A stretch of 64,000 bases of DNA from Elusimicrobiota bacterium. Its GTDB lineage: Bacteria; Elusimicrobiota; Elusimicrobia; UBA1565; JACRDR01. A model generated the notes under the pieces. That model did no database searches, was not told the origin of the DNA, and worked only from the letters and a program-made list of their open reading frames with translations. The stretch covers positions 1 to 64,000 of the forward strand of contig JBGFSC010000006.1 in the NCBI GenBank assembly GCA_041694815.1, written 5' to 3'. A program made the translations under genes and the position numbers. Positions within the stretch are counted from its first letter, which is position 1, and each line of letters opens with the position of its first letter. This document shows positions 1 through 64,000 of this stretch, one piece after another.

Positions 1-120
1 TTGCTCATCTTGATGACCTCGTCCATTCTGGATCGTCCCTCCGTTTTCAGAGGAACAGGGTAACCCAAAACCGGACATTTCTATTCTCGCTAAACAGGAC
101 ATATTAATTCTCGCGCGACA
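1..120 (-). mobile_element. Probable left end of an IS1202/ISNCY (IS481-like) element, with the start of its transposase (ATG at 26, MDEVIKMS..., running off the window)
   Basis: Minus strand begins TGTCGC... at 120. Two 18-bp subterminal direct repeats, ggacatttctattctcgc (73-90) and ggacatattaattctcgc (97-114), lie 24 bp apart. An SD-like gaggga precedes the ATG at 26. Confidence 0.6.
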
Positions 121-149
121 GCGGCTTTTTTCGTCTGGCGAAAACCCCG

Positions 150-1652
150 TTGGCCGGTTATACTGAGCATGTGCCCTCATCCCGAGCGCCCCTGATCCCT
201 ATTGCCATCCTCCAGCTGGCCCTATCGGCTGCTCCTACGGCGAACGCTGCGCCGGCCGTTGGGGCGCCGATTAATTCAAGCGCCTCTACCGAAGCGAGGA
301 GCGATAGCGATCGCCATTCCCTCATACTTCCCATCGAGTACGTCAGCCAGCAGAGCGAGCCTTCTCCCCCTGGCTGGAACGAATGGTACACGCCTTATTG
401 CGTGGCCACCTCGGGGCTGATGGTTATGCGTTACTTCGGCGTGCACGTTCCGCCGCCGCCGATCCGGACCCTGTTCGCTACCGGCCGGCAGGGGAACACG
501 ACGTCCGATCCGGGCATCGATCCGGACGGGGCCAGCCATATGATGCAGGCCTTCGGCGGGGAAGGGAAAATTCATGGCTACTACAGCTCGGCGGCCATGC
601 TCGAAGAGCTCGTCGGGCGTATCAACCATCGCGCGCCGGTGGTGGTCTTTGTCCAGGCCGGCAATCATGCGGTGCTCGCCTACGGCTACGAGGCGGACCG
701 AAATGGGGCGATCACCGCCATTTATGCCGCTGATCCTCTTTCCGGAGTCAATGGGCGCGTGCCCATCCATGCGTGGTTGAACTGGTATGATTGGATGGGC
801 GTTCCATTCCGGGCGCCAGGCGAGAAATGGCGTAATCAATATCTCTTCGTTTCCTACCGGGATTTTCAATCCGGAATTTTTCGTTCCAGATGGGACGCGC
901 AAAGCCCTTCCCCTTCGCTGGCCGTAGGCGAGCGCGCGCGGCTTTGGGTGCGGCTCAAAAATACCGGCCGCACCGCATGGATTCGAGGAAGCCAGAGTGA
1001 GGCGAGGCTCGGCGTAGCGCGGGACAGCACCGAGTTCTACGATCTCGGAATGACCGAAGGTTGGTCGATGCCGAATAGGCCGGCGGTGCAAACCGAGCAA
1101 CACGTAGAACCCGGGGAGAGTGCGACATTCGAATTTACCGTGAAAGGGGTCAGGTCCGGCGTGTTCCGGCTGCCGCTGCGCCCAGTGATCGATGGAGTGA
1201 CCTGGATGGACGACGAGGGGATATACTTTGACATCGCTGTCGATGCCAGTCGCGCTCCGGCCGGGGCCTTTCGTTCCAAATGGGTGGCGCAAAGCGCGTA
1301 TCCATCCGTTGCCGTTGGAGAAAGCACACGCTTATGGGTGCGGCTCAAGAATATCGGCCACTCGGCCTGGATCCGCGGCGACCGGTCGGAGGCGAGGTTG
1401 GGCGTGGTGGGAGATAGCGATGAGTTCCATCGACGCGGCATGGCAGACGGCTGGGCGCTGCCGAATAGGCCGGCGGTACAAAACGAGGCGCGCGTAGAGC
1501 CTGGTCAGGCCGCGACCTTCGAATTTTCTGTGAAGGGGGTCAACCCCGGCATGTTTCGATTGTCCCTTCGTCCGGTGGTCGACGGGGTCAGCTGGATGGA
1601 AGACGAAGGGATATATTTCGACATAACCGTCGCCGATCGTCGGCTGCGTTAA
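150..1652 (+). CDS. Secreted C39-like (papain-fold) cysteine peptidase with two tandem Ig-like (NBR1-Ig-like) domains
   Basis: Hydrophobic leader ending TANA. YCVATSGLMVM / NHAVLAYGY / IYAADP give a Cys-His-Asp triad pattern. Two ~120-aa repeats FRS.W.AQS...LKN.G..AW...PGE.ATFEF. Start codon uncertain (150 or GTG 171). Confidence 0.7.
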   Translation: MAGYTEHVPSSRAPLIPIAILQLALSAAPTANAAPAVGAPINSSASTEARSDSDRHSLILPIEYVSQQSEPSPPGWNEWYTPYCVATSGLMVMRYFGVHVPPPPIRTLFATGRQGNTTSDPGIDPDGASHMMQAFGGEGKIHGYYSSAAMLEELVGRINHRAPVVVFVQAGNHAVLAYGYEADRNGAITAIYAADPLSGVNGRVPIHAWLNWYDWMGVPFRAPGEKWRNQYLFVSYRDFQSGIFRSRWDAQSPSPSLAVGERARLWVRLKNTGRTAWIRGSQSEARLGVARDSTEFYDLGMTEGWSMPNRPAVQTEQHVEPGESATFEFTVKGVRSGVFRLPLRPVIDGVTWMDDEGIYFDIAVDASRAPAGAFRSKWVAQSAYPSVAVGESTRLWVRLKNIGHSAWIRGDRSEARLGVVGDSDEFHRRGMADGWALPNRPAVQNEARVEPGQAATFEFSVKGVNPGMFRLSLRPVVDGVSWMEDEGIYFDITVADRRLR

Positions 1653-1670
1653 ATAAAGGTTTTCGCCTTA

Positions 1671-2882
1671 ATGTCTGAATCCGTTCTAGCCCTGCGGGAT
1701 TTCCGTCTTACCCTGCTCATCCGCTTCTTCGACGGGCTCGCCCTCCAGATGCTCACCGTGGCGGCCGGCTGGCAGCTGTATCAACTGACCCGCGACCCGC
1801 TGCTTTTGGGCTTGATCGGCCTCGCGGAGGCAATACCCTATATCGCGGCGGCGCTTTGGGCCGGTGAGCTGGTCGACCGCCGCGAGAAAAGCGGCATCAT
1901 CGCCGCCGCCGAATGGGGCCAACTACTATCGGGCGCCGGGCTTGCCCTGGCGGCGGCATTGGAGCGGCCTCCGCTTCTGCCGATCTACCTTCTCATAGCC
2001 TGGAGCGGTCTGGCGCGCTGCTTCCAATGGGTCGCCATGACCGCCTACCTACAGACGGCGGTGCCAAGCCACTTGTTCCCCAAGGCAGCCGCCTGGAGCA
2101 CCAGCGTCTGGCACGCCGCGGCGATCCTCGGGCCGGCATTGGGAGGGCTCATCTACGGGGCCCGGGGCGCCGCCTCGGCATACGCGGCCGTGGCCGCGTG
2201 CTTCTTGCTGGCGGCGCTCGCCTCCAGCCGCCTGTCCACGATGCCTGGCGTTAGCGCCGCGGCGGGCTCGGCGATGGAGCGCATCGCCTCCGGGCTGCGG
2301 TTCGTGTTCTCGGAGCAGGTCATCCTCGCCGCCATGAGCCTCGACATGTTCGGCGTCCTCTTCGGCGGGGTCGACGGGGTGCTGCCCATCTTCGCGGAGA
2401 GGCTCGGCGCCGGTCCCGAGGGACTGGGGCTGCTCAAGGCGGCGCCGGCCTTAGGCGCGCTGTGCTGCTCGCTCGTCTTGACCCGGCATCAGCCCTTTAA
2501 GCGACTCGGCGCGGCCTTCATGACGGCCGTGGCGGTGTTCGGCCTTTGCATGATCCTCTTCGCGCTCTCGGAGAGCTTTTGGCTTTCGGCATTCATCCTA
2601 TGGATTTCCGGCGCCGTCGACGGCGTCGGCATGGTGATCCGGGCCAGCATCTACCAGGCCTTGACCCCGGAGGCCCTGCGCGGGCGCGTGGCCTCGGTCA
2701 ACGGCATCTTCATCCGCTCCTCCAACCAGATCGGCGCTTTCGAGTCGGGAGTGGCGGCCAAGTGGATGGGGTTGGTGCCTTCGGTCGTCTTCGGCGGCTG
2801 CGTGACCTTGGCCAGCGTAGCCGTGACCTTCTGGAAAGCGCCGAAATTATGGCACTTTCAGAACTCTCTGGAGAACTCTTGA
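1671..2882 (+). CDS. MFS transporter (EntS/DHA3-like)
   Basis: About 12 TM segments, G.LVDR motif, LRGRVASVNGIFI..SNQIGAFESG. Confidence 0.9.
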   Translation: MSESVLALRDFRLTLLIRFFDGLALQMLTVAAGWQLYQLTRDPLLLGLIGLAEAIPYIAAALWAGELVDRREKSGIIAAAEWGQLLSGAGLALAAALERPPLLPIYLLIAWSGLARCFQWVAMTAYLQTAVPSHLFPKAAAWSTSVWHAAAILGPALGGLIYGARGAASAYAAVAACFLLAALASSRLSTMPGVSAAAGSAMERIASGLRFVFSEQVILAAMSLDMFGVLFGGVDGVLPIFAERLGAGPEGLGLLKAAPALGALCCSLVLTRHQPFKRLGAAFMTAVAVFGLCMILFALSESFWLSAFILWISGAVDGVGMVIRASIYQALTPEALRGRVASVNGIFIRSSNQIGAFESGVAAKWMGLVPSVVFGGCVTLASVAVTFWKAPKLWHFQNSLENS

Positions 2883-2899
2883 AATCGAGAAACTAATAT

Positions 2900-2935
2900 T
2901 TTACAACTTATTCAGCTATATGAATAAATTGTAAA
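2900..2935. promoter_or_regulatory. AT-rich 15-bp inverted repeat (operator-like) upstream of the ATPase remnant
   Basis: tttacaacttattca-gctata-tgaataaattgtaaa, 1 mismatch. Confidence 0.5.
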
Positions 2936-2971
2936 GTATGCAAAAAATATTTACTTTACCGGCATATTTTT

Positions 2972-3351
2972 ATGACATTTAAGCGTCGGGGATACTTTTC
3001 CTCTAGAAGAAAATCTTGCCCGGCCCGTTCACGGCGCTTCGCGGGGTCCCTTTCGAAGAGACGGTTAAGGATCGATCCTTCTATGGTCGTCTCGTAGAAA
3101 ACGCTGTCGGTGCGGCGCTCATTAATGCCGGGGAGACCGTTTTCTATTGGTCCGACAGGGACAAGGAACTCGATTTCGTTGTGCAGCGAGGCACGGAGCT
3201 CTTGGCGGTCGAAGTCACGGCGGGACATAAAAAAAACGCAGTACCGGGCCTAAAAACGTTCCAGCGTCGTTATCCAGAAGCAAAGGCCGTCCGTATCGGC
3301 GGTGTCCAGGCCGACATTTCTCTGGAGCGCTTTCTGGAATCCGGATTCTAA
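2972..3351 (+). pseudogene. Internally deleted AAA+ ATPase/DUF4143 gene (only the first codons and the C-terminal nuclease-like part remain)
   Basis: ATG 2972 gives MTFKRR. A different frame carries GRLVENAV...FYWSDRDKELDFVV...LAVEV, typical of a DUF4143 C-terminus. No Walker motifs. Confidence 0.65.
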
Positions 3352-3410
3352 AAATCAGCTCGAAGTTAAAAATTAGAAGATGGCATTCTATATTTCAATG
3401 CTCGATGATT

Positions 3411-4577
3411 TTAGAGCATTTCCTGGAAAACAGATATAAAACTTTCCATGGAAAACTGACGATCCCAGAGCGCGCGCAACTGCAGTTTGGCGAAGGGACG
3501 CAGCCGCGGGTCCGTCCGCAGTGCCGCCTGCTTCAAGAATTCGATGCGCTCCGAGCCGACTTGGCTCGTGCGTTTTTCCGAATCGCTTAAGGCCGATGCG
3601 GCGGCCGCGAGAGCGGCGCCGGCATACGGGCGCAGCAATCGTTCATCGAAGAGATAGAACTCCAGCTCGAAGAGGCGTTTGGGTTCTCGGGCTAATGACA
3701 AAATGCGGCGGAGTTCCGTCCCCTGCGCGGCGAAGGCGGCGCACTGTGCCTCGAGGCGCTCTAGGCGGCGGCGCATCGATTCATCGTATCGTCCCTGCGC
3801 GGCGTAAATTTGCTTGAGGGCATCGACGGCCTCGCGCGCGTGCTCCAGGCCGAGGCGCTGGGTGGTGACATCCCAATATTGCAGCAGGTGATAGCCGAAG
3901 GCGAGCCGGCGTCGCGCCTCCACTTCCGCCGATACCAGGTTTCCCGCCCGGCGTTGCTCGTCCGCGCGTTGAGCGAAGACCTCCGCGAGGCGGCTGGCCG
4001 CCGTCAGTATAGTCAGATGCTCACTGTAACCGTCGGCGCTCTCTGTCGTCCATGACGCGTAGGGCTTTTCCACGCCGCGGCATGAGGCGCCTGCTTCTAG
4101 CGCCAAAAGAGACGCTTTATGCCGGCCCTCTTCGAGGCGCCTTCGCGCCCAAAGTCGCCGCCCGTAATCGGACAGCGCCAGGCGCCCGGCCTTTTCGTAG
4201 AACGAGCCCGCGTCGCAGTCTCGCTGCTCCGGCAGGAAGGCCTCGATCTCCGCCGGGGCCTCCAAAGGCTCGGGACGGTAGGCGGGCGCCGCCGCCCGCG
4301 GCGGCGGACCGAGGCCCTGGGATCGCACGACCGCGATCTTAAGGGAAAATAGGAAGCCCAGGCAGCTCGCCCATAGCAGGTGCCCCGCCAGGAGAAGCCC
4401 GCGCGTGTAGCGGTCATGGCGCACGGGGGCCCCGGGGAGCAGGGAGGCGAGCCGGAAGGCTCGCTCGATCAAGCGGGCGTTCAAGCGGGTGCGCGAGAGG
4501 CGGCGGCGGATCGCCTCGTCGGCTCGGCGCAGCCGAGCCCTGCGGATGCATTGCGCCAGGCGAAAGGGATCGACCAT
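3411..4577 (-). CDS. Hypothetical membrane-anchored alpha-helical protein
   Basis: 388-aa ORF, one TM near residues 60-83. Confidence 0.6.
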   Translation of the reverse strand: MVDPFRLAQCIRRARLRRADEAIRRRLSRTRLNARLIERAFRLASLLPGAPVRHDRYTRGLLLAGHLLWASCLGFLFSLKIAVVRSQGLGPPPRAAAPAYRPEPLEAPAEIEAFLPEQRDCDAGSFYEKAGRLALSDYGRRLWARRRLEEGRHKASLLALEAGASCRGVEKPYASWTTESADGYSEHLTILTAASRLAEVFAQRADEQRRAGNLVSAEVEARRRLAFGYHLLQYWDVTTQRLGLEHAREAVDALKQIYAAQGRYDESMRRRLERLEAQCAAFAAQGTELRRILSLAREPKRLFELEFYLFDERLLRPYAGAALAAAASALSDSEKRTSQVGSERIEFLKQAALRTDPRLRPFAKLQLRALWDRQFSMESFISVFQEML

Positions 4578-4640
4578 GGCTCGGAGACATTAAACCGATT
4601 CGGAATAAAGCCTTATGGACGATTATGCTACGATCATGCG

Positions 4641-5147
4641 ATGGGATCTCCGACGGTCGAGGAGCTGATCCGTCTCCATGACCTTAAACCACATCCGGAA
4701 GGCGGCTATTACAAGGAAACGTATCGTGCCCCTGCGCTCTGCGAGCGATCGGCGCTGCCGCCGGGATTTAAGGGAGACCGAAATTTCTCCACGGCCATCC
4801 TATTCCTGCTCCCAGGAGGGGCGACGTCCAAGCTGCACCGCATCCCGGCCGACGAGATGTGGCATTTTTATCTCGGCGACCCGCTGACGGTGGTGCAGAT
4901 CTCACCGCGGGGGCGGGTCGAATTGATCCGTTTGGGCCATGATTTGGGCTCTGGCCTGGCCCTGCAGCACGTGGTGCCGGCCGGTTATTGGTTCGGGGCC
5001 TACTGCAACCCCGGCGGGGCCTATTCCCTGGTGGGCTGCACCGTGTCGCCGGGCTTCGATTTCGCTGATTTCGAGCTCGGCAAGAAAGAAAATCTCTTAA
5101 GAGAGTTCCCGGCCGCGCGGGCCATCATCGAGCATTTGGGGCATTAG
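4641..5147 (+). CDS. Cupin_5 (DUF985) family protein
   Basis: LKPHPEGGYYKETYR, STAILFLL, HRI.ADEMWHFY.GDPL, LVGCTVSPGFDFADFE. Confidence 0.92.
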   Translation: MGSPTVEELIRLHDLKPHPEGGYYKETYRAPALCERSALPPGFKGDRNFSTAILFLLPGGATSKLHRIPADEMWHFYLGDPLTVVQISPRGRVELIRLGHDLGSGLALQHVVPAGYWFGAYCNPGGAYSLVGCTVSPGFDFADFELGKKENLLREFPAARAIIEHLGH

Positions 5148-5940
5148 CCCCGTACCTATAAAAGCCTTGGCCGGACTTCTTGCCTAATGCGCCGGAGCCG
5201 ACTTTTTCAACCAGCAGGGGGCAGGGGCGGTACTTTTCGTCGCCGAGCTGCCGGTGCAGGGTCTCGAGTATGGCCAGGCAGATATCGAGGCCGATGAAGT
5301 CGGCCAGGGCCAGCGGGCCCATCGGATGACCCATGCCCAATTTCATGACCGTATCGATGTCCTCGGCCGAGGCCACCTTCTCGTGTAAGGCCCAGCAGGC
5401 CTCGTTGATCATCGGCATGAGTATGCGGTTGGCGATGAAACCCGGGGCGTCACGGGAGACGACCGGCGTCTTTCCCAAGGCGATCGCCACGGAACGAGTC
5501 GTCTCGAAGGCCGTCTCGGAGGTCTCGTCGGCGGGGATGATCTCGACGAGCTTCATCACCGGGGCGGGGTTCATGAAGTGCATCCCGATCACCCTGTCCT
5601 GGCGGCGGAGCCCCTCGGCGATCTTGGAGATGGGCAGCGAGGAGGTATTGGAGGCGAGCACCGTCTCCGGCATGCAGGCGCGTTCGAGCTCGGTGAAGAG
5701 GGCCCGCTTGGCGCCCAAGTCCTCGACGATCGCCTCGACTACGAACTCAGCCCCCGAGGCGTCGGCGATGCGCTCCGACGAGGCGACCCTAGCGGCGTCC
5801 TTGATGCGGCCCATGGCCTTTCGCAGCGCCTCCGGGTCCTTGTCGATGAGCGTCGTTCGGTAGCCGGACTGGGCGAAGAGCTGGGCGATGCCTCGTCCCA
5901 TGGTGCCGGCGCCGATGACGGCGACGCGCTGGATCAGCAT
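5125..5940 (-). CDS. hbd: 3-hydroxybutyryl-CoA dehydrogenase
   Basis: GAGTMGRG Rossmann motif, LASNTSS, GMHFMNP, PGFIANR, HPMGPLALADFIGLD. Confidence 0.92.
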   Translation of the reverse strand: MLIQRVAVIGAGTMGRGIAQLFAQSGYRTTLIDKDPEALRKAMGRIKDAARVASSERIADASGAEFVVEAIVEDLGAKRALFTELERACMPETVLASNTSSLPISKIAEGLRRQDRVIGMHFMNPAPVMKLVEIIPADETSETAFETTRSVAIALGKTPVVSRDAPGFIANRILMPMINEACWALHEKVASAEDIDTVMKLGMGHPMGPLALADFIGLDICLAILETLHRQLGDEKYRPCPLLVEKVGSGALGKKSGQGFYRYGANAPNAR

Positions 5941-5978
5941 CCGGCGGTGTTAACGGCGCGGGCCGCGCGTTCCGACGG

Positions 5979-6003
5979 AGGCAATGCCTCGGGTCGTCGC
6001 CAG
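5979..6003. repeat. Half copy of a small dispersed hairpin repeat
   Basis: 25 nt aggcaatgcctcgggtcgtcgccag, identical to 23890-23914. Confidence 0.75.
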
Positions 6004-6032
6004 CGGCTTATAGACGACAGGACCCGCGCCGC

Positions 6033-8048
6033 TCATAACCCGATGCTCTTGAAAAAGGCCTCGTCGTTGGGTTCTCGGCCCAGGAAACGGCGCAGCGAGA
6101 CGGATTCCTCGATGCTGCCGCCGGGCTCCAAGATCAAGGTCCGGTACCTGCGCCCGAGCTCGGGGTTGAGGATGCCTTCCTTTTCGAAAAGCGAGAACAT
6201 GTCCTGGGCGTATACCTTTGACCACAGATAGCCGTAGTAGCCCGCGTCGTAGCCGCCCATCAGATGCCCGAATCCGGCCTCGGGATGGGTGCCCGGGCTC
6301 ATGGGTATGAGGCTGATCTTCTCCATGAACTCGGCCCAGACGGCGTTGGGGTCCTCCGGCGGCCGGAGGTGGTATTCCATGTCCACGCGGGCGAAGAAGG
6401 CCTGCCGGAGCTCCTTGAGGCCGATGTCGACGTTCTTGGCCGCGAGCATCTTCTCTAGGAGCTCCGCGGGGAGCTTGCGTGAGCCATCCGTGTAATGGCC
6501 GGAGAGCCGCTGCAAGACCGCTTCCTGCCAGACCCAGTTCTCGAGCATTTGCGAGGCGGCCTCGACGAAATCGCGGGCGACGCTGGTGCCCGAGAAGCGC
6601 TCGTACTTGGCGGTAGTCAGGACCTGGTGCATCACGTGCCCGAACTCGTGGAAGTAGGTCTCCACTTCGCGGTGAGTGAGCAGCGACGGGGCCTGCGGCG
6701 TGGGCTTGTTGAAATTGGCGACGACGGCCGAGACTGGGCGCTGGTAGCTTCCGTCCGGCAGGCGCCGCCCCTGCACCAGGGTGAAGCAGGCGGCGTGCTT
6801 GTACTTGCCCGCCCTGGGGAATAGGTCCATGTAGAAATGGGCGATGGTCCGGCTGGTGCTGGAGTCGTCGACTCGGAAAAGCTTGACGTCCGGATGCCAG
6901 GCGTCGGCGGAATCGATCTCCACGAAACGCAGGCCCAAGAGCTGCTGGTAGACGTCGAGCATCCCGCGCGTGACGGTCTCCATCGGGAAGTATTCCTTGA
7001 TCTTCTGCTCGTCGACCTGGTAGCGGCTCTTCATGAGCTGGTTGTGGTAATAGCGCCAGTCCCAGGCGCGGATGACGCCGTCGTCGCCTGGACCGAGCTC
7101 CTCCTTTTTGAGCTCGAGCAGGGTTTGCAGCTCGGGCTTCGCCTTGCGGTCCAGCTTCTCTTTGAGCCTTTCCAGGAAGGCCAGGACCTGTTTGGGTTCC
7201 TTGGCCATGCGCTCCTCGAGCGCGTAATGGGCATGCGAGGGATATCCGAGAAGGGAGGCGACGCGCGCGCGCAGGCGCAGCACCTCCTTGAGCCTGCGGG
7301 TATTCGCCTCGCCCCCGCGATTGCTGAAGAGAAATTCCAGCCGCCGCCGCGCCTCGGGATCCTTGGCGTTGTCGATGAAGGGATAATAGTCGGGATAATC
7401 GAGCGAAACGCGGTAGTACCCGTTTTCCCGTCCCAGGCGCGCGATGAAGTCCTCGGGCAGCCCGGCGAGCTCGGTCGAGGCGAAGAGGGCATAACCCCTC
7501 TCCTCGCCGAGAGCGGTGCGGTATTCGGTCTCGAGACCTACGATCTTCTCCTTGAGCTCGCGCACCTCCCCGCGCCGGCGCGCTGTAAGCTCCAGGCCGT
7601 TGCGCTTGAACGCCAGTAAGGTCTTCTGGATGAGCCGCGCGTCCTCTCCCTGATGCTTGGGGCCCCTCGCCGAATAGGCCTTCAAGGTCTTGTAGACGTC
7701 CTCGCGCGCGAACACGCCCACCAGGTAGCGTGAAATTCGCTCGTCGCAGGCGCGGCCGCTATCGCGCACGCCGGGATCGGTCGATACCTCGCCGAGGAAG
7801 GCGGGGCCGGCTGTCTCGTCGGTCAGATCGGAGAGGATATCGGAGAAGACGACGAAGCGGTTCTCGAAGGTCGGCTCCGACTCGGCCTTCGCCAGCTGCG
7901 ACAGGCGCTCGTCGGCCTTGACCGTCGCCTGCGAGCAGATGGAGGAGATGGCTCCCGAGGAGAGTCCGAAATCGAGCCATGGGGACGGCGACGCGGCCCA
8001 TGCGGAATGGGTAAGCGCCGCGATTAGAGCGAGCAATGGGTACGTCAA
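6033..8048 (-). CDS. M3A family metallopeptidase (thimet oligopeptidase-like) with signal peptide
   Basis: FHEFGHVMH, RDFVEAASQMLENW, FGHLMGGYDAGYYGYLWS. Leader MTYPLLALIAALTHSAWA. Confidence 0.92.
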   Translation of the reverse strand: MTYPLLALIAALTHSAWAASPSPWLDFGLSSGAISSICSQATVKADERLSQLAKAESEPTFENRFVVFSDILSDLTDETAGPAFLGEVSTDPGVRDSGRACDERISRYLVGVFAREDVYKTLKAYSARGPKHQGEDARLIQKTLLAFKRNGLELTARRRGEVRELKEKIVGLETEYRTALGEERGYALFASTELAGLPEDFIARLGRENGYYRVSLDYPDYYPFIDNAKDPEARRRLEFLFSNRGGEANTRRLKEVLRLRARVASLLGYPSHAHYALEERMAKEPKQVLAFLERLKEKLDRKAKPELQTLLELKKEELGPGDDGVIRAWDWRYYHNQLMKSRYQVDEQKIKEYFPMETVTRGMLDVYQQLLGLRFVEIDSADAWHPDVKLFRVDDSSTSRTIAHFYMDLFPRAGKYKHAACFTLVQGRRLPDGSYQRPVSAVVANFNKPTPQAPSLLTHREVETYFHEFGHVMHQVLTTAKYERFSGTSVARDFVEAASQMLENWVWQEAVLQRLSGHYTDGSRKLPAELLEKMLAAKNVDIGLKELRQAFFARVDMEYHLRPPEDPNAVWAEFMEKISLIPMSPGTHPEAGFGHLMGGYDAGYYGYLWSKVYAQDMFSLFEKEGILNPELGRRYRTLILEPGGSIEESVSLRRFLGREPNDEAFFKSIGL

Positions 8049-9343
8049 GACGCGTTGCCGACGGCGGCTCGGTAAGGGTTGTCGGCCAGGTCGATCAAGT
8101 ACAGCGCGGGGGCGATGTTCTTCTGGAAGGTCGGTTCGATGGCGCCCGCGCCGGGATAAAAGCCGCCCTCATCTAAGCCCTTGGGCGTGAGCTCGAAGGT
8201 AAAGGCGAAGATCTTCTTGGCCCCCCAGGCCCAGTCGGTGGTGTCCCCGCTGGCGATATAGAGCTCCGAGGATTGCTGCGGGGTGTAGCCCGTCATGGCG
8301 GCCATTTTCTCGGCCATCGCGCGGTAGGCCGCAAGCGCCTTGCCGTCCTCGATGGGGGAATGCGTGTGCCCCCATGGGTAGAGGATGAGCTCGCTGAAGG
8401 TATGGTAGCTCAGCAAGATCTTGAGATTGGGATGGGACTCGACGAAATTTTTGACGGCCTGCGTCTCGGGCTCGGAGAAGGCGTGGGGGCCGCGGTAGGT
8501 ATCGGACCCCGGGTCCTTGGAAGCCCCGCCTCCTCCCCAGCCGAAGCCGTAATTGCGGTTTAAGTCCACGCCGAGCGAGCCGTCCTCGTTCTTGCGCATG
8601 TTCTTGCGCTGCCAGCGGTAGTTGCCGCTGGAATGGTCGTATTCGGCCCCGTCGGGATTGACCAGCGGGATGATGAAAATCTCGCGGTTCTCCAGTAGTT
8701 TCTTGATCTCGGGCTTGGTGCGGTTCTCGGCTAGCCAGCGGGCGAGCTTGAGCGGCACCTCGGTGGAGAGATGCTCGCGCGCGTGATGGGTGCCGAGGAA
8801 CGCGATGGCGGGCTTCTTGAAGAACTTGCGCCAGGGGCCGTTGGAAAGGCCCGAGTTGAGCGTCAGCCGTATCCCGCTGATATCGCGTCCCTGCACGCTG
8901 GTCCCGATGGAGAACAGCGTGGCGGCGTCCTTATTCGAGGAGGCGATGGAGGCGAGTTCCGACTGCACCTCCGCGTAATCATGGAAGGCCTTATCCGGCT
9001 CCGGGAATTGCTCGAGGCCGAACTGCTCGAGCGCCGTCTTCTTCTCGACCCGTATGCCCAATTCGCCCAGCCGGCGCAGGGCGCGCACCGTGGCGACTCC
9101 GCCGATCTTGCCCGGGGAGATCTGTTCGATCGAGACGCCGGCGTCGGCGATGCGGGAGCGGGCGTCGACGTCGGAGGCCGGGACTACAACCCAGTAGCGG
9201 CCGTTGAGATCGAAGCCGGTGACTTCCGGAGCGGGAAGGGGGCGGCCTTCGGCTGCGGAATCATCGAAGAAAGGGTCTTCCCATCCCGCCCTCGCGCCCA
9301 GGGCAAAAGCTAAGACCAGAGTCGCGGCGAGGAATCTGCGCAT
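8045..9343 (-). CDS. Secreted M14 zinc carboxypeptidase (carboxypeptidase T-like)
   Basis: HHAREH, NPDG, RKN, GVDLNRNY, FSEPET, SYHT, FTFEL. Signal peptide MRRFLAATLVLAFALGARA. Confidence 0.92.
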   Translation of the reverse strand: MRRFLAATLVLAFALGARAGWEDPFFDDSAAEGRPLPAPEVTGFDLNGRYWVVVPASDVDARSRIADAGVSIEQISPGKIGGVATVRALRRLGELGIRVEKKTALEQFGLEQFPEPDKAFHDYAEVQSELASIASSNKDAATLFSIGTSVQGRDISGIRLTLNSGLSNGPWRKFFKKPAIAFLGTHHAREHLSTEVPLKLARWLAENRTKPEIKKLLENREIFIIPLVNPDGAEYDHSSGNYRWQRKNMRKNEDGSLGVDLNRNYGFGWGGGGASKDPGSDTYRGPHAFSEPETQAVKNFVESHPNLKILLSYHTFSELILYPWGHTHSPIEDGKALAAYRAMAEKMAAMTGYTPQQSSELYIASGDTTDWAWGAKKIFAFTFELTPKGLDEGGFYPGAGAIEPTFQKNIAPALYLIDLADNPYRAAVGNAS

Positions 9344-9375
9344 AGGGCCTCCGGAGGGGTTTAAGACGAGAATTC

Positions 9376-9393
9376 TAGGACTTTCGGGCCCTA
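9376..9393. promoter_or_regulatory. Palindromic operator box upstream of the M14/M3 peptidase genes
   Basis: taggactttcgggcccta; variant spacing relative to the consensus. Confidence 0.5.
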
Positions 9394-9840
9394 TCTGTCA
9401 ATTGGAGAGCCGCCGCCGCGCCGGCCCTCGGGCTTTCCGATGAGGGCCGGGGTGGCGCCCTCGCCCAGCGGGACCGAAGAGGATTCGGGTGCCAATTGCT
9501 CCTGCTGGCGGCGCAATTGGCGGCTCATGCGCTTCATGTGGGCCTTGGCCTCGGCCTCCGACATCGGGCCGAGCTCGGCGGGGGCCGCGTCCTTGTCCGG
9601 GGGCACGATCTCGACGATGCCCATCTTTTTCTTCTCCTTCTCTAGGAAATCGTGGATCATCTCGTTGTTGACCGGAGGTGCGGGCTCGGCCAAGGCCGGC
9701 CCATCCATGGGGCCGGCGGGCCCCGCAGGGCCCGGGTTTTCTACGTACGGCAGGGGTTCAGGCCGGTGCAGGAAGGCGTAGAGCGCAGCACAGAGGAAGG
9801 CGGCGGCCGCCGCCCAGGCGACGGCGCGCAGGCGAGGCAT
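9391..9840 (-). CDS. Hypothetical membrane-anchored Pro-rich protein
   Basis: N-terminal TM; start codon overlaps the coaD stop. Confidence 0.65.
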   Translation of the reverse strand: MPRLRAVAWAAAAAFLCAALYAFLHRPEPLPYVENPGPAGPAGPMDGPALAEPAPPVNNEMIHDFLEKEKKKMGIVEIVPPDKDAAPAELGPMSEAEAKAHMKRMSRQLRRQQEQLAPESSSVPLGEGATPALIGKPEGRRGGGSPIDR

Positions 9841-10325
9841 TAGCTCCTTGTCTTGAACTTAACGCGCATCTGGCGCGCTACGACCGGTGGCACCATTTCG
9901 TCCAACTTCGATCCCATGCGCCCCACCTCCTTGACCATCGAGGAGGAAAGGTAGGTGTATTGCTCGTCGGGCATGAGAAAAACGGTCTCGACCTTCGGGT
10001 AGAGACGGCGGTTCATGGAGGCCATCTGGAACTCGTAGTCCAAATCCGAGACGGCGCGAAGGCCGCGGATGACGATATGCGCGTTCTTGAGCTTCAAATA
10101 GTCCACCAGCAGCCCGCTGAAGGTGTCGACCTCGGCCTGGGGGATGCCCCGGACGCTTTTTTCGAGCATGTCGAGCCGCTCGTGCACGCTGAAGGTATGC
10201 TTTTTAGACGGGTTATTGGACACCGCGATGATTACACGGTCGAACATGCGGCAGGCGCGGGCGATCAGGTCCAGGTGGCCGAGAGTGACGGGATCGAAAC
10301 TGCCAGGATAAACCGCTACGGTCAT
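9840..10325 (-). CDS. coaD: Phosphopantetheine adenylyltransferase
   Basis: AVYPGSFDPVTLGH, RGLRAVSDLDYEFQMA.MN, SSSMVKE. Confidence 0.97.
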   Translation of the reverse strand: MTVAVYPGSFDPVTLGHLDLIARACRMFDRVIIAVSNNPSKKHTFSVHERLDMLEKSVRGIPQAEVDTFSGLLVDYLKLKNAHIVIRGLRAVSDLDYEFQMASMNRRLYPKVETVFLMPDEQYTYLSSSMVKEVGRMGSKLDEMVPPVVARQMRVKFKTRS

Positions 10326-10408
10326 GGTGCCAGGCATCCACTTTCTACACTTTATTAACTTTCTTCCTTGAGAAGTTGAGAAAGTGAAGAAAGTGGATGC
10401 CTGGCACC
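10326..10408. repeat. REP/MITE-like palindromic element, family A
   Basis: Ends ggtgccaggcatccactttc ... gaaagtggatgcctggcacc; ACTTT subrepeats every 9 bp. Confidence 0.9.
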
Positions 10409-10414
10409 AATGTA

Positions 10415-10969
10415 CTAATTATCGGCGGCTTTTCGCCAGAGAGGCAGGGCGGCGGAGGCGATGGCGATCTTGACGCAGTCGCCGGGAATGAAGGGAAGAA
10501 GCCCCGCCGAGAGAAGGTTGGTCCCGGGCAAGAGGAAGCGCGACAGCCAGGCGAGCCCGCAGGTGAAGATGACGGCGCTGCCCAAGGCCAGCATCGCGAC
10601 GGTTTTGCCGGGCGAACGGTCCCAGCCGGACTCGGCGAGCCGGCCCACGAGCCAGGCGGCGGGCACGAAGCCGATGAGGTATCCTCCCGTCGGCCCCAGA
10701 AGATGCCAGAGGCCGAAAGCCCCGCCGGCAAAAAACGGCAATCCCGAGGCGCCCTCCAGGAGGTAGAGCGCCGTCGAAAAAGAGCCCCATCGGCTACCCA
10801 GCGCGGCGCCGGCGAAAAGCACCGCCAGGCTTTGGCCGGTCACGGGCACCACGGTCCAGGGCAGGCGGACCTCTATCTGCGCGCAGAGGCCTATCAAAAA
10901 GCTGAACGCCACAGCCTCCACGGCCCGGACGCCCGGGGCCCGCGTTTGGGCTATTGTCGCGCTAATCAT
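10415..10969 (-). CDS. bioY: Biotin transporter BioY
   Basis: VPVTGQSLAV, YLLEGASGLPFFAGG, GPTGGYLIGF, PFIPGD..K. Confidence 0.93.
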   Translation of the reverse strand: MISATIAQTRAPGVRAVEAVAFSFLIGLCAQIEVRLPWTVVPVTGQSLAVLFAGAALGSRWGSFSTALYLLEGASGLPFFAGGAFGLWHLLGPTGGYLIGFVPAAWLVGRLAESGWDRSPGKTVAMLALGSAVIFTCGLAWLSRFLLPGTNLLSAGLLPFIPGDCVKIAIASAALPLWRKAADN

Positions 10970-10986
10970 CGCGCGTATGCTAACAA

Positions 10987-11101
10987 ATGTTGGTGCCAGG
11001 CATCCACTTTCTTATGTTGGTGCCAGGCATCCACTTTCTTTACTTTCTCAACTTCCTAAGGCAGAAAGTCAACAAAGTGTAGAAAGTGGATGCCTGGCAC
11101 C
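10987..11101. repeat. Family A palindromic element (11019-11101) with a 27-bp tandem duplication of its left end
   Basis: atgttggtgccaggcatccactttctt occurs at 10987-11013 and 11014-11040; right end gaaagtggatgcctggcacc. Confidence 0.9.
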
Positions 11102-14100
11102 TTAGGCGGAGACGGTGTCCCCAACGGAAAAGTAGCGGGCCTGGGGGTGGTGGAACACGAGCGCCGAGACCGAGGCCTCGGGCTCCATCATGTAGCCTTC
11201 GGTTAGTTCGACGCCGATATGCCGGGTCGGATCGAGCAATTGGAAGAGCTTCTCCTGGTCCTTGAGCTCGGGGCAGGCGGGGTAGCCGAAGCTAACGCGC
11301 AGGCCGCGGTAGCGGGCCTGGAACTTCTCCTTGAGCGTCATCTGGGCCGGGTCGGGGAAGCCCCACATCGCGCGCAGACGCTCATGCAAAAGCTCCGCGA
11401 AGGCCTCGGCGCTCTCGATCGCGATGGCCTGCAGGGCGTGGGACTTGAGGTACTCGCCCGAGTCGCGGTAGCGCTCGGAGAGCTCGCGTATGCCGGCGCC
11501 GCAGGTGACGACGAAAAGGGCCACGAAGTCCATGCGTCCGGAGGCCTTGGGCGAGACGAAATCGGCCAGGCAAAGCCTTTCGCCGCCGCTCTGGCGGGAA
11601 AAATGGAAGATTTCGGTAGCGCGCGCGTCGGCGGGCGAGTCGTAGAGCAAGAGCGAGTCTCCCTCCGCCTGGGCGGGGAAGAAGCGGAACACCGCCTTGG
11701 CCTGCATCGCCCTGCTCGAGAGCATCTCCTCCTGTATCCCCTCGACGCGCTTGTAAAGCTCGACGGCCTTGGGGTGATTCTCCTGGAGCAGGCGCTCGGC
11801 GGACTTAAGCCCCAGATGCTTGCCGTAGAGCATGATGGGATTGATGTAGCGGAATATGTCCTCGACGGCGAAATCGGAAAGGACGTGCAGCTTGAGGTCG
11901 GGGGGCGTGGGGATGTCGCCGTGCAGGATCTTCGCTGCGGCGGGGGCCGAGCCGTTGAGCGCGGCGGCGGGAGCCGGCGCGTCGGAGCTCAAATGCGCCT
12001 GCACCTGCTTGTTCTTCTCGAGCAGCGCGGGGCGCCGCGCGGGGTCCTGGAGGTTGTTGGCGAGATCCAAGCCGAGCATGGCGTCCTTGGCGTAGAGGAC
12101 CGGGCCGGGGTAGCGCGGCGCGATCTTGGAAGCCGTGAATTTGGCGGAAAGGGCGGCGCCGCCGACGAGCACGGGGATGTCGATGCCAGCGTTCTTTAAA
12201 TCCTCCGCCGTCACCACCATCTGCTGCGCCGATTTTACGAGCAGCCCCGAGAGACCGATGATATGGGGGGCCACGCGCTTGATCGCCTCGATGAGCGTCT
12301 CCGGGGCCACCTTGATGCCCAGGTCGGTCACCTCGTAGCCGTTGTTCTTGAGGATGATGTGGACCAGGTTCTTGCCGATATCGTGCACGTCGCCCTTGAC
12401 GGTCGCCAGCAGCACCTTGCCCCGTGATGATGTTTGGCTGTGATCCATATGCGGCTCGAGAAACCCGACCGCCGCCTTCATGACCTCCGCCGACTGAAGC
12501 ACCTCGGCGACGATAAGGTCGTTGTTGGCGAACAGACGGCCCACCTCGTCCATCCCCTTCATGAGCGGCCCGTTGATGATCTCCAGGGGCCGGCGGGTTT
12601 TAAGCAGCTCCGCTAAGTCCTCCAGCAGCCCCTCCTTCGAGCCCTCGACGACGTTGCGCGCGACCCTCTCGTCGATGGGCAGGGAGGCGCGGGAGGGCCC
12701 CCGCTGGGCCGCCGGCTTGGCCTCCCGGAAATGTGCCGAGAATTCGGCCACCGCGTCGAAGCCGGCGGGGTGCGCCGGGTCCCCCGGCCCCTTCCAATGG
12801 AGCAGGGCCTCGGCCAGCCGCTTTTCTTCATCCGGAATCGTCGCGTAGCGGGCGATCTTTTCGGAGTTCACGAGGGCGAGGTCCAGGCCGGCCTGCACGC
12901 AATGGTGCAGGAACACCGCGTTGAGCACCTCGCGCCCAGCCGCGGGGAGCCCGAAAGAAACATTGGAGATGCCGAGCGCGGTCTTGCAGCCCGGCAGGGC
13001 CGCCTTGATGAGGCGCAAGCCCTCGATCGTCTCGACCGCCGAGCCGAAATAATTCTTGTCCCCGGTCGCGCACGGGAAGACGAGGGGGTCGAAGTAGAGA
13101 TCCTCGCTGGAGAGGCCGTATTTGCCGGTCAAGAGTTCGTGCGAGCGTTGGGCGATGGCGAGCTTGCGCTCTCGGGACACCGCCATGCCCTGCTTTTTGT
13201 CCTCGTCGATGGTGCCGACGATCACCGCGCCGCCGTAGCGCTTGAGTAGCGGCACGATTTTCTCGAAGCGCTCCTCGCCATCCTCGAGGTTGATCGAATT
13301 GATGATGCACTTGCCCGGACAGCGCTTGAGCGCCTCCTCGATGACCGTCGCGTCGGTGGAGTCGATCATGAGAGGGACTTTCACCTTCTTGGTGAGAAAA
13401 TCCAGGAAGCGGAGCATGTCCGCCTTCTCGTCGCGGTCGGGGTTGGCGAGGCAGACGTCGAGCACCTGCGCGCCGTGGCGCACCTGCCGCCGTCCGATCT
13501 CGGAGGCCTCCTCGAAGCCGCCCCGCACGATCATGTCCTTGAACAGCCTCGAGCCGATCACGTTGGTGCGCTCGCCGACGATGACGGGACGCTTGTCCTC
13601 CTCCACCGCGCAGCACTCCAGGCCCGAAACCGAGGAGCGGCGCGACGCGGAGGGCTGGCGGGGTTTCTTGCCTTGCGCCATCTGGCTGATGAGGCGGATA
13701 TGCTCGGGCGTCGTGCCGCAGCAGCCTCCCAAAATGTTCACCCAGCCCTCGTCGCAGAAGCGCTCGAGCTTCTTGGCGATCATCTCGGGGGTCTCATTGT
13801 AGCGGCCGTTCTCGTCCGGCAGCCCGGCGTTCGGGAAACAGGAGATGAAGAATTTGGAGAGCCCCGACAAGGTGCGTATATGGTCGGTCATGAAGTCGGG
13901 CCCCGTCGCGCAATTGAGCCCGACGCCCAGGAGGTCCCAATGGGCGACGGAGTCGTAGAGGGCCTCGGCCGTCTGCCCGCCCAGCATCACGCCCATGGTC
14001 TCGATGGAGGCCGACAGCACCACGGGGATCGAGCGGCCGAGCGCCGCGAAGGCGTTGTCGATGCCGATAAGGGAGGCCTTCACGTTCAAGGTATCCTGCT

Positions 14101-14614
14101 GCGTTTCCAGGAATAATAGGTCCGCGCCGCCCTCCAGGAGGCCTCGCGCCGCCTCCTCGTAATTCGTCGCGACCTCATCGAAGGTGATTCCGCCCGTTAC
14201 GGAGATCGTTTTGGTCCCCGGCCCCAGCGAGCCCGCGACGAAGCGGGGCTTGGTCGGAGTGGAGTATTTTTGAGCAGCTTTACGGGCGAGCCGGGCGGCG
14301 GCCCTGCTGAGCTCCAAGGTCTTATCCTGGAGCTCGTACTCGGCCAGCACATGCCGGATAGAGCCGAAGCTATTGGTCTCGATGATGTCGGCGCCGGCCT
14401 CGAGATAAGCCTCGTGGATGTCGTAGATCACGTCCGGCCTGGTCAAGACTAGGTTCTCGTTGCAGCCCTCCAAGGCGTGCCCCCCGAAGTCCTCGGGGCG
14501 CAGGTGACGCGCCTGGATGGCGGTGCCCATGGCGCCGTCGAGCACAAGCAGGCGGCGTTGCAGAAGCTCGCGCAGCTCGGGTTCCCTTCCGCGGTTCGTG
14601 AATTGAGCGTTCAT
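11102..14614 (-). CDS. metH: Cobalamin-dependent methionine synthase
   Basis: LDGAMGT, LNCATGP, GGCCGTTP, GERTN, TVKGDVHDIGKNLV (B12 binding), SFGYPACP. Confidence 0.97.
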   Translation of the reverse strand: MNAQFTNRGREPELRELLQRRLLVLDGAMGTAIQARHLRPEDFGGHALEGCNENLVLTRPDVIYDIHEAYLEAGADIIETNSFGSIRHVLAEYELQDKTLELSRAAARLARKAAQKYSTPTKPRFVAGSLGPGTKTISVTGGITFDEVATNYEEAARGLLEGGADLLFLETQQDTLNVKASLIGIDNAFAALGRSIPVVLSASIETMGVMLGGQTAEALYDSVAHWDLLGVGLNCATGPDFMTDHIRTLSGLSKFFISCFPNAGLPDENGRYNETPEMIAKKLERFCDEGWVNILGGCCGTTPEHIRLISQMAQGKKPRQPSASRRSSVSGLECCAVEEDKRPVIVGERTNVIGSRLFKDMIVRGGFEEASEIGRRQVRHGAQVLDVCLANPDRDEKADMLRFLDFLTKKVKVPLMIDSTDATVIEEALKRCPGKCIINSINLEDGEERFEKIVPLLKRYGGAVIVGTIDEDKKQGMAVSRERKLAIAQRSHELLTGKYGLSSEDLYFDPLVFPCATGDKNYFGSAVETIEGLRLIKAALPGCKTALGISNVSFGLPAAGREVLNAVFLHHCVQAGLDLALVNSEKIARYATIPDEEKRLAEALLHWKGPGDPAHPAGFDAVAEFSAHFREAKPAAQRGPSRASLPIDERVARNVVEGSKEGLLEDLAELLKTRRPLEIINGPLMKGMDEVGRLFANNDLIVAEVLQSAEVMKAAVGFLEPHMDHSQTSSRGKVLLATVKGDVHDIGKNLVHIILKNNGYEVTDLGIKVAPETLIEAIKRVAPHIIGLSGLLVKSAQQMVVTAEDLKNAGIDIPVLVGGAALSAKFTASKIAPRYPGPVLYAKDAMLGLDLANNLQDPARRPALLEKNKQVQAHLSSDAPAPAAALNGSAPAAAKILHGDIPTPPDLKLHVLSDFAVEDIFRYINPIMLYGKHLGLKSAERLLQENHPKAVELYKRVEGIQEEMLSSRAMQAKAVFRFFPAQAEGDSLLLYDSPADARATEIFHFSRQSGGERLCLADFVSPKASGRMDFVALFVVTCGAGIRELSERYRDSGEYLKSHALQAIAIESAEAFAELLHERLRAMWGFPDPAQMTLKEKFQARYRGLRVSFGYPACPELKDQEKLFQLLDPTRHIGVELTEGYMMEPEASVSALVFHHPQARYFSVGDTVSA

Positions 14615-14615
14615 T

Positions 14616-14642
14616 AAAAAACCCACGCCTTAGGCGTGGGTT
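14616..14642 (-). promoter_or_regulatory. Hairpin plus U-tract immediately before the metH ATG
   Basis: Minus strand aacccacgcc-taa-ggcgtgggtt-tttt-a-ATG. Confidence 0.7.
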
Positions 14643-14645
14643 GTT

Positions 14646-14697
14646 CTCCTCTTTAGCGCCCTGTAGGCCGGGGCAATTCGGATCAAATCCTCGCCGA
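14646..14697 (-). ncRNA. SAM-II-like riboswitch
   Basis: Minus strand ggcgagGATTTGAtCCGaATTGCcccggcctacagggcGCTAAAgaGGag resembles the SAM-II core (GAUUU..CCG.AUUGC...GCUAAA..GG); located upstream of metH. Confidence 0.7.
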
Positions 14698-14742
14698 AGC
14701 TGCCAATAGAATAGCGTCTTTCGACGGGAAAATCAATGGTTT

Positions 14743-15534
14743 TTAAAGCCCAACCGGCAGACCGACCGCCTGCTTCGGGCGCCATTTCTTCCAGGCCGTT
14801 TCGAAGGATTCTAGATTAGAATATCCGTAAACGGCATAGAGTGCCCGATCCAACCCCTCGCCTTCGCGCAGCTTGGCACAGAAATCGACGAAGCTGTTTT
14901 CGATATGCCCGCGTTTGATGAAGCGCACCACGCTGTGGGCCTGTTGGTACCAGGCGCTCACGCGGGCCTTGGGCGTGTCCAGGCGTGGCGCGGTTTTAAA
15001 AAAATCCTCCAATGGAATCGGAGCGTCGAGCACGGGTCCCTTGTCGCGGGGATCGGGGAAGGCGAGGGTCTCGTTCTCCAGCATCCCCGCCAGGCCTTCG
15101 TCGAGCCATCGCGGGGGCACGCCGCCTTTTTCCTTGAAGAAAGAGTGGAGGTATAGATGCGTCAGCTCGTGGGCGACAACGGCGGTTTCAACCGGCTCGT
15201 ATAGCGCGACCGCCCTTTCGGCGATGTTGAACAAGCCTCCGGACCATGGCGGTGGCCTAAAGCGCCCGCGGAGATAGGCGTCATGATCCTTATAAAAATA
15301 GACATGGGTCTTGTCCTGATCTATCCAGCTGACGAGCTTTCCCATCTCGCCGCGCATGGCCTCGAAGACGCGGTCGAGGCGGTTAAAATCTCCAAGCGCG
15401 GAATCCCTCTTCTCATGGTGGACAACGAAGTGCAGGGAGTCGTCGGAGCTCCAGTTTTTTTCCGATGAATCCTGGGCGGTCGTCGGGGGAGCCAGCAGCA
15501 GAAGCGTGAGGAGGGACGCCTTTCTGGGGTTCAT
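14743..15534 (-). CDS. Secreted peptidase MA-like zinc metalloprotease domain protein
   Basis: AHELTH...PRWLDEGLA...WYQQA; signal peptide. Confidence 0.8.
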   Translation of the reverse strand: MNPRKASLLTLLLLAPPTTAQDSSEKNWSSDDSLHFVVHHEKRDSALGDFNRLDRVFEAMRGEMGKLVSWIDQDKTHVYFYKDHDAYLRGRFRPPPWSGGLFNIAERAVALYEPVETAVVAHELTHLYLHSFFKEKGGVPPRWLDEGLAGMLENETLAFPDPRDKGPVLDAPIPLEDFFKTAPRLDTPKARVSAWYQQAHSVVRFIKRGHIENSFVDFCAKLREGEGLDRALYAVYGYSNLESFETAWKKWRPKQAVGLPVGL

Positions 15535-15595
15535 GCCTAACCGCTAGGGTAAATCGAAGTCCGCCGCTTGTCAACGGGAGATTGGTTATAAAGCG

Positions 15596-15625
15596 AACGG
15601 CGCCGGAGCTTGCTCCGGCGCCGTT
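15596..15625. terminator. GC-rich hairpin downstream of the 15643-16371 gene
   Basis: aacggcgccggag-cttg-ctccggcgccgtt. Confidence 0.65.
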
Positions 15626-15642
15626 GGTCGGAAAGAACGGCT

Positions 15643-16371
15643 TTAACGATTGCGAATCTTGTCGATGAGCACGCCACCCGCGCCGATGGCCGCGCCGACG
15701 ACGGCGCCACCGATCACTCCGGTGCCGAGCAGGAAGCCCAGCGCCGCGCCCGCGACGATGCCTGCACCCAGGATGCGGGTGCGGTTGACACCGGCGTCAG
15801 ACTGCACGCCCACCTTGTTGGCCACCAGCGAGCCGAGCCCGAGGCCCAGGACGCCGGCGCCCAAACCGAAGAGCGTGGTGATGGCCACGTTCTGGGCGAC
15901 GAACGGGATGATCTCGCCCAAGCCGATCGTGATTCCGAAGAACGCGGCCATTTGCTGATAGGCCGCGACCGTCTGGAGCGAGCTGACCAAGCCCAAAGCG
16001 GCTCCGACCACTGCGGAAACGCCATGGGCCGTGCCGTTGCCCTTGCGGTTGGCTTTCGGCGCATCCGGCGGGGGAACCTCGCCGTTGCCGCCGTCGCCCT
16101 CGTTCGAAACGTACTTGAAGCTGCGGCCCTTGAGCCCGAACCGAGCCGCGACCCCGCCTTTGACGTTCTTGGCCGCGATGCCCGTCAGGGCTCGCTCGGC
16201 CTCGAGCGCTCCGGCGTGCATTCCCTCGGCGCTGCCCACTCCGGCCAGCTGCGAGGAGATTCCTGCGGCATTCTCCAGGTTGGTCGACAGGCCGCCCTGC
16301 GCGTAGCTCACGTTGCCGTAAGGCATGATCGCGAGCGCCGCCACTACGACTATCATGTTTTTCATTTTCAT
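15643..16371 (-). CDS. Secreted protein with C-terminal glycine-zipper hydrophobic helices
   Basis: SD ggaaggag; signal MKMKNMIVVVAALAIMPYGNVSYA; GAGIVAGAALGFLLG, GGAVVGAAIGAGG. Confidence 0.75.
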   Translation of the reverse strand: MKMKNMIVVVAALAIMPYGNVSYAQGGLSTNLENAAGISSQLAGVGSAEGMHAGALEAERALTGIAAKNVKGGVAARFGLKGRSFKYVSNEGDGGNGEVPPPDAPKANRKGNGTAHGVSAVVGAALGLVSSLQTVAAYQQMAAFFGITIGLGEIIPFVAQNVAITTLFGLGAGVLGLGLGSLVANKVGVQSDAGVNRTRILGAGIVAGAALGFLLGTGVIGGAVVGAAIGAGGVLIDKIRNR

Positions 16372-16457
16372 GCTCCTTCCTAAATCACTCCCAACCCCCC
16401 GGAGTGAGATCATGTTCAAGCGGGGCCTATTATAAGAACCATGGCCCAAAAATGACA

Positions 16458-16518
16458 TGGGCCTTGCGGCCCGCCGGGAAAGGTCTTTTGGCCTATGCGC
16501 CATAGGACCTTGGACCTG
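16458..16518. promoter_or_regulatory. Three tandem palindromic boxes in a divergent promoter
   Basis: tgggcc-ttgc-ggcccg (16458), aaggtc-tttt-ggccta (16480), taggac-cttg-gacctg (16503). Confidence 0.75.
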
Positions 16519-16539
16519 GTATGTTGTATATTCGCTTGA

Positions 16540-17142
16540 ATGGGCATCCGTAGCGCTTTGCTGCTTCTTCTCCTTGCCTCCACGGCGTCGAGGGCCGCCG
16601 AGGTCCCGGAGGGAGGCTGGCTTGTCGGCGTGGGCGCCGGGCTGGGCATGCCGTACGGGCCGGCGCAGGATAAGCTGGGATCGCCCATGCTCTTGGGTGG
16701 CCAAGCGATCTTCCACCGGCGCAAGGAATGGAGCGTCGGCGCCCAGCTTGACCGGCTCGCATTCAAATCCAAGGGAGGCAGTCGGGCCAACATGACCGCG
16801 GCCCTGGCCGTGCTGCGGGGGAATATCGGGATGGATTTCGAAAAATCGGTGCCGTACATGCTGTTCGGGGTCGGCTATTCCGAAAGCCACGCCGATGTGG
16901 CCGCGGGCGGAGAAGACCGCGGCGCCGGTCCCGCTTTCTGCCTAGGACTGGGGTTGGATTACGCGCTGGCTGGCCCGTTGGGTACTGGCTGGGAAGTGAA
17001 ATTCCAGAGAATGTCGGCGCCGTTGGGCAGGCTCGGTTTGACGGGAGCCACGGTGATCGCCTTCTACTTGAGGCTTAATTTTGGATGGGGACCGGGAGGA
17101 GATCCCTTCGAATCGGCCCCCAGGTCCCTTCACCAAAATTAA
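16540..17142 (+). CDS. Outer-membrane beta-barrel protein (OmpA/OmpW-like, 8-stranded)
   Basis: Signal peptide, PYMLFGVGY, LGLGLDY, alternating beta pattern. Confidence 0.7.
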   Translation: MGIRSALLLLLLASTASRAAEVPEGGWLVGVGAGLGMPYGPAQDKLGSPMLLGGQAIFHRRKEWSVGAQLDRLAFKSKGGSRANMTAALAVLRGNIGMDFEKSVPYMLFGVGYSESHADVAAGGEDRGAGPAFCLGLGLDYALAGPLGTGWEVKFQRMSAPLGRLGLTGATVIAFYLRLNFGWGPGGDPFESAPRSLHQN

Positions 17143-17156
17143 CGACCTTTAGGGAT

Positions 17157-17606
17157 TTATTGAAGAACCCAGGCCTGCGCCTCTTCGACGGATTCGGGTG
17201 CGCCGGCGAGCTGTCGCACGAGATTCCCTTCGGAGTCGGAGAGAAAGAATTGCGGTACGGCGCTGATGCCGACCTTGTTCTCGGGGTCGAGGAGCGTATC
17301 GGGGCCGAACACGCGCGCGTACTCCTGCAGCGATTGCAGTCCGTCCATGCCCACGGCCACCCGGGTCGGCACTCCCTTGGCCTTGAGAGATTCGCGGAGC
17401 TTGATGATCAGCGGCGTCGCGCGACGGCAATAACCGCACCAGGGCGCGAGATAGACGGTCAGGCATTTGGAGCTCGGGCAGGAGGCGAGCTCCACCGTGC
17501 TTCCCGAGAGGGTGGGGAGCGAGACCCCCTTGAGCCGCCCTTGCTCGGGCGGGGTTCCGGAGCAGCCGGAAAAAATGAGGAGGACGGCGAGAATACCCGG
17601 CAGCAT
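17157..17606 (-). CDS. Thioredoxin-like (TlpA-type) lipoprotein
   Basis: Lipobox FSGC, APWCGYC, ISAVPQFF. Confidence 0.85.
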   Translation of the reverse strand: MLPGILAVLLIFSGCSGTPPEQGRLKGVSLPTLSGSTVELASCPSSKCLTVYLAPWCGYCRRATPLIIKLRESLKAKGVPTRVAVGMDGLQSLQEYARVFGPDTLLDPENKVGISAVPQFFLSDSEGNLVRQLAGAPESVEEAQAWVLQ

Positions 17607-17628
17607 GGCCTATATGGTACAATATTCC

Positions 17629-17991
17629 GCGAAGCGGCTGGGGGGTCGCTCCGGTTTTTGCCGGAGAGGAACTTCCGGACTCCTAGAGCAGGGCGCCCGC
17701 CGAAAGGCGGGGCTCCGGGGCCGCAAGGCCTCGGAGACGGAAAGTGCCACAGAGAACATACCGCTCGGCCTTCGGGCCGTGCAAGGGTGAAAAGGCGAGG
17801 TAAGAGCTCACCGCTGACGCCGCGAGGCGCAGGCATGGCAAACCCCGCTCGGAGCAAGGCAGCAGGACGGTCGCGCGGCTCGCGCGGGTCCGGGTGCACG
17901 TGGCCTGGACCGGCCGTCCGGTAGCCGCATAGAGAAATGATCCCCGCTCGGCGCGAGCCGAGCACAGGATCCGGGGTATAGGCCGCTTCGC
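17629..17991 (+). ncRNA. rnpB: RNase P RNA, class A
   Basis: P1 gcgaagcggc/gccgcttcgc; GAGGAActtCCGGAC; GAAAGTGCCACAGA; GGGTGAAAAGGCGAGGTAAGAGC; GGCAAACCCC...GGAGCAAGG; ACAGGATCCGGggTA; TGgTACAAT promoter at 17615. Confidence 0.93.
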
Positions 17992-17997
17992 TATTTA

Positions 17998-18678
17998 ATG
18001 CCGAATACGATTCTACTCGTCGAGGACGACGCCCAGACCCGCGGCATGGTGCAGGCGGCGCTTTCCGGCGTCGGGCACCGGGTGCTGGCCACCGACGGGG
18101 CAAAATCGGGCTGGCATCTGTTCTCCTCCGAGAAGCCGGATTTGGCCGTGCTCGATTTGGAGCTGGCCGACGGCAACGGCCTGGATTTCTGCAAGAAGAT
18201 CCGGGAGCACAAGGAGCTTCACCATACGCCCGTGATCATCCTGACCGGAGCCTCCGAGCTCGACAGCAAGGTTTCGGGCTTCGCCGCGGGCGCCGATCAG
18301 TACCTCGTTAAACCGGTGCCTCCCCAGGAACTGCTCTTGTGGGTGGACGCGCTGCTGCGCCGAGTGTCTTATGAAAAGGAAGAGGGGGATGTGCTCAAGG
18401 CCGGCGACTGCGAGATCGACATCAAGTCGCATCTGGTACGATTTAAGGGCGCCCTTATCCCGAATCTCACGGTCAAGGAATTCGAGCTGCTCTATTTCCT
18501 GGTCAAGCGCCGGCCGAACGTGTTCAGCCGCAAGGCCATCCTCTCGACGCTCTGGCACACCATCACGGTCGACCATGTCGTCGACACCCACCTGACCAAT
18601 CTTCGCAAGAAGCTTCCGCGCGAATTAGCCGATAAACTTCAAACCATTCCTGGCAAAGGGTTCCGTTTCTTGGAGTAA
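17998..18678 (+). CDS. OmpR-family response regulator
   Basis: ILLVEDD, PDLAVLD, GADQYLVKP, LTVKEFELL, VDTHLTNLRKKL..TIPGKGF. Confidence 0.93.
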   Translation: MPNTILLVEDDAQTRGMVQAALSGVGHRVLATDGAKSGWHLFSSEKPDLAVLDLELADGNGLDFCKKIREHKELHHTPVIILTGASELDSKVSGFAAGADQYLVKPVPPQELLLWVDALLRRVSYEKEEGDVLKAGDCEIDIKSHLVRFKGALIPNLTVKEFELLYFLVKRRPNVFSRKAILSTLWHTITVDHVVDTHLTNLRKKLPRELADKLQTIPGKGFRFLE

Positions 18679-18725
18679 GCGCGTAAAAGCTGTCGTTCCC
18701 TTTCCTTTATATAGATATACAGGAG

Positions 18726-20156
18726 CTAACTTTCGATATGCGGCTTCGATTCCGACCACCCGGCCGGGGTGATGCGGACGAACTTGACCTTCTTCCACAG
18801 CGTGGGCAGGTCCTTGGCGCCCGAGTAGCTCATGCCCGAGCGCAGGCCCCCGGCGAGTTGGTGGATCACCTCCACCGCGTGGCCGCGGTAGGGGACCAGG
18901 GCCTCCACCCCTTCCGGCACCACTTCTAGAATTTCCTCGCGTTCGAGCTCCGCGTTCCCGCGCTCTTTTTGCTTCTTGGAAATCGTCGCCGCCAGGGAGG
19001 CCATCCCTCGGTAAGCCTTGTACTTCATGCCCTTGCGCACCACGGTCCAGCCGGGGCTCTCCTCCGTGCCCGCCAATAGGCTTCCGATCATGACGCAGGA
19101 CGCCCCGCCGGCCAAGGCCTTGGTGATGTCGCCCGAGTCGCGGATGCCGCCATCGGCGGTGATCGGCACGCCCTTGCTCTTGGTGATGCGGGCGCAATCC
19201 ATGATCGCCGAGAGCTGGGGAACCCCGGAGCCCGTGACGATGCGCGTCGAGCAGGTGGCCCCGGGGCCCACGCCCACCTTGACGCCGTCGGCGCCGGCCG
19301 CGGCCAGGTCCCGCGCTCCCTCGAAGGTCGCCACGTTGCCGGCCACGATCTCGATCTCCGGCCAGCGCGATTTGATCTTCTCGACCGCGAGGGTGACGTG
19401 GTCGGCATGCCCGTGCGCCACGTCGACGACCAGCACGTCGGCGCCGGCCTCCCGCAGCGCGGCGCTTCGGTCGATGTAGTCGCCCACGACGCCGACCGCG
19501 GCGCCGACCAAAAGGCGTCCCTTCTTGTCGAGCGAGGCGTAGGGGTAGCGCCGTTTTTTGAGCAGGTCCTTGGCCGTAATGAGCCCCTTGAGCGTCCCGG
19601 TCGCGTCCACCAAGGGTAGCTTTTCCACCTTGTGCTCGTTGAGTATTTTCTCGGCCTCGGAGAGGCTGACTCCAGGCTTGGCGGTGACTAGCTTTCGAGT
19701 CATGACCGAGCCGATCGGCTTGGGGTCGGCACTTTTGGGCTGGAACTGCAGGTCGCGCTGGGTCACGATGCCGACCAGGCGCCTCTGGCCGTCTACGACC
19801 AGCAGGCCACCCACTTGCCAACGGCGCATGAGCTCGCGCGCGCCCGAGACGGTATCGTTCGGCGAGAGGGTGTAGGGCGATTCGATGACGATGCTCTCGG
19901 CGCGCTTGACCTTGGCGACCTCGGCCACCTCCTCCTCGATCGTCAAGAAGCGGTGGATAACCCCCAGGCCGCCATGCTGCGCCATGGCGATGGCCATCTC
20001 TGCCTCGGTCACCGTGTCCATGTTGGCCGAGACGATGGGACACTTGAGCGCGATGCGCCGCGAGAAGCGGCCCGTCGTGTCGACATGCTTGCGCGAGACG
20101 ATGGAGGACCTTTGCGGGACCAGCAGCACGTCGCTGAAGGTATAGGCTTCCTTCAT
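18726..20156 (-). CDS. guaB: IMP dehydrogenase
   Basis: [12 protein letters not shown] pair, [34 protein letters not shown]. Confidence 0.97.
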
Positions 20157-20177
20157 GAGCGCGAATTATACCATGTT

Positions 20178-20257
20178 GGTGCCAGGTATCCACTTTCTAC
20201 ACTTTCTCAACTTTCCTGGGAATTTCAACAAAGTGAAGAAAGTGGATGCCTGGCACC
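20178..20257. repeat. Family A palindromic element
   Basis: ggtgccaggtatccactttc ... gaaagtggatgcctggcacc. Confidence 0.9.
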
Positions 20258-20270
20258 GCCAGCAAGAACG

Positions 20271-20309
20271 TAGGCCCTTGGGCCCTATTATTTTTGCACG
20301 CAAGGCCCA
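20271..20309. promoter_or_regulatory. Palindromic box plus a half box 23 bp downstream, upstream of the FtsH-like gene
   Basis: taggcc-cttg-ggccct (20271), ttgcac-gcaa-ggccca (20294); TGcTAAAAT at about 20330. Confidence 0.7.
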
Positions 20310-20393
20310 TGTCGATTTTGGGCGAGCGTTGCTAAAATCCACAACGTTGTTTTCGTACCTTGCGCGCAAGCCAAGGCAACTCGGGAGGTGGAA

Positions 20394-22460
20394 ATGCTTC
20401 TGTCACAGACTCGGCGGTTTTGGCTGGCCGCGCTCGCCGCGGCCCTCCTCGGAACGTCCGCGCATGCGGTAGGGCGTTCCGACATCGAAATGCTGCTGCG
20501 GCGCCGTGACGCCGCGACCGCAAGGAATCTCACCCTTCTCGTCCGTGACCGTGGGCAGAATTTCCTTGCCAAGATCACGGCCGGCAGGCCGGATTCCGAC
20601 AAGGCCGTGCACGCCTGGGCCTTCGCGCATCCCGAGACCGCGGCCGATCTTTACTCCCTCCTGATTCAACGCGGCCGTGCCGGAGCCGAGGCGTTCGCGC
20701 GTCCGGAGTCCACTTATAAGGGAATCGAAGGCCACGCGCAGATGGTGGCCGACGACAAGAAGGCGTCGGCCGAGCAGGCCAACGGCAACGCGGGCAAGCC
20801 GTTCGACGGCTCAAGCAAGAAGGACGGATCGCTTCCCGTCAATACGGGCCCGGTCGCGAAGCCCAACGGCCAGCCGTCCGCCCAGAAGAAACCGGACAAT
20901 CTCCTCGAGCGCTTGAGGAAGTGGATGGATGATGAGCGCGACGGCGTCCCCGGCTCGAGCGGCAAGCGCGAGAGCGGCAAGGTCACCTTCAAGGATGTCA
21001 TCGGCCTCAAGGAAGCCAAGGCGCAGATCATACAGTTCGTCGACATACTCAAGAATCCCGAGAAGTACGCGCGCCTGGGCGCGGAGGTGCCGCGTGGCAT
21101 CCTGATGGTGGGGCCTCCCGGCAACGGCAAGACCCTTCTGGGCAAGGCTCTCGCCAACGAGGCGGGCTTCTCCTGCTTCATCGCGAAAGCGGGTCCTGAG
21201 TTCTCCAGTAAATGGGTCGGCGAGAGCGCGGCCGAGATCCGCCGCACCTTCGAGCAGGCCCGTGCGCAGGAGCCCTGCATCATCTTCATCGACGAATTGG
21301 ACGGCTTGGCGGCGGCCCGCACCGGCATCGACCAGTCCGTGGCCCGCGAATACAACTCCACCGTCGAGCAGCTGCTCGTCGAGATGGACGGCTTGACCGA
21401 GCACAGCAAGAACGGCAAGGTGCCGAAGGTCTTCGTCATCGGCGCCACGAACCGGCCGGACCTTCTCGACCCTGCGGTCATGCGCCCCGGGCGCCTGGAC
21501 CTGCATGTCGTGATCACCTCGCCCGACATCAAGGATCGCGAGGAGATGATCAAGTACTACGTCAAGAAGAAGAAAGTCCCGGCCAACGCCGACGTGGACT
21601 TCAAGATCCTGGCTGGCCGCACCACCGGCATGTCCGGAGCCGCGATCAAGGACTTCGTCAACAAGGCCGCCTTGGTGGCCGCGGAGGAGAACGCCCAGGA
21701 TGTCACGCTCAAGCATTTTCTCAAGGCCCTCGACCGGCTGCAAATCGGCGGCGAGCGGCGCATGGTGCTTAGCGACGCCGAGAAGATCATTACCGCGCGC
21801 CATGAGCTGGGCCACGCCCTGGTCGCCACCTATACGAAGGGCGGCGATCCCGTAGGCAAGATCACGATCATCCCGCGCGACATCGGCGCGCTCGGCGTGA
21901 CGACCTCCGAGCCGCCGGAAGACCGGAAGAATTGGAGCAAGACCCAGCTCCTCAACCAGATCGCCATGGCCATGGGAGGGCGCGTCGCTGAGAAGATTTT
22001 CTACAACGACGAGACCACCGGCGCCGCGAGCGACCTGGAGAATTCCCAGAACCTCGCCTGGCAGATGGTCGTGCGCTTCGGCATGAGCGAAAAGCTGGGG
22101 CCGGTTTCCTTCGTCAAGACCGCCCAGGGCAATTATCTCTCCGGCGGAGCCTCGATGCAGCCTGTTAGCGAAGAAATTCAAAAGCTCATCGACTCCGAGG
22201 TCAAGCGCTTCCTGCTCGAGGCCGAGCAGCGGGCCATGGCCATCCTTACCGCCAAGAAGGATGTCTTGGACAAGGTGGTGCCATACCTGATCAAACAGGA
22301 AACCATGGAGGGTTCGGACCTGCGCAAGCTGCTCAAGGAGTTAGACACGAACCCGGGAGAGTATCCCGTGCAGGACCCCCCGCCGCAACAGCCGGGCTCG
22401 GATAAGCCCTTCGCGACCACCCCGACCAATCTAGGGTGCTCGGCAGGCAGGCTGTATTAA
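20394..22460 (+). CDS. ftsH: FtsH-like AAA+ zinc protease with a cleavable signal peptide and no TM anchor
   Basis: GPPGNGKT, IIFIDELD, ATNRPDLLDPAVMRPGRLD, HELGH, GGRVAE, TTGAASDL. Leader MLLSQTRRFWLAALAAALLGTSAHA; SD ggagg. Confidence 0.9.
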   Translation: MLLSQTRRFWLAALAAALLGTSAHAVGRSDIEMLLRRRDAATARNLTLLVRDRGQNFLAKITAGRPDSDKAVHAWAFAHPETAADLYSLLIQRGRAGAEAFARPESTYKGIEGHAQMVADDKKASAEQANGNAGKPFDGSSKKDGSLPVNTGPVAKPNGQPSAQKKPDNLLERLRKWMDDERDGVPGSSGKRESGKVTFKDVIGLKEAKAQIIQFVDILKNPEKYARLGAEVPRGILMVGPPGNGKTLLGKALANEAGFSCFIAKAGPEFSSKWVGESAAEIRRTFEQARAQEPCIIFIDELDGLAAARTGIDQSVAREYNSTVEQLLVEMDGLTEHSKNGKVPKVFVIGATNRPDLLDPAVMRPGRLDLHVVITSPDIKDREEMIKYYVKKKKVPANADVDFKILAGRTTGMSGAAIKDFVNKAALVAAEENAQDVTLKHFLKALDRLQIGGERRMVLSDAEKIITARHELGHALVATYTKGGDPVGKITIIPRDIGALGVTTSEPPEDRKNWSKTQLLNQIAMAMGGRVAEKIFYNDETTGAASDLENSQNLAWQMVVRFGMSEKLGPVSFVKTAQGNYLSGGASMQPVSEEIQKLIDSEVKRFLLEAEQRAMAILTAKKDVLDKVVPYLIKQETMEGSDLRKLLKELDTNPGEYPVQDPPPQQPGSDKPFATTPTNLGCSAGRLY

Positions 22461-22482
22461 AGAGTAGAACTCCTCGCGGCTG

Positions 22483-23826
22483 ATGGATCAGCCCGCCGGG
22501 GCTTCAGACGACGCGCTCGGGGCTAAAAGCTCCGAGCGCGTCGTCGCTTTTCTGCTGTTTCTCTGGCTTTTTTCCATCATCTGTTCGTATTACATCCTGC
22601 GCCCCGTCCGCAGCGCGCTGATCCTCTCGGAGTTCGGGCCCAAGGCTCTCCCCTGGGCGTACATGGGCACGGCGCTGTTTACCGGCATCGCGGTCTGGAT
22701 TTACACCCAGTTCACGTACCTGCCGCGTAAGACGCTGCTTACCCGCGTGATCCTGTTTTTTATCTCCAATTTCGCCGTGTTGTGGTGGATCGTCAGCAGG
22801 CGCATCCCTTGGTCGGCCGGCATTTTTTACGTCTGGACGGACATTTTCTCCATCATGGCCGTGACGGTTTTTTGGATGTACGTAAACGACGTCTTTCCCT
22901 CGAAGTCCGCCAAGCGGAGCTTCGGCATCATCGGTTCGGCAGGCCCGGCCGGCGCCATCGCCGGCGCCGCCTTGATCAAAATTTTCGTCCGCCGTGTGGG
23001 CGTGGAGCAGATGCTGCTGGTCGCTGGCGGATTCTTCGGCTTAGGGCTGTTGATTTTTTGGGCGCTCGAGTTCCTCACCGGTGGACGATCGGCTGAGCGC
23101 AAGAAGGCGATAGAGAAATTCGAGCAATACAATTTTTCCGAGTTTTCCAGCTTGATGCGTTCCGTGGCGCGATCAAGGGTGCTGACCCTGTTGACGGTCG
23201 CCGTGTGCTTCGAGCGTTTCGCGCCGGATTTCGTTGATTACGTGTTTTCGGCGGCCCTGCATCATGCCTATCCGGACAAGCTCGGCTACGCGGCCGTCTT
23301 CGCCACCTTCGAGTTCTGGCGCAACGTGCTCGTGTTCATCGCCACGCTGTCGCTCACCTCGACCATCCTGCGCACGCTCGGAGTGCACGTGGCCATTACC
23401 GCCGTGCCGATGACCATCCTCATCGGTGGCGCGGCCTACGCGCTGTTCCCGTTCCTGGGGGTGGCCATCGCCTTGAAGGGCTTGGAGGAGGGCCAGCGGC
23501 ATGCGTGGTTTAAGGCGGGCAAGGAAGTGATCTATACGGCCACGCATTCCGACGTCATCTACAAGGTCAAGGGCTATCTCGAGATGTTCCTCTACCGTTT
23601 TTCGCGGGGTCTGGCTGGCCTCATCATCTTGTTCTTGACCAGCGGTCTGGGTCTGGGCGCCGTCGGCGTGGCCTGGGCCGTGGTCCCGCTGGCCGCGCTG
23701 TGGGCGGTCGTGACCTGGAAGCTGGGCAAGGCGTACGAAACCAGCGAGGCCGGAGCGGCCGATAAAGAGGAGCCCGCTCTCCCCTTGGGCAAAGAGGCGT
23801 CAATATCTCAAGGTGCCAGGGATTGA
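22483..23826 (+). CDS. NTT/TLC-family (ATP/ADP translocase-like) MFS-fold transporter
   Basis: About 12 TM; YYILRPVRSAL, FYVWTDIF, FW..VNDVF...AKR.FG.IG..G..G, KEVIY......YKVKGYLEMFLYR match NTT-family signature spacing. Confidence 0.78.
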   Translation: MDQPAGASDDALGAKSSERVVAFLLFLWLFSIICSYYILRPVRSALILSEFGPKALPWAYMGTALFTGIAVWIYTQFTYLPRKTLLTRVILFFISNFAVLWWIVSRRIPWSAGIFYVWTDIFSIMAVTVFWMYVNDVFPSKSAKRSFGIIGSAGPAGAIAGAALIKIFVRRVGVEQMLLVAGGFFGLGLLIFWALEFLTGGRSAERKKAIEKFEQYNFSEFSSLMRSVARSRVLTLLTVAVCFERFAPDFVDYVFSAALHHAYPDKLGYAAVFATFEFWRNVLVFIATLSLTSTILRTLGVHVAITAVPMTILIGGAAYALFPFLGVAIALKGLEEGQRHAWFKAGKEVIYTATHSDVIYKVKGYLEMFLYRFSRGLAGLIILFLTSGLGLGAVGVAWAVVPLAALWAVVTWKLGKAYETSEAGAADKEEPALPLGKEASISQGARD

Positions 23827-23859
23827 CTTTCGCCTAGGCGAAAGTCAATCCCTGGCACC
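23812..23859. repeat. Perfect 48-bp palindrome, family B
   Basis: ggtgccagggattgactttcgcct|aggcgaaagtcaatccctggcacc; contains the TGA stop of the NTT gene. Confidence 0.95.
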
Positions 23860-23875
23860 GTTGCTACTCAGTATG

Positions 23876-23914
23876 CTGGCGACGACCCCAGGCAATGCCT
23901 CGGGTCGTCGCCAG
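23876..23914. repeat. Hairpin repeat between convergent genes
   Basis: ctggcgacgaccc-c-aggc-aat-gcct-c-gggtcgtcgccag. Confidence 0.75.
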
Positions 23915-23920
23915 ACTTGG

Positions 23921-24331
23921 CTAGTGGCGCTTGCGGACGTCGGCTTCGCGCAGCCTGCGCTCGGCCTCCTTGATCGCCAGCCAATTGCGCTTCACCTCGG
24001 CCGTGCTCTTCGCCCGCCGGCCGCCGAAGACATGCGGGTGGCGGCGCTTGAGTTTAAGGGCTTGGCTCCTGGCGACGTCCTCGATGTCGAAGCGCCCCTT
24101 TTCGCTTTCGATCTGCGCGTGCAGTAGGACCTGCAGAAGCACGTCTCCCAGCTCGTCCTCGATCTCATGCCATCGTCCCCGCTCGAGGGCCCGCTCGAGC
24201 TCCTTGGCCTCCTCGCGCAGGTAAGGGATCAGCGAGCGATGCGTCTGCCGCCTGTCCCAGGGGCAGCCGTTCGGCGCCCGCAACCGTGCGATGAGGGCCT
24301 TCAGGCGCTCAAATTGGCTTGGGCGAGGCAT
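23921..24331 (-). CDS. mazG: MazG nucleotide pyrophosphohydrolase (single domain)
   Basis: RLRAPNGCPWDRRQTHRSL, EDELGDVLLQV, KLKRRHPHVF. Confidence 0.92.
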   Translation of the reverse strand: MPRPSQFERLKALIARLRAPNGCPWDRRQTHRSLIPYLREEAKELERALERGRWHEIEDELGDVLLQVLLHAQIESEKGRFDIEDVARSQALKLKRRHPHVFGGRRAKSTAEVKRNWLAIKEAERRLREADVRKRH

Positions 24332-24382
24332 GAGGGGGCAGTATAGGAAATTTTCCCCGGCCGATAAGATATACTTTCCGGC

Positions 24383-27300
24383 ATGGCGCCACGCCTGTTC
24401 TGCGGCGCGTTCCAGCCGGCTCTCGAGGACGCCTTCTGCGAGCGCTTGGAGAGCCTTAGGCCCGGCCCGGGGCGTCGGGTCATGGTCGTAGCGCCTTCCC
24501 GCCGAATGGCCGAGAGGCTCGAGCGGCTCATCGCCTTCGAGCGAGGGCTCGGTTTCCTGGAACTGCGCGTGCACACCTTCTACAGCCTGGCCCTGGAGAT
24601 TTTGACCTCCTGCGGGCCCGAGCCCTGGATCCTCGCGGCGGACGCCCAAATCCAGGAGCTTCTGGTGCGGGGCTTGCTTACGAGTTCGCGGAGCTTGTCC
24701 CGCGGCCTCGCCGGCGCCTATAGCTCCAGCCTCAAGGACTTAGCCGACGCTGGTGTCGACCCCGAGTCTTTGAGACTGCATTTCGCGGAATGGTTCGAGG
24801 AGCCCCAGCGCTCGCTTCTTAACTCCCTGCTGGAGTTGCTGCAGGCCTATGAGCGGCGCCGGCGCGAGACCGGCCTGGCCTCCTCCTTCGATCTCGTGCA
24901 GCGCGCGACGAGGGTCGTCGAGGAAGGCCGCGAGAACCTGCTGGGTGGCTACCAAGAGATACTTTATTACGGCTTCTACGACTTAACCGGAGCCCAGGCC
25001 GATTTTTTCAACGCGGTCGCCGGCGCCTACCCGTGTTCGGTGTTCTTCCCGTATGTTAAAGGATACCCGGCCTTCAAATTCGTCGAACGCTTCTACGAAC
25101 TGCGCCTTTCGAGAGGCTCCGGGGCGCGGCACCTGCCTCCGGACTGGGGCGGCCGGGCCTTGGGCGAAGGGTTGGGCTGCCTGTTCAATCCCGGCCGGCA
25201 AGCGAGCCTTCCCGAGGGGAGGCTGCGGCTGATCAACGTCTCGGGCTCCAGAGACGAAGTGTGGGCCACCGCCAAGGGAATATTGGCCGCTAGGGAAGAG
25301 GACCCTTCTCTGAGCTTCGACGAGATAGGCGTGGTAGCCAGGTCCCTGGAGCCCTATCGCGCGCTCTTGGCGGAGGTCTTCGAAGAAAACGAAATTCCCT
25401 TCTCCATGGAGGAGGGCGAGCCGTTGTTGAGGCATCCCCTCGCCAAGCTGGCCCTGAACCTGCTCAACCTGGCGCGCATGGATTTTCCGGCGTCCGCGGT
25501 GCAGGACCTGTTGCGTTCGCCCTATCTTCGAGTCAAGGCCTTCGGCTCGGCCCAGCGGCAGGAAAGCGCCTGCCGCGTCATCGCCGCCCTGGGCATCCAT
25601 TCCGGATGGTCGCAATGGGAAGGAATATTCGGCGCGCAGGCCGGACGAGACCCGGACTCGAAAGCCATTTGGGAATGGCTTAGCTCCTTGCGCCAAAGCC
25701 TGCGGGTCGCATCCCCGCCCAGCTGGGCCGGAGCCTCGGCGCATTGGATGACGCTGCTCCAGGACCATTTCCACGTGCCGGTGGGCGATCCCGCCGCCGG
25801 CGTATGGGAGGCGATGCTCGCCGCCACGCAGGAGCTAGCCACCTTCGACCGCGCCGCCGCCGGCGCGGACTATCCAGAGATGCTCGAGGCCCTCGAGCGG
25901 CGTTGGCGCGGCCGCGCGATCCCAGCGCCAGACAGGCGCGGGGTGCGCGTCTTGGGCGCGATGGACGCCCGCGGTCATTCCTTCCGACGCCTGTTTCTAA
26001 TCGGGCTGCAGGAGGGCGTGTTCCCGCGCCAAGTGCGCGAGGATCCCCTGTTGCCGGACGACCTGCGGGCCAGGCTCGCGCATCCGGCGGGCTATTGGAT
26101 CCGGCCCAAGCTCGAAGGTTACGACGAGGAAAGGCTTTTGTTCGCTTTGCTCGTCTCCTCCGCTTCCGAGCGTCTCGTCTGCGTATACCAGCGCTCCGAC
26201 GATGCCGGGAGGGCAACGGTACCATCCTCCTACCTTCGGGAGCTCTGTAGGGCCTGCGGCGTCGACTTCTCCGGCGAGGCCAACCGCCGGGTGCCGCGCC
26301 AGCCATTGGTCAAGGTACGCGAATCGCCCCTCCTCTCGTGGTCTCCCGATGAGATGGCCTTGGCGGCCTGCGCCGCGGGCTCCGACCCCGCGCCCGCCTT
26401 GAGCGCGCTGGGGGAGGAAGCCGGCGCCCTGGCCGAGGTCCTGCGACGCAGCGCCGAGCTCAACCGCCAGGGCGGCCCTGGCCCCATGGACGGCGTCGTC
26501 GGCCCCCCGCGGCATTACCTGCGGCGCTACCGAGCGCGCGGTCGTTCCCCGAGCGAGCTCCAGGAGTACACCCGCTGCCCTTTCCGCTTCTTCATGTCCC
26601 GCGTGCTCCAGATACCGGAACCCGAAGAGGCGGCCCAGCGCGGCGCCTTGAGCGCCGAGAGGCGCGGCCGACTCTACCATGCGGCGCTCCGCCGCTTTCA
26701 TTCGCGCTTGGGCGAAAGCGGCTATTGGAGCGCGCAGGCGGCGGATTGGGTACCCGTGCTCGAGGAGGCCATCGAGGCCGAGATGGGCGCCGCGTCGTGG
26801 AAGACATTGGGCCTTTACCCGGTGCTTTGGGAGGCGATCCGGCGGACGATGACGGAGTACCTGCGCGAGTTCGTCAGCTGGGACTTGGCGGAGCTGCGTC
26901 GCAGCGGATTTAAGCCGGCGCGCTTCGAGGAGGAAGTTTCCTGCACCGTGGACGGGCTCGCCCTGCAGGGAAGGATCGACCGGCTCGACGTCGACGCCGC
27001 CGGAGGGCGTTTTCGGGTGATCGATTACAAATCCCGATCTTCCCGCCGCAGCCTGATGGAGGAAATCGCCGAGCTCCGCAAGCTGCAATTGCCTCTCTAC
27101 CTGGCCATGGCCGAGGCCTCGAGTCTCGGAGGCAAGGACGCCAAGGCCGCCGGCGGCGCGCTCTACGGCATCGAGGCCGAGGGGGATGGAGCCCGGGTCG
27201 AGTCGCTTGGCTCCACCGACTTCGAGCGCCTGCGCCGCGGGCTTTGGGAAGACCTTAAGGAGTACGATCGGCTTATCGCGAAGGGCTTCTTTCCCATCCG

Positions 27301-27406
27301 CCCCGAGGAAGGCATCGGGGGCCACTGCCAGTACTGCGCCTATTCCGGGGCCTGCCGCAAGGCCCACGCCCCCACGCGCGCGAGGGCTCAGCGGGCCGGC
27401 CTATGA
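24383..27406 (+). CDS. addB: AddB-like helicase/nuclease subunit
   Basis: Degenerate helicase N-terminus; RCPFRFF...GRIDRLD...VIDYKS...CQYCAYSGAC (4-Cys Fe-S nuclease). Confidence 0.85.
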   Translation: MAPRLFCGAFQPALEDAFCERLESLRPGPGRRVMVVAPSRRMAERLERLIAFERGLGFLELRVHTFYSLALEILTSCGPEPWILAADAQIQELLVRGLLTSSRSLSRGLAGAYSSSLKDLADAGVDPESLRLHFAEWFEEPQRSLLNSLLELLQAYERRRRETGLASSFDLVQRATRVVEEGRENLLGGYQEILYYGFYDLTGAQADFFNAVAGAYPCSVFFPYVKGYPAFKFVERFYELRLSRGSGARHLPPDWGGRALGEGLGCLFNPGRQASLPEGRLRLINVSGSRDEVWATAKGILAAREEDPSLSFDEIGVVARSLEPYRALLAEVFEENEIPFSMEEGEPLLRHPLAKLALNLLNLARMDFPASAVQDLLRSPYLRVKAFGSAQRQESACRVIAALGIHSGWSQWEGIFGAQAGRDPDSKAIWEWLSSLRQSLRVASPPSWAGASAHWMTLLQDHFHVPVGDPAAGVWEAMLAATQELATFDRAAAGADYPEMLEALERRWRGRAIPAPDRRGVRVLGAMDARGHSFRRLFLIGLQEGVFPRQVREDPLLPDDLRARLAHPAGYWIRPKLEGYDEERLLFALLVSSASERLVCVYQRSDDAGRATVPSSYLRELCRACGVDFSGEANRRVPRQPLVKVRESPLLSWSPDEMALAACAAGSDPAPALSALGEEAGALAEVLRRSAELNRQGGPGPMDGVVGPPRHYLRRYRARGRSPSELQEYTRCPFRFFMSRVLQIPEPEEAAQRGALSAERRGRLYHAALRRFHSRLGESGYWSAQAADWVPVLEEAIEAEMGAASWKTLGLYPVLWEAIRRTMTEYLREFVSWDLAELRRSGFKPARFEEEVSCTVDGLALQGRIDRLDVDAAGGRFRVIDYKSRSSRRSLMEEIAELRKLQLPLYLAMAEASSLGGKDAKAAGGALYGIEAEGDGARVESLGSTDFERLRRGLWEDLKEYDRLIAKGFFPIRPEEGIGGHCQYCAYSGACRKAHAPTRARAQRAGL

Positions 27407-30400
27407 CTGAGGCATTGCTAGACCAGCCGGCCCGCGACGCGGCGCGCTTCGAGCTGGGGCGCAACATCGTCGTCGAGGCGGGCGCCGGCACCGGCAAGAC
27501 ATCGCTTCTGACCGAGCGCATCCTGTTCCTTTTGGCGGCCGGAGGCCCGCAAGGCCGGGGGATCGACATTACTCGCATCGTGGCGCTCACCTTCACCGAG
27601 AAGGCCGCCGCCGAGATACAGTGGAGGCTCTCCTCGAGGCTCGCGGACCTGACGGCGGCGATTGACGGCACCTTGCGCGACCCGGGCCGGCTGCAGGAAT
27701 GCCGGCGATGGATTTCGGAAGTCGGGCGGCGTTTCGGCCGTCAGGGAGAGGAGTTGCGGCGCGCTCTGGCGGAGGCCAGCGAGAAAATGGAGCGAGCCTC
27801 TATCGGCACCATCCATCGCTTCGCCGCGCAGCTGTTGCGCCTGCATCCCTTGGAGAGCGGCGTCGACCCCGCCTTCGAGGTGGACCCGGGGCCCGCCTTC
27901 GAGGAAAATTTCGAGTCGCATTGGCAGCGCTGGCTCGTGGAGGAGCTCGGCGAAGAAGCGCCGCGGCGCGAGTCCTGGCTCGAGCTGCTGGCCATCGTCG
28001 ACTTGGAGGATCTAAGGCTCTTAGCGCGCGCGCTATGCTCCGAGGAGTGCGCGGGCGCGACGCCTGCATCGCCTCAGCTGGAGCGCCGCCTGCGCGCCTT
28101 GGCCGAGGCCTTCGAGACCTTCGCGCGCAAGCCCGCGCCCGCGCGCAGCAAGGTACAAGAGCGGTGCCTGCAGGCGAAGGAAAGGCTGCGCCGCCTCGCG
28201 GAGGCTTTTTCCGGCGGGGGGGCTTTGGCTCGGCGACTTCCGGCGCCGCTTAAGGTCGGGCAATGGCCGCAGGCCTGGGGGGAGGGCGAGGAGAGGGAGC
28301 TCTTCGAGGCGGGCGCGTGGCTGGCCGAGCGCGCCTCGGCCGAAAGCGAGAGTCTGTTGCGCCGTGCCGCCGGGCTGCTGGAGCCTTTTTGCAGGCGTTT
28401 TCGAGCGGAATACAGCAGGCGCGGCCATGTGGGCTTTTCGGGCCTGTTGCGGCACGCGCGGGACCTGGTGCGCGACGATCCCGACGTCCGCTCGAGGCTC
28501 AAGCGCCGCTTCGACGTTCTGCTCATCGACGAGTTCCAGGATACCGACCCCCTGCAGGGCGAGCTGCTGCTGTTTTTGGCCGAACGGCCCGGCGACGCCG
28601 CGGCGCAGTGGCGGAAAATACGCCTGGAGCCCGGGCGCCTGTTCATCGTCGGGGATCCTAAGCAGTCGATCTATCGTTTCCGCGGAGCCGACATCCGCGC
28701 CTACGAGGAGTTCGCGCGCCTCCTGCTCGAGCAGGGCGCTCTTCGCTGCGACCTGCAGACGAGTTTTCGGAGCCATTCGGGGGTGATCGCTCCGATCAAC
28801 GCGGTTTTCGCCTCCGCCATGCGGGCCAAGGCCGGACTGCAGCCTCCATACCTCCCGATCCATCCGCGTCCGGACGGCGGCGGCTCGGCCGGGGTGGAGC
28901 TTGTCGTCTTCGAGGAGGCCGACGAGCCGGGGCCGCGTGCCGAGGCCCTGCGCCGGGCGGAGGCCGCGTGGATCGCGCGCTGGATCTCCGAGCGGGACGC
29001 GCGTTGGAAGTTTCGGGACGTCGCGATACTCATGCGCTCGACGAACGCCTTAGACATCTACCTTTCGGCGCTCAGGGCCCAGGGAATCCCGTACGCGGTC
29101 GAGGCGGACCGCCGATTCTTCGGTACCCAGGAGATACTCGATTGCGTCAATCTGCTGAGGGTCCTGGAGGACCCCGGCGACGCTATAGCGCTGGTGGGCC
29201 TGCTCCGTTCGCCGGCCGCGGCCTTAAGCGACCGGGATATCCTGGAGCTGAGGGAATCCGGTTCTCTTTCGATATTCGCGGATCCACCCGAGGGTCTGGA
29301 CCGCGAAGCGCGCCGGCGCGCTTGCGCGCTCTTTGATGAGTTGCGCGGGCTGCGCGAGCGGGTGGGCCGCGAGCCTTTGGCGGATTTCGTGCGCCGCGCG
29401 ATGCGGCGCACGCGTATGACGGAGCTTTGCGCCCAGGCGTATCACGGCGAGCAGACCGTCTCGAACCTGCTCAAGTTCCAACGCATCGCCGACGAGGCCG
29501 CAGACACGCGGGGCAGCACCTTGCGGGAGTTCCTGCTGCAGCTGGGCCGCTCTATCGAGGATTCGGCGGAGGAGGGGGAAAGCCCTCTGGCCGACGATCA
29601 TCTCGACGCCGTGCGCATCCTGACCATCCATAAGGCCAAGGGTTTGGAGTTCCCAATCGTATTCTTGCCCAATCTGGGGGCGCCGATCCGCTCCGGCGAA
29701 CCGCCGGTTTTCATGGCCGAGTGGCGCACGCAGGCGGCCGGATTCCGCCTTCCCAAGGCGAAGGCCGCGGATGCGGCCATGGCGCTGCTCCAATGGGATG
29801 AGAACCGCCGGATCCGCGAGGAATCCGTGCGCCTGCTCTACGTCGCCATGACCCGCGCGCGCGAGCGGCTGTTCCTTTTAGGCGCGGAGGCCCCCGGCCA
29901 TGCGGGTACTTTCTCTAATATATTGGCCGCGGCCGGAGCCTGGCCCCAGGGGCAAGCGGGTTCGTTGTCCATAGGCTCCCATTCCGTGCCCGTGCGGCGA
30001 GTCTCCGGGGACCGCCTTGCCGCCCCGCGGAGAAGGCGCGGCGAGGCCTGGAGCGTCGATGCGCGGGCCTGGTCGAGGGTATGGGCCGCCCGCCGCGCCG
30101 AGCGGTCGCGATGGAGCGGGGGCCTTTTCGCCAGCCCTACCGACTATCAGGCGGAGATCCAGAAGCTCCCGGCGCTCGAAGAGGGCGCGGGGCCGCCGGC
30201 GGATTGGATCGGCCGGCTCTGCCACCGCGTGCTGGAGAAGTGGGATTTCGCGCGCCCGCCGGATTTGGGCGAGGCGCTGGCCTCGGCCTGCCGCAACCTC
30301 GCCTGGCTGGAATCGGGCGTCCCGTGGAAGGCCGTCGCCGAGGAGGGATGGAGGATACTCGAAGGGTTCTTGGAGTCGGAGGCGGCCCGGGAATTGGCCG

Positions 30401-30675
30401 ATTCGGAGATACTGGGCCGCGAAATGCCCTTCTTATATCCTCGCGAAGGACGGGTGATGCGCGGCAGCCTGGACCTGCTCTACCGCCGGGGCGGAAAGCT
30501 TTGGGTAGCCGATTATAAGACGGGGAAACCGCTGCTGGACATCCGCGAAGCGCTCCGCCGCTACGGCCCCCAGGCCGGGGCCTATGTGGAGGCCGTCGAG
30601 CGCGGCCTGGGAGAAAGGCCGGGATTCAAATTATTGTGGCTGCGCGGCGGAAAATCCATCGAGCTGCCGATTTGA
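27403..30675 (+). CDS. addA: AddA-like UvrD helicase/nuclease
   Basis: [62 protein letters not shown]...ADYKT. Confidence 0.92.
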
Positions 30676-30686
30676 TAGAATGCGCC

Positions 30687-31661
30687 ATGGCCTTCCCGGC
30701 AACGAGGCTGAGGCGCTTGCGCTCGAGCCCGGCCCTAAGATCGCTGGTCCGCCAGACGCGGCTTGCCGGAGAGGACCTGGTCCTTCCCTTGTTCGTGCGC
30801 CCCGGTAAAGGCGAGCGGCGGCCGATCGCCTCCATGCCAGGGCATTTCCAGTATTCCGTCGACACGGCGGTCAAGGCCGCCAAGGAAGCGGCCGCGGCGG
30901 GCCTCCCCGCCATCCTCCTTTTCGGCATACCGGAGCGCAAGGACTCCAGGGCCAGCGGCGCCTACGCCGCAGGCGGGATCGCGCAGAGGGCGGCCTCGGC
31001 CATCAAGCAGGCCCTTCCCGAGCTGCTAGTCATCGCCGATCTCTGCTTTTGCGAATACACCGATCACGGGCATTGCGGCGTCTTGAAGGGCCGGCGCGTC
31101 GACAACGACGCCACGCTCCTTTTGGCCGGGAAAACGGCGGCGAGCCAGGCCAAGGCCGGGGCCGACATCATCGCGCCCAGCGGCATGATGGACGGCCAGG
31201 TGGCGGCCATACGCTCGGCCTTGGATCGCGCCGGATACAAGAATACCCCGATCCTCGCCTATACGGCCAAGTTCGCCTCCGCTTTTTACGGGCCGTTCCG
31301 GGAGGCCGCCGAATCCCCGCCCTCCTTCGGCGACCGCTCCGGCTATCAAATGGACCCGGCCAACGCGCGCGAGGCAATCCGCGAGGCGGAGCTCGACGTG
31401 CAGGAGGGCGCCGACATGCTGATGGTCAAGCCGGCCATGGCCTACCTCGACGTGCTCGCCGAGTTGCGGCGCCGCTTCCCGCTGCCTCTGGCGGCCTACA
31501 GCGTATCCGGGGAATTCGCGATGATCAAGGCGGCGGCGGCCCAGGGATGGGTCGACGAGCGCAAGGTCGTGCTTGAATCGCTCGCGTCGATCAAGCGGGC
31601 CGGGGCGGATTTCATCATCAGCTACCACGCCTTGGAAGCGGCGCGCTGGCTGGCGGAATGA
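30687..31661 (+). CDS. hemB: Porphobilinogen synthase
   Basis: [39 protein letters not shown]. Confidence 0.97.
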
Positions 31662-31954
31662 GCGCCTCTCGGGCGGCCTTCGCCGCCGGGGCCCTGGCCT
31701 GCTGGGCGGCCTGTCTCGCGCTGGACTATTTTTCCCTGGGCCGGATAGCCCCTAAGGTGCTTTTCATTTGCCGCTTTTACGTGGCGGCCATTTTAATGCT
31801 CACTCCGATGGTGCTCTACTGGGATGAAACGCGATACGCCGTATTCTACGCGGACCGGCGCGTTATATGGAGCATACTGTCGAGCGCCGTCTGCGGCGCC
31901 GCGGGCCTGTTTCTATGGTACCGGGCCTTAGGCGGACCTGATGGAAAAATCTGA
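31658..31954 (+). CDS. Small membrane protein (EamA-like half domain)
   Basis: 3 hydrophobic segments; translationally coupled between hemB and hemL. Confidence 0.6.
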
Positions 31955-33230
31955 TCGTTTATTCCGCCGGGCTTGCGGACTGCTGCCAGGCGGGGTCAAT
32001 TCGCCGGTGAGGGCCTTCAAGGCGGTCGGCGGCACTCCGCGCTTTATCCGCTCAGGCAAGGGAGCTCGAATTTTAGATGAGGATGGGCGTTCCTATATCG
32101 ATTATTGCCTTTCCTGGGGACCTCTTATCCTAGGCCATGCCCACCCCGCCGTCGTCGCCGCAGCGTCTCGCGCACTGAAAAGGGGATCGAGCTTCGGCGC
32201 GCCGACCGAGGCCGAATCGCGGCTGGCCGAGTTGATCCGCTCCGCCTTGCCCTCGATGCGTATGCTGAGGCTGACGAGCTCAGGCACCGAGGCCGTCATG
32301 AGCGCCCTGCGCCTGGCCCGCGCCTTCACGAGGCGTGACTGGATCGTGAAGTTCTCGGGATGCTATCACGGTCATGTCGACAGCCTGCTGGTCTCCGCTG
32401 GCTCAGGCGCTATGACATTAGGCAGTCCGGATTCCGCGGGCGTACCCGAATCTTGGGCCCGGATGACGCTTTCTTTGTCTTACAACGATGTCGCTTCCGT
32501 CGAGAACGCGTTCGCCCAATATGGCGGGCGCATCGCCGCCGTCATCATCGAGCCGCTGGCCGCGAACATGGGAGTCGTGGCGCCGCGCGAAGGATTTCTC
32601 AAGGCCTTGCGCGAGATCACCCGGCGGCACGGGGCCTTGCTTATCTTCGACGAGGTGGTGACCGGCTTCCGTCTGGAGTTCGGCGGCGCCCAGACGCTCT
32701 GGAAGATAGAGCCCGATCTGACCTGCCTGGGAAAAATTATTGGAGGGGGATTTCCAATCGGCGCTTACGGGGGGCGGCGCGAAATCATGGAGATGGTAGC
32801 GCCTTTGGGGCCGGTGTATCAGGCGGGGACCCTCTCCGGCAACCCCGTCGCCGTCGCCGCCGGCATCGCCTGTCTCGAGACTCTCCGCCGCCAGAAGCCG
32901 TACGCGCGCATGGCGCGTCTGGCCTCGCGGCTCGCCGAGGGGTTGCGCCGGCAGGCGTCGGGACTGGGCGTGCCCTTGACCGTCCAGCAATTCGCCTCTA
33001 TGCTGACCCCTTTCTTTCACGCAGGACCGATCAGCGATTACGCCAGCGCGAAGGCGGCCGACACCCGGGCTTACGCCCGATTCTTCCATGCCATGCTTCG
33101 CGAGGGAATATACCTGCCTCCGGCGCAATTCGAGGCCGCCTTCCTGTCAGCCGCGCATACCGAAAAGGACGTCGATCTCAGCTTGAGGGCAGCGGGTAGG
33201 GCGCTGGATTCGCTAACGCGAAGGACTTAG
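31941..33230 (+). CDS. hemL: Glutamate-1-semialdehyde 2,1-aminomutase
   Basis: PGGVNSPVRAF, SWGPLILGH, SGTEA, FDEVVTGFR, GKIIGGG, YQAGTLSGNP. Confidence 0.97.
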   Translation: MEKSDRLFRRACGLLPGGVNSPVRAFKAVGGTPRFIRSGKGARILDEDGRSYIDYCLSWGPLILGHAHPAVVAAASRALKRGSSFGAPTEAESRLAELIRSALPSMRMLRLTSSGTEAVMSALRLARAFTRRDWIVKFSGCYHGHVDSLLVSAGSGAMTLGSPDSAGVPESWARMTLSLSYNDVASVENAFAQYGGRIAAVIIEPLAANMGVVAPREGFLKALREITRRHGALLIFDEVVTGFRLEFGGAQTLWKIEPDLTCLGKIIGGGFPIGAYGGRREIMEMVAPLGPVYQAGTLSGNPVAVAAGIACLETLRRQKPYARMARLASRLAEGLRRQASGLGVPLTVQQFASMLTPFFHAGPISDYASAKAADTRAYARFFHAMLREGIYLPPAQFEAAFLSAAHTEKDVDLSLRAAGRALDSLTRRT

Positions 33231-33824
33231 CGAGACGAGCACTGGAAGGCCTTTGTAGAAAAAAACGAGGACGCCTTCCGGCAAGCCCATGGCGGCTCTC
33301 TGATCGGCGGACGCTTCCTTGACGCCAGCTACCTTGCGGATGGCCATGAGTACGCGCGACTGAGTCGCGATCCCGCTGTCGATGCCCACGAGTATCGCGG
33401 GGGGCGCGGGGATGACGCCGATGCTTACCCGCGGCCTATCTCCGTCATCGTAAACGGGGATCGGTATGCGATTCAAGGCGTCCGCGAATTCCTTCGCGGT
33501 CCGGAGCAGGTCTTCTTCTTTTGGTGCGCCTCCGCCGAACATGGTCGATAGAATTTGCTCCATCAGCTTGTTCTGATCCGAGCCGCGGCCCTGCGGAGCC
33601 GCTTGGATTTTCGGGATTTCCAGAAGCGGCAGTTTCCCATCCGCATCAGCCAGATTTGCCGGTCCTTCCTTTGTATAGCCTTCCGGCAAGGTGAGTAAGG
33701 GCAGTTTTCCCTGCTCGTCGAATTGGGCATCGCCCTGTTGCCTGGCATCCTCCGGGCTTTCGGCGAAGCAGGGAACGCCCGCTAAGAATACGGCGCTTAC
33801 GGCGAGAGTGAATATGGAGTTCAT
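33213..33824 (-). CDS. Secreted hypothetical protein with the SxExA..FD / KLPLL N-terminal module
   Basis: Signal MNSIFTLAVSAVFLAGVPCFA; N-terminal module paralogous to 35667-36278. Confidence 0.75.
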   Translation of the reverse strand: MNSIFTLAVSAVFLAGVPCFAESPEDARQQGDAQFDEQGKLPLLTLPEGYTKEGPANLADADGKLPLLEIPKIQAAPQGRGSDQNKLMEQILSTMFGGGAPKEEDLLRTAKEFADALNRIPIPVYDDGDRPRVSIGVIPAPPAILVGIDSGIATQSRVLMAIRKVAGVKEASADQRAAMGLPEGVLVFFYKGLPVLVSLSPSR

Positions 33825-33858
33825 GCCTCCAGTATGGGCCTTATTCCTCCGCGGCGCA

Positions 33859-33921
33859 TGAGTCCCAAGACCTAAATCGTCTGGGTCCTTGGGCCCCGAG
33901 AATTTAGGACCAAAAGGCCCT
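33859..33921. promoter_or_regulatory. Three tandem palindromic boxes (23-bp period) in a divergent promoter
   Basis: tgagtc-ccaa-gaccta (33859), tgggtc-cttg-ggcccc (33882), taggac-caaaa-ggccct (33905). Confidence 0.75.
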
Positions 33922-33954
33922 CGCGATTTGCTGCCGCTCCGCTAAACTAGTCAT

Positions 33955-35664
33955 ATGAAAAAACTACCCGTCGTACTCGCCCTCTTCACCGTATTATCCG
34001 TCGCGCCCAGCCCACGCTCCTATGCCCAGTTCGGCAATCCGTTCGCCGCGCAGGAGGAGCAACATAAGAAGGTCGTAGGAAGGCTCGGCGAAGCGCTCAA
34101 TGCCAAGCAGTCCGAGATGCCTAAGGATGTTTGGAAGAGAGTCCATGAGGAATATAACCGCCTCCTTAATATGCAGCCCCACAATCCCGAGGCCCAGAAA
34201 TCGATAGATTACCTGCAATGGTTCATCGATCTTCCTTGGGGAAAAGAGACCCAGGATCGATTCGACCTGGCGGAGGCTCAAAAGATATTAGACCGCGATC
34301 ATTACGGGCTCGACCAGGTCAAGGAGCGTGTCATCGAGTACCTGGCGGTCCGCAAGAGAACCGCCTCGCAGAAGGGAGGCATTCTCTGCTTCGTGGGGCC
34401 CAAGGGAACCGGGAAAACCTCCATCGCCAAGGCCATCGCCGAGTCCATGGGCCGCAGCTTCGTCCGCTTGTCTCTGGGCGGAGTCAATAACGAGGCGGAA
34501 TTGCGCGGGTTTCAGAGGACCTATATGGGATCACGGCCGGGCAGCATCATCACCCAGATGAAGAACGCCAAGACGATAAACCCCGTGATGCTCATGGACG
34601 AGGTGGACAAGCTGGCCGATGGCAGTCACTACGGCGATCCTCGGGCGGCGCTCTTGGAGATCCTCGACCCGGAGCAAAATAATACCTTCCGGGACCATTA
34701 TATGGATGTCCCCTATGATTTGTCGAAGGTGCTCTTCATCCTCACGGCCAACGATATGAGGAGGATCCCACCGCCCCTGCTCGACCGCGTGGAGATCATC
34801 GAGTTCTCGGCCTACACGGTGCGCGAGAAGGTGGGCATAGCCCAGCACCATATCGTGGGCCGTAAGCAGCGCGAATGCGGCATCAAGCCGGGCTCCTGCG
34901 AGCTCACCGTCGCGGCCATCGAGCAGATCATCGACGGCTACACGATGGAGGCCGGGGTGCGCAACCTGCAGGAGAACATCGGCGGCGTCTACCGCAAGGC
35001 CGCCGCCTGGGAGGAGACCAAGGGCCTGCCCATCCCCAAGAAGATCGATCATGGGCAGGTGAAGGATTACCTGGGAGCCCCGCGCTACGGCCACCGCATC
35101 ATGGAGGAAAACGGCGTCGGGGTCGGCACGGGCTTGGCGGTCAGCGACAACGGCGGGAGCACGCTCAACGTCGAGGTGCTCAAGGTGCCCGGAGACGGCA
35201 AGGTCCGCACCCGTGAGTTGATGGAGAAGATGTTCCAGGATTCCGCCGACAATGCCGTGGCCTACGTCAAGTCCAAGGCCGTGGAACTGGGCATCGATCC
35301 GGAGGATTTCAAGAAATACGATCTGGAGATCGCGATAGCTCCCGCGATTCCGGTCGACGGGCCTTCGGCGGGTACCGCCATGACCACGGCGATCGCGAGC
35401 AGCTTGAGCGGCCGCAGGATCCGTAAGGGAGTAGCCATGACCGGCGAGGTCACGTTGACCGGCAAGGTGCTCCCGATCGGTGGGCTCAAGCAGAAGGTGA
35501 TGGCGGCCGAGCGCATGGGCTACGACACGGTGCTTTTCCCCGCCGCCAACGAGCATGAGCTCGAGGAGATTTCCCCCGAAGTGCGCAAGAAGATGACATT
35601 GGTGCCCGTCAAGACGATGGACGAGGTCTTGAATCTGGCCTTGGAGCCCCGGCCCCAGGCCTGA
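33955..35664 (+). CDS. lon: Lon protease lacking the LON_N substrate domain, with signal peptide
   Basis: LD.DHYGL..VKERV.EYLAV, GPKGTGKTS, MDEVDK, ALLEILDPEQN..F.DHY, DGPSAG (Ser), PIGGLKQK (Lys). Leader MKKLPVVLALFTVLSVAPSPRSYA. Confidence 0.92.
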   Translation: MKKLPVVLALFTVLSVAPSPRSYAQFGNPFAAQEEQHKKVVGRLGEALNAKQSEMPKDVWKRVHEEYNRLLNMQPHNPEAQKSIDYLQWFIDLPWGKETQDRFDLAEAQKILDRDHYGLDQVKERVIEYLAVRKRTASQKGGILCFVGPKGTGKTSIAKAIAESMGRSFVRLSLGGVNNEAELRGFQRTYMGSRPGSIITQMKNAKTINPVMLMDEVDKLADGSHYGDPRAALLEILDPEQNNTFRDHYMDVPYDLSKVLFILTANDMRRIPPPLLDRVEIIEFSAYTVREKVGIAQHHIVGRKQRECGIKPGSCELTVAAIEQIIDGYTMEAGVRNLQENIGGVYRKAAAWEETKGLPIPKKIDHGQVKDYLGAPRYGHRIMEENGVGVGTGLAVSDNGGSTLNVEVLKVPGDGKVRTRELMEKMFQDSADNAVAYVKSKAVELGIDPEDFKKYDLEIAIAPAIPVDGPSAGTAMTTAIASSLSGRRIRKGVAMTGEVTLTGKVLPIGGLKQKVMAAERMGYDTVLFPAANEHELEEISPEVRKKMTLVPVKTMDEVLNLALEPRPQA

Positions 35665-35666
35665 TC

Positions 35667-36278
35667 ATGAGCAAGGCCACGGCAAGCTACTGGCTCGCCT
35701 TAGCCATTATCGCGCTCTCTGCGGTTGGCCGCGCGGCGGAGACCGCCAAAAGCGACGAGGAGGCCAAGCAGCAGGCTGACCTCCAATTCGATGAGTCGGG
35801 CAAACTGCCCCTACTTACCTTACCGAAAGGGTATAAAGCGGAAAGACCGGCGATGGGCAGTCTCGGAACAGCTCCTCTTAATATCACCGATGCGCAGGAC
35901 AAGCTTCCGCTCTTGCCGATCCCTTCACCGGCTCCAGCCCGACGCGCCGGGCCGAACGTGCTTGAAGGGCTTATCGGCAGCTTGATCGGCTCCGCCATCG
36001 GCAGCCATGTATTTGTCAATGTCTTTACCCCGATGTTCTCGGCGCAGCCGCTGCTGATCCCCATCGTCGCGGCTATTTTCGGCATGTCCATGGGGACTCG
36101 CATGGCCATGCCGATGGCGATGTTGATAAGGCGTCGCTGGCCCATGATCGTTATGCCCCTGTTGCTCGGAGCCGTTTGCTTCCTGATCCCTCCCATGGGT
36201 GGAGCGATATGGGGAATGATGATTCTGGGACCGCTATTCGCCCGCCTTTTGGCTAAACTCGGGTCTTTAAAGAAGTAA
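35667..36278 (+). CDS. Secreted/membrane protein with the SxExA..FD / KLPLL module and a hydrophobic Met/Gly-rich C-terminus
   Basis: Signal peptide; 2 bp after lon; several C-terminal hydrophobic helices. Confidence 0.75.
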   Translation: MSKATASYWLALAIIALSAVGRAAETAKSDEEAKQQADLQFDESGKLPLLTLPKGYKAERPAMGSLGTAPLNITDAQDKLPLLPIPSPAPARRAGPNVLEGLIGSLIGSAIGSHVFVNVFTPMFSAQPLLIPIVAAIFGMSMGTRMAMPMAMLIRRRWPMIVMPLLLGAVCFLIPPMGGAIWGMMILGPLFARLLAKLGSLKK

Positions 36279-36292
36279 AAAACGGCGGGGCT

Positions 36293-37933
36293 CTACATCC
36301 GTTCCGGCGCCGAAACGCCCAATAGCCCCAATCCCTCGGCGATCACGGCGCGCACCCCTCCGCAGAGAGCCAGGCGCGCGCGTGACAACTCCGCTTGAAC
36401 CGCGTCGACGACGCGGCATTTCTCGTAGAAGGGGTGGAACAAGCCGGCGAGCTCCAGCAGGTAGTTGGCCAAGAAATGCGGGGAGAGTTCCGCCTCGCAG
36501 CTGCGCAGGGCCGCCGGAAACCAGGCCGTCTTGGCCAATAGGGCGCGCTCCTCCGGGGAGCGGAGCATCGCCGCGTCGAATTCCGCCCTCTTCTCTCCCA
36601 GGACCTTTTCCGCCTCCCGAAAAATCGAGCAGATCCTGGCGTGCACGTACTGGACATAATAGACCGGATTCTCCTGGGACTGCTTCTTGGCCAATTCCAG
36701 ATCGAAATTCATGTGGGAGTTGGCCGTGCGCAGGGCGAAGAAGAATCGGCAGGCGTCCCGGCCGACTTCCTCGACCACCTCGCGCAAAGTGACGAACTCG
36801 CCGGCGCGCTTGGACATCTTGACCGCCGTCGTTCCGCGGTAGAGGTGCACCAGCTGGTGGATGATGGCGTGGAAGTATTCCGGGGGACGGCACAGCGCCG
36901 CGATCGCCGCGCGCATGCGCGGCACGTAGCCGTGATGGTCGGCCCCCCAGATGTCGACGAGCTCCGTCCAACCGCGGTCGAACTTGTTCTTGTGGTAGGC
37001 GATGTCCGGAAGGAAGTAAGTGGGATTGCCGTCCGATTTGACGAGGACGCGGTCCTTGTCGTCGGCCCCCGCCTCCAGCTGGCTGGTGCCGAGCCACACG
37101 GCCCCCTCTTTTTCGTATACCATCCCGCGCTTCCTTAAGTAGTCGAGGGTCGACTCGACGGCCTTGGAGGCGTAGAGCTCGCTCTCGCGGAACCAGCGGT
37201 CGAAGGCGACCCCGAAGGCGTCCATATCCGCCTTGTGGGAGGCGAGCATCAGCTCCATGGCGTAGCGCCCCCATGCGTGCTCATCCCAGCCAGCGGCCTC
37301 GGGAGGGGCTGCGGCCGCGACCTCCTTTAGGTATTCGCCTTGGTAGCCGTCCGTCGGGACTTCCGCGGGCTTTCCTTGAAGCTGCAGGTAGCGCGCTTGG
37401 GCGGAGCGGCCGAGAAGCTCCGCGCGGGCACCCCCGTCATTGATGTAACATTCGCAGCCGACCTTATGGCCGATGCGGCGGAGTATCTTGGCCAAGCTGT
37501 CGCCCAGCGTGGCTCCCCGCCCGGAGGCCAGGTGCAGCGGGCCGGTGGGATTGGCCGAGACGAACTCGATCAAGAGGGAACGGGCCGCGACATCCGGGTC
37601 GCGCCCGTACTCGCCGGGCTTGGCGAGCAGCGCGCGTAGATTTTCCGCCAGCGCCTCCGGCCGCAGCTTGAAATTGACGAAGCCAGGCGCGACGGCCTGC
37701 GGCGTCTCGACGCCGCCCAAATCCCGCAGTGCCTCGGCCAATTGGGCCGCTACCTCCAGCGGCTTGCGGCCCATGGCCTTGGCCAGTGAGAGGGGCCAAG
37801 GCAGGGAAAAATCCGCGGGGACGTGGGCCGGCGCCGGAGCGAATGTGAAATGCCGGGGGGCCTCGACGCCTTGGCCCTGCGCCCAAGCCTTAAGCCGCGA
37901 GGCCGCTTCCCGTTGAACCCTTTCGATGATCAC
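36293..37933 (-). CDS. argS: Arginine--tRNA ligase
   Basis: EFVSANPTGPLH, GADHHGY, KMSKRAG, NPVYYVQYVHARICS, LGVSAPERM. Confidence 0.97.
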   Translation of the reverse strand: MIIERVQREAASRLKAWAQGQGVEAPRHFTFAPAPAHVPADFSLPWPLSLAKAMGRKPLEVAAQLAEALRDLGGVETPQAVAPGFVNFKLRPEALAENLRALLAKPGEYGRDPDVAARSLLIEFVSANPTGPLHLASGRGATLGDSLAKILRRIGHKVGCECYINDGGARAELLGRSAQARYLQLQGKPAEVPTDGYQGEYLKEVAAAAPPEAAGWDEHAWGRYAMELMLASHKADMDAFGVAFDRWFRESELYASKAVESTLDYLRKRGMVYEKEGAVWLGTSQLEAGADDKDRVLVKSDGNPTYFLPDIAYHKNKFDRGWTELVDIWGADHHGYVPRMRAAIAALCRPPEYFHAIIHQLVHLYRGTTAVKMSKRAGEFVTLREVVEEVGRDACRFFFALRTANSHMNFDLELAKKQSQENPVYYVQYVHARICSIFREAEKVLGEKRAEFDAAMLRSPEERALLAKTAWFPAALRSCEAELSPHFLANYLLELAGLFHPFYEKCRVVDAVQAELSRARLALCGGVRAVIAEGLGLLGVSAPERM

Positions 37934-38298
37934 GCCTTTTTCCGCGCGCGGGGCTGCCAGCGCTGCTTGGGCGCGTCCCGGTAGAGCTTGTCGAGCGCGT
38001 AGAAGGCGCGCGCCTCGGGGTGCGTCAGGTGCACGATCAGGCCGCCGAAGTCGAGCACGCGCCAGAGCCCGCTGTGGGCGCCGTCTCGGTGTAGCAGCTC
38101 CACGCCGGAGCCCTCGAGGAGCTCGCTGACGGCGGCCTCGACGGCCTCCAGATGGGCGGGGGACTGCACGTCAACGAGCAGGGCGTAATCGGCCAGGGAG
38201 CTTAAGCGGTGTATGTCGAGGAGCACGATGTTTTCCGCCTTCTTGTCGTAAGCGGCGCGGGCCGCGTGGGTCGCGAGGCTACGGAAGGCCGAGGGCAC
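37930..38298 (-). CDS. rsfS: Ribosome silencing factor
   Basis: DKKAENIVLLD, LADY, WRVLDFGGLIVH....R.FYALDKLY; GTG start overlaps the pilT stop. Confidence 0.9.
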   Translation of the reverse strand: MPSAFRSLATHAARAAYDKKAENIVLLDIHRLSSLADYALLVDVQSPAHLEAVEAAVSELLEGSGVELLHRDGAHSGLWRVLDFGGLIVHLTHPEARAFYALDKLYRDAPKQRWQPRARKKA

Positions 38299-39386
38299 TA
38301 TCCGATGAGTTGCGCCCTGGGGCCGCCCGTGTAGCCGGTGAGCATCTTGAAGCCCTCGAGGTTGTGGGCGCGCGACATCGCCTCCTCCGGGCTCACCAGC
38401 CCGCCCTTGACCAGGTCGGCCAAGGCCTTGTCCATGGGGATCATGCCGAACTTGGCGCCGGTATCGATGGCCCCGTAGAGCATGTGCGTCTTGCCCTCGC
38501 GGATGAGATTGCTGATGGCCGGGGTCATCACCATGACCTCGCGGGCGGCGATGCGGCCCTGCCCGTCGCGGCGCGGGAGCAGAAGCTGCGAGACGACCCC
38601 CTGCAGGGCCGTCGAGAGCATCACGCGGATCTGCTGCTGCTGGTGCGGAGGAAACACGTCGATGATGCGGTCGATCGTCGACGGCGCGTCCTGGGTGTGC
38701 AGGGTGCCGAAGCAGAGATGCCCCGTCTCGGCGGCGGTGAGCGCCAGGGAGATGGTCTCCAAGTCGCGCATCTCGCCGATCAAGATGACGTCCGGGTCCT
38801 GCCGCAGGGCGTGCTTTAGGGCGTCGTTGAAACTCTTGGTATTTTGCCCCACCTCGCGCTGGCGGAAGACGCATTGCTTGGATTCGTAGACGAACTCGAT
38901 CGGGTCCTCGATCGTGAGCACGTGGCATTTGTACTTTTGGTTAATGAGCTCCATGATCGCGGCGAGCGTAGTCGACTTGCCCGAGCCGGTGGGGCCGGTG
39001 ACGAGCACGAGGCCGCGCGGCAGGTCGGCGAACTCGACGACCGTCTTGGGCAGGCGCAACTGCTCCGGTGTGGGGATATTGGAGGAGATGACGCGCATGA
39101 CCGCCTCCACGCCCGTGCGTTGGGCCAGCACGTTGACGCGGAAGCGCGCCAAGCCCGACACGGCGAAGGAGCAGTCGAGCTCCCAATGCTCCTCGAACTT
39201 GGCGCGCTGCTCCTCGTAGAGGATCGAGTAGATCAAGCGCTTGGACTCGTCGGCGTTGATCGAGGGAAAGCCTGGGATCTCGGCCATGTCGCCGTCGAGG
39301 CGCATCATGGGGGGCTTGCCGATGACGATGTGGATATCGCTCGCTCCGGCCTGCACCGCGGCTTTAAGCACCTCGACTAATTCCAT
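38298..39386 (-). CDS. pilT: Type IV pilus retraction ATPase
   Basis: ASDIHI, RFRVN, TGPTGSGKSTTLAA, TIEDPIE, ALRQDPDVILIGEMRD.ET, AAETGHL..GTLHT. Confidence 0.95.
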   Translation of the reverse strand: MELVEVLKAAVQAGASDIHIVIGKPPMMRLDGDMAEIPGFPSINADESKRLIYSILYEEQRAKFEEHWELDCSFAVSGLARFRVNVLAQRTGVEAVMRVISSNIPTPEQLRLPKTVVEFADLPRGLVLVTGPTGSGKSTTLAAIMELINQKYKCHVLTIEDPIEFVYESKQCVFRQREVGQNTKSFNDALKHALRQDPDVILIGEMRDLETISLALTAAETGHLCFGTLHTQDAPSTIDRIIDVFPPHQQQQIRVMLSTALQGVVSQLLLPRRDGQGRIAAREVMVMTPAISNLIREGKTHMLYGAIDTGAKFGMIPMDKALADLVKGGLVSPEEAMSRAHNLEGFKMLTGYTGGPRAQLIG

Positions 39387-39479
39387 GAAGCCTCCCGGGT
39401 CCCTTTGCTTTGCGGCGGGTTCTGCCACGCCACCCCGCCGCATTTCAAGCATAAAGGATGCACGGTAATGCCAATCCTG

Positions 39480-40331
39480 TCAAGGAGAGATTTTCTTGCA
39501 GCGCTTAAAATCCCGGCCGAACACGATCGCCACGGGCGCGGCCGCGCGGGGGTCGGGCCGCGCGAGCACCTCGGCGTCCGGGCAGCCGATGGCCCGGGCG
39601 GCGCGCTCGGCCCGAGCGGGCCAGGCGCCTCGGTCGATGAGCAGGGTCGTCTCTTCCTCCGTCGGGGCGTTGCCGAAGGCGACCACGTCGAGGCCCTGCG
39701 CCCGCAGGGCCTTCGTGGCGGCGAGGGCCAACCCCTGCCTGCCCGAGGCGTTGAGGAGTTCGACCTGGAGGAGGCCCCCGGGTTCGTCCTCAGGACCTAG
39801 GATCCGACGCACGGTCTCGGGCACGTCGTCGGGCGACCCAAGCCAATGCAGGCGGATCGCGCGTGGAGAAGTCCGATACGCCTCGAGGACGAGCAGGAGA
39901 CGGTCGAAGGCGCGCAATGGGAACGCGCCGTCGAGCCGGCCGAGCAGCGCCGACAGCCGGCCCCAGAAGCGCAAATCCCTGGAAGCGTCCGCGAGTCGGG
40001 CGCGCAGACGCCGGGGGGAAGGCGCATCGCCGGGAACGTCGATCGAGAGCCCGAAACGCGGTTCGGGCAGGGCGAGAATCCATTCCTCGATGCCCTTATT
40101 GCCCGAGGCTACGTAGAGCAGGGACAATTCCGAACGCGCCGGCAGATAGAGCAGCGCGTATATTTGGGCCTGCAAGGCGTTAGGGCGCAGGGTCAGCAGG
40201 CAGGAGAGCGGGGCCCCGGAGCGCAGATGCGCGGCCATCCTTGAGCGAGCGGTGAGAAAGGCGAGGGCGGCGACGCCCGCGAGCAATAGGGCGGCGAGCC
40301 ATGCTTCCCTTTTTCTTTCGGGGCCGTTCAT
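39480..40331 (-). CDS. LytR C-terminal domain membrane protein
   Basis: N-terminal TM; VELLNASGRQGLA...GLDVVAFGNA...IVFGRDF. Confidence 0.8.
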   Translation of the reverse strand: MNGPERKREAWLAALLLAGVAALAFLTARSRMAAHLRSGAPLSCLLTLRPNALQAQIYALLYLPARSELSLLYVASGNKGIEEWILALPEPRFGLSIDVPGDAPSPRRLRARLADASRDLRFWGRLSALLGRLDGAFPLRAFDRLLLVLEAYRTSPRAIRLHWLGSPDDVPETVRRILGPEDEPGGLLQVELLNASGRQGLALAATKALRAQGLDVVAFGNAPTEEETTLLIDRGAWPARAERAARAIGCPDAEVLARPDPRAAAPVAIVFGRDFKRCKKISP

Positions 40332-41452
40332 GGGATGGAGCGCAGCAGAGCCGCCCCCATGGGGTGCTCCCAATGCCCCATCGACCTGGCGTGCCGCAGC
40401 TTCATTCGCGCCGCCCGCTTGAAGGCCGAGTCGAGATCGCGCATGGCCAGCGCCCTCAGCGGCGCGGCCTCAGGGAAGTTCCTGTCCGGAGAAGCGGCGT
40501 CGGCCACGTACAGAAGGCGCTCGAGGCGGCTAAGGCCGGGCTTGCCCAGGGTATGATGCGCGATGGCGCCCAAGACCGCGGCGTCGGAAACGCCGAAGCG
40601 GCGGCGGGCCATGTCCGCGCTGATATAGGCATGCGCCAAGAGCGGGGCGTGCCGTAAGGTTTTGGATTTGGCGGGAATTGGAAGGCGCCGTCTTAGGGCA
40701 TAGCGGCGCATCTGCGCCGGATCGAGCGATCTCCCGCAGTCGTGCAATAGCCCGGCGCGGGCCGCGGACTCGATATTTTCGCCGTGCGCGCGGGCCAGGC
40801 GCGCGGCCAGCCCCGCGACGGCCAAGCTGTGGCGGTAGCGCTCGGGCTTGAGCTCCCGGCGGAGCGCCTCGCGGATGCCGGCTCCGTAGAGGCCGTTGCG
40901 CCGGATATACCGCAGGACCGGCGCGGGGATTTGCGCGGAGCAGTCCTCTCCTAGGAGCAGTCGCGCGCGCAGTTCGCTCGAGGAGATGTCGGGGAAAACC
41001 CCCGGCAGTAGGAGGTCGGGTCGGCCGAAGGCGGCGGCGCCGGGCCGCCGGCCGACCGCCCATCGGAATCCTTTGCGCAATTCGGCCTGGCGCTTCCAGC
41101 CGCCTAGCGCCGCGAAACAGTCGCTTCCGCAAAGAAACCACAGCTGCTCCGAGGGAAACCTCGAGCGGAGGCGGCGCAGCAGCTGGTAGGTGTAGGTCCG
41201 CCCCTGGCGTTCGAGCTCGAATCGGTCGATCGCCGGCCGCTGCCCGCGGGCGGCCTTTTCCTCGAGCATGAGAGAGAGCATGCGCAGGCGATGGGGGACG
41301 CTCGCGGCGTGAGACTTTTTGAACGGCGAAAGCTTGGAGGGAACGACGATGGTCCGAGACGGCCTAAGCGCCCGGATGCCGGCTTGGAGCAGGCGCGAAT
41401 GCCCCCGGTGGGGGGGATCGAAGCTCCCGCCGAAGACCAGGACGCGGCGCAC
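40328..41452 (-). CDS. nadD: NadD-YqeK fusion (nicotinate-nucleotide adenylyltransferase plus HD-domain Ap4A hydrolase)
   Basis: FGGSFDPPHRGH, GSD, ISSSELR, then RYRHSLAV, GLLHDCG, AIAHHT, YVAD. Confidence 0.9.
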   Translation of the reverse strand: MRRVLVFGGSFDPPHRGHSRLLQAGIRALRPSRTIVVPSKLSPFKKSHAASVPHRLRMLSLMLEEKAARGQRPAIDRFELERQGRTYTYQLLRRLRSRFPSEQLWFLCGSDCFAALGGWKRQAELRKGFRWAVGRRPGAAAFGRPDLLLPGVFPDISSSELRARLLLGEDCSAQIPAPVLRYIRRNGLYGAGIREALRRELKPERYRHSLAVAGLAARLARAHGENIESAARAGLLHDCGRSLDPAQMRRYALRRRLPIPAKSKTLRHAPLLAHAYISADMARRRFGVSDAAVLGAIAHHTLGKPGLSRLERLLYVADAASPDRNFPEAAPLRALAMRDLDSAFKRAARMKLRHARSMGHWEHPMGAALLRSIP

Positions 41453-41514
41453 TCGAATATCCTATCAAACTTGACAAAGGCGGCGGAATTCTGGGATTAT
41501 CGCCGTATTCCCCG

Positions 41515-42681
41515 ATGCTCAAAATACTGCCTTTTTCCGCCGTCCGCTATGACCCGCGCAAGGTTCCCTTGAGTCGGGTTCTTTGCCCGCCCTATGATGT
41601 CATCAGCGAGAGCGCGGCCGCGCGCCTGAGGGCGTGGAAATACAACGCCATTCATCTGGAGTCTCCTAACGGCGGCCCGGGCCGCTACGTACGAGCGGCG
41701 GCGGCCTTCAAGCGCTGGATGCGCGATGGCGTGCTGCGGGCCGACGAGAGGCCTGGCTACTACTTAGTGGAGCAGCGCTTTCGCTTCGCGGGGAAAACCC
41801 GTCGCCGAGTGGGCCTTTTGGCGGCCCTCGGCCTGGATGCCGCGGGACCGGGAAACGTCCGCCCTCATGAGAAGACGCTCACCAAGCCCAAGAAGGATAG
41901 GCTACGCGTTCTATCCACGCTCAAGGTCAATACCAGCCCCATCTTCGGGCTCTACAGCGACTCCTCCGCCTCCTTGCGCCGGATTTTCCTTGGGTCGATG
42001 CAAGGCAGGCCCATCGCCGCCGGCAGGGCCCTGGGGGGGGAAGCCTTCCGCGTATGGAGAATCGCCGATAGCAAAGCCGCTACGGTGGGGCGTTTGTTCA
42101 AGCCCAAAAAAATATTCATCGCCGATGGGCATCATCGCTTCGAGGTCGCCAAGGCCTACTGGCGGCGCGGTCATCGCCGCGCCGGGCGGATGCTGATCTA
42201 TCTCTGCGCCGAGGAGGATCCGGGCTTGTTGGTCTTGCCCACCCATCGGGTGTTGGTGCCCCCCGGTCCGGCGTGGGAGAGGGTGCGGGCGCTTTGCCGC
42301 CTTTCACCTTGCCCGCTGCGGCACCTGGAAGGCAGGCTGGCCAGGAGATCCTCGCCATACGCCTTCGGCGTTTGCGATGACTCAGGGCGGGTTTGGATCG
42401 CCGTGCCCAAGAGCGCCGGGGGCGCGCGCAGCGGCCTCGTCGTCGAATGGCTGGCCCGGAATCTCGCGGCCGATGTGGACCCGCACCGCATCCTATATAC
42501 CCATGAACTCCGGGAGGCCGTACGCATCGCGCGGAGGGAGAAGGGCCTGGCCTTGATCGTGCCCGCCGTCGGCGTGCGCGCCATCCGGAAGGCGGCCGAC
42601 GCCATAGGCCTTCTCCCGCAGAAGTCGACCTATTTCTATCCGAAGATAGCCACCGGACTGGCCTTCCACAGGCTTTCATGA
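41515..42681 (+). CDS. DUF1015 family protein
   Basis: PPYDVI, PHEKT, SPIFGLY, IADGHHRFE, PTHRV, PQKSTYFYPK. Confidence 0.9.
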   Translation: MLKILPFSAVRYDPRKVPLSRVLCPPYDVISESAAARLRAWKYNAIHLESPNGGPGRYVRAAAAFKRWMRDGVLRADERPGYYLVEQRFRFAGKTRRRVGLLAALGLDAAGPGNVRPHEKTLTKPKKDRLRVLSTLKVNTSPIFGLYSDSSASLRRIFLGSMQGRPIAAGRALGGEAFRVWRIADSKAATVGRLFKPKKIFIADGHHRFEVAKAYWRRGHRRAGRMLIYLCAEEDPGLLVLPTHRVLVPPGPAWERVRALCRLSPCPLRHLEGRLARRSSPYAFGVCDDSGRVWIAVPKSAGGARSGLVVEWLARNLAADVDPHRILYTHELREAVRIARREKGLALIVPAVGVRAIRKAADAIGLLPQKSTYFYPKIATGLAFHRLS

Positions 42682-43469
42682 GATTCTCCGTCATCATGCC
42701 GACTTGGAACGAGGGGGCCCAGATCGGCTCCGCGCTCAAGCGCCTGCGCGAAATCTCGGACGAGTCCTCGATGGAGATCATCCTGGTTGACGGGGGAAGC
42801 ACCGATAAGACCGTCGAGCACGCCAAGGACTGGGTCGACCAGCTGAAGGTGCTGGAATCCCCCAATCGAGGAGCCCAGCTGCACGCCGGGGCGGGGCTGG
42901 CCAAGGGTGACCTGTTATTCTTCCTGCATGCCGACACCCAGCCTCCCGGACATTGGCAGGAGCGCTTGGAGAAGGCGTGGCTGGGAGACCCGCACGACTC
43001 CTTGGCGGCGACGGTGTTCTCGGTGGATTACGGTTCCCGGCTTCCCTTGCGGCTCGTGGCTGCGGGCCAAAACTGGCGCGCCCGATGCTTCGGCCTGGCG
43101 TACGGGGATCAGGGTTTTTGCGTCTCCTCCGAGATTTACGCCAAGACGGGCGGCTTCCCCCAGCAACCACTCATGGAGGATATCGAGTTCTGCAACCGGC
43201 TGCGGCGCTTCGGCCGCATCCAGCTCCTGCCGGAGCTCATACGGCCCTCCGCGCGGAGGCTGCAGCGTTCGGGCCCATTGCTCAATTCCCTGCGCAACCA
43301 ATGGATATTCCTGCGCTATGTGTTGGGCGCCGACCCGCAAAAACTATGGCGCCATTACTACAAGAAGGACTTGAAGGAAGCGCCGCCGCCGGCGCCGGAC
43401 ACCGGGGATCCGAGCCGGCATCCCTTCGCGTATTTACGCGAAAAAAAGAGCGAAAACAGGAAGAGGTGA
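42678..43469 (+). CDS. GT2 glycosyltransferase (TIGR04283-like)
   Basis: SVIMPTWNE, VDGGSTD, FLHADT, YGDQG, PLMEDIEF, SARR. Confidence 0.88.
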   Translation: MRFSVIMPTWNEGAQIGSALKRLREISDESSMEIILVDGGSTDKTVEHAKDWVDQLKVLESPNRGAQLHAGAGLAKGDLLFFLHADTQPPGHWQERLEKAWLGDPHDSLAATVFSVDYGSRLPLRLVAAGQNWRARCFGLAYGDQGFCVSSEIYAKTGGFPQQPLMEDIEFCNRLRRFGRIQLLPELIRPSARRLQRSGPLLNSLRNQWIFLRYVLGADPQKLWRHYYKKDLKEAPPPAPDTGDPSRHPFAYLREKKSENRKR

Positions 43470-43470
43470 A

Positions 43471-43695
43471 ATGATCAAGCTACTGATCGCCGCCGTCGTC
43501 TGCGCCGCGCTGTATGTGGGCTTGTCGAAGTTTTGGACGAAGGAAAAGGTGATGGAAAGCGCCCCGGTGCAGTACACCCAAGGCCTGCAGCAGAACGTGG
43601 AGAAGGCGGAAAAGTCCGCCGCGGCCGCCAACCAAAAGATCGCCGAGATGCAGCGGCAGGCCGACGCCTTCCGCCAACCATCTTCCGGCGAGTAG
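43471..43695 (+). CDS. Small membrane-anchored hypothetical protein
   Basis: SD gaggtg, N-terminal TM, coiled coil. Confidence 0.65.
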   Translation: MIKLLIAAVVCAALYVGLSKFWTKEKVMESAPVQYTQGLQQNVEKAEKSAAAANQKIAEMQRQADAFRQPSSGE

Positions 43696-43712
43696 CTGTA
43701 TTTCTGAAAACC

Positions 43713-43775
43713 TAGTACTTTAGGCCTATCCTGGCTGGGAACAAAAAAAGGTCCAAAATTGGACCTTTCGACCCA
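43713..43775. promoter_or_regulatory. Palindromic boxes upstream of the 43832 gene
   Basis: tagtac-ttta-ggccta (43713) and ttggac-ctttc-gaccca (43759, +46); degenerate site at +23. Confidence 0.65.
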
Positions 43776-43831
43776 TGCGCTCAGCCGATTTTCAAGGCAT
43801 ATTTTTATTGAATGGCAGTTTGGGAGGAAAA

Positions 43832-44356
43832 ATGAATTCAAAATCGTTCGTTGTTGCCGCTCTCATGACCTTATGTTGTGTTTCGGGCAGCAATGCCGTC
43901 GATAATAGCGATATCGCCGAGGATATTCGGAAAATCCACAAACACTTTCAGGAGAATGGATTCCGGCATCAGCCGGCCGGATTGCCGCCTCTCAACGGGA
44001 GACGCCAGGACTGGGTTGTCGTGGATCGAATGAACGAGATCATCAAGCATTGCATCACTTATAACTATTGGATCTTGAACCGGCCGGGGGGATTGAACGT
44101 TTTCGGAATGAGCCATACGGATCTGTCCCGTTCGTCCATCGTCTCTTATCTGATGAGCATAGACAGCTATGTGATGGATGCTCGGGAGAAGGCGTGGAAC
44201 CCGAATGCTCGGAATATTCTACAAACGCTTCACGAGCACATCATGCTGCGTGCCCATGCAGCGCCGTTGCGTAGCAAAGACGGTCATTTGCTGACCATTT
44301 ATCATGAGATTTTGGATCTTGCCCAAAAGGCGAAAGAAGCTGAACGTGGTTATTGA
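43832..44356 (+). CDS. Secreted hypothetical protein (lower GC than its surroundings)
   Basis: SD gggagg; signal MNSKSFVVAALMTLCCVSGSNA. Confidence 0.75.
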   Translation: MNSKSFVVAALMTLCCVSGSNAVDNSDIAEDIRKIHKHFQENGFRHQPAGLPPLNGRRQDWVVVDRMNEIIKHCITYNYWILNRPGGLNVFGMSHTDLSRSSIVSYLMSIDSYVMDAREKAWNPNARNILQTLHEHIMLRAHAAPLRSKDGHLLTIYHEILDLAQKAKEAERGY

Positions 44357-44384
44357 TTAGTTCGGTTCCGCACGTCTTCCTAAC

Positions 44385-44447
44385 TAGGCATAAAGGCCTA
44401 ATCATTCCTGGGCCGAAAGACCCGGACTCTTTAGGCCCTTTGTATCC
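44385..44447. promoter_or_regulatory. Three tandem palindromic boxes upstream of the PK-like gene
   Basis: taggca-taaa-ggccta (44385), tgggcc-gaaa-gacccg (44409), taggcc-cttt-gtatcc (44432). Confidence 0.75.
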
Positions 44448-44482
44448 TGCGCCCGACCCCTTTCGCCTGTAAAGTAAAAGGG

Positions 44483-45616
44483 ATGACGCTACGTGTCGCG
44501 TTCGCCTTGTGGTTGGCTTGCTCGCCTGGGGGGTGGGCCCAGGATGCGATTGATCAACTTCGGGAAGCCGCGTTGGCATCAGCTTCCCGGCAGCCCGAGG
44601 CGCCGCCATATGCGGTCGGGCGCTCAATCGGGCTCATCGTTGCCCTGGGACCGGCGTCTTTCGATCCCGAGGTAATCAAAGGGATCGTCCGGGCCGGGGC
44701 CGTCGGGCTTCGGCTCAATATGGCGCACATGGACCGGTCTAAGACGGGGCTAGTGAGCGGAGCGATCGCCGAGGCCCTCAGGGCCGTTGGCCGCGCGACA
44801 ATGCCCGTGCTCTATGATTTGCCCGGTGGCAAGGTGCGTACGGGTCCCGCGCCCGAGGCAGGAAGCGTCGCTCTCCAGGCGGGCCAAGCCTTCGTCTTGT
44901 TCTACGGCGGAAAGCTCGTCTCCTCGACGGCGGATCAAGCGAGCATCGACTATCCGGATTTAGCACCCCATATCAAAATCGGCGATCGCGTGCGGATATA
45001 TCAAGGCGAGATCGAGTTGCTGGTCACCGCGATGTCCGCGGGACGCATCGAGACGAGGGTGCTTCGAGGCGGGAATCTGCGCGGGCATGCGACCGTCGAC
45101 TTCCCCGCGCGGGAACTTCCGTTTCCGCGCATGCGCGAGGAGGATCGGCAAAAACTGCGGATCGCCGTGGAGAACGGCGCCCTGTATATCGGCGTCTCCA
45201 TGGTGCAGAGGCCGGATCAAATGGACGCGATGCGAGAGGAGCTGCTCCGGTTGGGGGCTCCGCATGCCAAGCTGGTGGCCAAGATCGAGACTTTGTCCGC
45301 GCTGGAAAACCTGGACGCTATCGTCGAGCGATCGGACATGGTCATGATCGCGGGAGGAGATCTTTCGGCCGCCGTCGGCGACCAGGAGGCGCTATTGGCG
45401 GCCGAAGGCAAAATCGCCGAGGCGGCCGTTCGGCACGGAAAGCCCCTTATCGCGGCGACGATCTATGAAGGCCCCGACGCCCCGCGGAAAGTCAGGCGGG
45501 CGGCCTCCTTCGGCGCCGATTACATCATGCTCGAGTCGACGGCGATGGCCTCCGACCCCGTGGGCCTCGTTTCCGGTTTTCAGGCCGTCTTAGGCGAGAG
45601 CGGCGCGAGGTTCTGA
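44483..45616 (+). CDS. Divergent pyruvate kinase-like protein with signal peptide and no C-terminal regulatory domain
   Basis: LGPAS, RLNMAH, DLPGGKVRT, AKIET..ALENLDAIV..SDMVMIAGGDL, PLIAAT, ADYIML. Leader MTLRVAFALWLACSPGGWA. Confidence 0.85.
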   Translation: MTLRVAFALWLACSPGGWAQDAIDQLREAALASASRQPEAPPYAVGRSIGLIVALGPASFDPEVIKGIVRAGAVGLRLNMAHMDRSKTGLVSGAIAEALRAVGRATMPVLYDLPGGKVRTGPAPEAGSVALQAGQAFVLFYGGKLVSSTADQASIDYPDLAPHIKIGDRVRIYQGEIELLVTAMSAGRIETRVLRGGNLRGHATVDFPARELPFPRMREEDRQKLRIAVENGALYIGVSMVQRPDQMDAMREELLRLGAPHAKLVAKIETLSALENLDAIVERSDMVMIAGGDLSAAVGDQEALLAAEGKIAEAAVRHGKPLIAATIYEGPDAPRKVRRAASFGADYIMLESTAMASDPVGLVSGFQAVLGESGARF

Positions 45617-47128
45617 TTTTTTAGGCTCATTAGGGTCGAGCACCGGCCCCAGCGCCCAGGACAGCGCGAAGGTGCCAAAGGTTCCCAGGATCACCAGCCA
45701 GCTCCAGCCGAGCGGGAACACCTTGATCTCGGAGAGATGTAGCAGCCAAGCGTTGAGCATGGCCATCAAGACCATCGAGGCCACGTTCGCGTTATCGGCT
45801 CGCCTCTGAGTCAACAGGCCGAAAAGAAAGACGCCCAAAAGCGAGCCGAAGGTGACGCCTCCGATCTTGAAGGCGAGCCAGAGCATTCGGTCGAAAAAAC
45901 TGAAGTAATAGGCGATGGCGCCGAGCAGAACCGCGAAGACGGCTACCGCCGCGCGCGAGACGATAAGGTAATGCCGCTGGCTGGCGTCGGAGCTAATTAG
46001 CGGTTTATAAATGTCGGTGACGAATACCGCGGTCAACGAGGCCAGCGGCGAATCAATGGAGGCCATGATGATCGCGGCCAGCACGAGGCCTCGGAGCAGA
46101 GACGGCATCACCGTGGCGGCGAAGTGAGGATAAATCTTGTCGAGTTTTTCGGGAAGCGCCATGCCTGGGTTGAGCTTGTAGAAGGCGACGAGCTCGGTGC
46201 CGATGAACATGAACAGGATCAAGACCACGAAGCTGCCGAGTATGCTCCAGACCATGGTCCTCTGGCTCTCGCCGCGGGTCTCGACGGTCAATAATTTCTG
46301 CATCAGTTCGTGGTCGGTCCCGAAGGCGGCCATGGAGCCGAAGAAGCCGTTGAGTACGGCCACCCAGAGTATGTTGGGGTCCGAAAAGAATTTCTTGAGG
46401 AAGCCCGGCTCGCCCAGGGGAGGGCCCCAATTCCACAGCTGAAGCTGCCCCGCCTCGCCGGCGATCTTGAAGACGGCGGCCATGCCGCCCTCGATATTCC
46501 AGGCGAGGTAGAAGACGGTCGCCAGGCCCGCCCCGATGAAGGTCAGCGCCTGGAGCACGTTGGTCCAGACCACCGCCTTGATGCCCCCGTACCCGATATA
46601 AAGCATGCCGATGAGGGAAAAGAGCGCGATGACGGGGACCAGGTGCCAGCCGAGCAGCACGCTGACCGCCAGACAGGCGGCCATCAGGCGGACGCCGGAG
46701 GCGAGCAATCGGGTCACGAAGAAGAAGCAGGTCGCCGTGTATTGGGTGCGCCTCCCGAAACGGTGGAGCAGGAACTCGTAGATCGTCGTGCACTTGAATT
46801 TATAGAAGGCCGGTATGAAGAGGAAGGCGATCACGATCTTGGAGGAAGCCGATCCGATGAAGAATTGGGCGTAGTTCCAATTCTCGCGGAACGTGGTGGC
46901 CGGAACCCCGACGATCGTCATGGCCGATATCTCGGTCGCGACGATGGAAAGGCAGGCGACGAACACGGGGATCTCGCGCCGGCCGAGGAAAAAGTCCTCG
47001 GTGGAGAACTGCCTCCTGCCGAAATACCAGCCGACGAAAAACATGAAGGCGAGGATCCCGCCGACGACGGCCATGTCGGCGCCGCCGAGATTGGTCTGAC
47101 CCGAGAAGTACGACGTCCAGTCGTTCAA
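45590..47128 (-). CDS. Sodium:solute symporter
   Basis: EDFFLGRR, SIVATEISAMT..GVP, TIYEFL..RFG, GGIKAVVWT, GTDHELMQKLL; TTG start overlapping the upstream stop is inferred. Confidence 0.9.
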   Translation of the reverse strand: MNDWTSYFSGQTNLGGADMAVVGGILAFMFFVGWYFGRRQFSTEDFFLGRREIPVFVACLSIVATEISAMTIVGVPATTFRENWNYAQFFIGSASSKIVIAFLFIPAFYKFKCTTIYEFLLHRFGRRTQYTATCFFFVTRLLASGVRLMAACLAVSVLLGWHLVPVIALFSLIGMLYIGYGGIKAVVWTNVLQALTFIGAGLATVFYLAWNIEGGMAAVFKIAGEAGQLQLWNWGPPLGEPGFLKKFFSDPNILWVAVLNGFFGSMAAFGTDHELMQKLLTVETRGESQRTMVWSILGSFVVLILFMFIGTELVAFYKLNPGMALPEKLDKIYPHFAATVMPSLLRGLVLAAIIMASIDSPLASLTAVFVTDIYKPLISSDASQRHYLIVSRAAVAVFAVLLGAIAYYFSFFDRMLWLAFKIGGVTFGSLLGVFLFGLLTQRRADNANVASMVLMAMLNAWLLHLSEIKVFPLGWSWLVILGTFGTFALSWALGPVLDPNEPKKSEPRAALA

Positions 47129-47640
47129 CGCGTCTCCAGGGTCTCGAGCAGGGCCCGGCAGAAGGCGGGGAGGTCGTCGGGCTTGCGCGCGGTGATGAGA
47201 TTGCCGTCCACGCACGTTTCCTCGTCGACCCAGCGCGCCCCGGCGGCCTCCAGGTCCGCGCGGATCGCGAAGAAGGAGGTCACGGTCCGGCCCCGCAAGA
47301 TGCCGGCGGAGACGAGCACGGAGCCAGCATGGCAGATGGCGGCGACGGTCTTGCCAGCCTTGAAGCAGTCGCGGACCAGGGCGACGACGCTCTCGTGCCT
47401 CCTGAGGAAATCGGGGGCCCAGCCTCCCGGGATCAAGACGGCGTCCAGATCGCCGACCTTCACGTCGCCCGCCGAAAGCTCCGCCTCGATCGGGTATCCG
47501 TATTTTCCCTTGTATAGCTTCGCCGAGCCGGAGCCGATCACGCGGACGCGGTGACCGGCTTCCCGAAGCCGGTAATAAGGGTACCAGACTTCGAGATCCT
47601 GGTAATCCTGCTCGACGAGCAGGCCGATGGTCTTAGCCAT
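47125..47640 (-). CDS. PfpI/DJ-1 family protein
   Basis: YQDLEVWYP, IPGGWAPD.LR, AAICHA, VDGNLITAR.PDDLPAF. Confidence 0.92.
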   Translation of the reverse strand: MAKTIGLLVEQDYQDLEVWYPYYRLREAGHRVRVIGSGSAKLYKGKYGYPIEAELSAGDVKVGDLDAVLIPGGWAPDFLRRHESVVALVRDCFKAGKTVAAICHAGSVLVSAGILRGRTVTSFFAIRADLEAAGARWVDEETCVDGNLITARKPDDLPAFCRALLETLETR

Positions 47641-48038
47641 CAATGGTGCAGGTAGGGCCGGGGAAGCGGCCGGCGCCCGGCGAAACCCTCATCCATGCCG
47701 TGATAATGTCGGATGTTCTTTTCACCCTCGCGCCAGCACAGGTACACATCTTCTCCGCCCAGGCGGTGGGGAAAATCGACTAAGGCAGGGTCGAGGCCCT
47801 TGAGCACCGCGCCCATCGTCTCGATGCCTCGCAAATTCTGCTCTAGACACTGGGCGAGAAACTCAAGCTGCGATTTCTCGATGGCGATCTGGGCCGGGTC
47901 GGTCGCCGCCGCCTCCTCCAGGAGGCGGATGCGACCCAGCTTGTCCTGGGCCTTGGAGCGTATTTCGTGCGCCAGGGCGAAAATCTTCTCCAACTCGGGG
48001 ATGCGTTGCTGTGCCTCCTCGTGCGAGAAATATTTCAC
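47640..48038 (-). CDS. DUF2203 family protein
   Basis: LKGLDPALVDFP....VYLCWREGE....YH....GFAGRRP. Confidence 0.88.
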   Translation of the reverse strand: MKYFSHEEAQQRIPELEKIFALAHEIRSKAQDKLGRIRLLEEAAATDPAQIAIEKSQLEFLAQCLEQNLRGIETMGAVLKGLDPALVDFPHRLGGEDVYLCWREGEKNIRHYHGMDEGFAGRRPLPRPYLHH

Positions 48039-48059
48039 CGTCCGGATTATACCTAATCG

Positions 48060-48572
48060 TCATCTTGTTGTCCCCTTGGGGGATGTTTCAGCAGGCGCGC
48101 CGTCGACGATCCTGCCAATGAGTATCTCAGCGGCGGCCAGCGGCAGCCCGTTGAGGTTGAAGAAGGCCGAGACGATCCCCGCGAAGGCGCCGCCGGCCGC
48201 CACGGCGAGAAGCGTTCCGGCGAGGCCCAGGGCTAGCGCGCCGCCGGCGCCCGGGGCGCCCATGCGGCTGCAATGGGCCCACCCTCCCAGGGGAAGCGCC
48301 GAAAGGGCGCAGAGCATCCACGGGAAAAACGCCCAGTAGAACCAATGGCTTGGGCGACGCTCCAAGGCGGCCCAAAAGGCCAGGACCAGGCCCGCGCACC
48401 ACAACGTTAGCGCGAAGGTGGGGATCGGCTCGCGCAGCAGCGACGGAGAAATCAGGACTAGGAGCGCCCCGGCGCCAGCATAGGCGTACGCCAGCCCGCG
48501 CGCGCCGCGGCGCGAGAGGAATAGGGAATCGCGCGCGGATTTGAGGGCGCCTAGCGTCGCGATCAGCCTCAT
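48060..48572 (-). CDS. Hypothetical membrane protein
   Basis: About 4 hydrophobic segments. Confidence 0.55.
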   Translation of the reverse strand: MRLIATLGALKSARDSLFLSRRGARGLAYAYAGAGALLVLISPSLLREPIPTFALTLWCAGLVLAFWAALERRPSHWFYWAFFPWMLCALSALPLGGWAHCSRMGAPGAGGALALGLAGTLLAVAAGGAFAGIVSAFFNLNGLPLAAAEILIGRIVDGAPAETSPKGTTR

Positions 48573-48678
48573 GGGGTTCGGCCCGATAGGGCCATTATAG
48601 GCGCGTGACTTAAGCGTCGAGCATGCGTGGTGCGTAAATTGTTTATCGGCTCCGAGTGAAGATGCTAAAATACGGCCT

Positions 48679-48978
48679 ATGCCCGAGCCTTCTGATGAGC
48701 TACTGAGACAGATTGAGGCTGCCTACGACTACCGCGGCCACGTGACCTTGCGCCTGCTCGGCGGGGAGACCATCGAGGGTTTCGTCTACAACCGCGAGGG
48801 CCGCAATCCGCGCGCCCGCGAGGACCGATTTATCGACGTGATGGTCAAGGACAGCGATTTAAGGCGGCGCATCCGCTTCTCGGAGCTGGCCTCGATCGCG
48901 TTGACCGGCGAGGATTTCGCCGCCGGAAAATCCTACGAAGACTACCTAAAGAAGAAGCAGCAGGGCCTGGCCCCTTAG
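48679..48978 (+). CDS. Hypothetical protein
   Basis: 99-aa ORF with an extended -10 directly upstream; AYDYRGHVTL...LTGEDFAAGKSYE. Confidence 0.7.
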   Translation: MPEPSDELLRQIEAAYDYRGHVTLRLLGGETIEGFVYNREGRNPRAREDRFIDVMVKDSDLRRRIRFSELASIALTGEDFAAGKSYEDYLKKKQQGLAP

Positions 48979-50384
48979 TCGGCGTGGCCGATAGGCCTTA
49001 GGTCCCCGGGCTCTTTTCCGCCGGAGGGCAGAGAGAAGCTATGGGGCCTGGAGAGCTCGACCTGCCTGAGCAGGCGCGCCGAGAGCTCGTGCACGATTTC
49101 CGGATGCTCCCGGCTGACCTCGCGAAGCTCTTGGGGGTCGTTTTGTAGATCGTAGAGCTCGTAGCGGTCCTTGTCGAGACGCCAGATGAGCTTCCACCGC
49201 TTATCGCGGATTACGCGTTCATCAATCGTCAAATCGGTGCTGGAGGCCATATTCCGCTTGGAGCTCGCGTAGGCGTACGGGCGATGGGGGGCCGAGGGGT
49301 CGCGCAGCAGTGGGAGAAGGCTTTGGCCTTGCAATTCGGCGCCATCATGAGGGGCTTGGGCAATGTCGAGTATGGTGGGTACCAGGTCGATGCGCTGCAC
49401 GGGCTCCGATACGCGGCGCCCCGCCGATTGGGGAAAGCCAGGGTGGCGGATGAGCAACGGGACACGCAGCACCGGCTCGTAGAGGCCTTCGGTGTGGCCT
49501 AGCAGCCCGTGCTCGCCGAGCAGCTCGCCGTGGTCGGCGGTCACGATAAGGACGGTGTTCTCCCACAGGCCCAGGGCCTTGAGCCGCTGGGTAAAGCGGG
49601 CGACGAGCCGGTCGACCGAATGCAGGGCGGCGTCGTAATGGGCGCTCAGGTGTTTTAAATGCTTTGGGTCTTGCCGGAATATCGCCAGCTTGCGGTCCAG
49701 TTCCTCTTTCTCCGGCAGGGTCTCGCCGTTAAAGGCCCTAAAGAAGCGCACGTTGAGCGTCGCGGTGTCATGGACGATCCCCTCGTATCCCGGATCGAAC
49801 CGCTCGGGATCCTCCGACTGGTAAGGCGCGTGCAGGTCATCGACGGCGGCGTAGACGAAGAACGGCGATTTCTTATTGGCCTTCACCCAGTCGACGATCT
49901 TGGGCGAAAGCTCGGCGAAGGAGCGGGGCATCGCGGTCGCCGTCGAGAAAAGATTTACGTATTCGTCGAAGCCGCGCTGCAGGCCCCAGGCGGGCATGAG
50001 GTAGATGCCGCCGCTGAAGGCCGCCGTGCGGTAGCCCGCCTCCCCGAGCCGCGAGGCGAGGGTCGTCTCGAAATCCGCCAGCTTTCGGAACGGGAGGTTC
50101 GTGTACTGCCCGTGCACCTCGGGGGTATGCCCTGTGAATAAGCTGGCGTAATTCGGCAGGCACCAGGAGGATTGGGCGATCGCCTGGTCGAAGACCAGCG
50201 AATCCTTGGCCAGCGCATCGATGCCGGGCGTCGTGGGCTTGGGGTAGCCGTAGACACCGAAGTGGTCGGCGCGCGCCGAGCAGATGTCGAGCACGACGAC
50301 GTTCTTGGGGTTCTCGGCGTAGCCGAGGGCGGGCAGCGAAAAAAGGAGTAAGGCGGCCTTAAGGGCGGAGATTCTGCTGCTCAC
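48975..50384 (-). CDS. Secreted sulfatase-like hydrolase
   Basis: NVVVLDICSARADH, SSWCLPNYASLFTG, DDLHAPY, TADHGE..GEHG..GH, ELYDLQNDPQE. Confidence 0.88.
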   Translation of the reverse strand: MSSRISALKAALLLFSLPALGYAENPKNVVVLDICSARADHFGVYGYPKPTTPGIDALAKDSLVFDQAIAQSSWCLPNYASLFTGHTPEVHGQYTNLPFRKLADFETTLASRLGEAGYRTAAFSGGIYLMPAWGLQRGFDEYVNLFSTATAMPRSFAELSPKIVDWVKANKKSPFFVYAAVDDLHAPYQSEDPERFDPGYEGIVHDTATLNVRFFRAFNGETLPEKEELDRKLAIFRQDPKHLKHLSAHYDAALHSVDRLVARFTQRLKALGLWENTVLIVTADHGELLGEHGLLGHTEGLYEPVLRVPLLIRHPGFPQSAGRRVSEPVQRIDLVPTILDIAQAPHDGAELQGQSLLPLLRDPSAPHRPYAYASSKRNMASSTDLTIDERVIRDKRWKLIWRLDKDRYELYDLQNDPQELREVSREHPEIVHELSARLLRQVELSRPHSFSLPSGGKEPGDLRPIGHAD

Positions 50385-50574
50385 GTTGCTCCAGTTGCCG
50401 CAGCTCCTCGCGGCTCTTCTGGAGGTTCTCCTCCATCGAGGCCAGGAATTTCTTGGCGTAGACTAGCTCGAGGTCGTCGGGTTTGTAGAAAGGGATCTCG
50501 TACTTAGTCCGTTCGATACCCTCCTCCAGGCCCATGATCAGCCGCTGTAGGAAGTGCCTACGGTCCATTTCCAT
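50359..50574 (-). CDS. Small hypothetical coiled-coil protein
   Basis: 71-aa ORF upstream of the sulfatase. Confidence 0.6.
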   Translation of the reverse strand: MEMDRRHFLQRLIMGLEEGIERTKYEIPFYKPDDLELVYAKKFLASMEENLQKSREELRQLEQREQQNLRP

Positions 50575-50619
50575 CCTGAATAGTCTATTCCTTAACGGAG
50601 CGCCTTTGCAAGATAGTCA

Positions 50620-50703
50620 GGTGTCAGACTTTAACTTTTTGAACTTTTGGGACTAATTCGTTCAGATAAGTTCCAAGAGTTCAAAAAGTTAAAGTCTGAC
50701 ACC
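50620..50703. repeat. Palindromic element, family C
   Basis: 26-bp perfect arms ggtgtcagactttaactttttgaact / agttcaaaaagttaaagtctgacacc. Confidence 0.9.
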
Positions 50704-51377
50704 TATCGCGAGCCGTCCCAGGGATCGCCGAAATGCTCGGCGAAGACGACGCGCGAGAGTTCGAAGCGGCCGCCGTAGGGCTTGTCGGGCTCGCGCCCGT
50801 AGCCGATCGCCAGCAGGGCGAGCACTCGGACCCTCTCGGGGATGCCGAAAGCCGCGCGCACCTTCGCCTCGTCGAACCCTTCCATGGGCGCGGTGTCGAG
50901 CCCGTAGCATTCGGCCGCGAGAAGCAGGTGGGTGAAGGCGATCAGTGTCTGGCGCGTGACCCAGATGTCGAGGTCGGTCGAGCTCAGGTAATCAGTGGCG
51001 CTTTGCCGCATGCCCGCGGCCATGCGCTCGTTATAGATGGCGCCCGCCTCCTTGCCGATGCGCAGCATTTCCTCGATATCCTCGCGCCAGGCCTGGGGGT
51101 CTCCACAGGCGATGACGACCACCGGTGCCTCCTCCACCTTCGACTGGCCGAAGGCGGCCTCGCGCAATTTCTTCCGGTTGGCGGGATCGCGGACGACGAT
51201 AAAGCGCCAAGGCTGTAGGTTGTATCCCGAGGGGGCTAGCGTCGCTAGTTCTAGTAGCTCCTGTAGCAGGGCTTCCGGCACCGGGTCGGGCTTGAAATGC
51301 GGGGTGGCCCGGCGGCGCTGTATCGCCGCGCCCAGGGCCAGTGTCTGTTGGCGAAAGGGAATGTTCAAGGTCCTCAT
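50703..51377 (-). CDS. Nitroreductase family protein
   Basis: RRA...F, APSGYNLQPWRF, GLDTAPMEGFD. Confidence 0.92.
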   Translation of the reverse strand: MRTLNIPFRQQTLALGAAIQRRRATPHFKPDPVPEALLQELLELATLAPSGYNLQPWRFIVVRDPANRKKLREAAFGQSKVEEAPVVVIACGDPQAWREDIEEMLRIGKEAGAIYNERMAAGMRQSATDYLSSTDLDIWVTRQTLIAFTHLLLAAECYGLDTAPMEGFDEAKVRAAFGIPERVRVLALLAIGYGREPDKPYGGRFELSRVVFAEHFGDPWDGSR

Positions 51378-51469
51378 GGAACCCTAGTATAGCCAGTGGC
51401 GTAGGCCGTGTCCGTCGTCATTCTGTAAATTCGAGGTATTCGGAATTTGCAATAATTCGCGGCCTGCTG

Positions 51470-53287
51470 TCAGAATTCGGGCAACGATTGACGCAGGTTT
51501 TGAAAGCGCCTCCAGGGATCTATGCCTCGCAGGCGCGGCTCGATGTTGTCGATCGTGTAAAAATCCGGTCCTGGCAACTCGGCCAGCTCCTTCCAGGAGA
51601 GCGGAGTAGCGATGGGTGCTCCGTTCTTGGCGCGGGTCGAGTACGCCGCGACGGCCGTTGCTCCCCGATTGTTGCGGAGGTAGTCGATGAATATCTTGCC
51701 GCGGCGCTGAGCCTTGCCTAGCCGGGCAGTATAGCGGTCGGGTTTTTCCAGCGCGAGGCTTTCGGCCACCGCCTTAGAAAAGGCCTTGACCCGTTCCCAG
51801 CCGTCCTTCGGGCGCAACGGTACGACTATATGCAGACCTTTGCTACCGGTGCTTTTAGGGAAGCTCTCCAGTCGAAACCCCTTGAGCTTATCGCGTAGGG
51901 CGAAGGCCGCTTCCACGACCATGCTCCAGGCCACCCCCGGCGCCGGATCGAGATCGAAGGTCATGAGATCGGGCTTGTCGACCTGCTTGATCCGGCAGCC
52001 CCAGGGATGCAGCTCGAGCGCGCCTAATTGCGCCAGATAGATCAGGCCCGCGAGATCCTTGATGTAGATGTACGTCCGGGCTTCCCCCTTTTCGTCTATC
52101 TCGATGCGGCCGATGGAGGGGGGAAAGGCCTCCTGCGCGTGCTTCTGAAAGAAACAATCGCGCCGGTGGCCTTCCGGGCAGCGCAGCAAGGCCAGCGGCC
52201 TCCGAGCCACGTGGGGGAGCATCCGTTCGGCGGCCCGCGCGTAATAATCCGCCAAAGCCCGCTTCGTGATTCCCTGCTCGGGATAGAGCACGCGTTCGGG
52301 ATGGCTCAGACGGATGCCCGCGATGATCGGCTCCGGCCGCTCGAGCACGATCTCCTCCGGGCCCTTATCCTCGCGGAGGCCCTGAAAGCGCGCTTGGCGC
52401 AGCCGGCGGTCGCGGGTCCATTCGGCGAAGTCGATCTCGGCTACCAATTCGGGCCTCACCCAATGCGCCTTAGTGGCGCCTGTTCCCTCGGGAGGCCTGG
52501 AGAAGGGGCAGGTCGCGCTGCGAATGGCCGAGAGCTTGCGGCCCAAGTCGCGGAGCATGCCCTCCGTGAAGCCCGTGCCGACCTTGCCGCAATATTCGAT
52601 TCCCCCGTCGCGTCGCAGGCCCAGGAGCAGCGAACCGAACGTCGAGCGCGCGCCGCGAGGCTCGGTGTATCCCCCGATGAGGAATTCCTGCCGCTGGATG
52701 CATTTGACCTTGAGCCAGCGGCTCGAGCGGCCCGAGACGTACGGCAGGCCCTTGCTTTTGGAAACGATGCCCTCCAGGCGGAGGCGGCAGGCTTGACGGT
52801 AGACCTGGGTCCCGCGCCCCTCCACGTGATCGCTGTAGCGCAGCTTCCCGCCGGCCGCCTCGCGCAGGAGCTCCGCGAGGCGGCGCTTGCGCTCGACTAG
52901 GGGCAGGGGGCGCAGGTCCTTGCCGTTTAGGTGGAGCAGATCGAACAAATAATAAACCAGGCGGCTGGGGTCCCGGGCGCTCAAGGCCTCCTGCATGGCG
53001 TGGAAGGAGGAGGCCCCTCGTTCGTCGAGCGCGACGATCTCGCCGTCGACGATCGCGGACGCCGCGGGCAGCCTCGCCAAGGCCTCGGCCAGCGGCGAGA
53101 ACCTGTCCGTCCAATCGTTGCCCTTGCGCGTCAGCAGCCGGGCTCTGCCGGATTCCAGGAAGCCCAGGGCCCGATATCCGTCGAACTTGACTTCGTGGAT
53201 CCAGCCTGGACCATCGGGGACCTTTTCGGCGAGCGCGGCCAACTGGGGCGCGAAGAACGCGGGCAGCGGCGGCGCTTTAGGGGCCAT
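51470..53287 (-). CDS. ligD: NHEJ DNA ligase D (ligase plus primase-polymerase domains, no phosphoesterase domain)
   Basis: EVKFDGYR, DGEIV, EGIVSK, WLKVK; then SHPERVLYP, RCPEG, FFQKH, FDLDP, GSKGLH, IFIDYLRN. Confidence 0.95.
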   Translation of the reverse strand: MAPKAPPLPAFFAPQLAALAEKVPDGPGWIHEVKFDGYRALGFLESGRARLLTRKGNDWTDRFSPLAEALARLPAASAIVDGEIVALDERGASSFHAMQEALSARDPSRLVYYLFDLLHLNGKDLRPLPLVERKRRLAELLREAAGGKLRYSDHVEGRGTQVYRQACRLRLEGIVSKSKGLPYVSGRSSRWLKVKCIQRQEFLIGGYTEPRGARSTFGSLLLGLRRDGGIEYCGKVGTGFTEGMLRDLGRKLSAIRSATCPFSRPPEGTGATKAHWVRPELVAEIDFAEWTRDRRLRQARFQGLREDKGPEEIVLERPEPIIAGIRLSHPERVLYPEQGITKRALADYYARAAERMLPHVARRPLALLRCPEGHRRDCFFQKHAQEAFPPSIGRIEIDEKGEARTYIYIKDLAGLIYLAQLGALELHPWGCRIKQVDKPDLMTFDLDPAPGVAWSMVVEAAFALRDKLKGFRLESFPKSTGSKGLHIVVPLRPKDGWERVKAFSKAVAESLALEKPDRYTARLGKAQRRGKIFIDYLRNNRGATAVAAYSTRAKNGAPIATPLSWKELAELPGPDFYTIDNIEPRLRGIDPWRRFQNLRQSLPEF

Positions 53288-54114
53288 CAATGCAGGGTTC
53301 GGGAGGCGTGAGCGCCTCGATGTCGCGTTTCCCCATGAGCCAGGCTCCGCTTGAGCAGCTGCATGATGTCGGCCGGCGGCGTCGGCGTTTTAGTCTCGGC
53401 CGGTAGGGCTAGGGGTTCGACCTTGCCCTTTTCGGCCTTTTTCCGTATGAAGGCGAGCAGTTCCTCGCGGTAGCGGTCCTTGTATTGCCGCGGGTCCCAA
53501 AGCGCGGAGAGATCGTCGATGAGGCGCTCGGCCATCTTGAGTTCCCCCTCGGATATCTTGAGCTTGCGCGGGTCGCGGGCGGGCAATTTAAGGTGGCCAG
53601 GATCGCGCAACTCCTGCTGGTAGCGCAGCAGGTTGAGCACCAGCGCCTCTTTATGCGGCACGAGCGCAGCCAGGTGCTCCTTGGCGTGCAGGACCACCGT
53701 GGCGATGCCGACCTTGCCGCTGCGCTTGAGCGCCTCGCGCAGCAGCGCGTAGGCCTTGTCGCTGCCTCCCATCGGCTCTAGGTAATACGGCTTGTCGAAA
53801 TAGACCGCTTCGATGGCCGATCGCTCAACGAAGGCCGAGATGTCGATGCGCTGGCTGCGCCCCGGAGAGGCGCGTTTCAAGTCCTCATCCGTCAACAGCA
53901 CGTACTCCCCATCGGAGATCTCGTATCCCTTGACGATCTCATCCTTGCCCACCGGCTCGCCCGTGCGTTTGTTGACCTTCCGGTAACCGACGGGGGACAT
54001 GTCGCGCTTGTCGATCCAGTTGAGGTTAAGCGCGTCCGGGTGCTCGCCCGGATGCAGCGCCACCTGGACATTCACCAGGCCGAAGCTGAGGCTTCCCTTC
54101 CATACGGCGGCCAT
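53287..54114 (-). CDS. ku: Ku protein
   Basis: WKGSLSFGLVN, IVKGYE, YFDKPYYL, AYALLREAL, YKDRYRE. Confidence 0.95.
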   Translation of the reverse strand: MAAVWKGSLSFGLVNVQVALHPGEHPDALNLNWIDKRDMSPVGYRKVNKRTGEPVGKDEIVKGYEISDGEYVLLTDEDLKRASPGRSQRIDISAFVERSAIEAVYFDKPYYLEPMGGSDKAYALLREALKRSGKVGIATVVLHAKEHLAALVPHKEALVLNLLRYQQELRDPGHLKLPARDPRKLKISEGELKMAERLIDDLSALWDPRQYKDRYREELLAFIRKKAEKGKVEPLALPAETKTPTPPADIMQLLKRSLAHGETRHRGAHASRTLH

Positions 54115-54124
54115 GTCGTCCCGC

Positions 54125-54712
54125 CTAGAAATGGAAATTCAGGCCGGCGGTCACCTGATGGCCCGCGTCGTCGAAGTCCTGGTTCGCGGTGGTGTTGGAG
54201 GCGTTGCGGCTGCGGATGTTCCCGATCCAGATATGCCGGTAGGTAGCGTCGATGGACCACTTTGGGTTCAAGAATATTTGCAGGCCTCCCCCGACATGCG
54301 GCCCGAAGCGGTTGTCGGTCTCATCGAAGCCTCCCGGACCCTCGACATGCGTGAAGTACCACCCGGCTCCCGCCAGAATGAACGGCGATATGCGGTGGCG
54401 GCCGGGCGTTAAGTACGCCAGCAGCGAGGCTTGGACCGGATAGATGTCGGCCCGCGTACCCGTGAAGGTCCGACGGCGATAATCGGCCGATCCCTCCAGG
54501 GCCCAGATGTTGCTTAAATGCAGGCGCAACTGGGCCCCCCCGAACCAATCGTCGCCGGTCCCTTGCCCGGTGTCCGCTTGGAACCAGGTCGCCCTTCCCC
54601 CGAGCGAGACTCCTCGATGCGGGTAGACGTCGTCGTAGTCCTGGGCGTAGGCGGCGCTGCCGCCCAGCGGCAAGAAGGAGAACAGCGCGAGAGCGCAAAA
54701 TGTAGATTTCAT
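54125..54712 (-). CDS. Outer-membrane beta-barrel protein
   Basis: Signal peptide, SPFILAGAGWY, GPHVGGGL, C-terminal AGLNFHF. Confidence 0.85.
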   Translation of the reverse strand: MKSTFCALALFSFLPLGGSAAYAQDYDDVYPHRGVSLGGRATWFQADTGQGTGDDWFGGAQLRLHLSNIWALEGSADYRRRTFTGTRADIYPVQASLLAYLTPGRHRISPFILAGAGWYFTHVEGPGGFDETDNRFGPHVGGGLQIFLNPKWSIDATYRHIWIGNIRSRNASNTTANQDFDDAGHQVTAGLNFHF

Positions 54713-54836
54713 GGATTCCTCCTGTCGATCTCATTATAAAGGAGAGATTCCGGAGGTTCCTATAGTTAGCCCGTCAAGGAAATATGACGTCCCTGAGAGG
54801 TGAGCGTGACGGCAAAAAGGGTACAATGGCGCCCGA

Positions 54837-55466
54837 ATGATAGAGCCGCATTGGTTCGACGCGCTCCAGAGGCGTTTCGGCTCATGGACGATCCCCGGCC
54901 TCGTGAATTTCATCGTGGGGATGAACGCCGCGGTGTGGGCGCTTTCCCTGCTCAAGCCAGAATTTCCGAGCGTGCTGGCCCTCGACCCTCATCGGGTGAT
55001 GCAGGGCGAATGGTGGAGGATCTTCACCTTCCTGTTCATTCCTCCCGCTTCCTCCCCGCTGTGGATGTTCTTATGGCTCTACCTGCTCTACACCTACGCG
55101 AGCGCCTTGGAAAGGGAATGGGGCGATTTCCGCTTCAATCTCTATTACGCGATCGGCGCCGCGTCCACGGCGGCGGCGTCTCTCGGTCTGGGGCAGGGGC
55201 TTTCCAACGCGCCGCTGAACGCCTCGATTTTCCTGGCCTTCGCGGCCCTCTACCCGGATTTCGAGCTGCTGCTATTCTTCATCCTGCCGGTCAAGGCGAA
55301 ATGGCTGGCGGCGTTGGCTTGGATCGGCATCGCCTGGTCGGCGATATTCGGCCATTGGGCGGTTCGCGTCGCGCTGTCGGCCGGCCTCGTCAATTACGCG
55401 CTTTTTTTCGGCAAGGACCATGCCCTGTCTCTCCGTTATCGCTGGAGGCGCTGGCGTGAGCGATAG
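54837..55466 (+). CDS. Rhomboid-like membrane protein
   Basis: GEWWRIFTFLFIP, LEREWG.FRFNLYY, FAALYPD...LLFFILPVKAKW. Confidence 0.8.
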   Translation: MIEPHWFDALQRRFGSWTIPGLVNFIVGMNAAVWALSLLKPEFPSVLALDPHRVMQGEWWRIFTFLFIPPASSPLWMFLWLYLLYTYASALEREWGDFRFNLYYAIGAASTAAASLGLGQGLSNAPLNASIFLAFAALYPDFELLLFFILPVKAKWLAALAWIGIAWSAIFGHWAVRVALSAGLVNYALFFGKDHALSLRYRWRRWRER

Positions 55467-55788
55467 GATCGTCTACTCGAGCGACCCGGACTTCTGCTCC
55501 GCCTGCGGCCATTCCCCCTGCCGTTGCCAGGCGCCGGCGACCCGCCGCCAGGCGGAACCCCTGCGCCTCTCTTTCGCCCGCGGCGTCAAGGGCAGCGGGG
55601 TGACGCGCATCGAGCGGCTCGTCCTGCACCCGACGCTCAAGGAGCAGATGCTTCAAAAATTCAAGAAGCGGCTCGGCTGCGGCGGAGCGGTCAAGGAAGG
55701 TGCCTTGGAGCTGCAAGGCGATCATCGCGATTTCCTGGAAGGGGCGCTCAAGGCGGAGGGTTTCAAGGTCCGCCGCGTCGGCGGCTAG
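55456..55788 (+). CDS. yciH: SUI1/YciH family translation factor
   Basis: VYSSD, KG.GVTRI, KKRLGCGGAVKEG.LELQGDHRD. Confidence 0.9.
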   Translation: MSDRIVYSSDPDFCSACGHSPCRCQAPATRRQAEPLRLSFARGVKGSGVTRIERLVLHPTLKEQMLQKFKKRLGCGGAVKEGALELQGDHRDFLEGALKAEGFKVRRVGG

Positions 55789-55808
55789 AGTAGGTCCATC
55801 GCTCTTAC

Positions 55809-55856
55809 GGTGCCAGGGATTGACTTTCGCCTAGGCGAAAGTCAATCCCTGGCACC
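55809..55856. repeat. Perfect 48-bp palindrome, family B
   Basis: Identical to 23812-23859. Confidence 0.95.
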
Positions 55857-56325
55857 ATTGTTACAAAGGCGATGGGTCCCATGCCCGCCACCCGCGCCTA
55901 CAGCACGCCGTTCATCCGTCGCCTATCCAATATTCACCGAGCCTATATGGAGTCTCGCGCGGCGCGGCGATTACAATGCCCCCATGACAGGAGGTGTCTA
56001 TGAGGTCGCATAAGGGACCCCGGGGCGGCAAGACCATACTGATGGTCGACGACGAGCCGGACATGCTGTCGGTGCTCGAGCCGATGCTCAGCGCCGAGGG
56101 CTACCGTGTCGAGACGGCTTCCGACGGCGAGCAGGCCTTAAGGCGCATCCACGCGAGAAAGCCCGACTTGGTCCTGCTCGACCTCAAAATGCCCGGACTG
56201 GGCGGGCGGGCCGCCCTAGAGGAGCTTCGCCGCAATGCCTCGACCCGCTCGCTGCCTGTGATCATGCTCACGGGCAAGGCCGAGCCGGCCGACGAGATCA
56301 GCTCCCTCGAGCACGGGGCGGACGA

Positions 56326-59091
<2,766 letters not shown>

Positions 59092-59124
59092 ATAAGGAGG
59101 TCCTCCGCCTTATTGTATCAATTT

Positions 59125-59271
59125 GGTGCCAGGCATCCACTTTCTACACTTTCTTGACTTTCGAAGATATTGTCGTCAAGAGAAATGAGAAAGTATATTC
59201 CAGATTTGGTGCTAAAAGTACCGAACCTGGAGAGAAAGTGTAGAAAGTAGAGAAAGTGGATGCCTGGCACC
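59125..59271. repeat. Family A palindromic element (long 147-bp variant)
   Basis: Same terminal arms; longer internal spacer. Confidence 0.9.
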
Positions 59272-59299
59272 CGGATAACGAAGTTGGTAAAATGACCCG

Positions 59300-60070
59300 A
59301 TGGTCCGGCTGCTCTCTTGGAACGTCAACGGGATCCGCGCCGCCGAGCGCAAGGGCCTCCTCGATTGGTTCAAGAAGGAGGCGCCCGACGTCCTCTGCCT
59401 GCAGGAGACCAAGGCCATGCCCGAGCAGGTCAGCCCCGCGCTGCGCGAGGTCTCTGGGTATGCGGTCGAATGGCACTGGGCGGAGAAGAAGGGCTATAGC
59501 GGCGTAGCCACCTACAGCAGGCCGAGGTTCGAAAGGGCTACGCGCGGCTGCGGGATCGCGCGCTACGATTGCGAAGGGCGCGTGCTCGTGGCCGATTATC
59601 CGAAGTTCACCTTATTCAACGTTTACTTTCCCAACGGCAAGCGCGACCAGGAGCGCCTGGCCTACAAGATGGATTTCTACGAGGATTTCCTCAAGATCCT
59701 CCAGGGCGCCCGGGAGTCCGGCAGGCGCAACCTCGTCGTGTGCGGGGACGTCAACACCGCTCATCGCGAGATCGACCTGGCCAGGCCCAAGGAGAACCGG
59801 AAGGTCTCCGGATTCCTCCCGGAGGAATGCGCCTGGATCGACAAGTTGCTTTCCGCCGGCTTCGTCGACACCTTCCGCGAGTTCGAGAGCTCCGGGGGCC
59901 ATTACACCTGGTGGGACCAGCTCACGCGGGCGCGGGAGAGGAATGTCGGCTGGCGCATCGATTACTTCTTCGTCTCGGAGGAGCTTCGCCGCTCGCTTAA
60001 GAGCGCCTTCATCCTGCCCGAGGTGCTCGGCTCCGACCATTGCCCGGTCGGTATCGAGCTGGACATATGA
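59300..60070 (+). CDS. xth: Exodeoxyribonuclease III
   Basis: SWNVNGIRA, LCLQETK, GYSGVA, YFPNG, GDVNTAH, VGWRIDYF, GSDHCP. Confidence 0.96.
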   Translation: MVRLLSWNVNGIRAAERKGLLDWFKKEAPDVLCLQETKAMPEQVSPALREVSGYAVEWHWAEKKGYSGVATYSRPRFERATRGCGIARYDCEGRVLVADYPKFTLFNVYFPNGKRDQERLAYKMDFYEDFLKILQGARESGRRNLVVCGDVNTAHREIDLARPKENRKVSGFLPEECAWIDKLLSAGFVDTFREFESSGGHYTWWDQLTRARERNVGWRIDYFFVSEELRRSLKSAFILPEVLGSDHCPVGIELDI

Positions 60071-60474
60071 GGGGCCATCCGGGCCCTGGCGAGGCCGCCG
60101 TGCTGATCCTCGCGTTGTCGGCGTTGTTCGGCGCGAACGCGCTGGCGAGCGGCCTCGACGGGTCGCGGTGGAAGCTGCGGGAGAACACCTTCAAGTCCAA
60201 GATATTCTTTTGGAGCTATGACCATCTCGCTTTCCGGGACGGGATATTCGAGTCGACGCATTGCCGCTTGAAGGATTTCCCGCCCGTCGTCTACGCCTCC
60301 TCCGAGTCGAACGGCGTCATCCGATGGAGCGCCACCGCGACGGGTCCGCGCGGGAAGATGGTCTGGGAGGGGCGCAGCCAAGGCGACCGGATGGAGGGCC
60401 GCCGCACCTGGATACGCCCCGACGACCGCACCCGCGCCGTCTTTTGGACCGGCAAACGCTCGTCACCGAAGTAG
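60067..60474 (+). CDS. Secreted hypothetical protein
   Basis: Signal-like leader ending ANALA; beta-rich; ATGA overlap with xth. Confidence 0.6.
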   Translation: MRGHPGPGEAAVLILALSALFGANALASGLDGSRWKLRENTFKSKIFFWSYDHLAFRDGIFESTHCRLKDFPPVVYASSESNGVIRWSATATGPRGKMVWEGRSQGDRMEGRRTWIRPDDRTRAVFWTGKRSSPK

Positions 60475-60523
60475 CGCGCCGTTCGTAACGGGCCCGACGT
60501 TTCGAATTTAGTAAAATTTCCCC

Positions 60524-62668
60524 ATGAGCGAATCCGGCTCCGCCAACGGCGCCGATATCTATCTGCCGGAGCGTTTAACCCGGCTCAAGGACCTGGCCTA
60601 CAACCTGTGGTGGAGCTGGCACCCGGACGCGAGGGCCTTGTTCAAGGCCGTCGACCGCACGTTATGGAAGAACAGCAACCACAACCCGGTCAAGCTGCTC
60701 GGCTCCATCGCGGCCGAGAAGCTCAACGCCCTGGCCAAGGACGCCGCCTTCCTGCGCTACTACGACGCGGTCATCAGCGATTTCGACGCCTACCTCGCCG
60801 ACCAGCAGACCTGGTTCAAGACGAGCTATCCCGGGGAAACCCAGCCGATCGCCTATTTCTCGGCGGAGTTCGGCGTCCATAACTCCCTGCCGATATACTC
60901 CGGGGGCCTTGGCATACTCGCCGGCGACCACTGCAAATCAGCCAGCGACCTGGGCGTGCCCCTGGTGGGGGTCGGCTTCATGTACCCGCAGGGCTACGTC
61001 CACCAAAAGGTCGGCATCGAGGGATGGCAGCAGAATATCTACGACCTCATCGACTGGAATGCCGCCCCGGTCCGTCCCGCCCGGACGCCTTCGGGCGAGC
61101 GCTGCGTGCTCAACGTGACCTTGGCGGGCTGGTCCCTGCATTTGGCCGTATTCAAGGTCGTCGTCGGCCGGGTGCCGCTCTACCTGATGGATACCAACGT
61201 CGAGGGCAATACCCCCGGGGACCGGGAGGTGTCGGGGCGCCTTTACGGCGGCGACCAGACGATGCGGCTTCGCCAGGAGATTGTGCTCGGCATCGGCGGG
61301 GTGCGCATCCTGCGCGCCCTTGGAGTGGCCCCGAAGGTCCTTCACATCAACGAGGGGCACGCCGCTTTCGCCTTCCTCGAGCGCGTGCGCGAGCTGGTGT
61401 CCGAGGGCAAGACATTCGACGAGGCCGTGGCGGCGCTGCGCGACTCCACGGTATTTACGACCCACACGCCGGTTCCCGCCGGGCACGACGTCTTTCCCGA
61501 ACCCCTCATCGAGGAGTACTTCAAGCATTATTGGCCCGCCTTGGGGATCGACCGGGAACGCTTCCTGGAATTGGGCCGCTTCAACGGGCAGCCGGGTTGG
61601 AACATGACGGCCCTGGCCCTGCGCCTGTCGGGAAAGAGCAACGGGGTCAGCCGCCGGCACGGCGCGGTCTCTCGGGCGATGTGGAAGACGCTCTGGCCCG
61701 CGCGTCCGGAGGAAGCCCCGATCACCTCGGTGACCAACGGGGTACATCTGCCGACCTGGGTCAACCAGAACATCGCCTCGATCTACACCCGCTATCTCGG
61801 GCAGGGCTGGCAGGCGCGCCAGGACGACTCGAGGCTCTGGAGCAAGGTCGACGACATCCCGGACGCCGAGCTCTGGAACGCCCATCTCAACTGCAAGCGC
61901 GAGCTCATCAATCTCGTCCGCCAGAAGGTGCGTCAGCGCTGGATGCAGGACCGCGTCGATCCCGCGCAGGTCTTGGCCGGCGGCTCGCTGCTAGACCCCG
62001 AGGCATTGACCATCGGCTTCGCCAGGCGATTCGCCAGCTACAAGCGCGCGACCCTTATCTTGAGCGACCTGGAGCGGTTGAGAAAGATTCTGATGGATCC
62101 TTGGCGCCCCGTCCAGATACTCTTCGCCGGCAAGGCCCACCCCGCTGACGACGTGGGCAAGTCGCTCATCCAACAGGTCTACAACCTGGCCAAGGATCCT
62201 TCCTTCGGGGGGCATATCGCCTTCGTCGAGGACTACGATATGCACGTCGCCCGGTACTTCGTGCAGGGTTGCGACCTCTGGCTCAACACGCCCCTGCCTC
62301 CCCTGGAGGCCTGCGGCACCAGCGGGCAAAAGGCAGCGGCCAACGGCGTTCCCAACTGCAGCGTGCTCGACGGCTGGTGGGAGGAGGGCTTCAACCACCA
62401 TAACGGATGGGCCATCTCTGAGGGCTTGAGCCCCAACGCCGACAGGCGGGACGCGCAGGACGCCGACTCCCTCTACCGCCTGCTGGAGGAAAAGATCATA
62501 CCGCTCTATTACGAGCACGACCTGCACGATTCGCCGCAGGGCTGGATCGAAGTGATGCGCCAGTCCATCCGGACCGTCGCGCCCATGTTCTGCGCCGACC
62601 GCATGGTCAAGGATTACACTCGCGAGATGTACCTGGGCGCCGCGCCCGCGCCGGCCGCCGCCCGCTGA
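60524..62668 (+). CDS. glgP: Alpha-glucan (glycogen/maltodextrin) phosphorylase
   Basis: AYNLWWSW, YFSAEFG, YSGGLGILAGD, NEGH, FTTHTPVPAGHD, FARRFASYKR, EACGTSGQK. Confidence 0.95.
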   Translation: MSESGSANGADIYLPERLTRLKDLAYNLWWSWHPDARALFKAVDRTLWKNSNHNPVKLLGSIAAEKLNALAKDAAFLRYYDAVISDFDAYLADQQTWFKTSYPGETQPIAYFSAEFGVHNSLPIYSGGLGILAGDHCKSASDLGVPLVGVGFMYPQGYVHQKVGIEGWQQNIYDLIDWNAAPVRPARTPSGERCVLNVTLAGWSLHLAVFKVVVGRVPLYLMDTNVEGNTPGDREVSGRLYGGDQTMRLRQEIVLGIGGVRILRALGVAPKVLHINEGHAAFAFLERVRELVSEGKTFDEAVAALRDSTVFTTHTPVPAGHDVFPEPLIEEYFKHYWPALGIDRERFLELGRFNGQPGWNMTALALRLSGKSNGVSRRHGAVSRAMWKTLWPARPEEAPITSVTNGVHLPTWVNQNIASIYTRYLGQGWQARQDDSRLWSKVDDIPDAELWNAHLNCKRELINLVRQKVRQRWMQDRVDPAQVLAGGSLLDPEALTIGFARRFASYKRATLILSDLERLRKILMDPWRPVQILFAGKAHPADDVGKSLIQQVYNLAKDPSFGGHIAFVEDYDMHVARYFVQGCDLWLNTPLPPLEACGTSGQKAAANGVPNCSVLDGWWEEGFNHHNGWAISEGLSPNADRRDAQDADSLYRLLEEKIIPLYYEHDLHDSPQGWIEVMRQSIRTVAPMFCADRMVKDYTREMYLGAAPAPAAAR

Positions 62669-62680
62669 GGACCAGGGTCC

Positions 62681-63418
62681 ATGCGTGCCAAGAGCGGAAT
62701 CGAGATATTCCGGCGCCAGGGCCTCCGCCTGATCGGGATATGGACACGCCCCCTGGCCACGACCCCCCGCTTCCCGGCGGTTTTATTCCTGCACGGCTTT
62801 CCCGGCGCCGAAAAAAACGTCGACATCCAGCGCGCCCTGCTCGAGCGGGGCATAGCGAGCTTCGCGCTGCATTTTCGGGGCTCCTGGGGTAGCGAGGGGA
62901 CATACCGCTTCTCGCATCTCTTAGGAGACGCCCGAGCTGCGCTGGGCCGCCTGCGCCGCCTCGAAGGGGTCGACGAAAGGCGCCTGGCCGTCTTCGGCTT
63001 CAGCATGGGGGGCTGGACCGCGATCCACCTGGCCGCGCGCGAGAGGGTGCGCGCGGTGGCCGCCGTCGCCCCGGTCGGCGGCGCCGAGATGTTGCGCCCG
63101 GGCACCCGCGAGAATCTCGCCCGGCTGGGAGCCGCCCTGCGTATCGATGGCGCCGACTCGCTCTACCGAGATTTTTCCGAGACCGTCCGCCGTTTGGACC
63201 CCGCCCGCAGCGCAGCCCGGCTAAAATGCCCGCTGTTGCTGGTGCACGGTCGTAACGACGAGATCGTTCCCTGCGGCGTGTCCGAGCGCATCTACGCCGC
63301 GGCGCGTGGACCCAAGACGCGCAAGCTCGTGGGTGGCGCCTTCCACGATTTTCTGGAGCAGCGCGCGGCCCTGTCGCGCATCGTCTCGCGCTGGCTTTCC
63401 GAGCGGCTGCGGGCATGA
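62681..63418 (+). CDS. Alpha/beta hydrolase
   Basis: LHGFPG, GFSMGG nucleophile elbow, VHGRNDEIV, GAFH. Confidence 0.9.
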   Translation: MRAKSGIEIFRRQGLRLIGIWTRPLATTPRFPAVLFLHGFPGAEKNVDIQRALLERGIASFALHFRGSWGSEGTYRFSHLLGDARAALGRLRRLEGVDERRLAVFGFSMGGWTAIHLAARERVRAVAAVAPVGGAEMLRPGTRENLARLGAALRIDGADSLYRDFSETVRRLDPARSAARLKCPLLLVHGRNDEIVPCGVSERIYAAARGPKTRKLVGGAFHDFLEQRAALSRIVSRWLSERLRA

Positions 63419-63449
63419 CGATTGTGATAGAATCCCATGGGAGGGCTTT

Positions 63450-64000
63450 ATGAAGATCATTTTAAGGATAGCTGCGGCGTTTCTCGTTCTTTTCTTGGCC
63501 GTGGAGGCGTCGTTTAGGCTCTTCGTGACCCAGGACGCCCTGGTCTACCAGGACAGCCGCGACGGAAACCTGCTCTTCGAGCTCAAGCCTGGCGCGGCGG
63601 GCCGGAAATTCGGAACCTTCGTGCAGATCAATCGGGCGGGCCTGAGGGAGCGGGAATTGCCGGAACGCAAGCCTGCCGACGAGTTCAGGATCGTCGTCGT
63701 GGGCGATCAATTCACCTTCGGCTTGGGGATTCCGGTCGAACAAAGCTACGTGCGCCTGCTGGAATCCATGCTGGCGCGTGCCCAAGACAAGAAAGTGCGC
63801 ACGATCAATCTCTCGATGTACAGTTATAACTTTCGACAAAAACTGGCCCTGCTGCGCTCTCGCGGCCTTCGCTATGAGCCCGATGCGGTGGTCTTTCAAG
63901 TCTACTCCAAGGATTTTAAGGATCTGCCCGACGCGCTGGTGCAGATGCCGGGACTTAAAAACTGGCTGAGGGATCACAGCGCCTTTCTGCGTTGGCTTTT
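63450..64000 (+). CDS. Membrane-anchored SGNH/GDSL-like protein (partial; runs off the window; absent from the ORF track)
   Basis: Own translation: MKIILRIAAAFLVLFLAVE..FR...INRAGLRERE...RIVVVGDQFTFG...INLSMYSYN...YEPDAVV. Confidence 0.8.
   Translation, partial: MKIILRIAAAFLVLFLAVEASFRLFVTQDALVYQDSRDGNLLFELKPGAAGRKFGTFVQINRAGLRERELPERKPADEFRIVVVGDQFTFGLGIPVEQSYVRLLESMLARAQDKKVRTINLSMYSYNFRQKLALLRSRGLRYEPDAVVFQVYSKDFKDLPDALVQMPGLKNWLRDHSAFLRWL

Follow-up and report, generated by a model that had tools for sequence, protein, structure and literature searches.

Why would a bacterium equip ATP-driven enzymes for export, when the extracytoplasmic space of bacteria is generally believed to lack ATP? 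This question is raised by a 64,000-nt stretch of the genome of an Elusimicrobiota bacterium (the window), for which an earlier note had claimed that an FtsH, a Lon, a pyruvate kinase (PK)-like protein, and an M3 oligopeptidase each carry an N-terminal signal peptide. The genes for these proteins, and the carrier gene that accompanies the FtsH-like gene, are as follows.

20394..22460, plus strand: FtsH-like AAA+/M41 protease with a Sec-type leader, a private N-domain, and a PFDG motif at residues 136–139; second membrane helix absent
22483..23826, plus strand: TLC-like (remote NTT-like) MFS carrier, co-transcribed with the FtsH-like gene
33955..35664, plus strand: Lon-like protease (569 aa) with a leader and AAA+ and S16 protease domains; N-terminal LAN domain absent
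44483..45616, plus strand: PK-like protein, a pyruvate kinase barrel-only protein with a leader; C-terminal domain absent
6033..9343, minus strand: operon of an M14 carboxypeptidase and the M3 oligopeptidase; N4 operator (see below) absent

The leader pattern is indeed present in all four proteins. A Shine–Dalgarno sequence (GGAGG) lies 6 nt before the start of the FtsH-like gene, whose product begins with MLLSQTRRFWLAALAAALLGTSAHA. The N-termini of the Lon-like, PK-like, and M3 (6033–8048) proteins are MKKLPVVLALFTVLSVAPSPRSYA followed by Q, MTLRVAFALWLACSPGGWA followed by Q, and LLALIAALTHSAWA followed by A, respectively. Each of the four leaders contains an uncharged stretch of 13 to 17 residues and then a small-x-small sequence, and no further 19-residue hydrophobic window occurs past the leader. 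Thus, the FtsH-like protein lacks the second membrane helix that is present in the canonical FtsH on C24. More generally, the leaders combine a basic N-tail with this 13- to 17-residue uncharged stretch, commonly followed by A-x-A and then Q, and they often precede a Pro/Ala-rich spacer and then a short helix whose last residues are F/Y-D-G. We found no paper in the literature on this leader.

Signal peptides were called by our own crude rule set rather than by SignalP, and these rules flag 18% of the proteome and also the first membrane helix of ordinary FtsH proteins (52/86). Orthologues keep the leaders, which canonical relatives lack. In the Lon clade, a leader is flagged in 34/40 full-length sequences and four more show the same leader by eye, versus only 3/67 canonical-like Lon proteins. 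Orthologues of the PK-like protein carry a leader in 10/12 cases, versus 1/24 for canonical PK, and all six FtsH-like orthologues have a leader and none has a second hydrophobic segment. Judged by these sequence patterns, the leaders look like signal peptides rather than membrane helices. The public gene call for the PK-like protein begins at 44720 and excludes the leader. In the long form the Pfam PK match begins at residue 49, so a start at 44720 would truncate it. True starts downstream are likewise not supported for the other families, wherein matches begin 5′ of the alternative starts. Canonical copies of FtsH, LonA, and PK are encoded elsewhere in the genome, as are canonical cytoplasmic adenylate kinase, ClpP, and ClpC-like proteins; the window copies are extra paralogues.

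The Lon-like protein passes the LonA equivalog model TIGR00763 (633 bits, cut-off 608), although it lacks profile positions 1 to 248, the region of the LAN domain. Other members of its clade, which is widespread across the phylum, are 850 to 990 aa long, and their leader, spacer, and FDG motif precede the LAN domain. No variation is seen in Walker A, Walker B, sensor 1, the arginine finger, sensor 2, or the Ser-Lys dyad among Lon-clade sequences (47/47).

The earlier note had also placed an NTT-like transporter directly after ftsH. The adjacency is real, with a gap of 22 nt, but the protein is only a remote relative of the NTTs. It exceeds the cut-off for Pfam TLC (40.4 bits), and its sole PDB match is 9j3n_A (ADP,ATP carrier protein 1, E 6.7e-5). 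Its match to TIGR00769, the NTP/NDP exchanger family, is partial, and its 34 bits fall short of the cut-off of 387, which leaves the label of ATP/ADP translocase unproven. The operon recurs together with its upstream operator in genomes G401 and G404, and the gene pair is present in three genomes of the same family; the FtsH-like protein was not found among 400 other genomes of the phylum. In other families the leader sits on the TLC-like carrier itself, and the G314 and G341 versions are fusions with a leader and an Exo_endo_phos domain, an arrangement that accords with nucleotide scavenging and import no less well than with ATP export.

A short tag often follows the leaders. An SxExAxxx[AG]xxxFD motif had been noticed in three window proteins, and the corresponding expression S.E.A...[AG]...FD matches four predicted proteins genome-wide, three of them in the window, versus 0.1 expected from shuffling. 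The leader-bearing paralogues share an N-terminal FDG-type motif. The F/Y-D-G tag also occurs on normally exported families, among them M13 peptidases and an amylase. The same genome encodes leader-bearing ClpA/B-like proteins (two unfoldases), an AAA_5 protein, and an adenylate kinase; a leader-bearing ClpP was not found. Leaders are present on both of the nearest foreign cluster representatives of the Clp-like proteins. For the adenylate kinase, a signal peptide and spacer are present in 7/7 examined orthologues, with FDG just before the P-loop strand in two, and a close orthologue exists in 17/30 relatives. The core observation of the earlier note holds and extends further than first reported.

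What do these genes share upstream? A GGNC-N4-GNCC box had been proposed to precede each unit. As written, this box is unspecific, a chance-level pattern with 2055 occurrences and no enrichment in intergenic DNA (1.08x). A refined site, the 16-bp palindrome T[AG]GGnC-N4-GnCC[TC]A, behaves otherwise: 113/140 sites (81%) are intergenic versus 12% expected. The proposed arrays of about 23 bp are borne out, wherein sites are phased at 23 to 24 bp and spacing peaks lie at 23–24 and 46–47 bp. The halves of the palindrome show no covariation, and it is thus predicted to be a protein-binding site and not a hairpin. The sites in the window, and the leader-bearing orphans near them, are listed below (sites have no strand).

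15643..16371, minus strand: leader-bearing orphan orf16371, whose C-terminal part is Gly-rich and hydrophobic
16430..16521: four-copy operator array at 22- to 25-bp spacing (7.4, 8.2, 19.6, and 17.7 bits), between the divergent orf16371 and orf16540
16540..17142, plus strand: orphan orf16540, with a leader
20268..20289: operator palindrome (18.5 bits in the PWM scan), 116 nt upstream of the FtsH-like gene, which is divergent from the gene at 18726–20156
33213..33824, minus strand: leader-bearing orphan orf33824, with tag ..QFDEQGKLPLLTLP; N-terminal paralogue of orf35667
33856..33900: pair of operator copies at 23-bp spacing (15.0 and 9.4 bits), in the gap that separates orf33824 from the Lon-like gene
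35667..36278, plus strand: leader-bearing orphan orf35667, with the same tag as orf33824 and hydrophobic C-terminal segments
43710..43778: pair of operator copies at 47-bp spacing (18.4 and 11.3 bits), on the upstream side of orf43832
43832..44356, plus strand: leader-bearing orphan orf43832, with no family match
44382..44427: pair of operator copies at 24-bp spacing (19.7 and 15.3 bits), lying 91 and 67 nt upstream of the PK-like gene

The refined palindrome thus stands upstream of the FtsH-like, Lon-like, and PK-like genes and of the orphans at 16371, 16540, 33824, and 43832. Of the positions claimed for the box, two fall away. The orphan orf35667 has no site of its own and starts 3 nt after the Lon-like gene. 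At the M14–M3 unit the sole candidate is a variant site at 9376, whose spacer is 6 nt; it scores below 7 bits and belongs to a class with no intergenic enrichment. We dropped this unit from the unusual set, since its products are ordinary secreted peptidases, it lacks the N4 operator, and M3 is not ATP-dependent.

Across the genome, genes downstream of the operator are enriched for signal peptides (48/116 versus 383/2290; odds ratio 3.5). A control limited to genes with upstream intergenic DNA gave 40/101 versus 125/803. The operator is over-represented relative to a reversed control in 5/5 same-family genomes and occupies orthologous positions in G401 and G404. Its regulon includes subtilases (S8), trypsin-like, M16, and M28 peptidases, a Met-zincin, Endonuclease I, and SecA, the last with two strong sites. 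ATP-enzyme genes that carry it are those for the Lon-like and FtsH-like proteins, the two ClpA/B-like proteins, AAA_5, and the PK-barrel protein. The leader-bearing adenylate kinase gene has no operator of its own and lies after two genes without leaders, and the operator also fronts toxin–antitoxin-like genes and genes without leaders. The palindrome marks a genome-wide secretome regulon.

This result, and the distribution of the genes, alter the earlier picture of a dedicated ATP-enzyme system confined to positions 9376 to 45616. The regulon spans the genome, with about 110 intergenic sites that serve mostly ordinary secreted hydrolases and SecA. Nor are the genes inherited together as one system: the Lon clade is widespread, the FtsH-like/TLC-like pair was seen in three same-family genomes, and a search of 30 relatives yielded no PK-like protein. 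What the evidence does support is co-regulation of a set of leader-bearing paralogues whose enzyme families are ATP-dependent and normally work in the cytoplasm. The four ways in which the earlier note could have failed (leaders that are not signal peptides, starts farther downstream, sole copies of the genes, and a box not enriched before secreted genes) all came out in its favor.

The observed leaders, their conservation, the intact ATPase and protease motifs, the operator enrichment, and the synteny are the basis for the model that we tentatively prefer, wherein two lineage-specific features may be linked: an operator-defined secretome regulon and exported enzymes that would use ATP extracytoplasmically, most likely in the periplasm. 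A putative global regulator would bind the 16-bp palindrome, in arrays 40 to 120 bp upstream of about 100 genes, mainly of the secretome. Extra paralogues of adenine-nucleotide enzymes would be exported via cleavable Sec-type signal peptides and would draw on an extracytoplasmic adenine-nucleotide pool, probably periplasmic. The TLC-like carrier may exchange nucleotides across the inner membrane, and the adenylate kinase and PK-like enzyme could buffer the presumed ATP supply of that space. Counting against an ATP-supplied periplasm, ATP there would leak out through porins, and one paper describes the bacterial periplasm as usually lacking ATP (PMC4243693). Further points against the model are the remote kinship of the carrier to NTTs and its Exo_endo_phos fusions, the failure to find a leader-bearing ClpP, the missing operator of the adenylate kinase gene, the uneven distribution of the genes among relatives, and the toxin–antitoxin-like and leaderless genes behind the operator.

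A regulon rich in secreted proteases and Endonuclease I could also be a feeding or attack arsenal, and the enzymes might then leave across the outer membrane, by way of a type II-like system or vesicles, and act inside prey, inside a host, or in fresh lysate while the carrier imports nucleotides. Delivery of this kind is one of the two readings given in the earlier note, the other being an ATP-supplied extracytoplasmic compartment. Known NTTs are nucleotide importers, the Exo_endo_phos fusions suit scavenging, an exported adenylate kinase is sensible where nucleotides are present, and the genome holds four secretins and several T2SS-F platform genes. We nonetheless regard such delivery as less likely, given that the genome is 2.77 Mb (97.8% complete) and retains biosynthetic genes, MetH, HemB, and NadD among them, that hexameric AAA+ machines are poorly suited to type II secretion, that Sec signals by themselves give no delivery into another cell, and that the long spacers resemble tethers more than effector signals. 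The leaders might instead hold the enzymes to the inner membrane on its cytoplasmic side, or never be engaged by Sec, such that cytoplasmic ATP is used. This would require no ATP outside the cytoplasm, our rules do confuse a first membrane helix with a signal peptide, and membrane-anchored AAA+ proteases are well known (FtsH, LonB), with LonB named as such in one paper (PMC4343526). Yet the hydrophobic stretches of 13 to 17 residues, which end in Pro or Gly, are too short for a membrane helix, and the two to five positive charges on the N-tails favor an N-in, C-out orientation. The conserved A-x-A then Q resembles signal peptidase I sites, the same tag is found on normally exported families, and the helix missing from the FtsH-like protein is the one that returns the chain to the cytoplasm. 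We judge tethering improbable.

Export of proteins that work independently of ATP, as passive chaperones, peptidases, or scaffolds, seems quite improbable. ATP-independent Lon relatives of the LonC type exist, and the window Lon-like protein lacks its N-domain, but the ATPase motifs and Ser-Lys dyad are invariant throughout the clade, and a leader-bearing adenylate kinase would be pointless without adenine nucleotides. An artefact, whether from misplaced start codons, a contaminated bin, or motifs that arose by chance, is very improbable. The short public call for the PK-like gene and the chance-level box as first written point that way, whereas the family matches reach 5′ of the alternative starts, orthologues from other assemblies repeat the leaders, bin contamination is 0.48%, and the refined operator is largely intergenic and conserved in place.

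Among known systems, the NTT/Tlc carriers (TIGR00769, Pfam TLC) of Chlamydiae, Rickettsiales, and plastids resemble the window carrier, which passes Pfam TLC and has an ADP,ATP carrier as its sole PDB match. It differs in its low TIGR00769 score, in its length (447 aa versus 586 aa for the PDB chain), and in having relatives fused to a leader and an Exo_endo_phos domain. The Lon-like protein is similar to LonA, with a score above the cut-off and intact AAA+ and Ser-Lys motifs. The window protein differs in its cleavable-looking leader and its missing LAN region. LonB has membrane helices inside its AAA module. The leaders themselves recall the Bacteroidetes “Q-rule”, reportedly described by Bochtler et al. 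in 2018, wherein Sec/signal peptidase I leaders have Gln at +1. A basic N-tail, a short hydrophobic core, and A-x-A then Q are found in most Lon-clade, FtsH-like, and PK-like leaders, but here the phylum is Elusimicrobiota, a long Pro/Ala-rich spacer and F/Y-D-G helix are added, and ATP-dependent enzymes are among the cargo.

A prokaryotic two-membrane space with ATP-dependent chemistry is described for Ignicoccus hospitalis, whose ATP synthase lies in the outermost membrane (PMC4243693). This organism is an archaeon that obtains the ATP from a relocated ATP synthase, whereas supply in the bacterium studied here would need a carrier or an outside source. A further likeness is to the mitochondrial intermembrane space, the topological counterpart of the periplasm. 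It contains the i-AAA protease Yme1 (FtsH family) and adenylate kinase 2, and the ADP/ATP carrier resides in the inner membrane. CLPB is also located there (PMC9934407). Both sets would combine a protease of the FtsH family that lacks a return helix, an AAA+ unfoldase of the Clp type (CLPB/SKD3 in mitochondria), an adenylate kinase, and an inner-membrane nucleotide carrier. Descent of one from the other is not implied. The mitochondrial proteins use import signals and an SLC25-family carrier, whereas the bacterial set has predicted Sec-type cleavable leaders with an FDG tag and a TLC/MFS-like carrier, and would also include a Lon and a PK-like enzyme.

The window spans C9:1-64000 of an assembly (2.77 Mb in 54 contigs, 97.8% complete and 0.48% contaminated) in which no fewer than seven nucleotide-dependent enzyme families bear a conserved export-type leader; their catalytic motifs are intact and their cytoplasmic twins are kept. 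A Pfam analysis of 38 ORFs of the window, where the GC content is 61-67%, placed the following features.

9343-6033, minus strand: M14-M3 peptidase operon
20394-22460, plus strand: FtsH-like protein, AAA+/M41
22483-23826, plus strand: TLC/MFS carrier (weak match, 40.4 bits), directly behind the FtsH-like gene
33955-35664, plus strand: Lon-like protein of 569 aa with AAA, lid and Lon_C domains and no N-domain
44483-45616, plus strand: pyruvate kinase (PK)-like protein, barrel only

Between these loci lie genes for the housekeeping proteins MetH, AddAB, HemB, HemL, ArgS and NadD. At 150-1652, the window also encodes a leader-bearing Peptidase_C39_2-like protein, whose C-terminal half includes two internal repeats of about 115 residues.

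The earlier note had assigned N-terminal signal peptides to the FtsH-like, Lon-like, PK-like and M3 proteins, and a hydrophobic leader is indeed present at the N terminus of all four. Each leader consists of basic residues, an uncharged stretch of 13-17 residues and a small-x-small sequence, frequently followed by Gln. Judged by our own rule set and by hydropathy, the leaders resemble cleavable Sec-type signal peptides in having a basic n-region, an h-region of 10-17 residues and a small-x-small c-region, all kept in orthologues. The rule set is crude, in that it marks 18% of 2406 crude gene calls as having a signal peptide without further membrane segments and also marks the first helix of ordinary FtsH proteins (52/86), and therefore our argument rests mainly on the comparison of homologues. 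Tat export of the FtsH-like protein was considered and rejected: the window leader contains TRRFWL, and an RR pair is found in four of six leaders (window, G404, P0124 and P0125) and is missing from G401 and P0123. In public data, a Clp-like protein (P0283) and a Lon-like protein (P0037) have a near-identical 35-residue leader (..LSVALTVSLLLPVFIVSPRQIFA, then EPVRE), a likeness that points to leader swapping between different ATPases inside one organism. A search of a literature collection with few subscription journals returned no paper describing an exported bacterial Lon, FtsH or Clp.

The Lon-like protein scores above the cut-off for the LonA equivalog TIGR00763 (633.4 versus 608.05 bits), matching profile positions 249-795. 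The LAN substrate-binding domain, which most of its clade mates have, is absent (no PF02190 match; profile positions 1-248 missing). The protein is 47% identical to the genome's own LonA, and its closest relatives are instead an Elusimicrobiota clade of 850-990 aa proteins with 50-60% identity, the nearest of which are labeled Elusimicrobia or Elusimicrobiota in their source records. Among clade members that start with Met, 34/40 are signal-peptide-like by the rule set and four more have the same leader by eye, compared with 3/67 marked among canonical-like Lon proteins. These proteins are built, in order, from the leader, a long Ala/Pro/Ser spacer, an F/Y-D-G motif (residues 113-176) and the LAN domain. 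A length of 569 aa is unique to the window copy, which has retained a leader and lost the spacer, this motif and the LAN domain. No variation was seen in Walker A or B, sensor 1, the arginine finger, sensor 2 or the catalytic Ser and Lys across 47/47 aligned clade sequences, the window copy included, which argues that ATP use is under selection in this clade. On either side of the Lon-like gene, two orphans, at 33213-33824 (minus strand) and 35667-36278 (plus strand), carry a KLPLL(T/E/P)(L/I)P segment similar to the N-domain's first strand in the Lon proteins of clade mates (..APV(I/L)ALTKVFFPG); each orphan may be a remnant or a mimic of the leader cassette lost by the window Lon.

The start codon of the FtsH-like gene is preceded, 6 nt upstream, by the Shine-Dalgarno sequence GGAGG. 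The encoded protein has PF00004 (2.1e-37) and PF01434 (6.8e-58) domains, with HEXXH present as HELGH, and falls below the cut-off of the FtsH equivalog TIGR01241 (486.6 versus 600 bits). An N-terminal helix as such is ordinary for FtsH. However, FtsH proteins of the TIGR01241 type place two N-terminal membrane helices around a periplasmic domain and keep the catalytic part in the cytoplasm, a layout that the FtsH-like protein lacks. Indeed, all six FtsH-like sequences (the window copy, P0123-P0125, and those of the same-family genomes G401 and G404) have a single short hydrophobic stretch at the N terminus and no second segment, whereas the canonical FtsH on contig C24 has two strong hydrophobic segments; Pfam finds no FtsH_ext domain in the FtsH-like protein. 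Only three full-length relatives occur among 5.8 billion clusters, all with the leader and with FDG or FEG before the AAA module. A search of 400 other genomes of the phylum with the FtsH-like N-domain gave matches confined to the start of the AAA module, and a metagenome scan with the N-terminal part yielded 108 pattern matches, none of which was confirmed. The pore-loop region reads KWVGES, versus MFVGVG in the genome's canonical FtsH, and we take it to be nearer to classic-clade AAA proteins; this suggests a divergent or hybrid AAA module ahead of the M41 domain. Elsewhere in the genome, C18:8636-9172 encodes a 178-aa stand-alone piece like the C-terminal half of an FtsH M41 domain, 29% identical to FtsH-like residues 462-656 and preceded by two copies (17.8 and 17.4 bits) of the palindrome described below.

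The PK-like protein has the PF00224 barrel (3.3e-40) without the PF02887 C-terminal domain, and scores 165 bits against pyruvate kinase TIGR01064, below the cut-off of 306.4. Its approximately 14 relatives (303-504 aa) all lack the C-terminal PK domain, and leaders are marked by the rule set in 10/12 of those that start with Met, versus 1/24 canonical PKs. In the public gene call the window protein begins at 44720; the PK domain match already starts at residue 49 of the long form, which is therefore the correct one. A search of 30 relatives for the PK-like protein recovered only canonical-length PKs, at 30-33% identity, in four genomes.

Leader-bearing proteins were screened for P-loops genome-wide, and the matches were compared with Pfam and NCBIfam, which added four proteins.

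C15:3073-5367: ClpA/B-type double-AAA protein
C2:22715-25135: ClpA/B-type double-AAA protein
C20:63843-66542: protein with two AAA_5 modules
C9:74299-74958: adenylate kinase (PF00406, 7.3e-37; ADK domain with P-loop)

The adenylate kinase scores slightly below the NCBIfam cut-offs (e.g., 158.1 versus 187). Close orthologues are found in 17/30 relatives, and each of the seven examined has a signal-peptide-like segment at its N terminus with a long Pro/Ala/Val spacer behind it; in two of these, FDG lies six to eight residues before the P-loop strand. The two foreign cluster representatives nearest to the Clp-like protein both have leaders, and 10/147 of the cluster representatives that start with Met are marked as leader-bearing. 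Canonical copies are indeed present elsewhere in the genome for FtsH (C24), LonA (C3) and PK (C21), along with a second membrane FtsH-like protein on C27 and canonical adenylate kinase, ClpP and ClpC-like proteins. The genome has two ClpP genes and one weak match; the copy whose N terminus was inspected (C52) has no leader, and the other lies inside the canonical Lon cluster on C3.

The earlier note had placed the gene for an NTT-like, ATP/ADP translocase-like carrier directly after ftsH. Its position stands, and the carrier passes the Pfam TLC cut-off of 21 bits with a partial match (positions 138-370 of 491), but it misses the cut-off of the NTP/NDP exchanger TIGR00769 by far (34.4 versus 387.2 bits). 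Its sole PDB match is ADP,ATP carrier protein 1 (E = 6.7e-5), and a paralogue is present on C25. The FtsH-like/carrier operon is conserved. In G404 and G401, carrier orthologues of 55-59% identity again lie directly downstream of a leader-bearing FtsH-like gene, and these loci have the palindrome upstream (16.7 and 18.0 bits) and are divergent from a gene for a trypsin-like protease. Where the carrier occurs in other families of the same order, its own N terminus consists of a signal peptide plus an Ala/Pro spacer. In two such relatives, G314 (L043 5544-8321) and G341 (L045 5261-7951), the carrier forms the C-terminal part of a protein of about 900 aa, in which an Exo_endo_phos (nuclease/phosphatase-type) domain follows the signal peptide and the spacer. 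The synteny with the FtsH-like gene and the leader on the carrier in other families argue that its link with the leader-bearing set is real. The Exo_endo_phos fusion is as compatible with nucleotide scavenging as with ATP export, or more so.

A box GGNC-N4-GNCC had been reported upstream of these transcription units. As written it is unspecific (2055 matches, with an intergenic density of 1.08-fold), and a PWM was used instead. Extending the box gave the refined site T[AG]GGnC-N4-GnCC[TC]A, for which 140 sites score at least 14 bits, 113 of them in the intergenic DNA that makes up 12% of the genome. Neighboring sites are 23-24 bp (10 pairs) or 46-47 bp (8 pairs) apart, and the distance to the start codon peaks at 40-120 bp. 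Matches to the exact 16-mer outnumber those to its reversed control in 5/5 genomes of the same family and in most genomes of a second one, and pairs 24 bp apart recur there. In the window, the refined site precedes the orphans orf16371/orf16540 (four copies), the FtsH-like gene, orf33824/Lon-like, orf43832 and the PK-like gene. The M14-M3 unit drops out: its sole candidate is a variant whose spacer is 6 nt, a class without intergenic enrichment, as AGGNC-Nx-GNCCT with a spacer of 3, 5 or 6 nt is depleted in intergenic DNA. An RNA or DNA hairpin was also rejected. The variable mirror positions do not covary (72 complementary for pair 4/17 versus a shuffle mean of 70.5; 45 versus 51.8 for pair 7/14), so the palindrome is best described as a putative protein operator. 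No other conserved column, such as a fixed -10 or -35 element, was seen in 66 oriented sites.

The claimed enrichment of the box upstream of signal-peptide genes survives for the refined palindrome. Of the genes that have a site in the 300 bp upstream, 48/116 are leader-bearing without further membrane segments, versus 383/2290 of the rest (odds ratio 3.5, p = 1e-9); when only genes preceded by 60 bp or more of intergenic DNA are counted, the figures become 40/101 versus 125/803. We annotated 40 genes outside the window, mostly operator targets together with some tag- or P-loop-bearing proteins that have no site. The targets include peptidases (three subtilases, M28, M16 and trypsin-like enzymes and a Met-zincin), Endonuclease I, FGE-like, DUF885, HEAT, TPR and WD40 proteins, and an Omp85-PD40 protein. 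Clp-like and AAA_5 proteins are targets too, whereas no site precedes the adenylate kinase. Two strong operators (18.0 and 23.6 bits, 23 bp apart) precede SecA (C51:11339-14023), and therefore a putative secretome regulator probably sets export capacity as well. Operators also precede four small genes (C11:6481-6669, C34:37312-37539, C39:33975-34247 and C52:48435-48713) whose N termini look HicA-, RHH-, AbrB- and Phd-like by eye, presumably toxin-antitoxin components, and therefore the regulator's range extends past exported proteins. Thus, the conserved operator links most leader-bearing enzymes to the secretome and SecA, and its range of targets marks a broad secretome regulon rather than a dedicated ATP-enzyme system. 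No transcription factor stood out beside the strongest sites.

The peptide motif S.E.A...[AG]...FD, noted earlier in three proteins, matches four times in the predicted proteome versus 0.1 expected by shuffling, and the three matches in the window are all leader-bearing. A broader tag (an acidic residue, then F/Y-D-G/E, at residues 16-70) is present in 18/595 leader proteins versus 9/1746 others; within the leader-bearing set, at residues 16-200, it is present in 10/57 regulon members versus 22/538 others. On its own, the FDG tripeptide shows weak enrichment (6/431 versus 10/1519) and was dropped as a generic mark following signal peptides. The tag also occurs on M13 peptidases, an amylase, WD40 propellers and a HEAT protein. 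Its position, where the spacer meets the catalytic domain, makes a docking site and a processing site both reasonable guesses.

From these sequence features we infer that the leader-bearing enzymes are probably exported and consume ATP outside the cytoplasm. Energy-dependent proteolysis would then take place there through Sec-exported Lon, FtsH-like and Clp-like unfoldase-proteases, perhaps to digest folded food proteins that have been taken up. The TLC-like carrier would supply nucleotides to these machines, the exported adenylate kinase and the PK-like enzyme would buffer them, and one palindrome-binding regulator would turn on the exported ATP enzymes together with the secretome. We rank an ATP-supplied periplasm, with its regulon frame, first, at somewhat short of an even chance, because an exported adenylate kinase makes sense only with an adenine-nucleotide pool present, because the one helix missing from the FtsH-like protein is precisely that which returns the chain to the cytoplasm (compare the topology of mitochondrial Yme1), and because the carrier is co-transcribed with the FtsH-like gene.

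Nearly as good an account is that the enzymes act beyond the outer membrane, in prey, a host or lysate. The regulon amounts to an arsenal of hydrolases, and the genome has four secretins and several type II-like platforms; we nonetheless hold this to be improbable. The leaders appear to match cleavable Sec signals better than membrane anchors, and a role as tethers on the cytoplasmic face fits the data more poorly and is quite unlikely. ATP-independent roles of the enzymes are a poorer fit as well, and we give them very little weight; an artefact, likewise a poorer fit, is scarcely credible.

To our knowledge, the textbook view is that the bacterial periplasm has no ATP, and hence that every envelope protease and chaperone has to function independently of ATP. 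If the leader-bearing enzymes are exported and active, there is either a managed adenine-nucleotide pool in the periplasm or a delivery of machines to foreign ATP, and the latter would point to an unrecognized predatory or host-associated lifestyle in Elusimicrobiota. This analysis adds the operator with its regulon, the operon of the FtsH-like and TLC-like genes, the leader found on the carrier, the PK-like family and a leader-bearing adenylate kinase that occurs order-wide. In a phylum that has almost no genetics, the newly defined operator offers an entry point to a large secretome regulon.

Precedents for an ATP-supplied compartment of this kind come from a report on CLPB in the mitochondrial intermembrane space (PMC9934407) and from one on Ignicoccus (PMC4243693). 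The reading as a whole, in which a diderm clade would maintain an ATP-supplied periplasm that is fed by a carrier, buffered by kinases and governed by one regulator, is a tentative one that we consider rather doubtful in its entirety. The mitochondrial intermembrane space also has Yme1, AK2 and the ADP/ATP carrier. An ATP-supplied periplasm would be the bacterial counterpart of that space, and the predicted topology of the FtsH-like protein recalls Yme1.

What the first reader, a model, noticed from the sequence alone, without database searches (positions are those of the whole stretch)
20394..22460. Soluble FtsH with a signal peptide instead of the two-TM anchor
Only one hydrophobic segment is present, ending in an AHA cleavage site. 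About 170 aa of soluble, unrecognised sequence follow, then an intact AAA+ module and an HEXXH protease. With no second TM, the ATPase would be translocated out of the cytoplasm. The leader has TRRFWL, resembling a Tat motif.
Basis: partly seen in the sequence, partly recalled or inferred. Interest (0 to 1): 0.8.

Follow-up and report, generated by a model that had tools for sequence, protein, structure and literature searches.

The report
FtsH-type protease with an export signal
An uncultured groundwater bacterium encodes an intact ATP-driven FtsH-type protease that starts with a secretion signal where the usual membrane anchor should be. It sits next to a gene resembling an ATP/ADP transporter, which hints that this lineage may run ATP-powered protein breakdown outside the cytoplasm.

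Summary
Window 20394..22460 (+) encodes a 688-aa FtsH-family protein with one short, signal-peptide-like hydrophobic segment ending in AHA. About 170 unrecognised residues follow, then an intact AAA+ module and an M41 HEXXH protease. There is no second transmembrane helix.

It is not a one-off. Six relatives, all that two very large protein searches found, share the build.

- In the 3 of 3 genomes where flanks are readable, the gene is directly followed by a TLC/NTT-family (ATP/ADP-transporter-like) gene. That transporter's orthologue was found in no other genome searched.
- The same genome also has signal-peptide-bearing extra copies of Lon, two ClpA/B-type ATPases and adenylate kinase, beside the normal cytoplasmic copies. 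The exported-type adenylate kinase is conserved across this Elusimicrobiota order.
- The linker carries a short "FDG" tag that also sits behind the signal peptide of many exported proteins of this genome.

Best reading (about 0.45): the catalytic domains work outside the cytoplasmic membrane, fed with adenine nucleotides by the transporter. Main rival (about 0.3): the leader is a tether or sorting tag and the enzyme stays cytoplasmic.

The Tat-like RR is not conserved (4 of 7). No topology predictor, structure prediction or complex prediction could be run.

The parts
20383..20388 (+). Shine-Dalgarno-like GGGAGG, 5 nt before ATG 20394
   Evidence: Read from the sequence.
20394..22460 (+). FtsH-like gene, 688 aa plus stop
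   Evidence: The catalytic part best matches solved FtsH (2ce7, E 1e-108) and also Yme1 (6az0, E 1e-93).
20394..20468 (+). Signal-peptide-like leader, residues 1-25: RR n-region, Ala/Leu h-region, AHA site
   Evidence: The same grammar is present in 7 of 7 clade members. Judged by rules and hydropathy, not by a trained predictor.
20469..20708 (+). Clade-specific N-domain, residues 26-105, weakly conserved (W..HP..A..Y..LL)
   Evidence: Alignments. No hit.
20709..20978 (+). Low-complexity Gly/Ser/Pro/Lys/Asp-rich linker, residues 106-195, in place of TM2
20802..20810 (+). FDG tag (F137-D138-G139) inside the linker. Conserved as FDG, FEG, MDG or FDN in all 7 clade members.
   Evidence: The same tag follows the signal peptide in other proteins of the genome and sits in linkers of exported-type adenylate kinases of relatives.
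21099..21515 (+). AAA+ ATPase core (Pfam AAA 236-374) with Walker A, Walker B, pore loop KWVG, sensor-1 and arginine fingers
21591..21722 (+). AAA lid (residues 400-443)
21762..22331 (+). Peptidase M41 domain (457-646). HELGH lies at 21801-21815 and the third ligand D547 at 22032-22034.
22507..22545 (+). Very stable GC-rich stem-loop (18-nt arms) between the two genes. It lies within codons 9-21 of the transporter frame as called.
   Evidence: z -5.5, 0 of 200 shuffles as stable. A stem-loop sits at the same junction in G005 and G001 (z -5.9 and -6.7).
22483..23826 (+). TLC/NTT-family MFS transporter gene, 447 aa, about 11-12 hydrophobic segments, 22 nt after the protease stop
   Evidence: PF03219, 40.4 bits, cut-off 21; TIGR00769, 34 bits against 387; PDB 9j3n 'ADP,ATP carrier protein 1', E 6.7e-5.

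Best explanation
This is a divergent, catalytically intact FtsH-family AAA+/M41 protease. Its two-helix membrane anchor has been replaced by a Sec-type signal peptide, a small clade-specific N-domain and a flexible linker carrying an 'FDG' tag.

I infer that the leader takes the ATPase and protease domains across the cytoplasmic membrane. They would then work in the periplasm, free or docked through the FDG tag. I further infer that adenine nucleotides reach it through the TLC/NTT-type exchanger encoded directly downstream (ATP out, ADP in), and that an exported adenylate kinase of the same genome rebalances the pool.

It would be one member of a second, extracytoplasmic set of ATP-dependent proteostasis machines in this Elusimicrobiota order: FtsH-, Lon- and ClpA/B-like. 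The nearest analogy is the mitochondrial intermembrane space with Yme1, the ADP/ATP carrier and adenylate kinase 2. That analogy is from my own knowledge, not from a call.

Shown: the gene, its intact motifs, the leader grammar, its conservation, and the conserved gene pair.

Inferred: export, cleavage, what the transporter carries and in which direction, and any contact between the two proteins.
For: 1. Leader. 7 of 7 clade members have K/R before a short h-region, a small-x-small site, a neutral or acidic early mature region and no later TM. In the six scored, the best 19-residue hydropathy window of the leader is at most 1.69. TM1 of the two anchored paralogues scores 1.98-2.33. Three signal peptidase I homologues are present.

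2. All ATP-binding and hydrolysis residues and the zinc site are invariant in the clade, so ATP is presumably used.

3. Gene pair. A TLC-family gene follows directly in 3 of 3 genomes with readable flanks: ours, G001 and G005, from two genera. The outer flanks differ. Its orthologue (E<1e-250) occurs only in those 3 of 41 genomes; the next best is 1.5e-142. All three junctions carry a strong stem-loop.

4. The genome has normal cytoplasmic copies of FtsH, Lon and adenylate kinase. It also has signal-peptide-bearing extra copies: a Lon-like gene at window 33955..35664, two ClpA/B-like genes and an adenylate kinase.

5. The exported-type adenylate kinase paralogue is found in 21 of 40 relatives at E<=4e-40, whereas ordinary adenylate kinases score no better than about 2e-24. 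In 10 of 10 full-length loci read, it starts with a signal-peptide-like N-terminus and a Pro/Ala/Val-rich spacer (judged by eye). In a phylum-wide draw it was found in 19 of 59 genomes of this order and in 0 of 341 outside it.

6. A ClpA/B-like orthologue in another family (G016) also starts with a signal-peptide-like segment.

7. The FDG tag sits right behind the signal-peptide-like N-terminus of other proteins in this genome.

8. Weak cysteine trend. The clade has 0-3 Cys. The exported-type adenylate kinase has 0 against 5 in the cytoplasmic one.
Against: 1. No bacterial periplasm is known to hold usable ATP, and ATP should leak through porins (textbook knowledge). Export of an ATPase is therefore a priori unlikely.

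2. The transporter is only a distant TLC member: 40 bits in Pfam, and 34 against a cut-off of 387 for the NTP/NDP exchanger model. Its substrate is unknown. TLC homologues of free-living bacteria have no known function (PMC5381601, passages read).

3. The gene pair is seen in only three genomes of one family, so it is in effect one evolutionary event. 13 of 15 genome loci and 13 of 13 metagenome loci with relatives of this transporter show no FtsH-like neighbour. Several of those contigs are too short upstream to tell.

4. The whole-genome screen was loose. It flagged 19.9% of all frames of at least 150 aa as signal-peptide-like, and 12 of 74 Walker-A frames, so there was no enrichment. The cases rest on manual reading.

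5. The pore-loop aromatic is Leu in P0006 and Asn in P0133, which hints at relaxed unfoldase function in part of the clade.

6. Unchecked earlier notes of this scan report the same kind of leader on MFS transporters whose first helix should start inside (e1-5304173). That would argue for a tether or sorting role. One related note was later marked 'part of it fell' (e1-1223696).

7. The exported-type Lon has no same-build orthologue among 40 relatives.
Confidence: 0.45

Rival explanations
1. The leader is not an export signal in practice. It would be a lineage-specific membrane tether or sorting tag: a hydrophobic helix, a spacer and an FDG docking motif. This tag holds the otherwise soluble FtsH-like hexamer at the cytoplasmic face of the inner membrane, perhaps on the TLC-like protein, which would be its anchor, partner or substrate.
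For: - ATPase residues are fully conserved, and cytoplasm is where ATP is (textbook).
- The linker replaces TM2 at the same position as the membrane-to-AAA linker of normal FtsH.
- Unchecked earlier notes report this leader class on polytopic transporters with an inward-facing N-terminus and on at least 66-84 protein families (e1-5304173, e1-4486108).
- A membrane protein is the conserved neighbour.
Against: - The h-regions are too short and too weakly hydrophobic for a stable helix anchor.
- Basic residues lie on the N-side, which by the positive-inside rule sends the C-terminal part out.
- A small-x-small site is kept in 7 of 7 members, and nothing needs it if the leader is never cleaved.
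- The same tag sits behind the signal-peptide-like N-terminus of other proteins of this genome.
- Canonical cytoplasmic paralogues coexist without the leader.
Confidence: 0.3
2. The protein is exported or secreted but uses foreign ATP. The organism would live on or in another cell, so host or prey ATP reaches its periplasm or the secreted enzyme. The TLC-type transporter would then import that ATP (energy parasitism) instead of exporting its own.
For: - All characterised TLC/NTT proteins import host nucleotides (PMC5381601, passages).
- Phytoplasma FtsH paralogues are predicted to face the host cytoplasm (PMC6981957, passages).
- In the two sister genomes the pair sits beside secreted trypsin-like and M23 peptidases.
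- The genome encodes giant secreted adhesin-like proteins (earlier notes e1-1089566, unchecked).
Against: - The genome is 2.77 Mb and 97.8% complete, and holds IMP dehydrogenase and other biosynthesis genes, so it is not visibly reduced.
- The transporter is far from the characterised importer clade.
- Relatives of this transporter occur in Myxococcales, Gemmatimonadota and Cyanobacteria/Melainabacteria MAGs.
Confidence: 0.15
3. The protein is exported through Tat as a folded, possibly nucleotide- and zinc-loaded protein, as the TRRFWL motif suggested to the first reader.
For: - T-R-R-x-hydrophobic-L is present in this protein.
- TatC is present in the genome.
- The h-region is only moderately hydrophobic.
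Against: The twin arginine is missing in 3 of 7 clade members (G001, P0004, P0133). True Tat substrates normally keep it (established knowledge).
Confidence: 0.05
4. The protein is exported and works without ATP turnover, with the AAA+ ring serving only as a scaffold for the M41 protease.
For: The pore-loop aromatic is lost in two members.
Against: Walker A, Walker B, sensor-1 and both arginines are invariant in 7 of 7 members. That is not expected for a dead ATPase.
Confidence: 0.05

Closest known systems
Bacterial FtsH (e.g. Thermotoga maritima 2ce7, E. coli 7vhp)
   Same: AAA+ module plus M41 zinc protease in one chain. The best PDB match is E 1e-108 over residues 196-650. HEXGH, the Asp ligand and the second region of homology are kept.
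   Different: There are no two TM helices and no FtsH_ext domain. It scores below the FtsH equivalog cut-off (486.6 against 600). The pore loop is K-W/F/Y-V-G-E-S, as in classical AAA proteins, where FtsH has M-F-V-G-V-G. The leader is of the signal-peptide type.
Mitochondrial i-AAA protease Yme1, with the ADP/ATP carrier and adenylate kinase 2 of the intermembrane space
   Same: It belongs to the same family (6az0, E 1e-93). Its catalytic domains face the space between two membranes, where nucleotides arrive through an exchanger and an adenylate kinase is resident. That arrangement is from my own knowledge; here it corresponds to the TLC-like neighbour and the exported-type adenylate kinase.
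   Different: Yme1 keeps an uncleaved TM anchor. The mitochondrial carrier belongs to another transporter family (SLC25). The analogy is functional only, and localisation here is untested.
Phytoplasma multi-copy FtsH/HflB paralogues predicted to face outwards (PMC6981957)
   Same: These are bacterial FtsH copies whose catalytic part is predicted in silico to lie outside the cell membrane (passages read).
   Different: Those are membrane-anchored proteins of wall-less intracellular bacteria bathed in host ATP, and the predictors disagreed. Here the organism is a diderm environmental bacterium, the N-terminus is of the cleavable type, and a transporter gene is attached.
TLC/NTT nucleotide transporters (Chlamydia/Rickettsia Npt/Tlc, plastid NTT; PDB 9j3n)
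   Same: The downstream gene passes the Pfam TLC threshold, and its best PDB match is an ADP,ATP carrier.
   Different: It is very distant from the characterised exchangers. It belongs to the uncharacterised forms found in free-living bacteria (PMC5381601).
Signal-peptide + spacer + FDG leader class noted earlier in this scan in other Elusimicrobiota genomes (e1-4359880, e1-1223696, e1-5304173)
   Same: The same three-part leader is reported on Lon and Clp machines. I found it here on FtsH-, Clp- and adenylate-kinase-type proteins.
   Different: Those notes are unchecked AI leads. As shown to me, they do not mention an FtsH-type cargo, a TLC neighbour or an exported adenylate kinase.

Membership tests
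FtsH (ATP-dependent zinc metalloprotease, TIGR01241 / MEROPS M41) | AAA+ module with Walker A/B, sensor-1 and arginine fingers | tested here: met
   Pfam AAA E 2.1e-37. The residues are invariant in 7 of 7 clade members.
FtsH (ATP-dependent zinc metalloprotease, TIGR01241 / MEROPS M41) | C-terminal M41 domain with HEXXH and an Asp third ligand | tested here: met
   Peptidase_M41 E 6.8e-58. H470, E471, H474 and D547 are invariant.
FtsH (ATP-dependent zinc metalloprotease, TIGR01241 / MEROPS M41) | Two N-terminal transmembrane helices flanking a periplasmic FtsH_ext domain | tested here: not met
   There is no FtsH_ext. There is one weak hydrophobic segment only, and none after residue 45.
FtsH (ATP-dependent zinc metalloprotease, TIGR01241 / MEROPS M41) | Score above the curated equivalog cut-off | tested here: not met
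   486.6 bits against 600; NF008004 361 against 1008.
Sec-type (signal peptidase I) signal peptide | Basic n-region, 7-15-residue h-region, small residues at -3 and -1, no later TM | tested here: met
   Rule-based reading and hydropathy in 7 of 7 members. No trained predictor was available.
Sec-type (signal peptidase I) signal peptide | Actual translocation and cleavage | not testable with these tools
   This needs fusions, fractionation or N-terminal proteomics.
Tat signal peptide | Conserved twin arginine in an S/T-R-R-x-F-L-K-like motif | tested here: not met
   RR is present in 4 of 7 members and absent in G001, P0004 and P0133.
TLC/NTT nucleotide transporter (the neighbour gene) | Pfam PF03219 above the gathering score | tested here: met
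   40.4 bits against 21. The own-genome scan gave 39.6 bits.
TLC/NTT nucleotide transporter (the neighbour gene) | Membership of the NTP/NDP exchanger model TIGR00769 | tested here: not met
   34.4 bits against 387.2.
TLC/NTT nucleotide transporter (the neighbour gene) | ATP/ADP counter-exchange | not testable with these tools
   This needs a transport assay.

The most novel reading that the evidence does not exclude
One order of Elusimicrobiota keeps an ATP-fuelled protein quality-control system outside the cytoplasmic membrane. It would consist of exported FtsH-, Lon- and ClpA/B-type machines, supplied through TLC/NTT-type nucleotide exchangers and balanced by an exported adenylate kinase, and sorted by a shared signal-peptide/spacer/FDG leader. 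This would be a bacterial counterpart of the mitochondrial intermembrane space, and an exception to the rule that the periplasm has no ATP.
Probability: 0.35. Interest if true: 0.95.

Novelty: new variant of a known kind. Interest (0 to 1): 0.8.

Why it matters
The absence of ATP in the periplasm is a founding assumption of envelope biology. It is the accepted reason why periplasmic chaperones and proteases are ATP-independent, and why Lol, Lpt, Ton and Tol draw their energy from the inner membrane.

A lineage that exports FtsH, Lon, Clp and adenylate kinase paralogues, and couples one of them to a nucleotide-transporter homologue, would break that rule. Alternatively it would reveal an unknown sorting route that mimics secretion signals.

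Either outcome can be tested with a few fusions and one transport assay. It would also give a first functional lead for the TLC/NTT homologues of free-living bacteria, whose role is unknown.

Tried and rejected
**Explanations rejected**
- Wrong start codon or fused ORF. The strong SD lies before ATG 20394, and the leader is kept in all six relatives.

**Searches that found nothing**
- Homologues of residues 1-200: only itself in the word-indexed search; nothing in the PDB or the ESM Atlas.
- The exhaustive profile search found full-length matches only to P0124 and itself among the 150 best, plus P0133 from profile position 142.
- A wider search for the clade found 0 of 400 phylum-sampled genomes at E<=1e-170, but only 3 candidates per genome were scored.
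- Search for a general partner of the transporter: neighbours of its relatives in other phyla are heterogeneous. The JGI metagenome scan gave 13 loci and none with an FtsH-like gene. Only about five of these had 1.5 kb or more upstream, and the closest (L101, 58%) is cut at the contig edge.
- The signal-peptide-bearing M41-like fragment without HEXXH (C18) has no orthologue in 40 relatives, so no co-occurrence test was possible.
- No exported-type DnaK or NDK was found: there is a single DnaK, and the NDK has no leader.
- No plant/bacterial-type glutaminyl cyclase (PF05096) was found.

**Weak or circular analyses**
- Whole-genome screen for signal peptide plus Walker A: not enriched (12 of 74 against 19.9% of all frames). 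I used it only to find candidates.
- FDG-tag HMM: the seeds were chosen by the motif itself, so its scores are descriptive, not a test.

**Literature**
- Searches for a signal-peptide or periplasmic FtsH or AAA+ protease, periplasmic ATP, and periplasmic adenylate kinase listed no paper describing such a system. This covers only the held open-access library.
Full report
**What is there.** The frame 20388..22460 (+) is open. ATG 20394 sits 5 nt behind GGGAGG and gives a 688-aa protein.

- Pfam finds AAA (236-374), AAA_lid_3 (400-443) and Peptidase_M41 (457-646), but no FtsH_ext.
- The NCBIfam FtsH equivalog scores 486.6 bits against a cut-off of 600.
- Residues 196-650 best match the solved cytoplasmic parts of FtsH (2ce7, E 1e-108). 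They also match AFG3L2 and Yme1 (6az0, E 1e-93).
- Walker A (GPPGNGKT), Walker B (DE 300-301), sensor-1 N353, R364/R367, HELGH 470-474 and D547 are all present.

**The N-terminus.** Only residues about 9-25 are hydrophobic, and weakly so: the best 19-residue Kyte-Doolittle window is 1.49. They end in SAHA|VG. No window beyond residue 45 exceeds 0.96.

The two other full FtsH paralogues of the genome have two clear helices each, scoring 1.98/2.22 and 2.33/1.71. In the alignment, the place of TM2 is taken by a Gly/Ser/Pro/Asp/Lys-rich linker.

Residues 26-195 match nothing in Pfam, NCBIfam, the PDB or the ESM Atlas. In the word-indexed search they matched only themselves.

**Is it a family?** Two searches address this.

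- The whole-protein word-indexed search scored 7998 candidates. It gave three proteins with 86-93% coverage and 540-564 bits (P0004-P0006). The next single-AAA hits reached at most 398 bits.
- The genome search among 40 relatives found orthologues only in G001 and G005, at 505 and 480 bits, with the next best at 359. Both belong to one sister genus of the same family. None was found in 3 other genomes of the family (79-91% complete) or in 35 genomes of two sister families.

An exhaustive profile search of 1.84 billion representatives found 147,444 family members. Among its 150 best, only P0124 (= G005) and the query itself matched full length. One more distant member, P0133, matched from profile position 142. 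A phylum-wide draw of 400 genomes gave no further member at E<=1e-170, though only 3 candidates per genome were scored.

All seven proteins share the same features:
- K/R before a short h-region, then a small-x-small site;
- a neutral or acidic start of the mature part;
- no second TM;
- a weakly conserved helical stretch;
- a linker with a conserved FDG-type motif (FDG, FEG, MDG or FDN);
- the pore loop K-[WFYL]-V-G-E-S, except P0133.

The clade is tiny but real, and its leader is under selection as a signal-peptide-like element. Record titles of the closest contigs name Elusimicrobia MAGs from groundwater.

**Tat or Sec.** TRRFWL is present, and TatC is in the genome. However, the twin arginine is kept in only 4 of 7 members. 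I therefore regard Sec as the general route. Three signal peptidase I homologues are present.

**The neighbour.** The next gene starts 22 nt after the stop, at 22483..23826 (447 aa, about 11-12 hydrophobic segments). It passes the Pfam TLC ATP/ADP-transporter threshold (40.4 bits against 21). Its only PDB sequence match is an 'ADP,ATP carrier protein 1' (9j3n, E 6.7e-5). It lies far below the NTP/NDP-exchanger model cut-off (34 bits against 387).

- In G001 and G005 the orthologous transporter (55-56% identity) also follows the FtsH-like gene directly, although the outer flanks differ. Ours has IMP dehydrogenase upstream and MazG downstream. Theirs have a trypsin-like and an M23 peptidase upstream and a Cys-rich secreted protein downstream.
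- Across 41 genomes the transporter orthologue (E<1e-250) is found in exactly those three. Looser TLC relatives occur in 22 of 40 relatives.
- Relatives of this transporter in Myxococcales, Gemmatimonadota, Cyanobacteria/Melainabacteria and other Elusimicrobia MAGs, and in JGI metagenomes, have no FtsH-like neighbour: 13 of 15 and 13 of 13 loci. Several contigs were too short upstream to judge.
- All three junctions hold a very stable GC stem-loop (z -5.5 to -6.7, 0 of 200 shuffles each).

The two genes thus behave as one unit, but in effect as one evolutionary event.

**A wider pattern in the same genome.** I ran a loose own-genome screen for a signal-peptide-like start plus Walker A with no later TM. 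The screen itself is not enriched: it flagged 12 of 74 Walker-A frames against 19.9% of all frames. After manual reading and Pfam it pointed to the following:
- a 569-aa Lon-like protein in this very window (33955..35664), with AAA, Lon_lid and Lon_C but no Lon N-domain;
- two ClpA/B-type double-AAA proteins of 806 and 764 aa, without Clp_N;
- a 219-aa adenylate kinase with a 30-residue leader;
- a 1439-aa Clp-like protein.

Ordinary copies of FtsH, Lon and adenylate kinase without leaders coexist with these.

Conservation of these extra copies varies.
- The leader-bearing adenylate kinase is a conserved paralogue, found in 21 of 40 relatives at E<=4e-40.
- In 10 of 10 full-length loci read, an upstream start gives a textbook-looking signal peptide followed by a Pro/Ala/Val-rich spacer. 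Three of these spacers also carry FDG or FDN (by eye).
- In a phylum draw this paralogue occurs in 19 of 59 genomes of this order and in 0 of 341 elsewhere.
- A Clp-like orthologue in another family (G016) also starts with a signal-peptide-like segment.
- The Lon-like form has no same-build orthologue in 40 relatives.

An FDG-type tag lies directly behind the signal peptide of some 16-20 further proteins of the genome. Of 18 sent to Pfam, 13 matched no family; the rest were three WD40 propellers, one VWA and one FGE-sulfatase protein. The tag HMM was seeded by the motif itself, so these scores are descriptive only. Two tagged 203-aa paralogues flank the Lon-like gene.

Earlier unchecked notes of this scan describe the same leader on Lon and Clp machines and on many other proteins in other Elusimicrobiota genomes. 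I treat these as leads only. One was later marked 'part of it fell', and one reports a topology paradox on MFS transporters that would speak against simple export.

**How it most likely works.**

*Shown:* an intact ATP-dependent protease with a secretion-type leader in place of an anchor, conserved, and locked to a TLC-family gene.

*Inferred (0.45):* the catalytic domains are translocated. The transporter exchanges cytoplasmic ATP for periplasmic ADP, and the exported adenylate kinase buffers the pool. The FDG tag docks the enzyme to an unknown partner.

The arrangement parallels Yme1, the ADP/ATP carrier and adenylate kinase 2 in the mitochondrial intermembrane space (my own knowledge).

*Against:* the periplasm is not known to hold ATP, the transporter's substrate is unknown, and all evidence is sequence grammar and synteny within one lineage.

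*Rivals:*
- a tether or sorting tag with the enzyme staying cytoplasmic (0.3);
- use of host or prey ATP, with the transporter importing (0.15), for which phytoplasma FtsH paralogues predicted to face outwards are the closest precedent (PMC6981957, passages read);
- Tat export (0.05);
- an ATP-independent scaffold (0.05).

**Novelty and limits.** The protein is a new architectural variant of the FtsH family. The system-level reading would be categorically new if proven.

My literature searches listed no description of a signal-peptide FtsH or of an ATP-fed bacterial periplasm. They cover only the held open-access library. The NTT survey (PMC5381601, passages read) states that NTT homologues of free-living bacteria are uncharacterised.

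Structure prediction, complex prediction, topology predictors, sequencing-run look-up and the contig look-up for the four metagenomic relatives were unavailable or empty. The topology question therefore stays open.

Noticed in passing
window 33955..35664 (+): A 569-aa Lon-like protease (AAA, Lon_lid, Lon_C, Ser-Lys dyad region present). It lacks the Lon N-domain and starts with a signal-peptide-like segment. A normal Lon exists on contig C3. No same-build orthologue was found in 40 relatives.
   Followed up: partly
window 33213..33824 (-) and 35667..36278 (+): Two paralogous 203-aa proteins flank the Lon-like gene. Each has a signal peptide followed by an acidic stretch and a QFDE(Q/S)GKLPLL tag. 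The second has hydrophobic C-terminal segments.
   Followed up: no
G000 contig C9:74299-74958 (outside the window; L043 4300-4959): A second adenylate kinase with a 30-residue signal-peptide-like leader and no cysteine. The paralogue is conserved in this order (19 of 59 in the phylum draw, 0 of 341 outside). It shows signal-peptide-like starts in 10 of 10 loci read.
   Followed up: yes
G000 C2:22715-25135 (L041), C15:3073-5367 (L042), C9:74955-79274 (L043, minus strand): Three ClpA/B-type double-AAA proteins without Clp_N that start with hydrophobic, signal-peptide-like segments. The 1439-aa one also has C-terminal hydrophobic segments and lies back to back with the leader-bearing adenylate kinase. 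An orthologue in G016 has the same kind of start.
   Followed up: partly
G000 C18 (L004 1291..1908, minus strand): A 205-aa protein with a signal peptide plus an M41-like domain in which HEXXH is replaced (no His, no Glu). This is an exported-looking pseudo-protease fragment. No orthologue was found in 40 relatives.
   Followed up: partly
window 22507..22545; L018 8195..8232; L017 2362..2395: A stable GC-rich stem-loop lies between the protease and transporter genes in all three genomes (z -5.5 to -6.7). In the window it lies inside the first 21 codons of the transporter frame as called. It may set the ratio of the two products.
   Followed up: partly
G000 C27 (L003 451..2151): A third FtsH paralogue of 566 aa, with two closely spaced TM helices, no periplasmic domain and an intact HEAGH.
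   Followed up: no
G000 C25:48698-49987: A second TLC-like gene (429 aa). It lies near genes that look like a PiT-type phosphate transporter with a PhoU-like partner, and near a histidine kinase. The neighbours were read by eye and not scanned.
   Followed up: no
L018 3708..6018 and 9604..10284; L017 460..1188 and 4619..5659: In the sister genus the gene pair is flanked by a secreted trypsin-like peptidase, an M23 peptidase and a Cys-rich secreted protein of 226-242 aa with no family match.
   Followed up: no
G000, about 16-20 genes (e.g. L082-L098): An acidic stretch ending in F-D/E-G lies directly behind the signal peptide of many small orphan proteins, three WD40 propellers, a VWA protein and an FGE-sulfatase-domain protein. 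This is a candidate post-export sorting or docking tag.
   Followed up: partly

Follow-up and report, generated by a model that had tools for sequence, protein, structure and literature searches.

A predicted exported FtsH next to an NTT/TLC-like carrier in an Elusimicrobiota bacterium hints at ATP supply to the periplasm

Can an ATP-dependent protease work in a compartment that is thought to hold no ATP? Envelope biology assumes an ATP-free periplasm, and because ATP is held to be missing there, textbooks describe periplasmic chaperones and proteases as ATP-independent and the Lol, Lpt, Ton and Bam systems as energised from the inner membrane. To our knowledge, every FtsH, Lon or Clp enzyme described so far acts where ATP is present. 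Two neighbouring genes in the window, by which we mean the whole stretch of 64,000 nucleotides from an uncultured Elusimicrobiota bacterium analysed here (contig JBGFSC010000006.1), raise this question anew: one encodes an extra FtsH paralogue (EXP-FtsH) that, judging from its sequence, seems to be exported from the cytoplasm, the other a carrier of the NTT/TLC type. Together, the pair hints at ATP supply to the periplasm.

Layout and transcription of the gene pair

Read from the ATG at 20394, the EXP-FtsH gene (20394..22460, plus strand; 20388/20394..22460 in the list of open reading frames) encodes an FtsH-family AAA+ zinc protease of 688 residues that lacks TM2, and a Shine-Dalgarno-like GGGAGG (20383..20388, plus strand, read from the sequence) lies 5 nt ahead of this start. 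Its TAA stop ends at 22460 and, after a spacer of 22 bp (22461..22482, plus strand), the ATG at 22483 opens the gene for an NTT/TLC-like 12-helix carrier of 447 residues (22483..23826, plus strand), which bears out an earlier note on this DNA that had placed both genes on the same strand and 22 bp apart. Upstream, guaB (IMP dehydrogenase; 18726..20156, minus strand; IMPDH 467 bits) is divergent, and downstream a convergent MazG-family NTP pyrophosphohydrolase gene on the opposite strand (23921..24331, minus strand; open reading frame and Pfam MazG, 91.8 bits) closes the two-gene unit. Between guaB and the EXP-FtsH gene sits a REP-like palindrome of 80 bp (GGTGCCAGG...CCTGGCACC; 20178..20257, no strand assigned), one of 48 copies of its family in the genome, for which Rfam returned only spurious miRNA-hairpin matches below gathering scores; another REP-like palindrome, of 48 bp (23812..23859, no strand assigned), runs across the stop and final codons of the carrier gene. 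Around the pair there are no genes for secretion systems. The earlier note had also entertained nucleotide theft from prey, for which our observations give no support: they show no sign of prey or predation, and ordinary housekeeping genes surround the pair in this 2.77-Mb genome.

A GC-rich hairpin of 18 bp followed by a T-rich tract (22507..22545, plus strand) falls within codons 9-21 of the carrier gene, starting 25 nt inside the reading frame, and was called as a terminator-like site. Its stability (-39.5 kcal/mol, z -7.86) was reached by none of 200 shuffles, its sequence is unique in the genome, and hairpins of different sequence occupy the spacers between the two genes at the two orthologous loci, L008 and L009. 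Each of the three genomes with the pair has a very stable hairpin and T-rich tract that either separates the two genes or falls within them, so that simple co-transcription is not assured. Transcription may often stop behind the protease gene, and the hairpin inside the carrier gene is a possible attenuator or mRNA-stability element. On the plus strand, no promoter-like site was found in 20100-24500.

The protease and its predicted export

EXP-FtsH matches Pfam Peptidase_M41 (196.1 bits), AAA (128.9 bits) and AAA_lid_3 (36.9 bits). The AAA ATPase module (21099..21515, plus strand) contains a Walker A motif (GPPGNGKT), a Walker B motif (IIFIDELD), a pore loop (KWVG) and, in GATNRPDLLDPAVMRPGR, sensor-1 and the Arg finger, while the peptidase M41 domain (21762..22331, plus strand) carries the HELGH zinc motif. 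Four EXP-FtsH sequences were compared, three from genomes of two genera (the source genome, G000, together with G001 and G005) and one metagenomic protein (P0088). Although their pairwise identity is only 42-46%, Walker A, the DE of Walker B, TN, RPGR, sensor-1, the Arg finger, HExxH and the third-ligand Asp are invariant across all four, the M41 zinc site corresponding to H470, E471, H474 and D547; ATP use in EXP-FtsH therefore appears to be under selection. The protein is an extra paralogue in a genome that also has a canonical FtsH (43% identity over residues 196-647) and a third paralogue, and a tree of 17 FtsH paralogues recovers the EXP clade as monophyletic (100/99), on long branches. 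Against TIGR01241 it scores 486.6 bits, below the equivalog cut-off of 600, with an alignment that begins only at profile position 153 of 598, and FtsH_ext gave no Pfam match.

What sets EXP-FtsH apart is its N-terminus. Residues 1-25 (20394..20468, plus strand), which read MLLSQTRRFWLAALAAALLGTSAHA and are followed by VG, look like a signal peptide by eye and by hydropathy, with RR in the n-region, FWLAALAAALLG as h-region and TSAHA as c-region. This is the sole hydrophobic segment ahead of the AAA module (Kyte-Doolittle 19-residue peak 1.49, next 0.77), whereas two such peaks, of 1.98 and 2.22, mark the genome's canonical FtsH. Each of the four EXP proteins has a single N-terminal peak (1.14-1.69; other peaks before the AAA module at most 1.07), basic residues ahead of a short h-region and an n-h-c layout ending in AxA (AHA in G000, AQA in G001, AHA in G005, ARA in P0088). 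Where canonical FtsH carries TM2 the alignment shows a gap in EXP-FtsH, and the signal-like segment runs into a polar, poorly conserved N-domain or linker of about 170 residues that has no second hydrophobic segment (20469..20978, plus strand); a homologue search with this part returned only itself and gave no Atlas match. By hand count, the source protein has a charge of about +2 before the segment and about +1 within the 15 residues after it; the stretch after the segment is neutral or acidic in G005 and G001. By 'exported' we mean a sequence-based prediction, in which hydropathy, charge and AxA patterns were read by eye and for which the signal-peptide heuristic was lenient, flagging canonical Lon too. 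Understood in this way, the description as an exported FtsH that we started from can be kept, TM2 being absent and a signal-peptide-like N-terminus present in all four members, and we infer both export and signal-peptide cleavage. Our literature search found no paper on an exported FtsH.

EXP-FtsH is not alone in this respect, as the source genome encodes further extra copies with signal-peptide-like N-termini, namely a Lon, two Clp ATPases, an AAA_5 protein and an adenylate kinase (Adk). Where checked, normal cytoplasmic counterparts coexist with these copies, and such N-termini were not seen on canonical Lon, both ClpP, DnaK, NDK or canonical Adk. The Lon-like AAA+ protease (AAA, Lon_lid, Lon_C; 33955..35664, plus strand), the second signal-peptide AAA+ protease in the window, is without the LON N-domain, has MKKLPVVLALFTVLSVAPSPRSYAQ as its N-terminus and is encoded by a reading frame that opens 3 codons past a stop. 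Both signal-peptide Clp ATPases adjoin predicted exported proteins with a common C-terminal tail. Of 61 related genomes, 28 encode the extra Adk type, at least 12 of them with a signal peptide and a Pro/Ala/Val linker. In one genome (G042) a fusion protein carries it after an Endonuclease I domain, and Endonuclease I is known as a periplasmic or extracellular family. Across the 61 relatives, TLC-family genes and the extra Adk co-occur loosely (both in 19, TLC only in 8, Adk only in 9, neither in 25), a tally counted by hand and not corrected for kinship.

The carrier and conservation of the pair

Pfam TLC (PF03219) matches the carrier with 40.4 bits (cut-off 21), covering only residues 102-321, and TIGR00769, the NCBIfam NTP/NDP exchanger, with 34.4 bits, far below its cut-off of 387.2. 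A profile built from 22 carrier homologues, however, matches solved NTTs over their full length, i.e. NTT1 of Chlamydia pneumoniae (9j3n/9j3o; E 6e-21 for 9j3n) and plastid NTT1 of Arabidopsis (9j3j/9j3l/9j3m; E 1.4e-12 for 9j3j). With the AlphaFold model of the carrier (pLDDT 89, pTM 0.87), ranks 1-5 in the PDB are all NTT1 entries (TM 0.65-0.74, E 1e-9 to 1e-11), generic MFS transporters coming in at about E 1e-6, and the NTT entries matched include ATP-bound and ADP/Pi-bound states. The carrier shares with the NTT1s the motifs Y-x-x-LR, FYV, FW..AN, EAK, F...KE..Y and KxK, and its own family has invariant basic residues at R40, R43, K144, R245, R339, K344, K347, K363, R372 and R375. Identity to the NTT1s is only 17-18%, though, and the carrier is some 50-60 residues shorter, with loops missing, and is found in a free-living host, unlike the Chlamydia and plastid proteins. 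The proposed match to the TLC family (TC 2.A.12) is supported by the Pfam score with its partial coverage, the full-length profile match and the NTT1s as best structural matches: on this evidence the carrier is a distant but full-length NTT/TLC homologue, for which nucleotide transport is putative. As here, Major, Embley and Williams 2017 (PMC5381601) describe NTT-domain proteins in non-parasitic bacteria whose roles are unexplained; their main text links the NTTs of characterised function to parasites, has a single mention of Elusimicrobia in its list of taxa, reports fusions with HEAT, cNBD and other domains in passages that mention no protease pairing, and does not contain the word 'periplasm'.

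In all three genomes with known context (G000, G001, G005) the carrier gene directly follows that of EXP-FtsH. The flanks of the three loci are non-syntenic, and these two genes are all that the loci have in common. Neither orthologue is present in G002-G004, which stand for three sister genera of the same family. As the three genomes represent two genera of one family, we count at most two independent observations of adjacency. Among 79 loci with carrier relatives, about 68 of which have at least 2.1 kb upstream (hand count), EXP-FtsH is the neighbour in only two, and scanning loci L008-L092 gave an exported-ATPase candidate beside the carrier only in L008 and L009. A further match of this kind at L081 was judged false by eye. 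Relatives of the carrier occur in Gemmatimonadota (51-52% identity), Obscuribacterales, Myxococcales and further Elusimicrobiota, in contexts unrelated to EXP-FtsH (MscS, subtilase, peptidase C26, ars genes), which argues that the carrier has a role not needing EXP-FtsH. We read the two genes as a lineage-specific module. As to conservation of the pair, which the earlier note had proposed as a check, adjacency within non-syntenic flanks stands in three of three genomes, but the pairing is confined to one small clade and to 2 of 79 loci.

Candidate explanations and known systems

Our tentative preference, to which we grant somewhat less than an even chance on the sequence evidence, is for an FtsH that faces the periplasm and draws its ATP from the carrier, which would swap ATP for ADP(+Pi), much as Yme1 works alongside AAC and AK2. 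EXP-FtsH derives from FtsH, an AAA+ zinc protease, but no longer has the second membrane helix; a Sec-type signal peptide would therefore take the whole ATPase-protease body into the periplasm, where it would be soluble or loosely tethered. Where a free-living cell keeps its cytoplasmic ATP high, counter-exchange by the carrier would move ATP outwards and ADP (+Pi) inwards, so returning exactly the products of the exported ATPase, and the extra signal-peptide Adk would act as a buffer for adenylates in the periplasm. What the carrier transports, and in which direction, is what we infer here, as is its functional coupling to EXP-FtsH. More doubtful is a wider scenario of an ATP-energised periplasm, in which the carrier exports ATP against ADP+Pi, Adk buffers and a whole exported AAA+ set (the TM2-less FtsH, the N-domain-less Lon, two Clp ATPases and the AAA_5 protein) uses the ATP. 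Several points count against our preferred reading: the narrow adjacency, the carrier relatives in unrelated contexts, signal-peptide Clp in genomes with no TLC match, the hairpins, the low TIGR00769 score, the loose co-occurrence of TLC genes with the extra Adk, and the leakage of ATP that is to be expected through outer-membrane porins.

Alternatively, EXP-FtsH may stay on the cytoplasmic side, its N-terminal segment being an uncleaved N-out/C-in anchor or a weak membrane tether of an extra but otherwise ordinary FtsH. The carrier would then be either a transporter of MFS type with no connection to the protease, or its substrate or regulator. Such a location would agree with where known FtsH, Lon and Clp enzymes find their ATP, the charge balance in the source protein is not decisive, the long EXP branches make relaxed constraint possible, and the carrier family mostly occurs without EXP-FtsH. 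We nevertheless see this as unlikely, since the segment is short and weakly hydrophobic next to true FtsH helices (about 2.0-2.2 on the same scale), ends in AxA in every member and follows basic residues, with the neutral or acidic stretch behind it in G005 and G001. Moreover, extra Lon, Clp and Adk share this N-terminal design, which their housekeeping copies do not, and the Endonuclease I fusion places the Adk type with a non-cytoplasmic partner.

That Endonuclease I fusion can, on the other hand, be read together with the wide spread of the extra Adk in the order as a sign of salvage, with exported nucleases and Adk making ADP/ATP from external nucleic acid or AMP, the carrier importing it and the adjacency to EXP-FtsH being inherited synteny or regulatory. 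This would fit NTTs as seen elsewhere, plastid and intracellular-pathogen NTTs being ATP importers according to part of a 2026 preprint (bioRxiv 10.64898/2026.03.31.715626) and characterised ones being parasite-linked in the text of PMC5381601, and it would also fit carrier relatives in many genomes without EXP-FtsH and the terminator-like hairpin that separates the two genes. We consider it rather improbable, however, given that the pair was gained, lost and moved together (adjacent in three genomes, jointly absent from three sister genera) and that a signal-peptide Adk is missing from five distant TLC holders; besides, a non-cytoplasmic Adk needs ATP/ADP, so periplasmic adenine nucleotides would be implied here too. 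There is finally the option that EXP-FtsH is exported yet independent of the carrier, because it turns over no ATP, draws on another ATP route or acts beyond the cell, in vesicles or in other cells, where there is ATP to use. In its favour, all five genomes of genus g10 encode orthologues of the signal-peptide Clp but give no TLC match, and exported AAA+ proteins in this order are therefore not strictly NTT-dependent. To our minds this option is very unlikely all the same: the EXP clade keeps its ATPase motifs without variation, every known context has the carrier right beside EXP-FtsH, the pair has no secretion-system genes around it and, with only two TLC-family genes found in the source genome, a chance neighbour seems unlikely.

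Were the exchange-fuelled periplasmic FtsH to hold true, intact exported AAA+ proteases and an adjoining nucleotide exchanger would break the rule of an ATP-free periplasm, and NTT carriers would be shown to act as ATP exporters, a role for which part of the 2026 preprint (bioRxiv 10.64898/2026.03.31.715626) names mitochondrial AAC as the only known case. It would also suggest what the unexplained NTT homologues in free-living bacteria do, and would provide a prokaryotic analogue of the Yme1-AAC-AK2 arrangement. The wider scenario would amount to ATP-dependent proteolysis and remodelling outside the cytoplasm, making the periplasm a bacterial equivalent of the intermembrane space of mitochondria. 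If EXP-FtsH proved cytoplasmic instead, it would represent a naturally occurring FtsH held by one weak anchor, which bears on how FtsH topology and membrane tethering evolve.

Compared with canonical FtsH (MEROPS M41; TIGR01241; E. coli FtsH/HflB), EXP-FtsH has the same AAA, lid and M41 parts and the same catalytic motifs; in canonical FtsH, however, two N-terminal TM helices flank a periplasmic domain and keep the catalytic domains cytoplasmic, whereas EXP-FtsH has a single weak segment ending in AxA. Another parallel may be found in mitochondria, where the i-AAA protease Yme1 faces the intermembrane space, AAC supplies this space with ATP and AK2 buffers its adenylates. The likeness lies in FtsH-family catalytic domains outside the energy-producing compartment, an exchanger in the same membrane and an adenylate kinase on that side, and the source genome has analogues of all three, with localisation here only predicted. 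The two systems differ in that mitochondrial AAC belongs to SLC25 and the carrier described here to the NTT/MFS type, and in that Yme1 is held by a stable anchor whereas EXP-FtsH begins with a cleavable-looking signal peptide.

The protease, the carrier and their junction

The two neighbouring same-strand genes pointed out by the earlier note proved to be real ORFs (20388/20394-22460 (+) and 22483-23826 (+), 22 bp apart). The window belongs to contig C9 in a 2.77 Mb genome (G000; 54 contigs, 97.8% complete), the named relatives of whose proteins are Elusimicrobia MAGs. The first gene, with GGGAGG placed 5 nt 5' of the ATG at 20394, encodes an FtsH-family protein (EXP-FtsH) with Pfam matches to AAA (128.9 bits), AAA_lid_3 and Peptidase_M41 (196.1 bits) and none to FtsH_ext; TIGR01241 scores 486.6 bits, below its 600-bit cut-off, in a match that begins at profile position 153. 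Aligned with the canonical FtsH of G000 (on contig C24, adjoining a gene that by eye is hpt-like; a third paralogue is on C27), it has a gap exactly at TM2, the second membrane helix, and its hydropathy profile has one weak N-terminal peak (1.49), where canonical FtsH shows two strong peaks, of 1.98 and 2.22. The N-terminus (MLLSQTRRFWLAALAAALLGTSAHA, then VG) has the n-h-c arrangement of a predicted Sec signal peptide. A Tat signal, prompted by TRRFWL, was set aside: the twin arginine is absent from the G001 orthologue (SRFKLF), which makes Sec the likelier route.

Orthologues occur in G001 (53% identity) and G005 (51%), members of another genus (g2) in the same family, and a metagenomic representative (P0088; 48% identity, contig of 3,079 bp) is also of the EXP type. 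All four have a single N-terminal segment, with AHA, AQA or ARA as its last residues, and lack a second hydrophobic segment; they share 42-46% identity, with no variation in Walker A, Walker B, sensor-1, the RPGR arginines, HExxH or the conserved Asp. A tree built from 17 FtsH paralogues of six genomes in the family places the G000, G001 and G005 orthologues in a long-branched 100/99 clade, apart from canonical FtsH and from g2 paralogues with a normal TM2. These extra paralogues of G001 and G005 (L129, L132-L135) combine a signal-peptide-like TM1 and a normal TM2 with an outside domain of 150-500 residues, showing that the range of FtsH architectures has widened in this family. An exhaustive search of representatives with the whole protein returned mostly ordinary FtsH and multi-AAA proteins, and among 8 inspected of the 150 listed only P0084 (the G005 protein) and P0088 were of the EXP type; with P0088 as query, G000 was the sole match at E<=1e-125 in a 401-genome sample of the phylum. 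Residues 1-200 of EXP-FtsH had no homologue but themselves in a word-indexed search, and residues 28-197 gave no usable match in the ESM Atlas.

As for the second gene, its proposed NTT/TLC identity holds at a distance. Pfam TLC matches above cut-off (40.4 bits) yet over part of the protein only, and TIGR00769 stays far below its cut-off. Word-indexed searching brought up 66 homologues, the named ones being Elusimicrobia or 'AAA family ATP:ADP antiporter' entries, and a 22-sequence profile matches solved ATP/ADP translocators over its whole length (9j3n, E 6e-21; 9j3j, E 1.4e-12), with family motifs in common. AlphaFold models it with confidence (pLDDT 89, pTM 0.87), and the model's five best PDB matches are the five NTT1 entries (TM 0.65-0.74), ATP-bound and ADP/Pi-bound states included, whose scores are some five orders of magnitude ahead of those for generic MFS transporters. 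From these profile and structural matches we conclude that the carrier is a distant member of the NTT family, with a transport role predicted from its sequence. A second TLC-like gene of G000 (region C25:43175-49987) is 27% identical to it; near this copy, on the other strand, are genes that by eye resemble a PiT phosphate transporter and PhoU/DUF47.

Since guaB lies upstream on the opposite strand and a MazG gene (23921-24331; ORF and Pfam) is convergent downstream, followed by AddB/AddA-like genes, hemB and further housekeeping genes, the unit would consist of the protease and carrier genes alone. An 18-bp GC-rich hairpin followed by a T-rich tract (-39.5 kcal/mol, z -7.9; a single occurrence in G000) sits 25 nt into the carrier ORF, so that any transcript of the whole carrier gene has to run across it. 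The corresponding spacers in G005 (L008) and G001 (L009) also hold strong hairpins, which differ in sequence. We read the G000 hairpin as an attenuator or 3'-stabiliser giving unequal expression of the two genes; it could just as well end most transcripts. Across 20000-24500, Rfam found no known RNA, only sub-threshold miRNA-hairpin matches to REP-like palindromes. This family (GGTGCCAGG...CCTGGCACC; members of 48 bp or about 80 bp) has 48 copies in G000, among them, in the window, those at 10326-10408, 11019-11101, 20178-20257, 23812-23859 and 55809-55856. The pair is bracketed by 20178-20257 and 23812-23859, and the latter, of the 48-bp form, provides the carrier gene with its final codons and stop. 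As the family is scattered over the genome, we rejected the flanking palindromes as evidence for a mobile cassette.

Conservation of the pairing

Scanning one genome per GTDB species gave 79 loci with carrier relatives (Elusimicrobia, Obscuribacterales/Melainabacteria, Myxococcales and Gemmatimonadota), at two of which, L008 and L009, an FtsH gene lies within the available flank. A signal-peptide P-loop protein near the carrier was again seen across L008-L092 only at these two, plus one false positive, and at none of 6 loci from a metagenome scan. Neighbours elsewhere are clade-specific (MscS, subtilase, peptidase C26, arsR-arsC-Acr3). In 8-9 Elusimicrobia loci among L070-L085, a carrier relative of 36-39% identity is found just upstream of arsR, with genes for a low-molecular-weight phosphatase (ArsC-type) and an SBF/Acr3-type permease downstream, which suggests that this subclade is tied to arsenic handling.

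G000, G001 and G005 each have EXP-FtsH and a carrier orthologue (>50% identity) side by side; neither was found in G002, G003 and G004, which represent other genera of the family, nor in five other genomes of the order, whose carrier relatives reach <=47% identity. Similarity between the G000 and g2 loci is confined to the two genes, with differing flanks, which argues for a module that was kept and moved as a unit within a narrow clade. Conserved adjacency thus stands for 3/3 genomes with known context but not for the carrier family at large (2/79 loci).

Other predicted ATP users outside the cytoplasm

A heuristic scan of all G000 ORFs that required a signal-peptide-like start, a Walker A motif and no other hydrophobic segment yielded 29 candidates, under a signal-peptide rule lenient enough to flag canonical Lon as well. 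Eight were examined, five by Pfam and one, a Clp on C15, by identity, while canonical Lon and a protein that by eye is UvrA-like were judged false positives. Besides EXP-FtsH, Pfam confirmed a Lon-like, a ClpA/B/C-like, an AAA_5 and an adenylate kinase protein. Housekeeping Lon, both ClpP, DnaK, NDK and canonical Adk of G000 lack signal-peptide-like N-termini.

The Lon-like protease (33955-35664 (+)) lacks a LON N-domain, and the ORF begins 3 codons past a stop; we found no signal-peptide Lon outside G000, the nearest relatives having LON N-domains or membrane helices. Flanking it, at 35667-36278 (+) and 33213-33824 (-), are genes for two small, predicted exported or membrane proteins (P0069, P0070) with a common N-terminal motif (QFDExGKLPLLTLPxGY) and no Pfam family. 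The double-AAA Clp on C2 is 60% identical to the C15 copy, which has the same kind of start. It lies directly behind genes for a WD40 protein predicted to be exported and for a pair of small membrane proteins (G000:C2:20000-25683; L138: 48-1391, 1388-2008, 2005-2622, 2716-5136), all three of which end in ...ERFKLQ or ...DRFKL; this tail could be a recognition tag of the adjacent, predicted exported Clp. The AAA_5 protein (899 aa, two modules) is encoded on C20 (G000:C20:59083-70249; L139) within a run of seven same-strand genes, 7/7 with signal-peptide-like starts and several with an LFDG motif shortly past them. An 'FDG' tag common to predicted exported proteins is enriched weakly among those flagged by the lenient heuristic (28/614 vs 38/1412, odds ratio 1.7, p 0.04); we made no use of it.

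The adenylate kinase (C9:74299-74958; L140:3300-3959) is an extra copy, confirmed by Pfam, whose signal-peptide-like extension spans about 30 residues. Its type (further loci L228, L229, L230) occurs in 28/61 related genomes (canonical Adk in 61/61), and at least 12 of the 28 show a predicted signal peptide that leads into a Pro/Ala/Val-rich linker; in the G042 protein, a fusion, an Endonuclease I domain precedes the kinase. The G045 protein is fused to a PRK/uridine-kinase-like domain. With these signal-peptide ATP users, and with the distribution, linkers and fusion of the extra Adk, an extracytoplasmic adenylate pool becomes more plausible for this order.

Readings of the pair and known systems

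The earlier note took the pairing to suggest ATP supply across the inner membrane or nucleotide theft from prey. Its observation is confirmed and its interpretation supported in part; what we say of localisation and transport is inferred from sequence throughout. Tentatively, we prefer the reading that EXP-FtsH faces the periplasm and would be powered by an NTT-type ATP/ADP(+Pi) exchanger. Several findings count against so simple a story. Signal-peptide Clp orthologues occur in 5/5 genomes of g10, another genus of the order (N-terminus visible in 4), and a TLC match in 0/5 (91-97% complete); signal-peptide Lon is confined to G000; and TLC and extra Adk overlap loosely among 61 relatives (both 19, TLC only 8, Adk only 9, neither 25, a raw tally that ignores kinship). 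Moreover, signal-peptide Adk is absent from five distant carrier holders, and the heuristic is lenient.

Among the main alternatives, a cytoplasmic FtsH held by a single anchor next to an unrelated carrier is one we consider doubtful. A carrier working as a salvage importer, with EXP-FtsH an incidental neighbour, would fit the many carrier relatives in genomes that lack EXP-FtsH but sits uneasily with a pair kept amid differing flanks, and seems to us rather unlikely. An exported protease independent of the carrier, for which the g10 Clp proteins might serve as a parallel, runs up against the same joint occurrence and strikes us as quite improbable. Among the abstracts and titles searched on periplasmic ATP with FtsH or AAA+, and on signal-peptide AAA+ proteases and periplasmic or exported adenylate kinase, we found no description of such a system. 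NTT genes are widespread in free-living bacteria with roles unknown (PMC5381601), and a 2026 preprint names the mitochondrial AAC as the sole known ATP exporter, NTTs being ATP importers (bioRxiv 10.64898/2026.03.31.715626).
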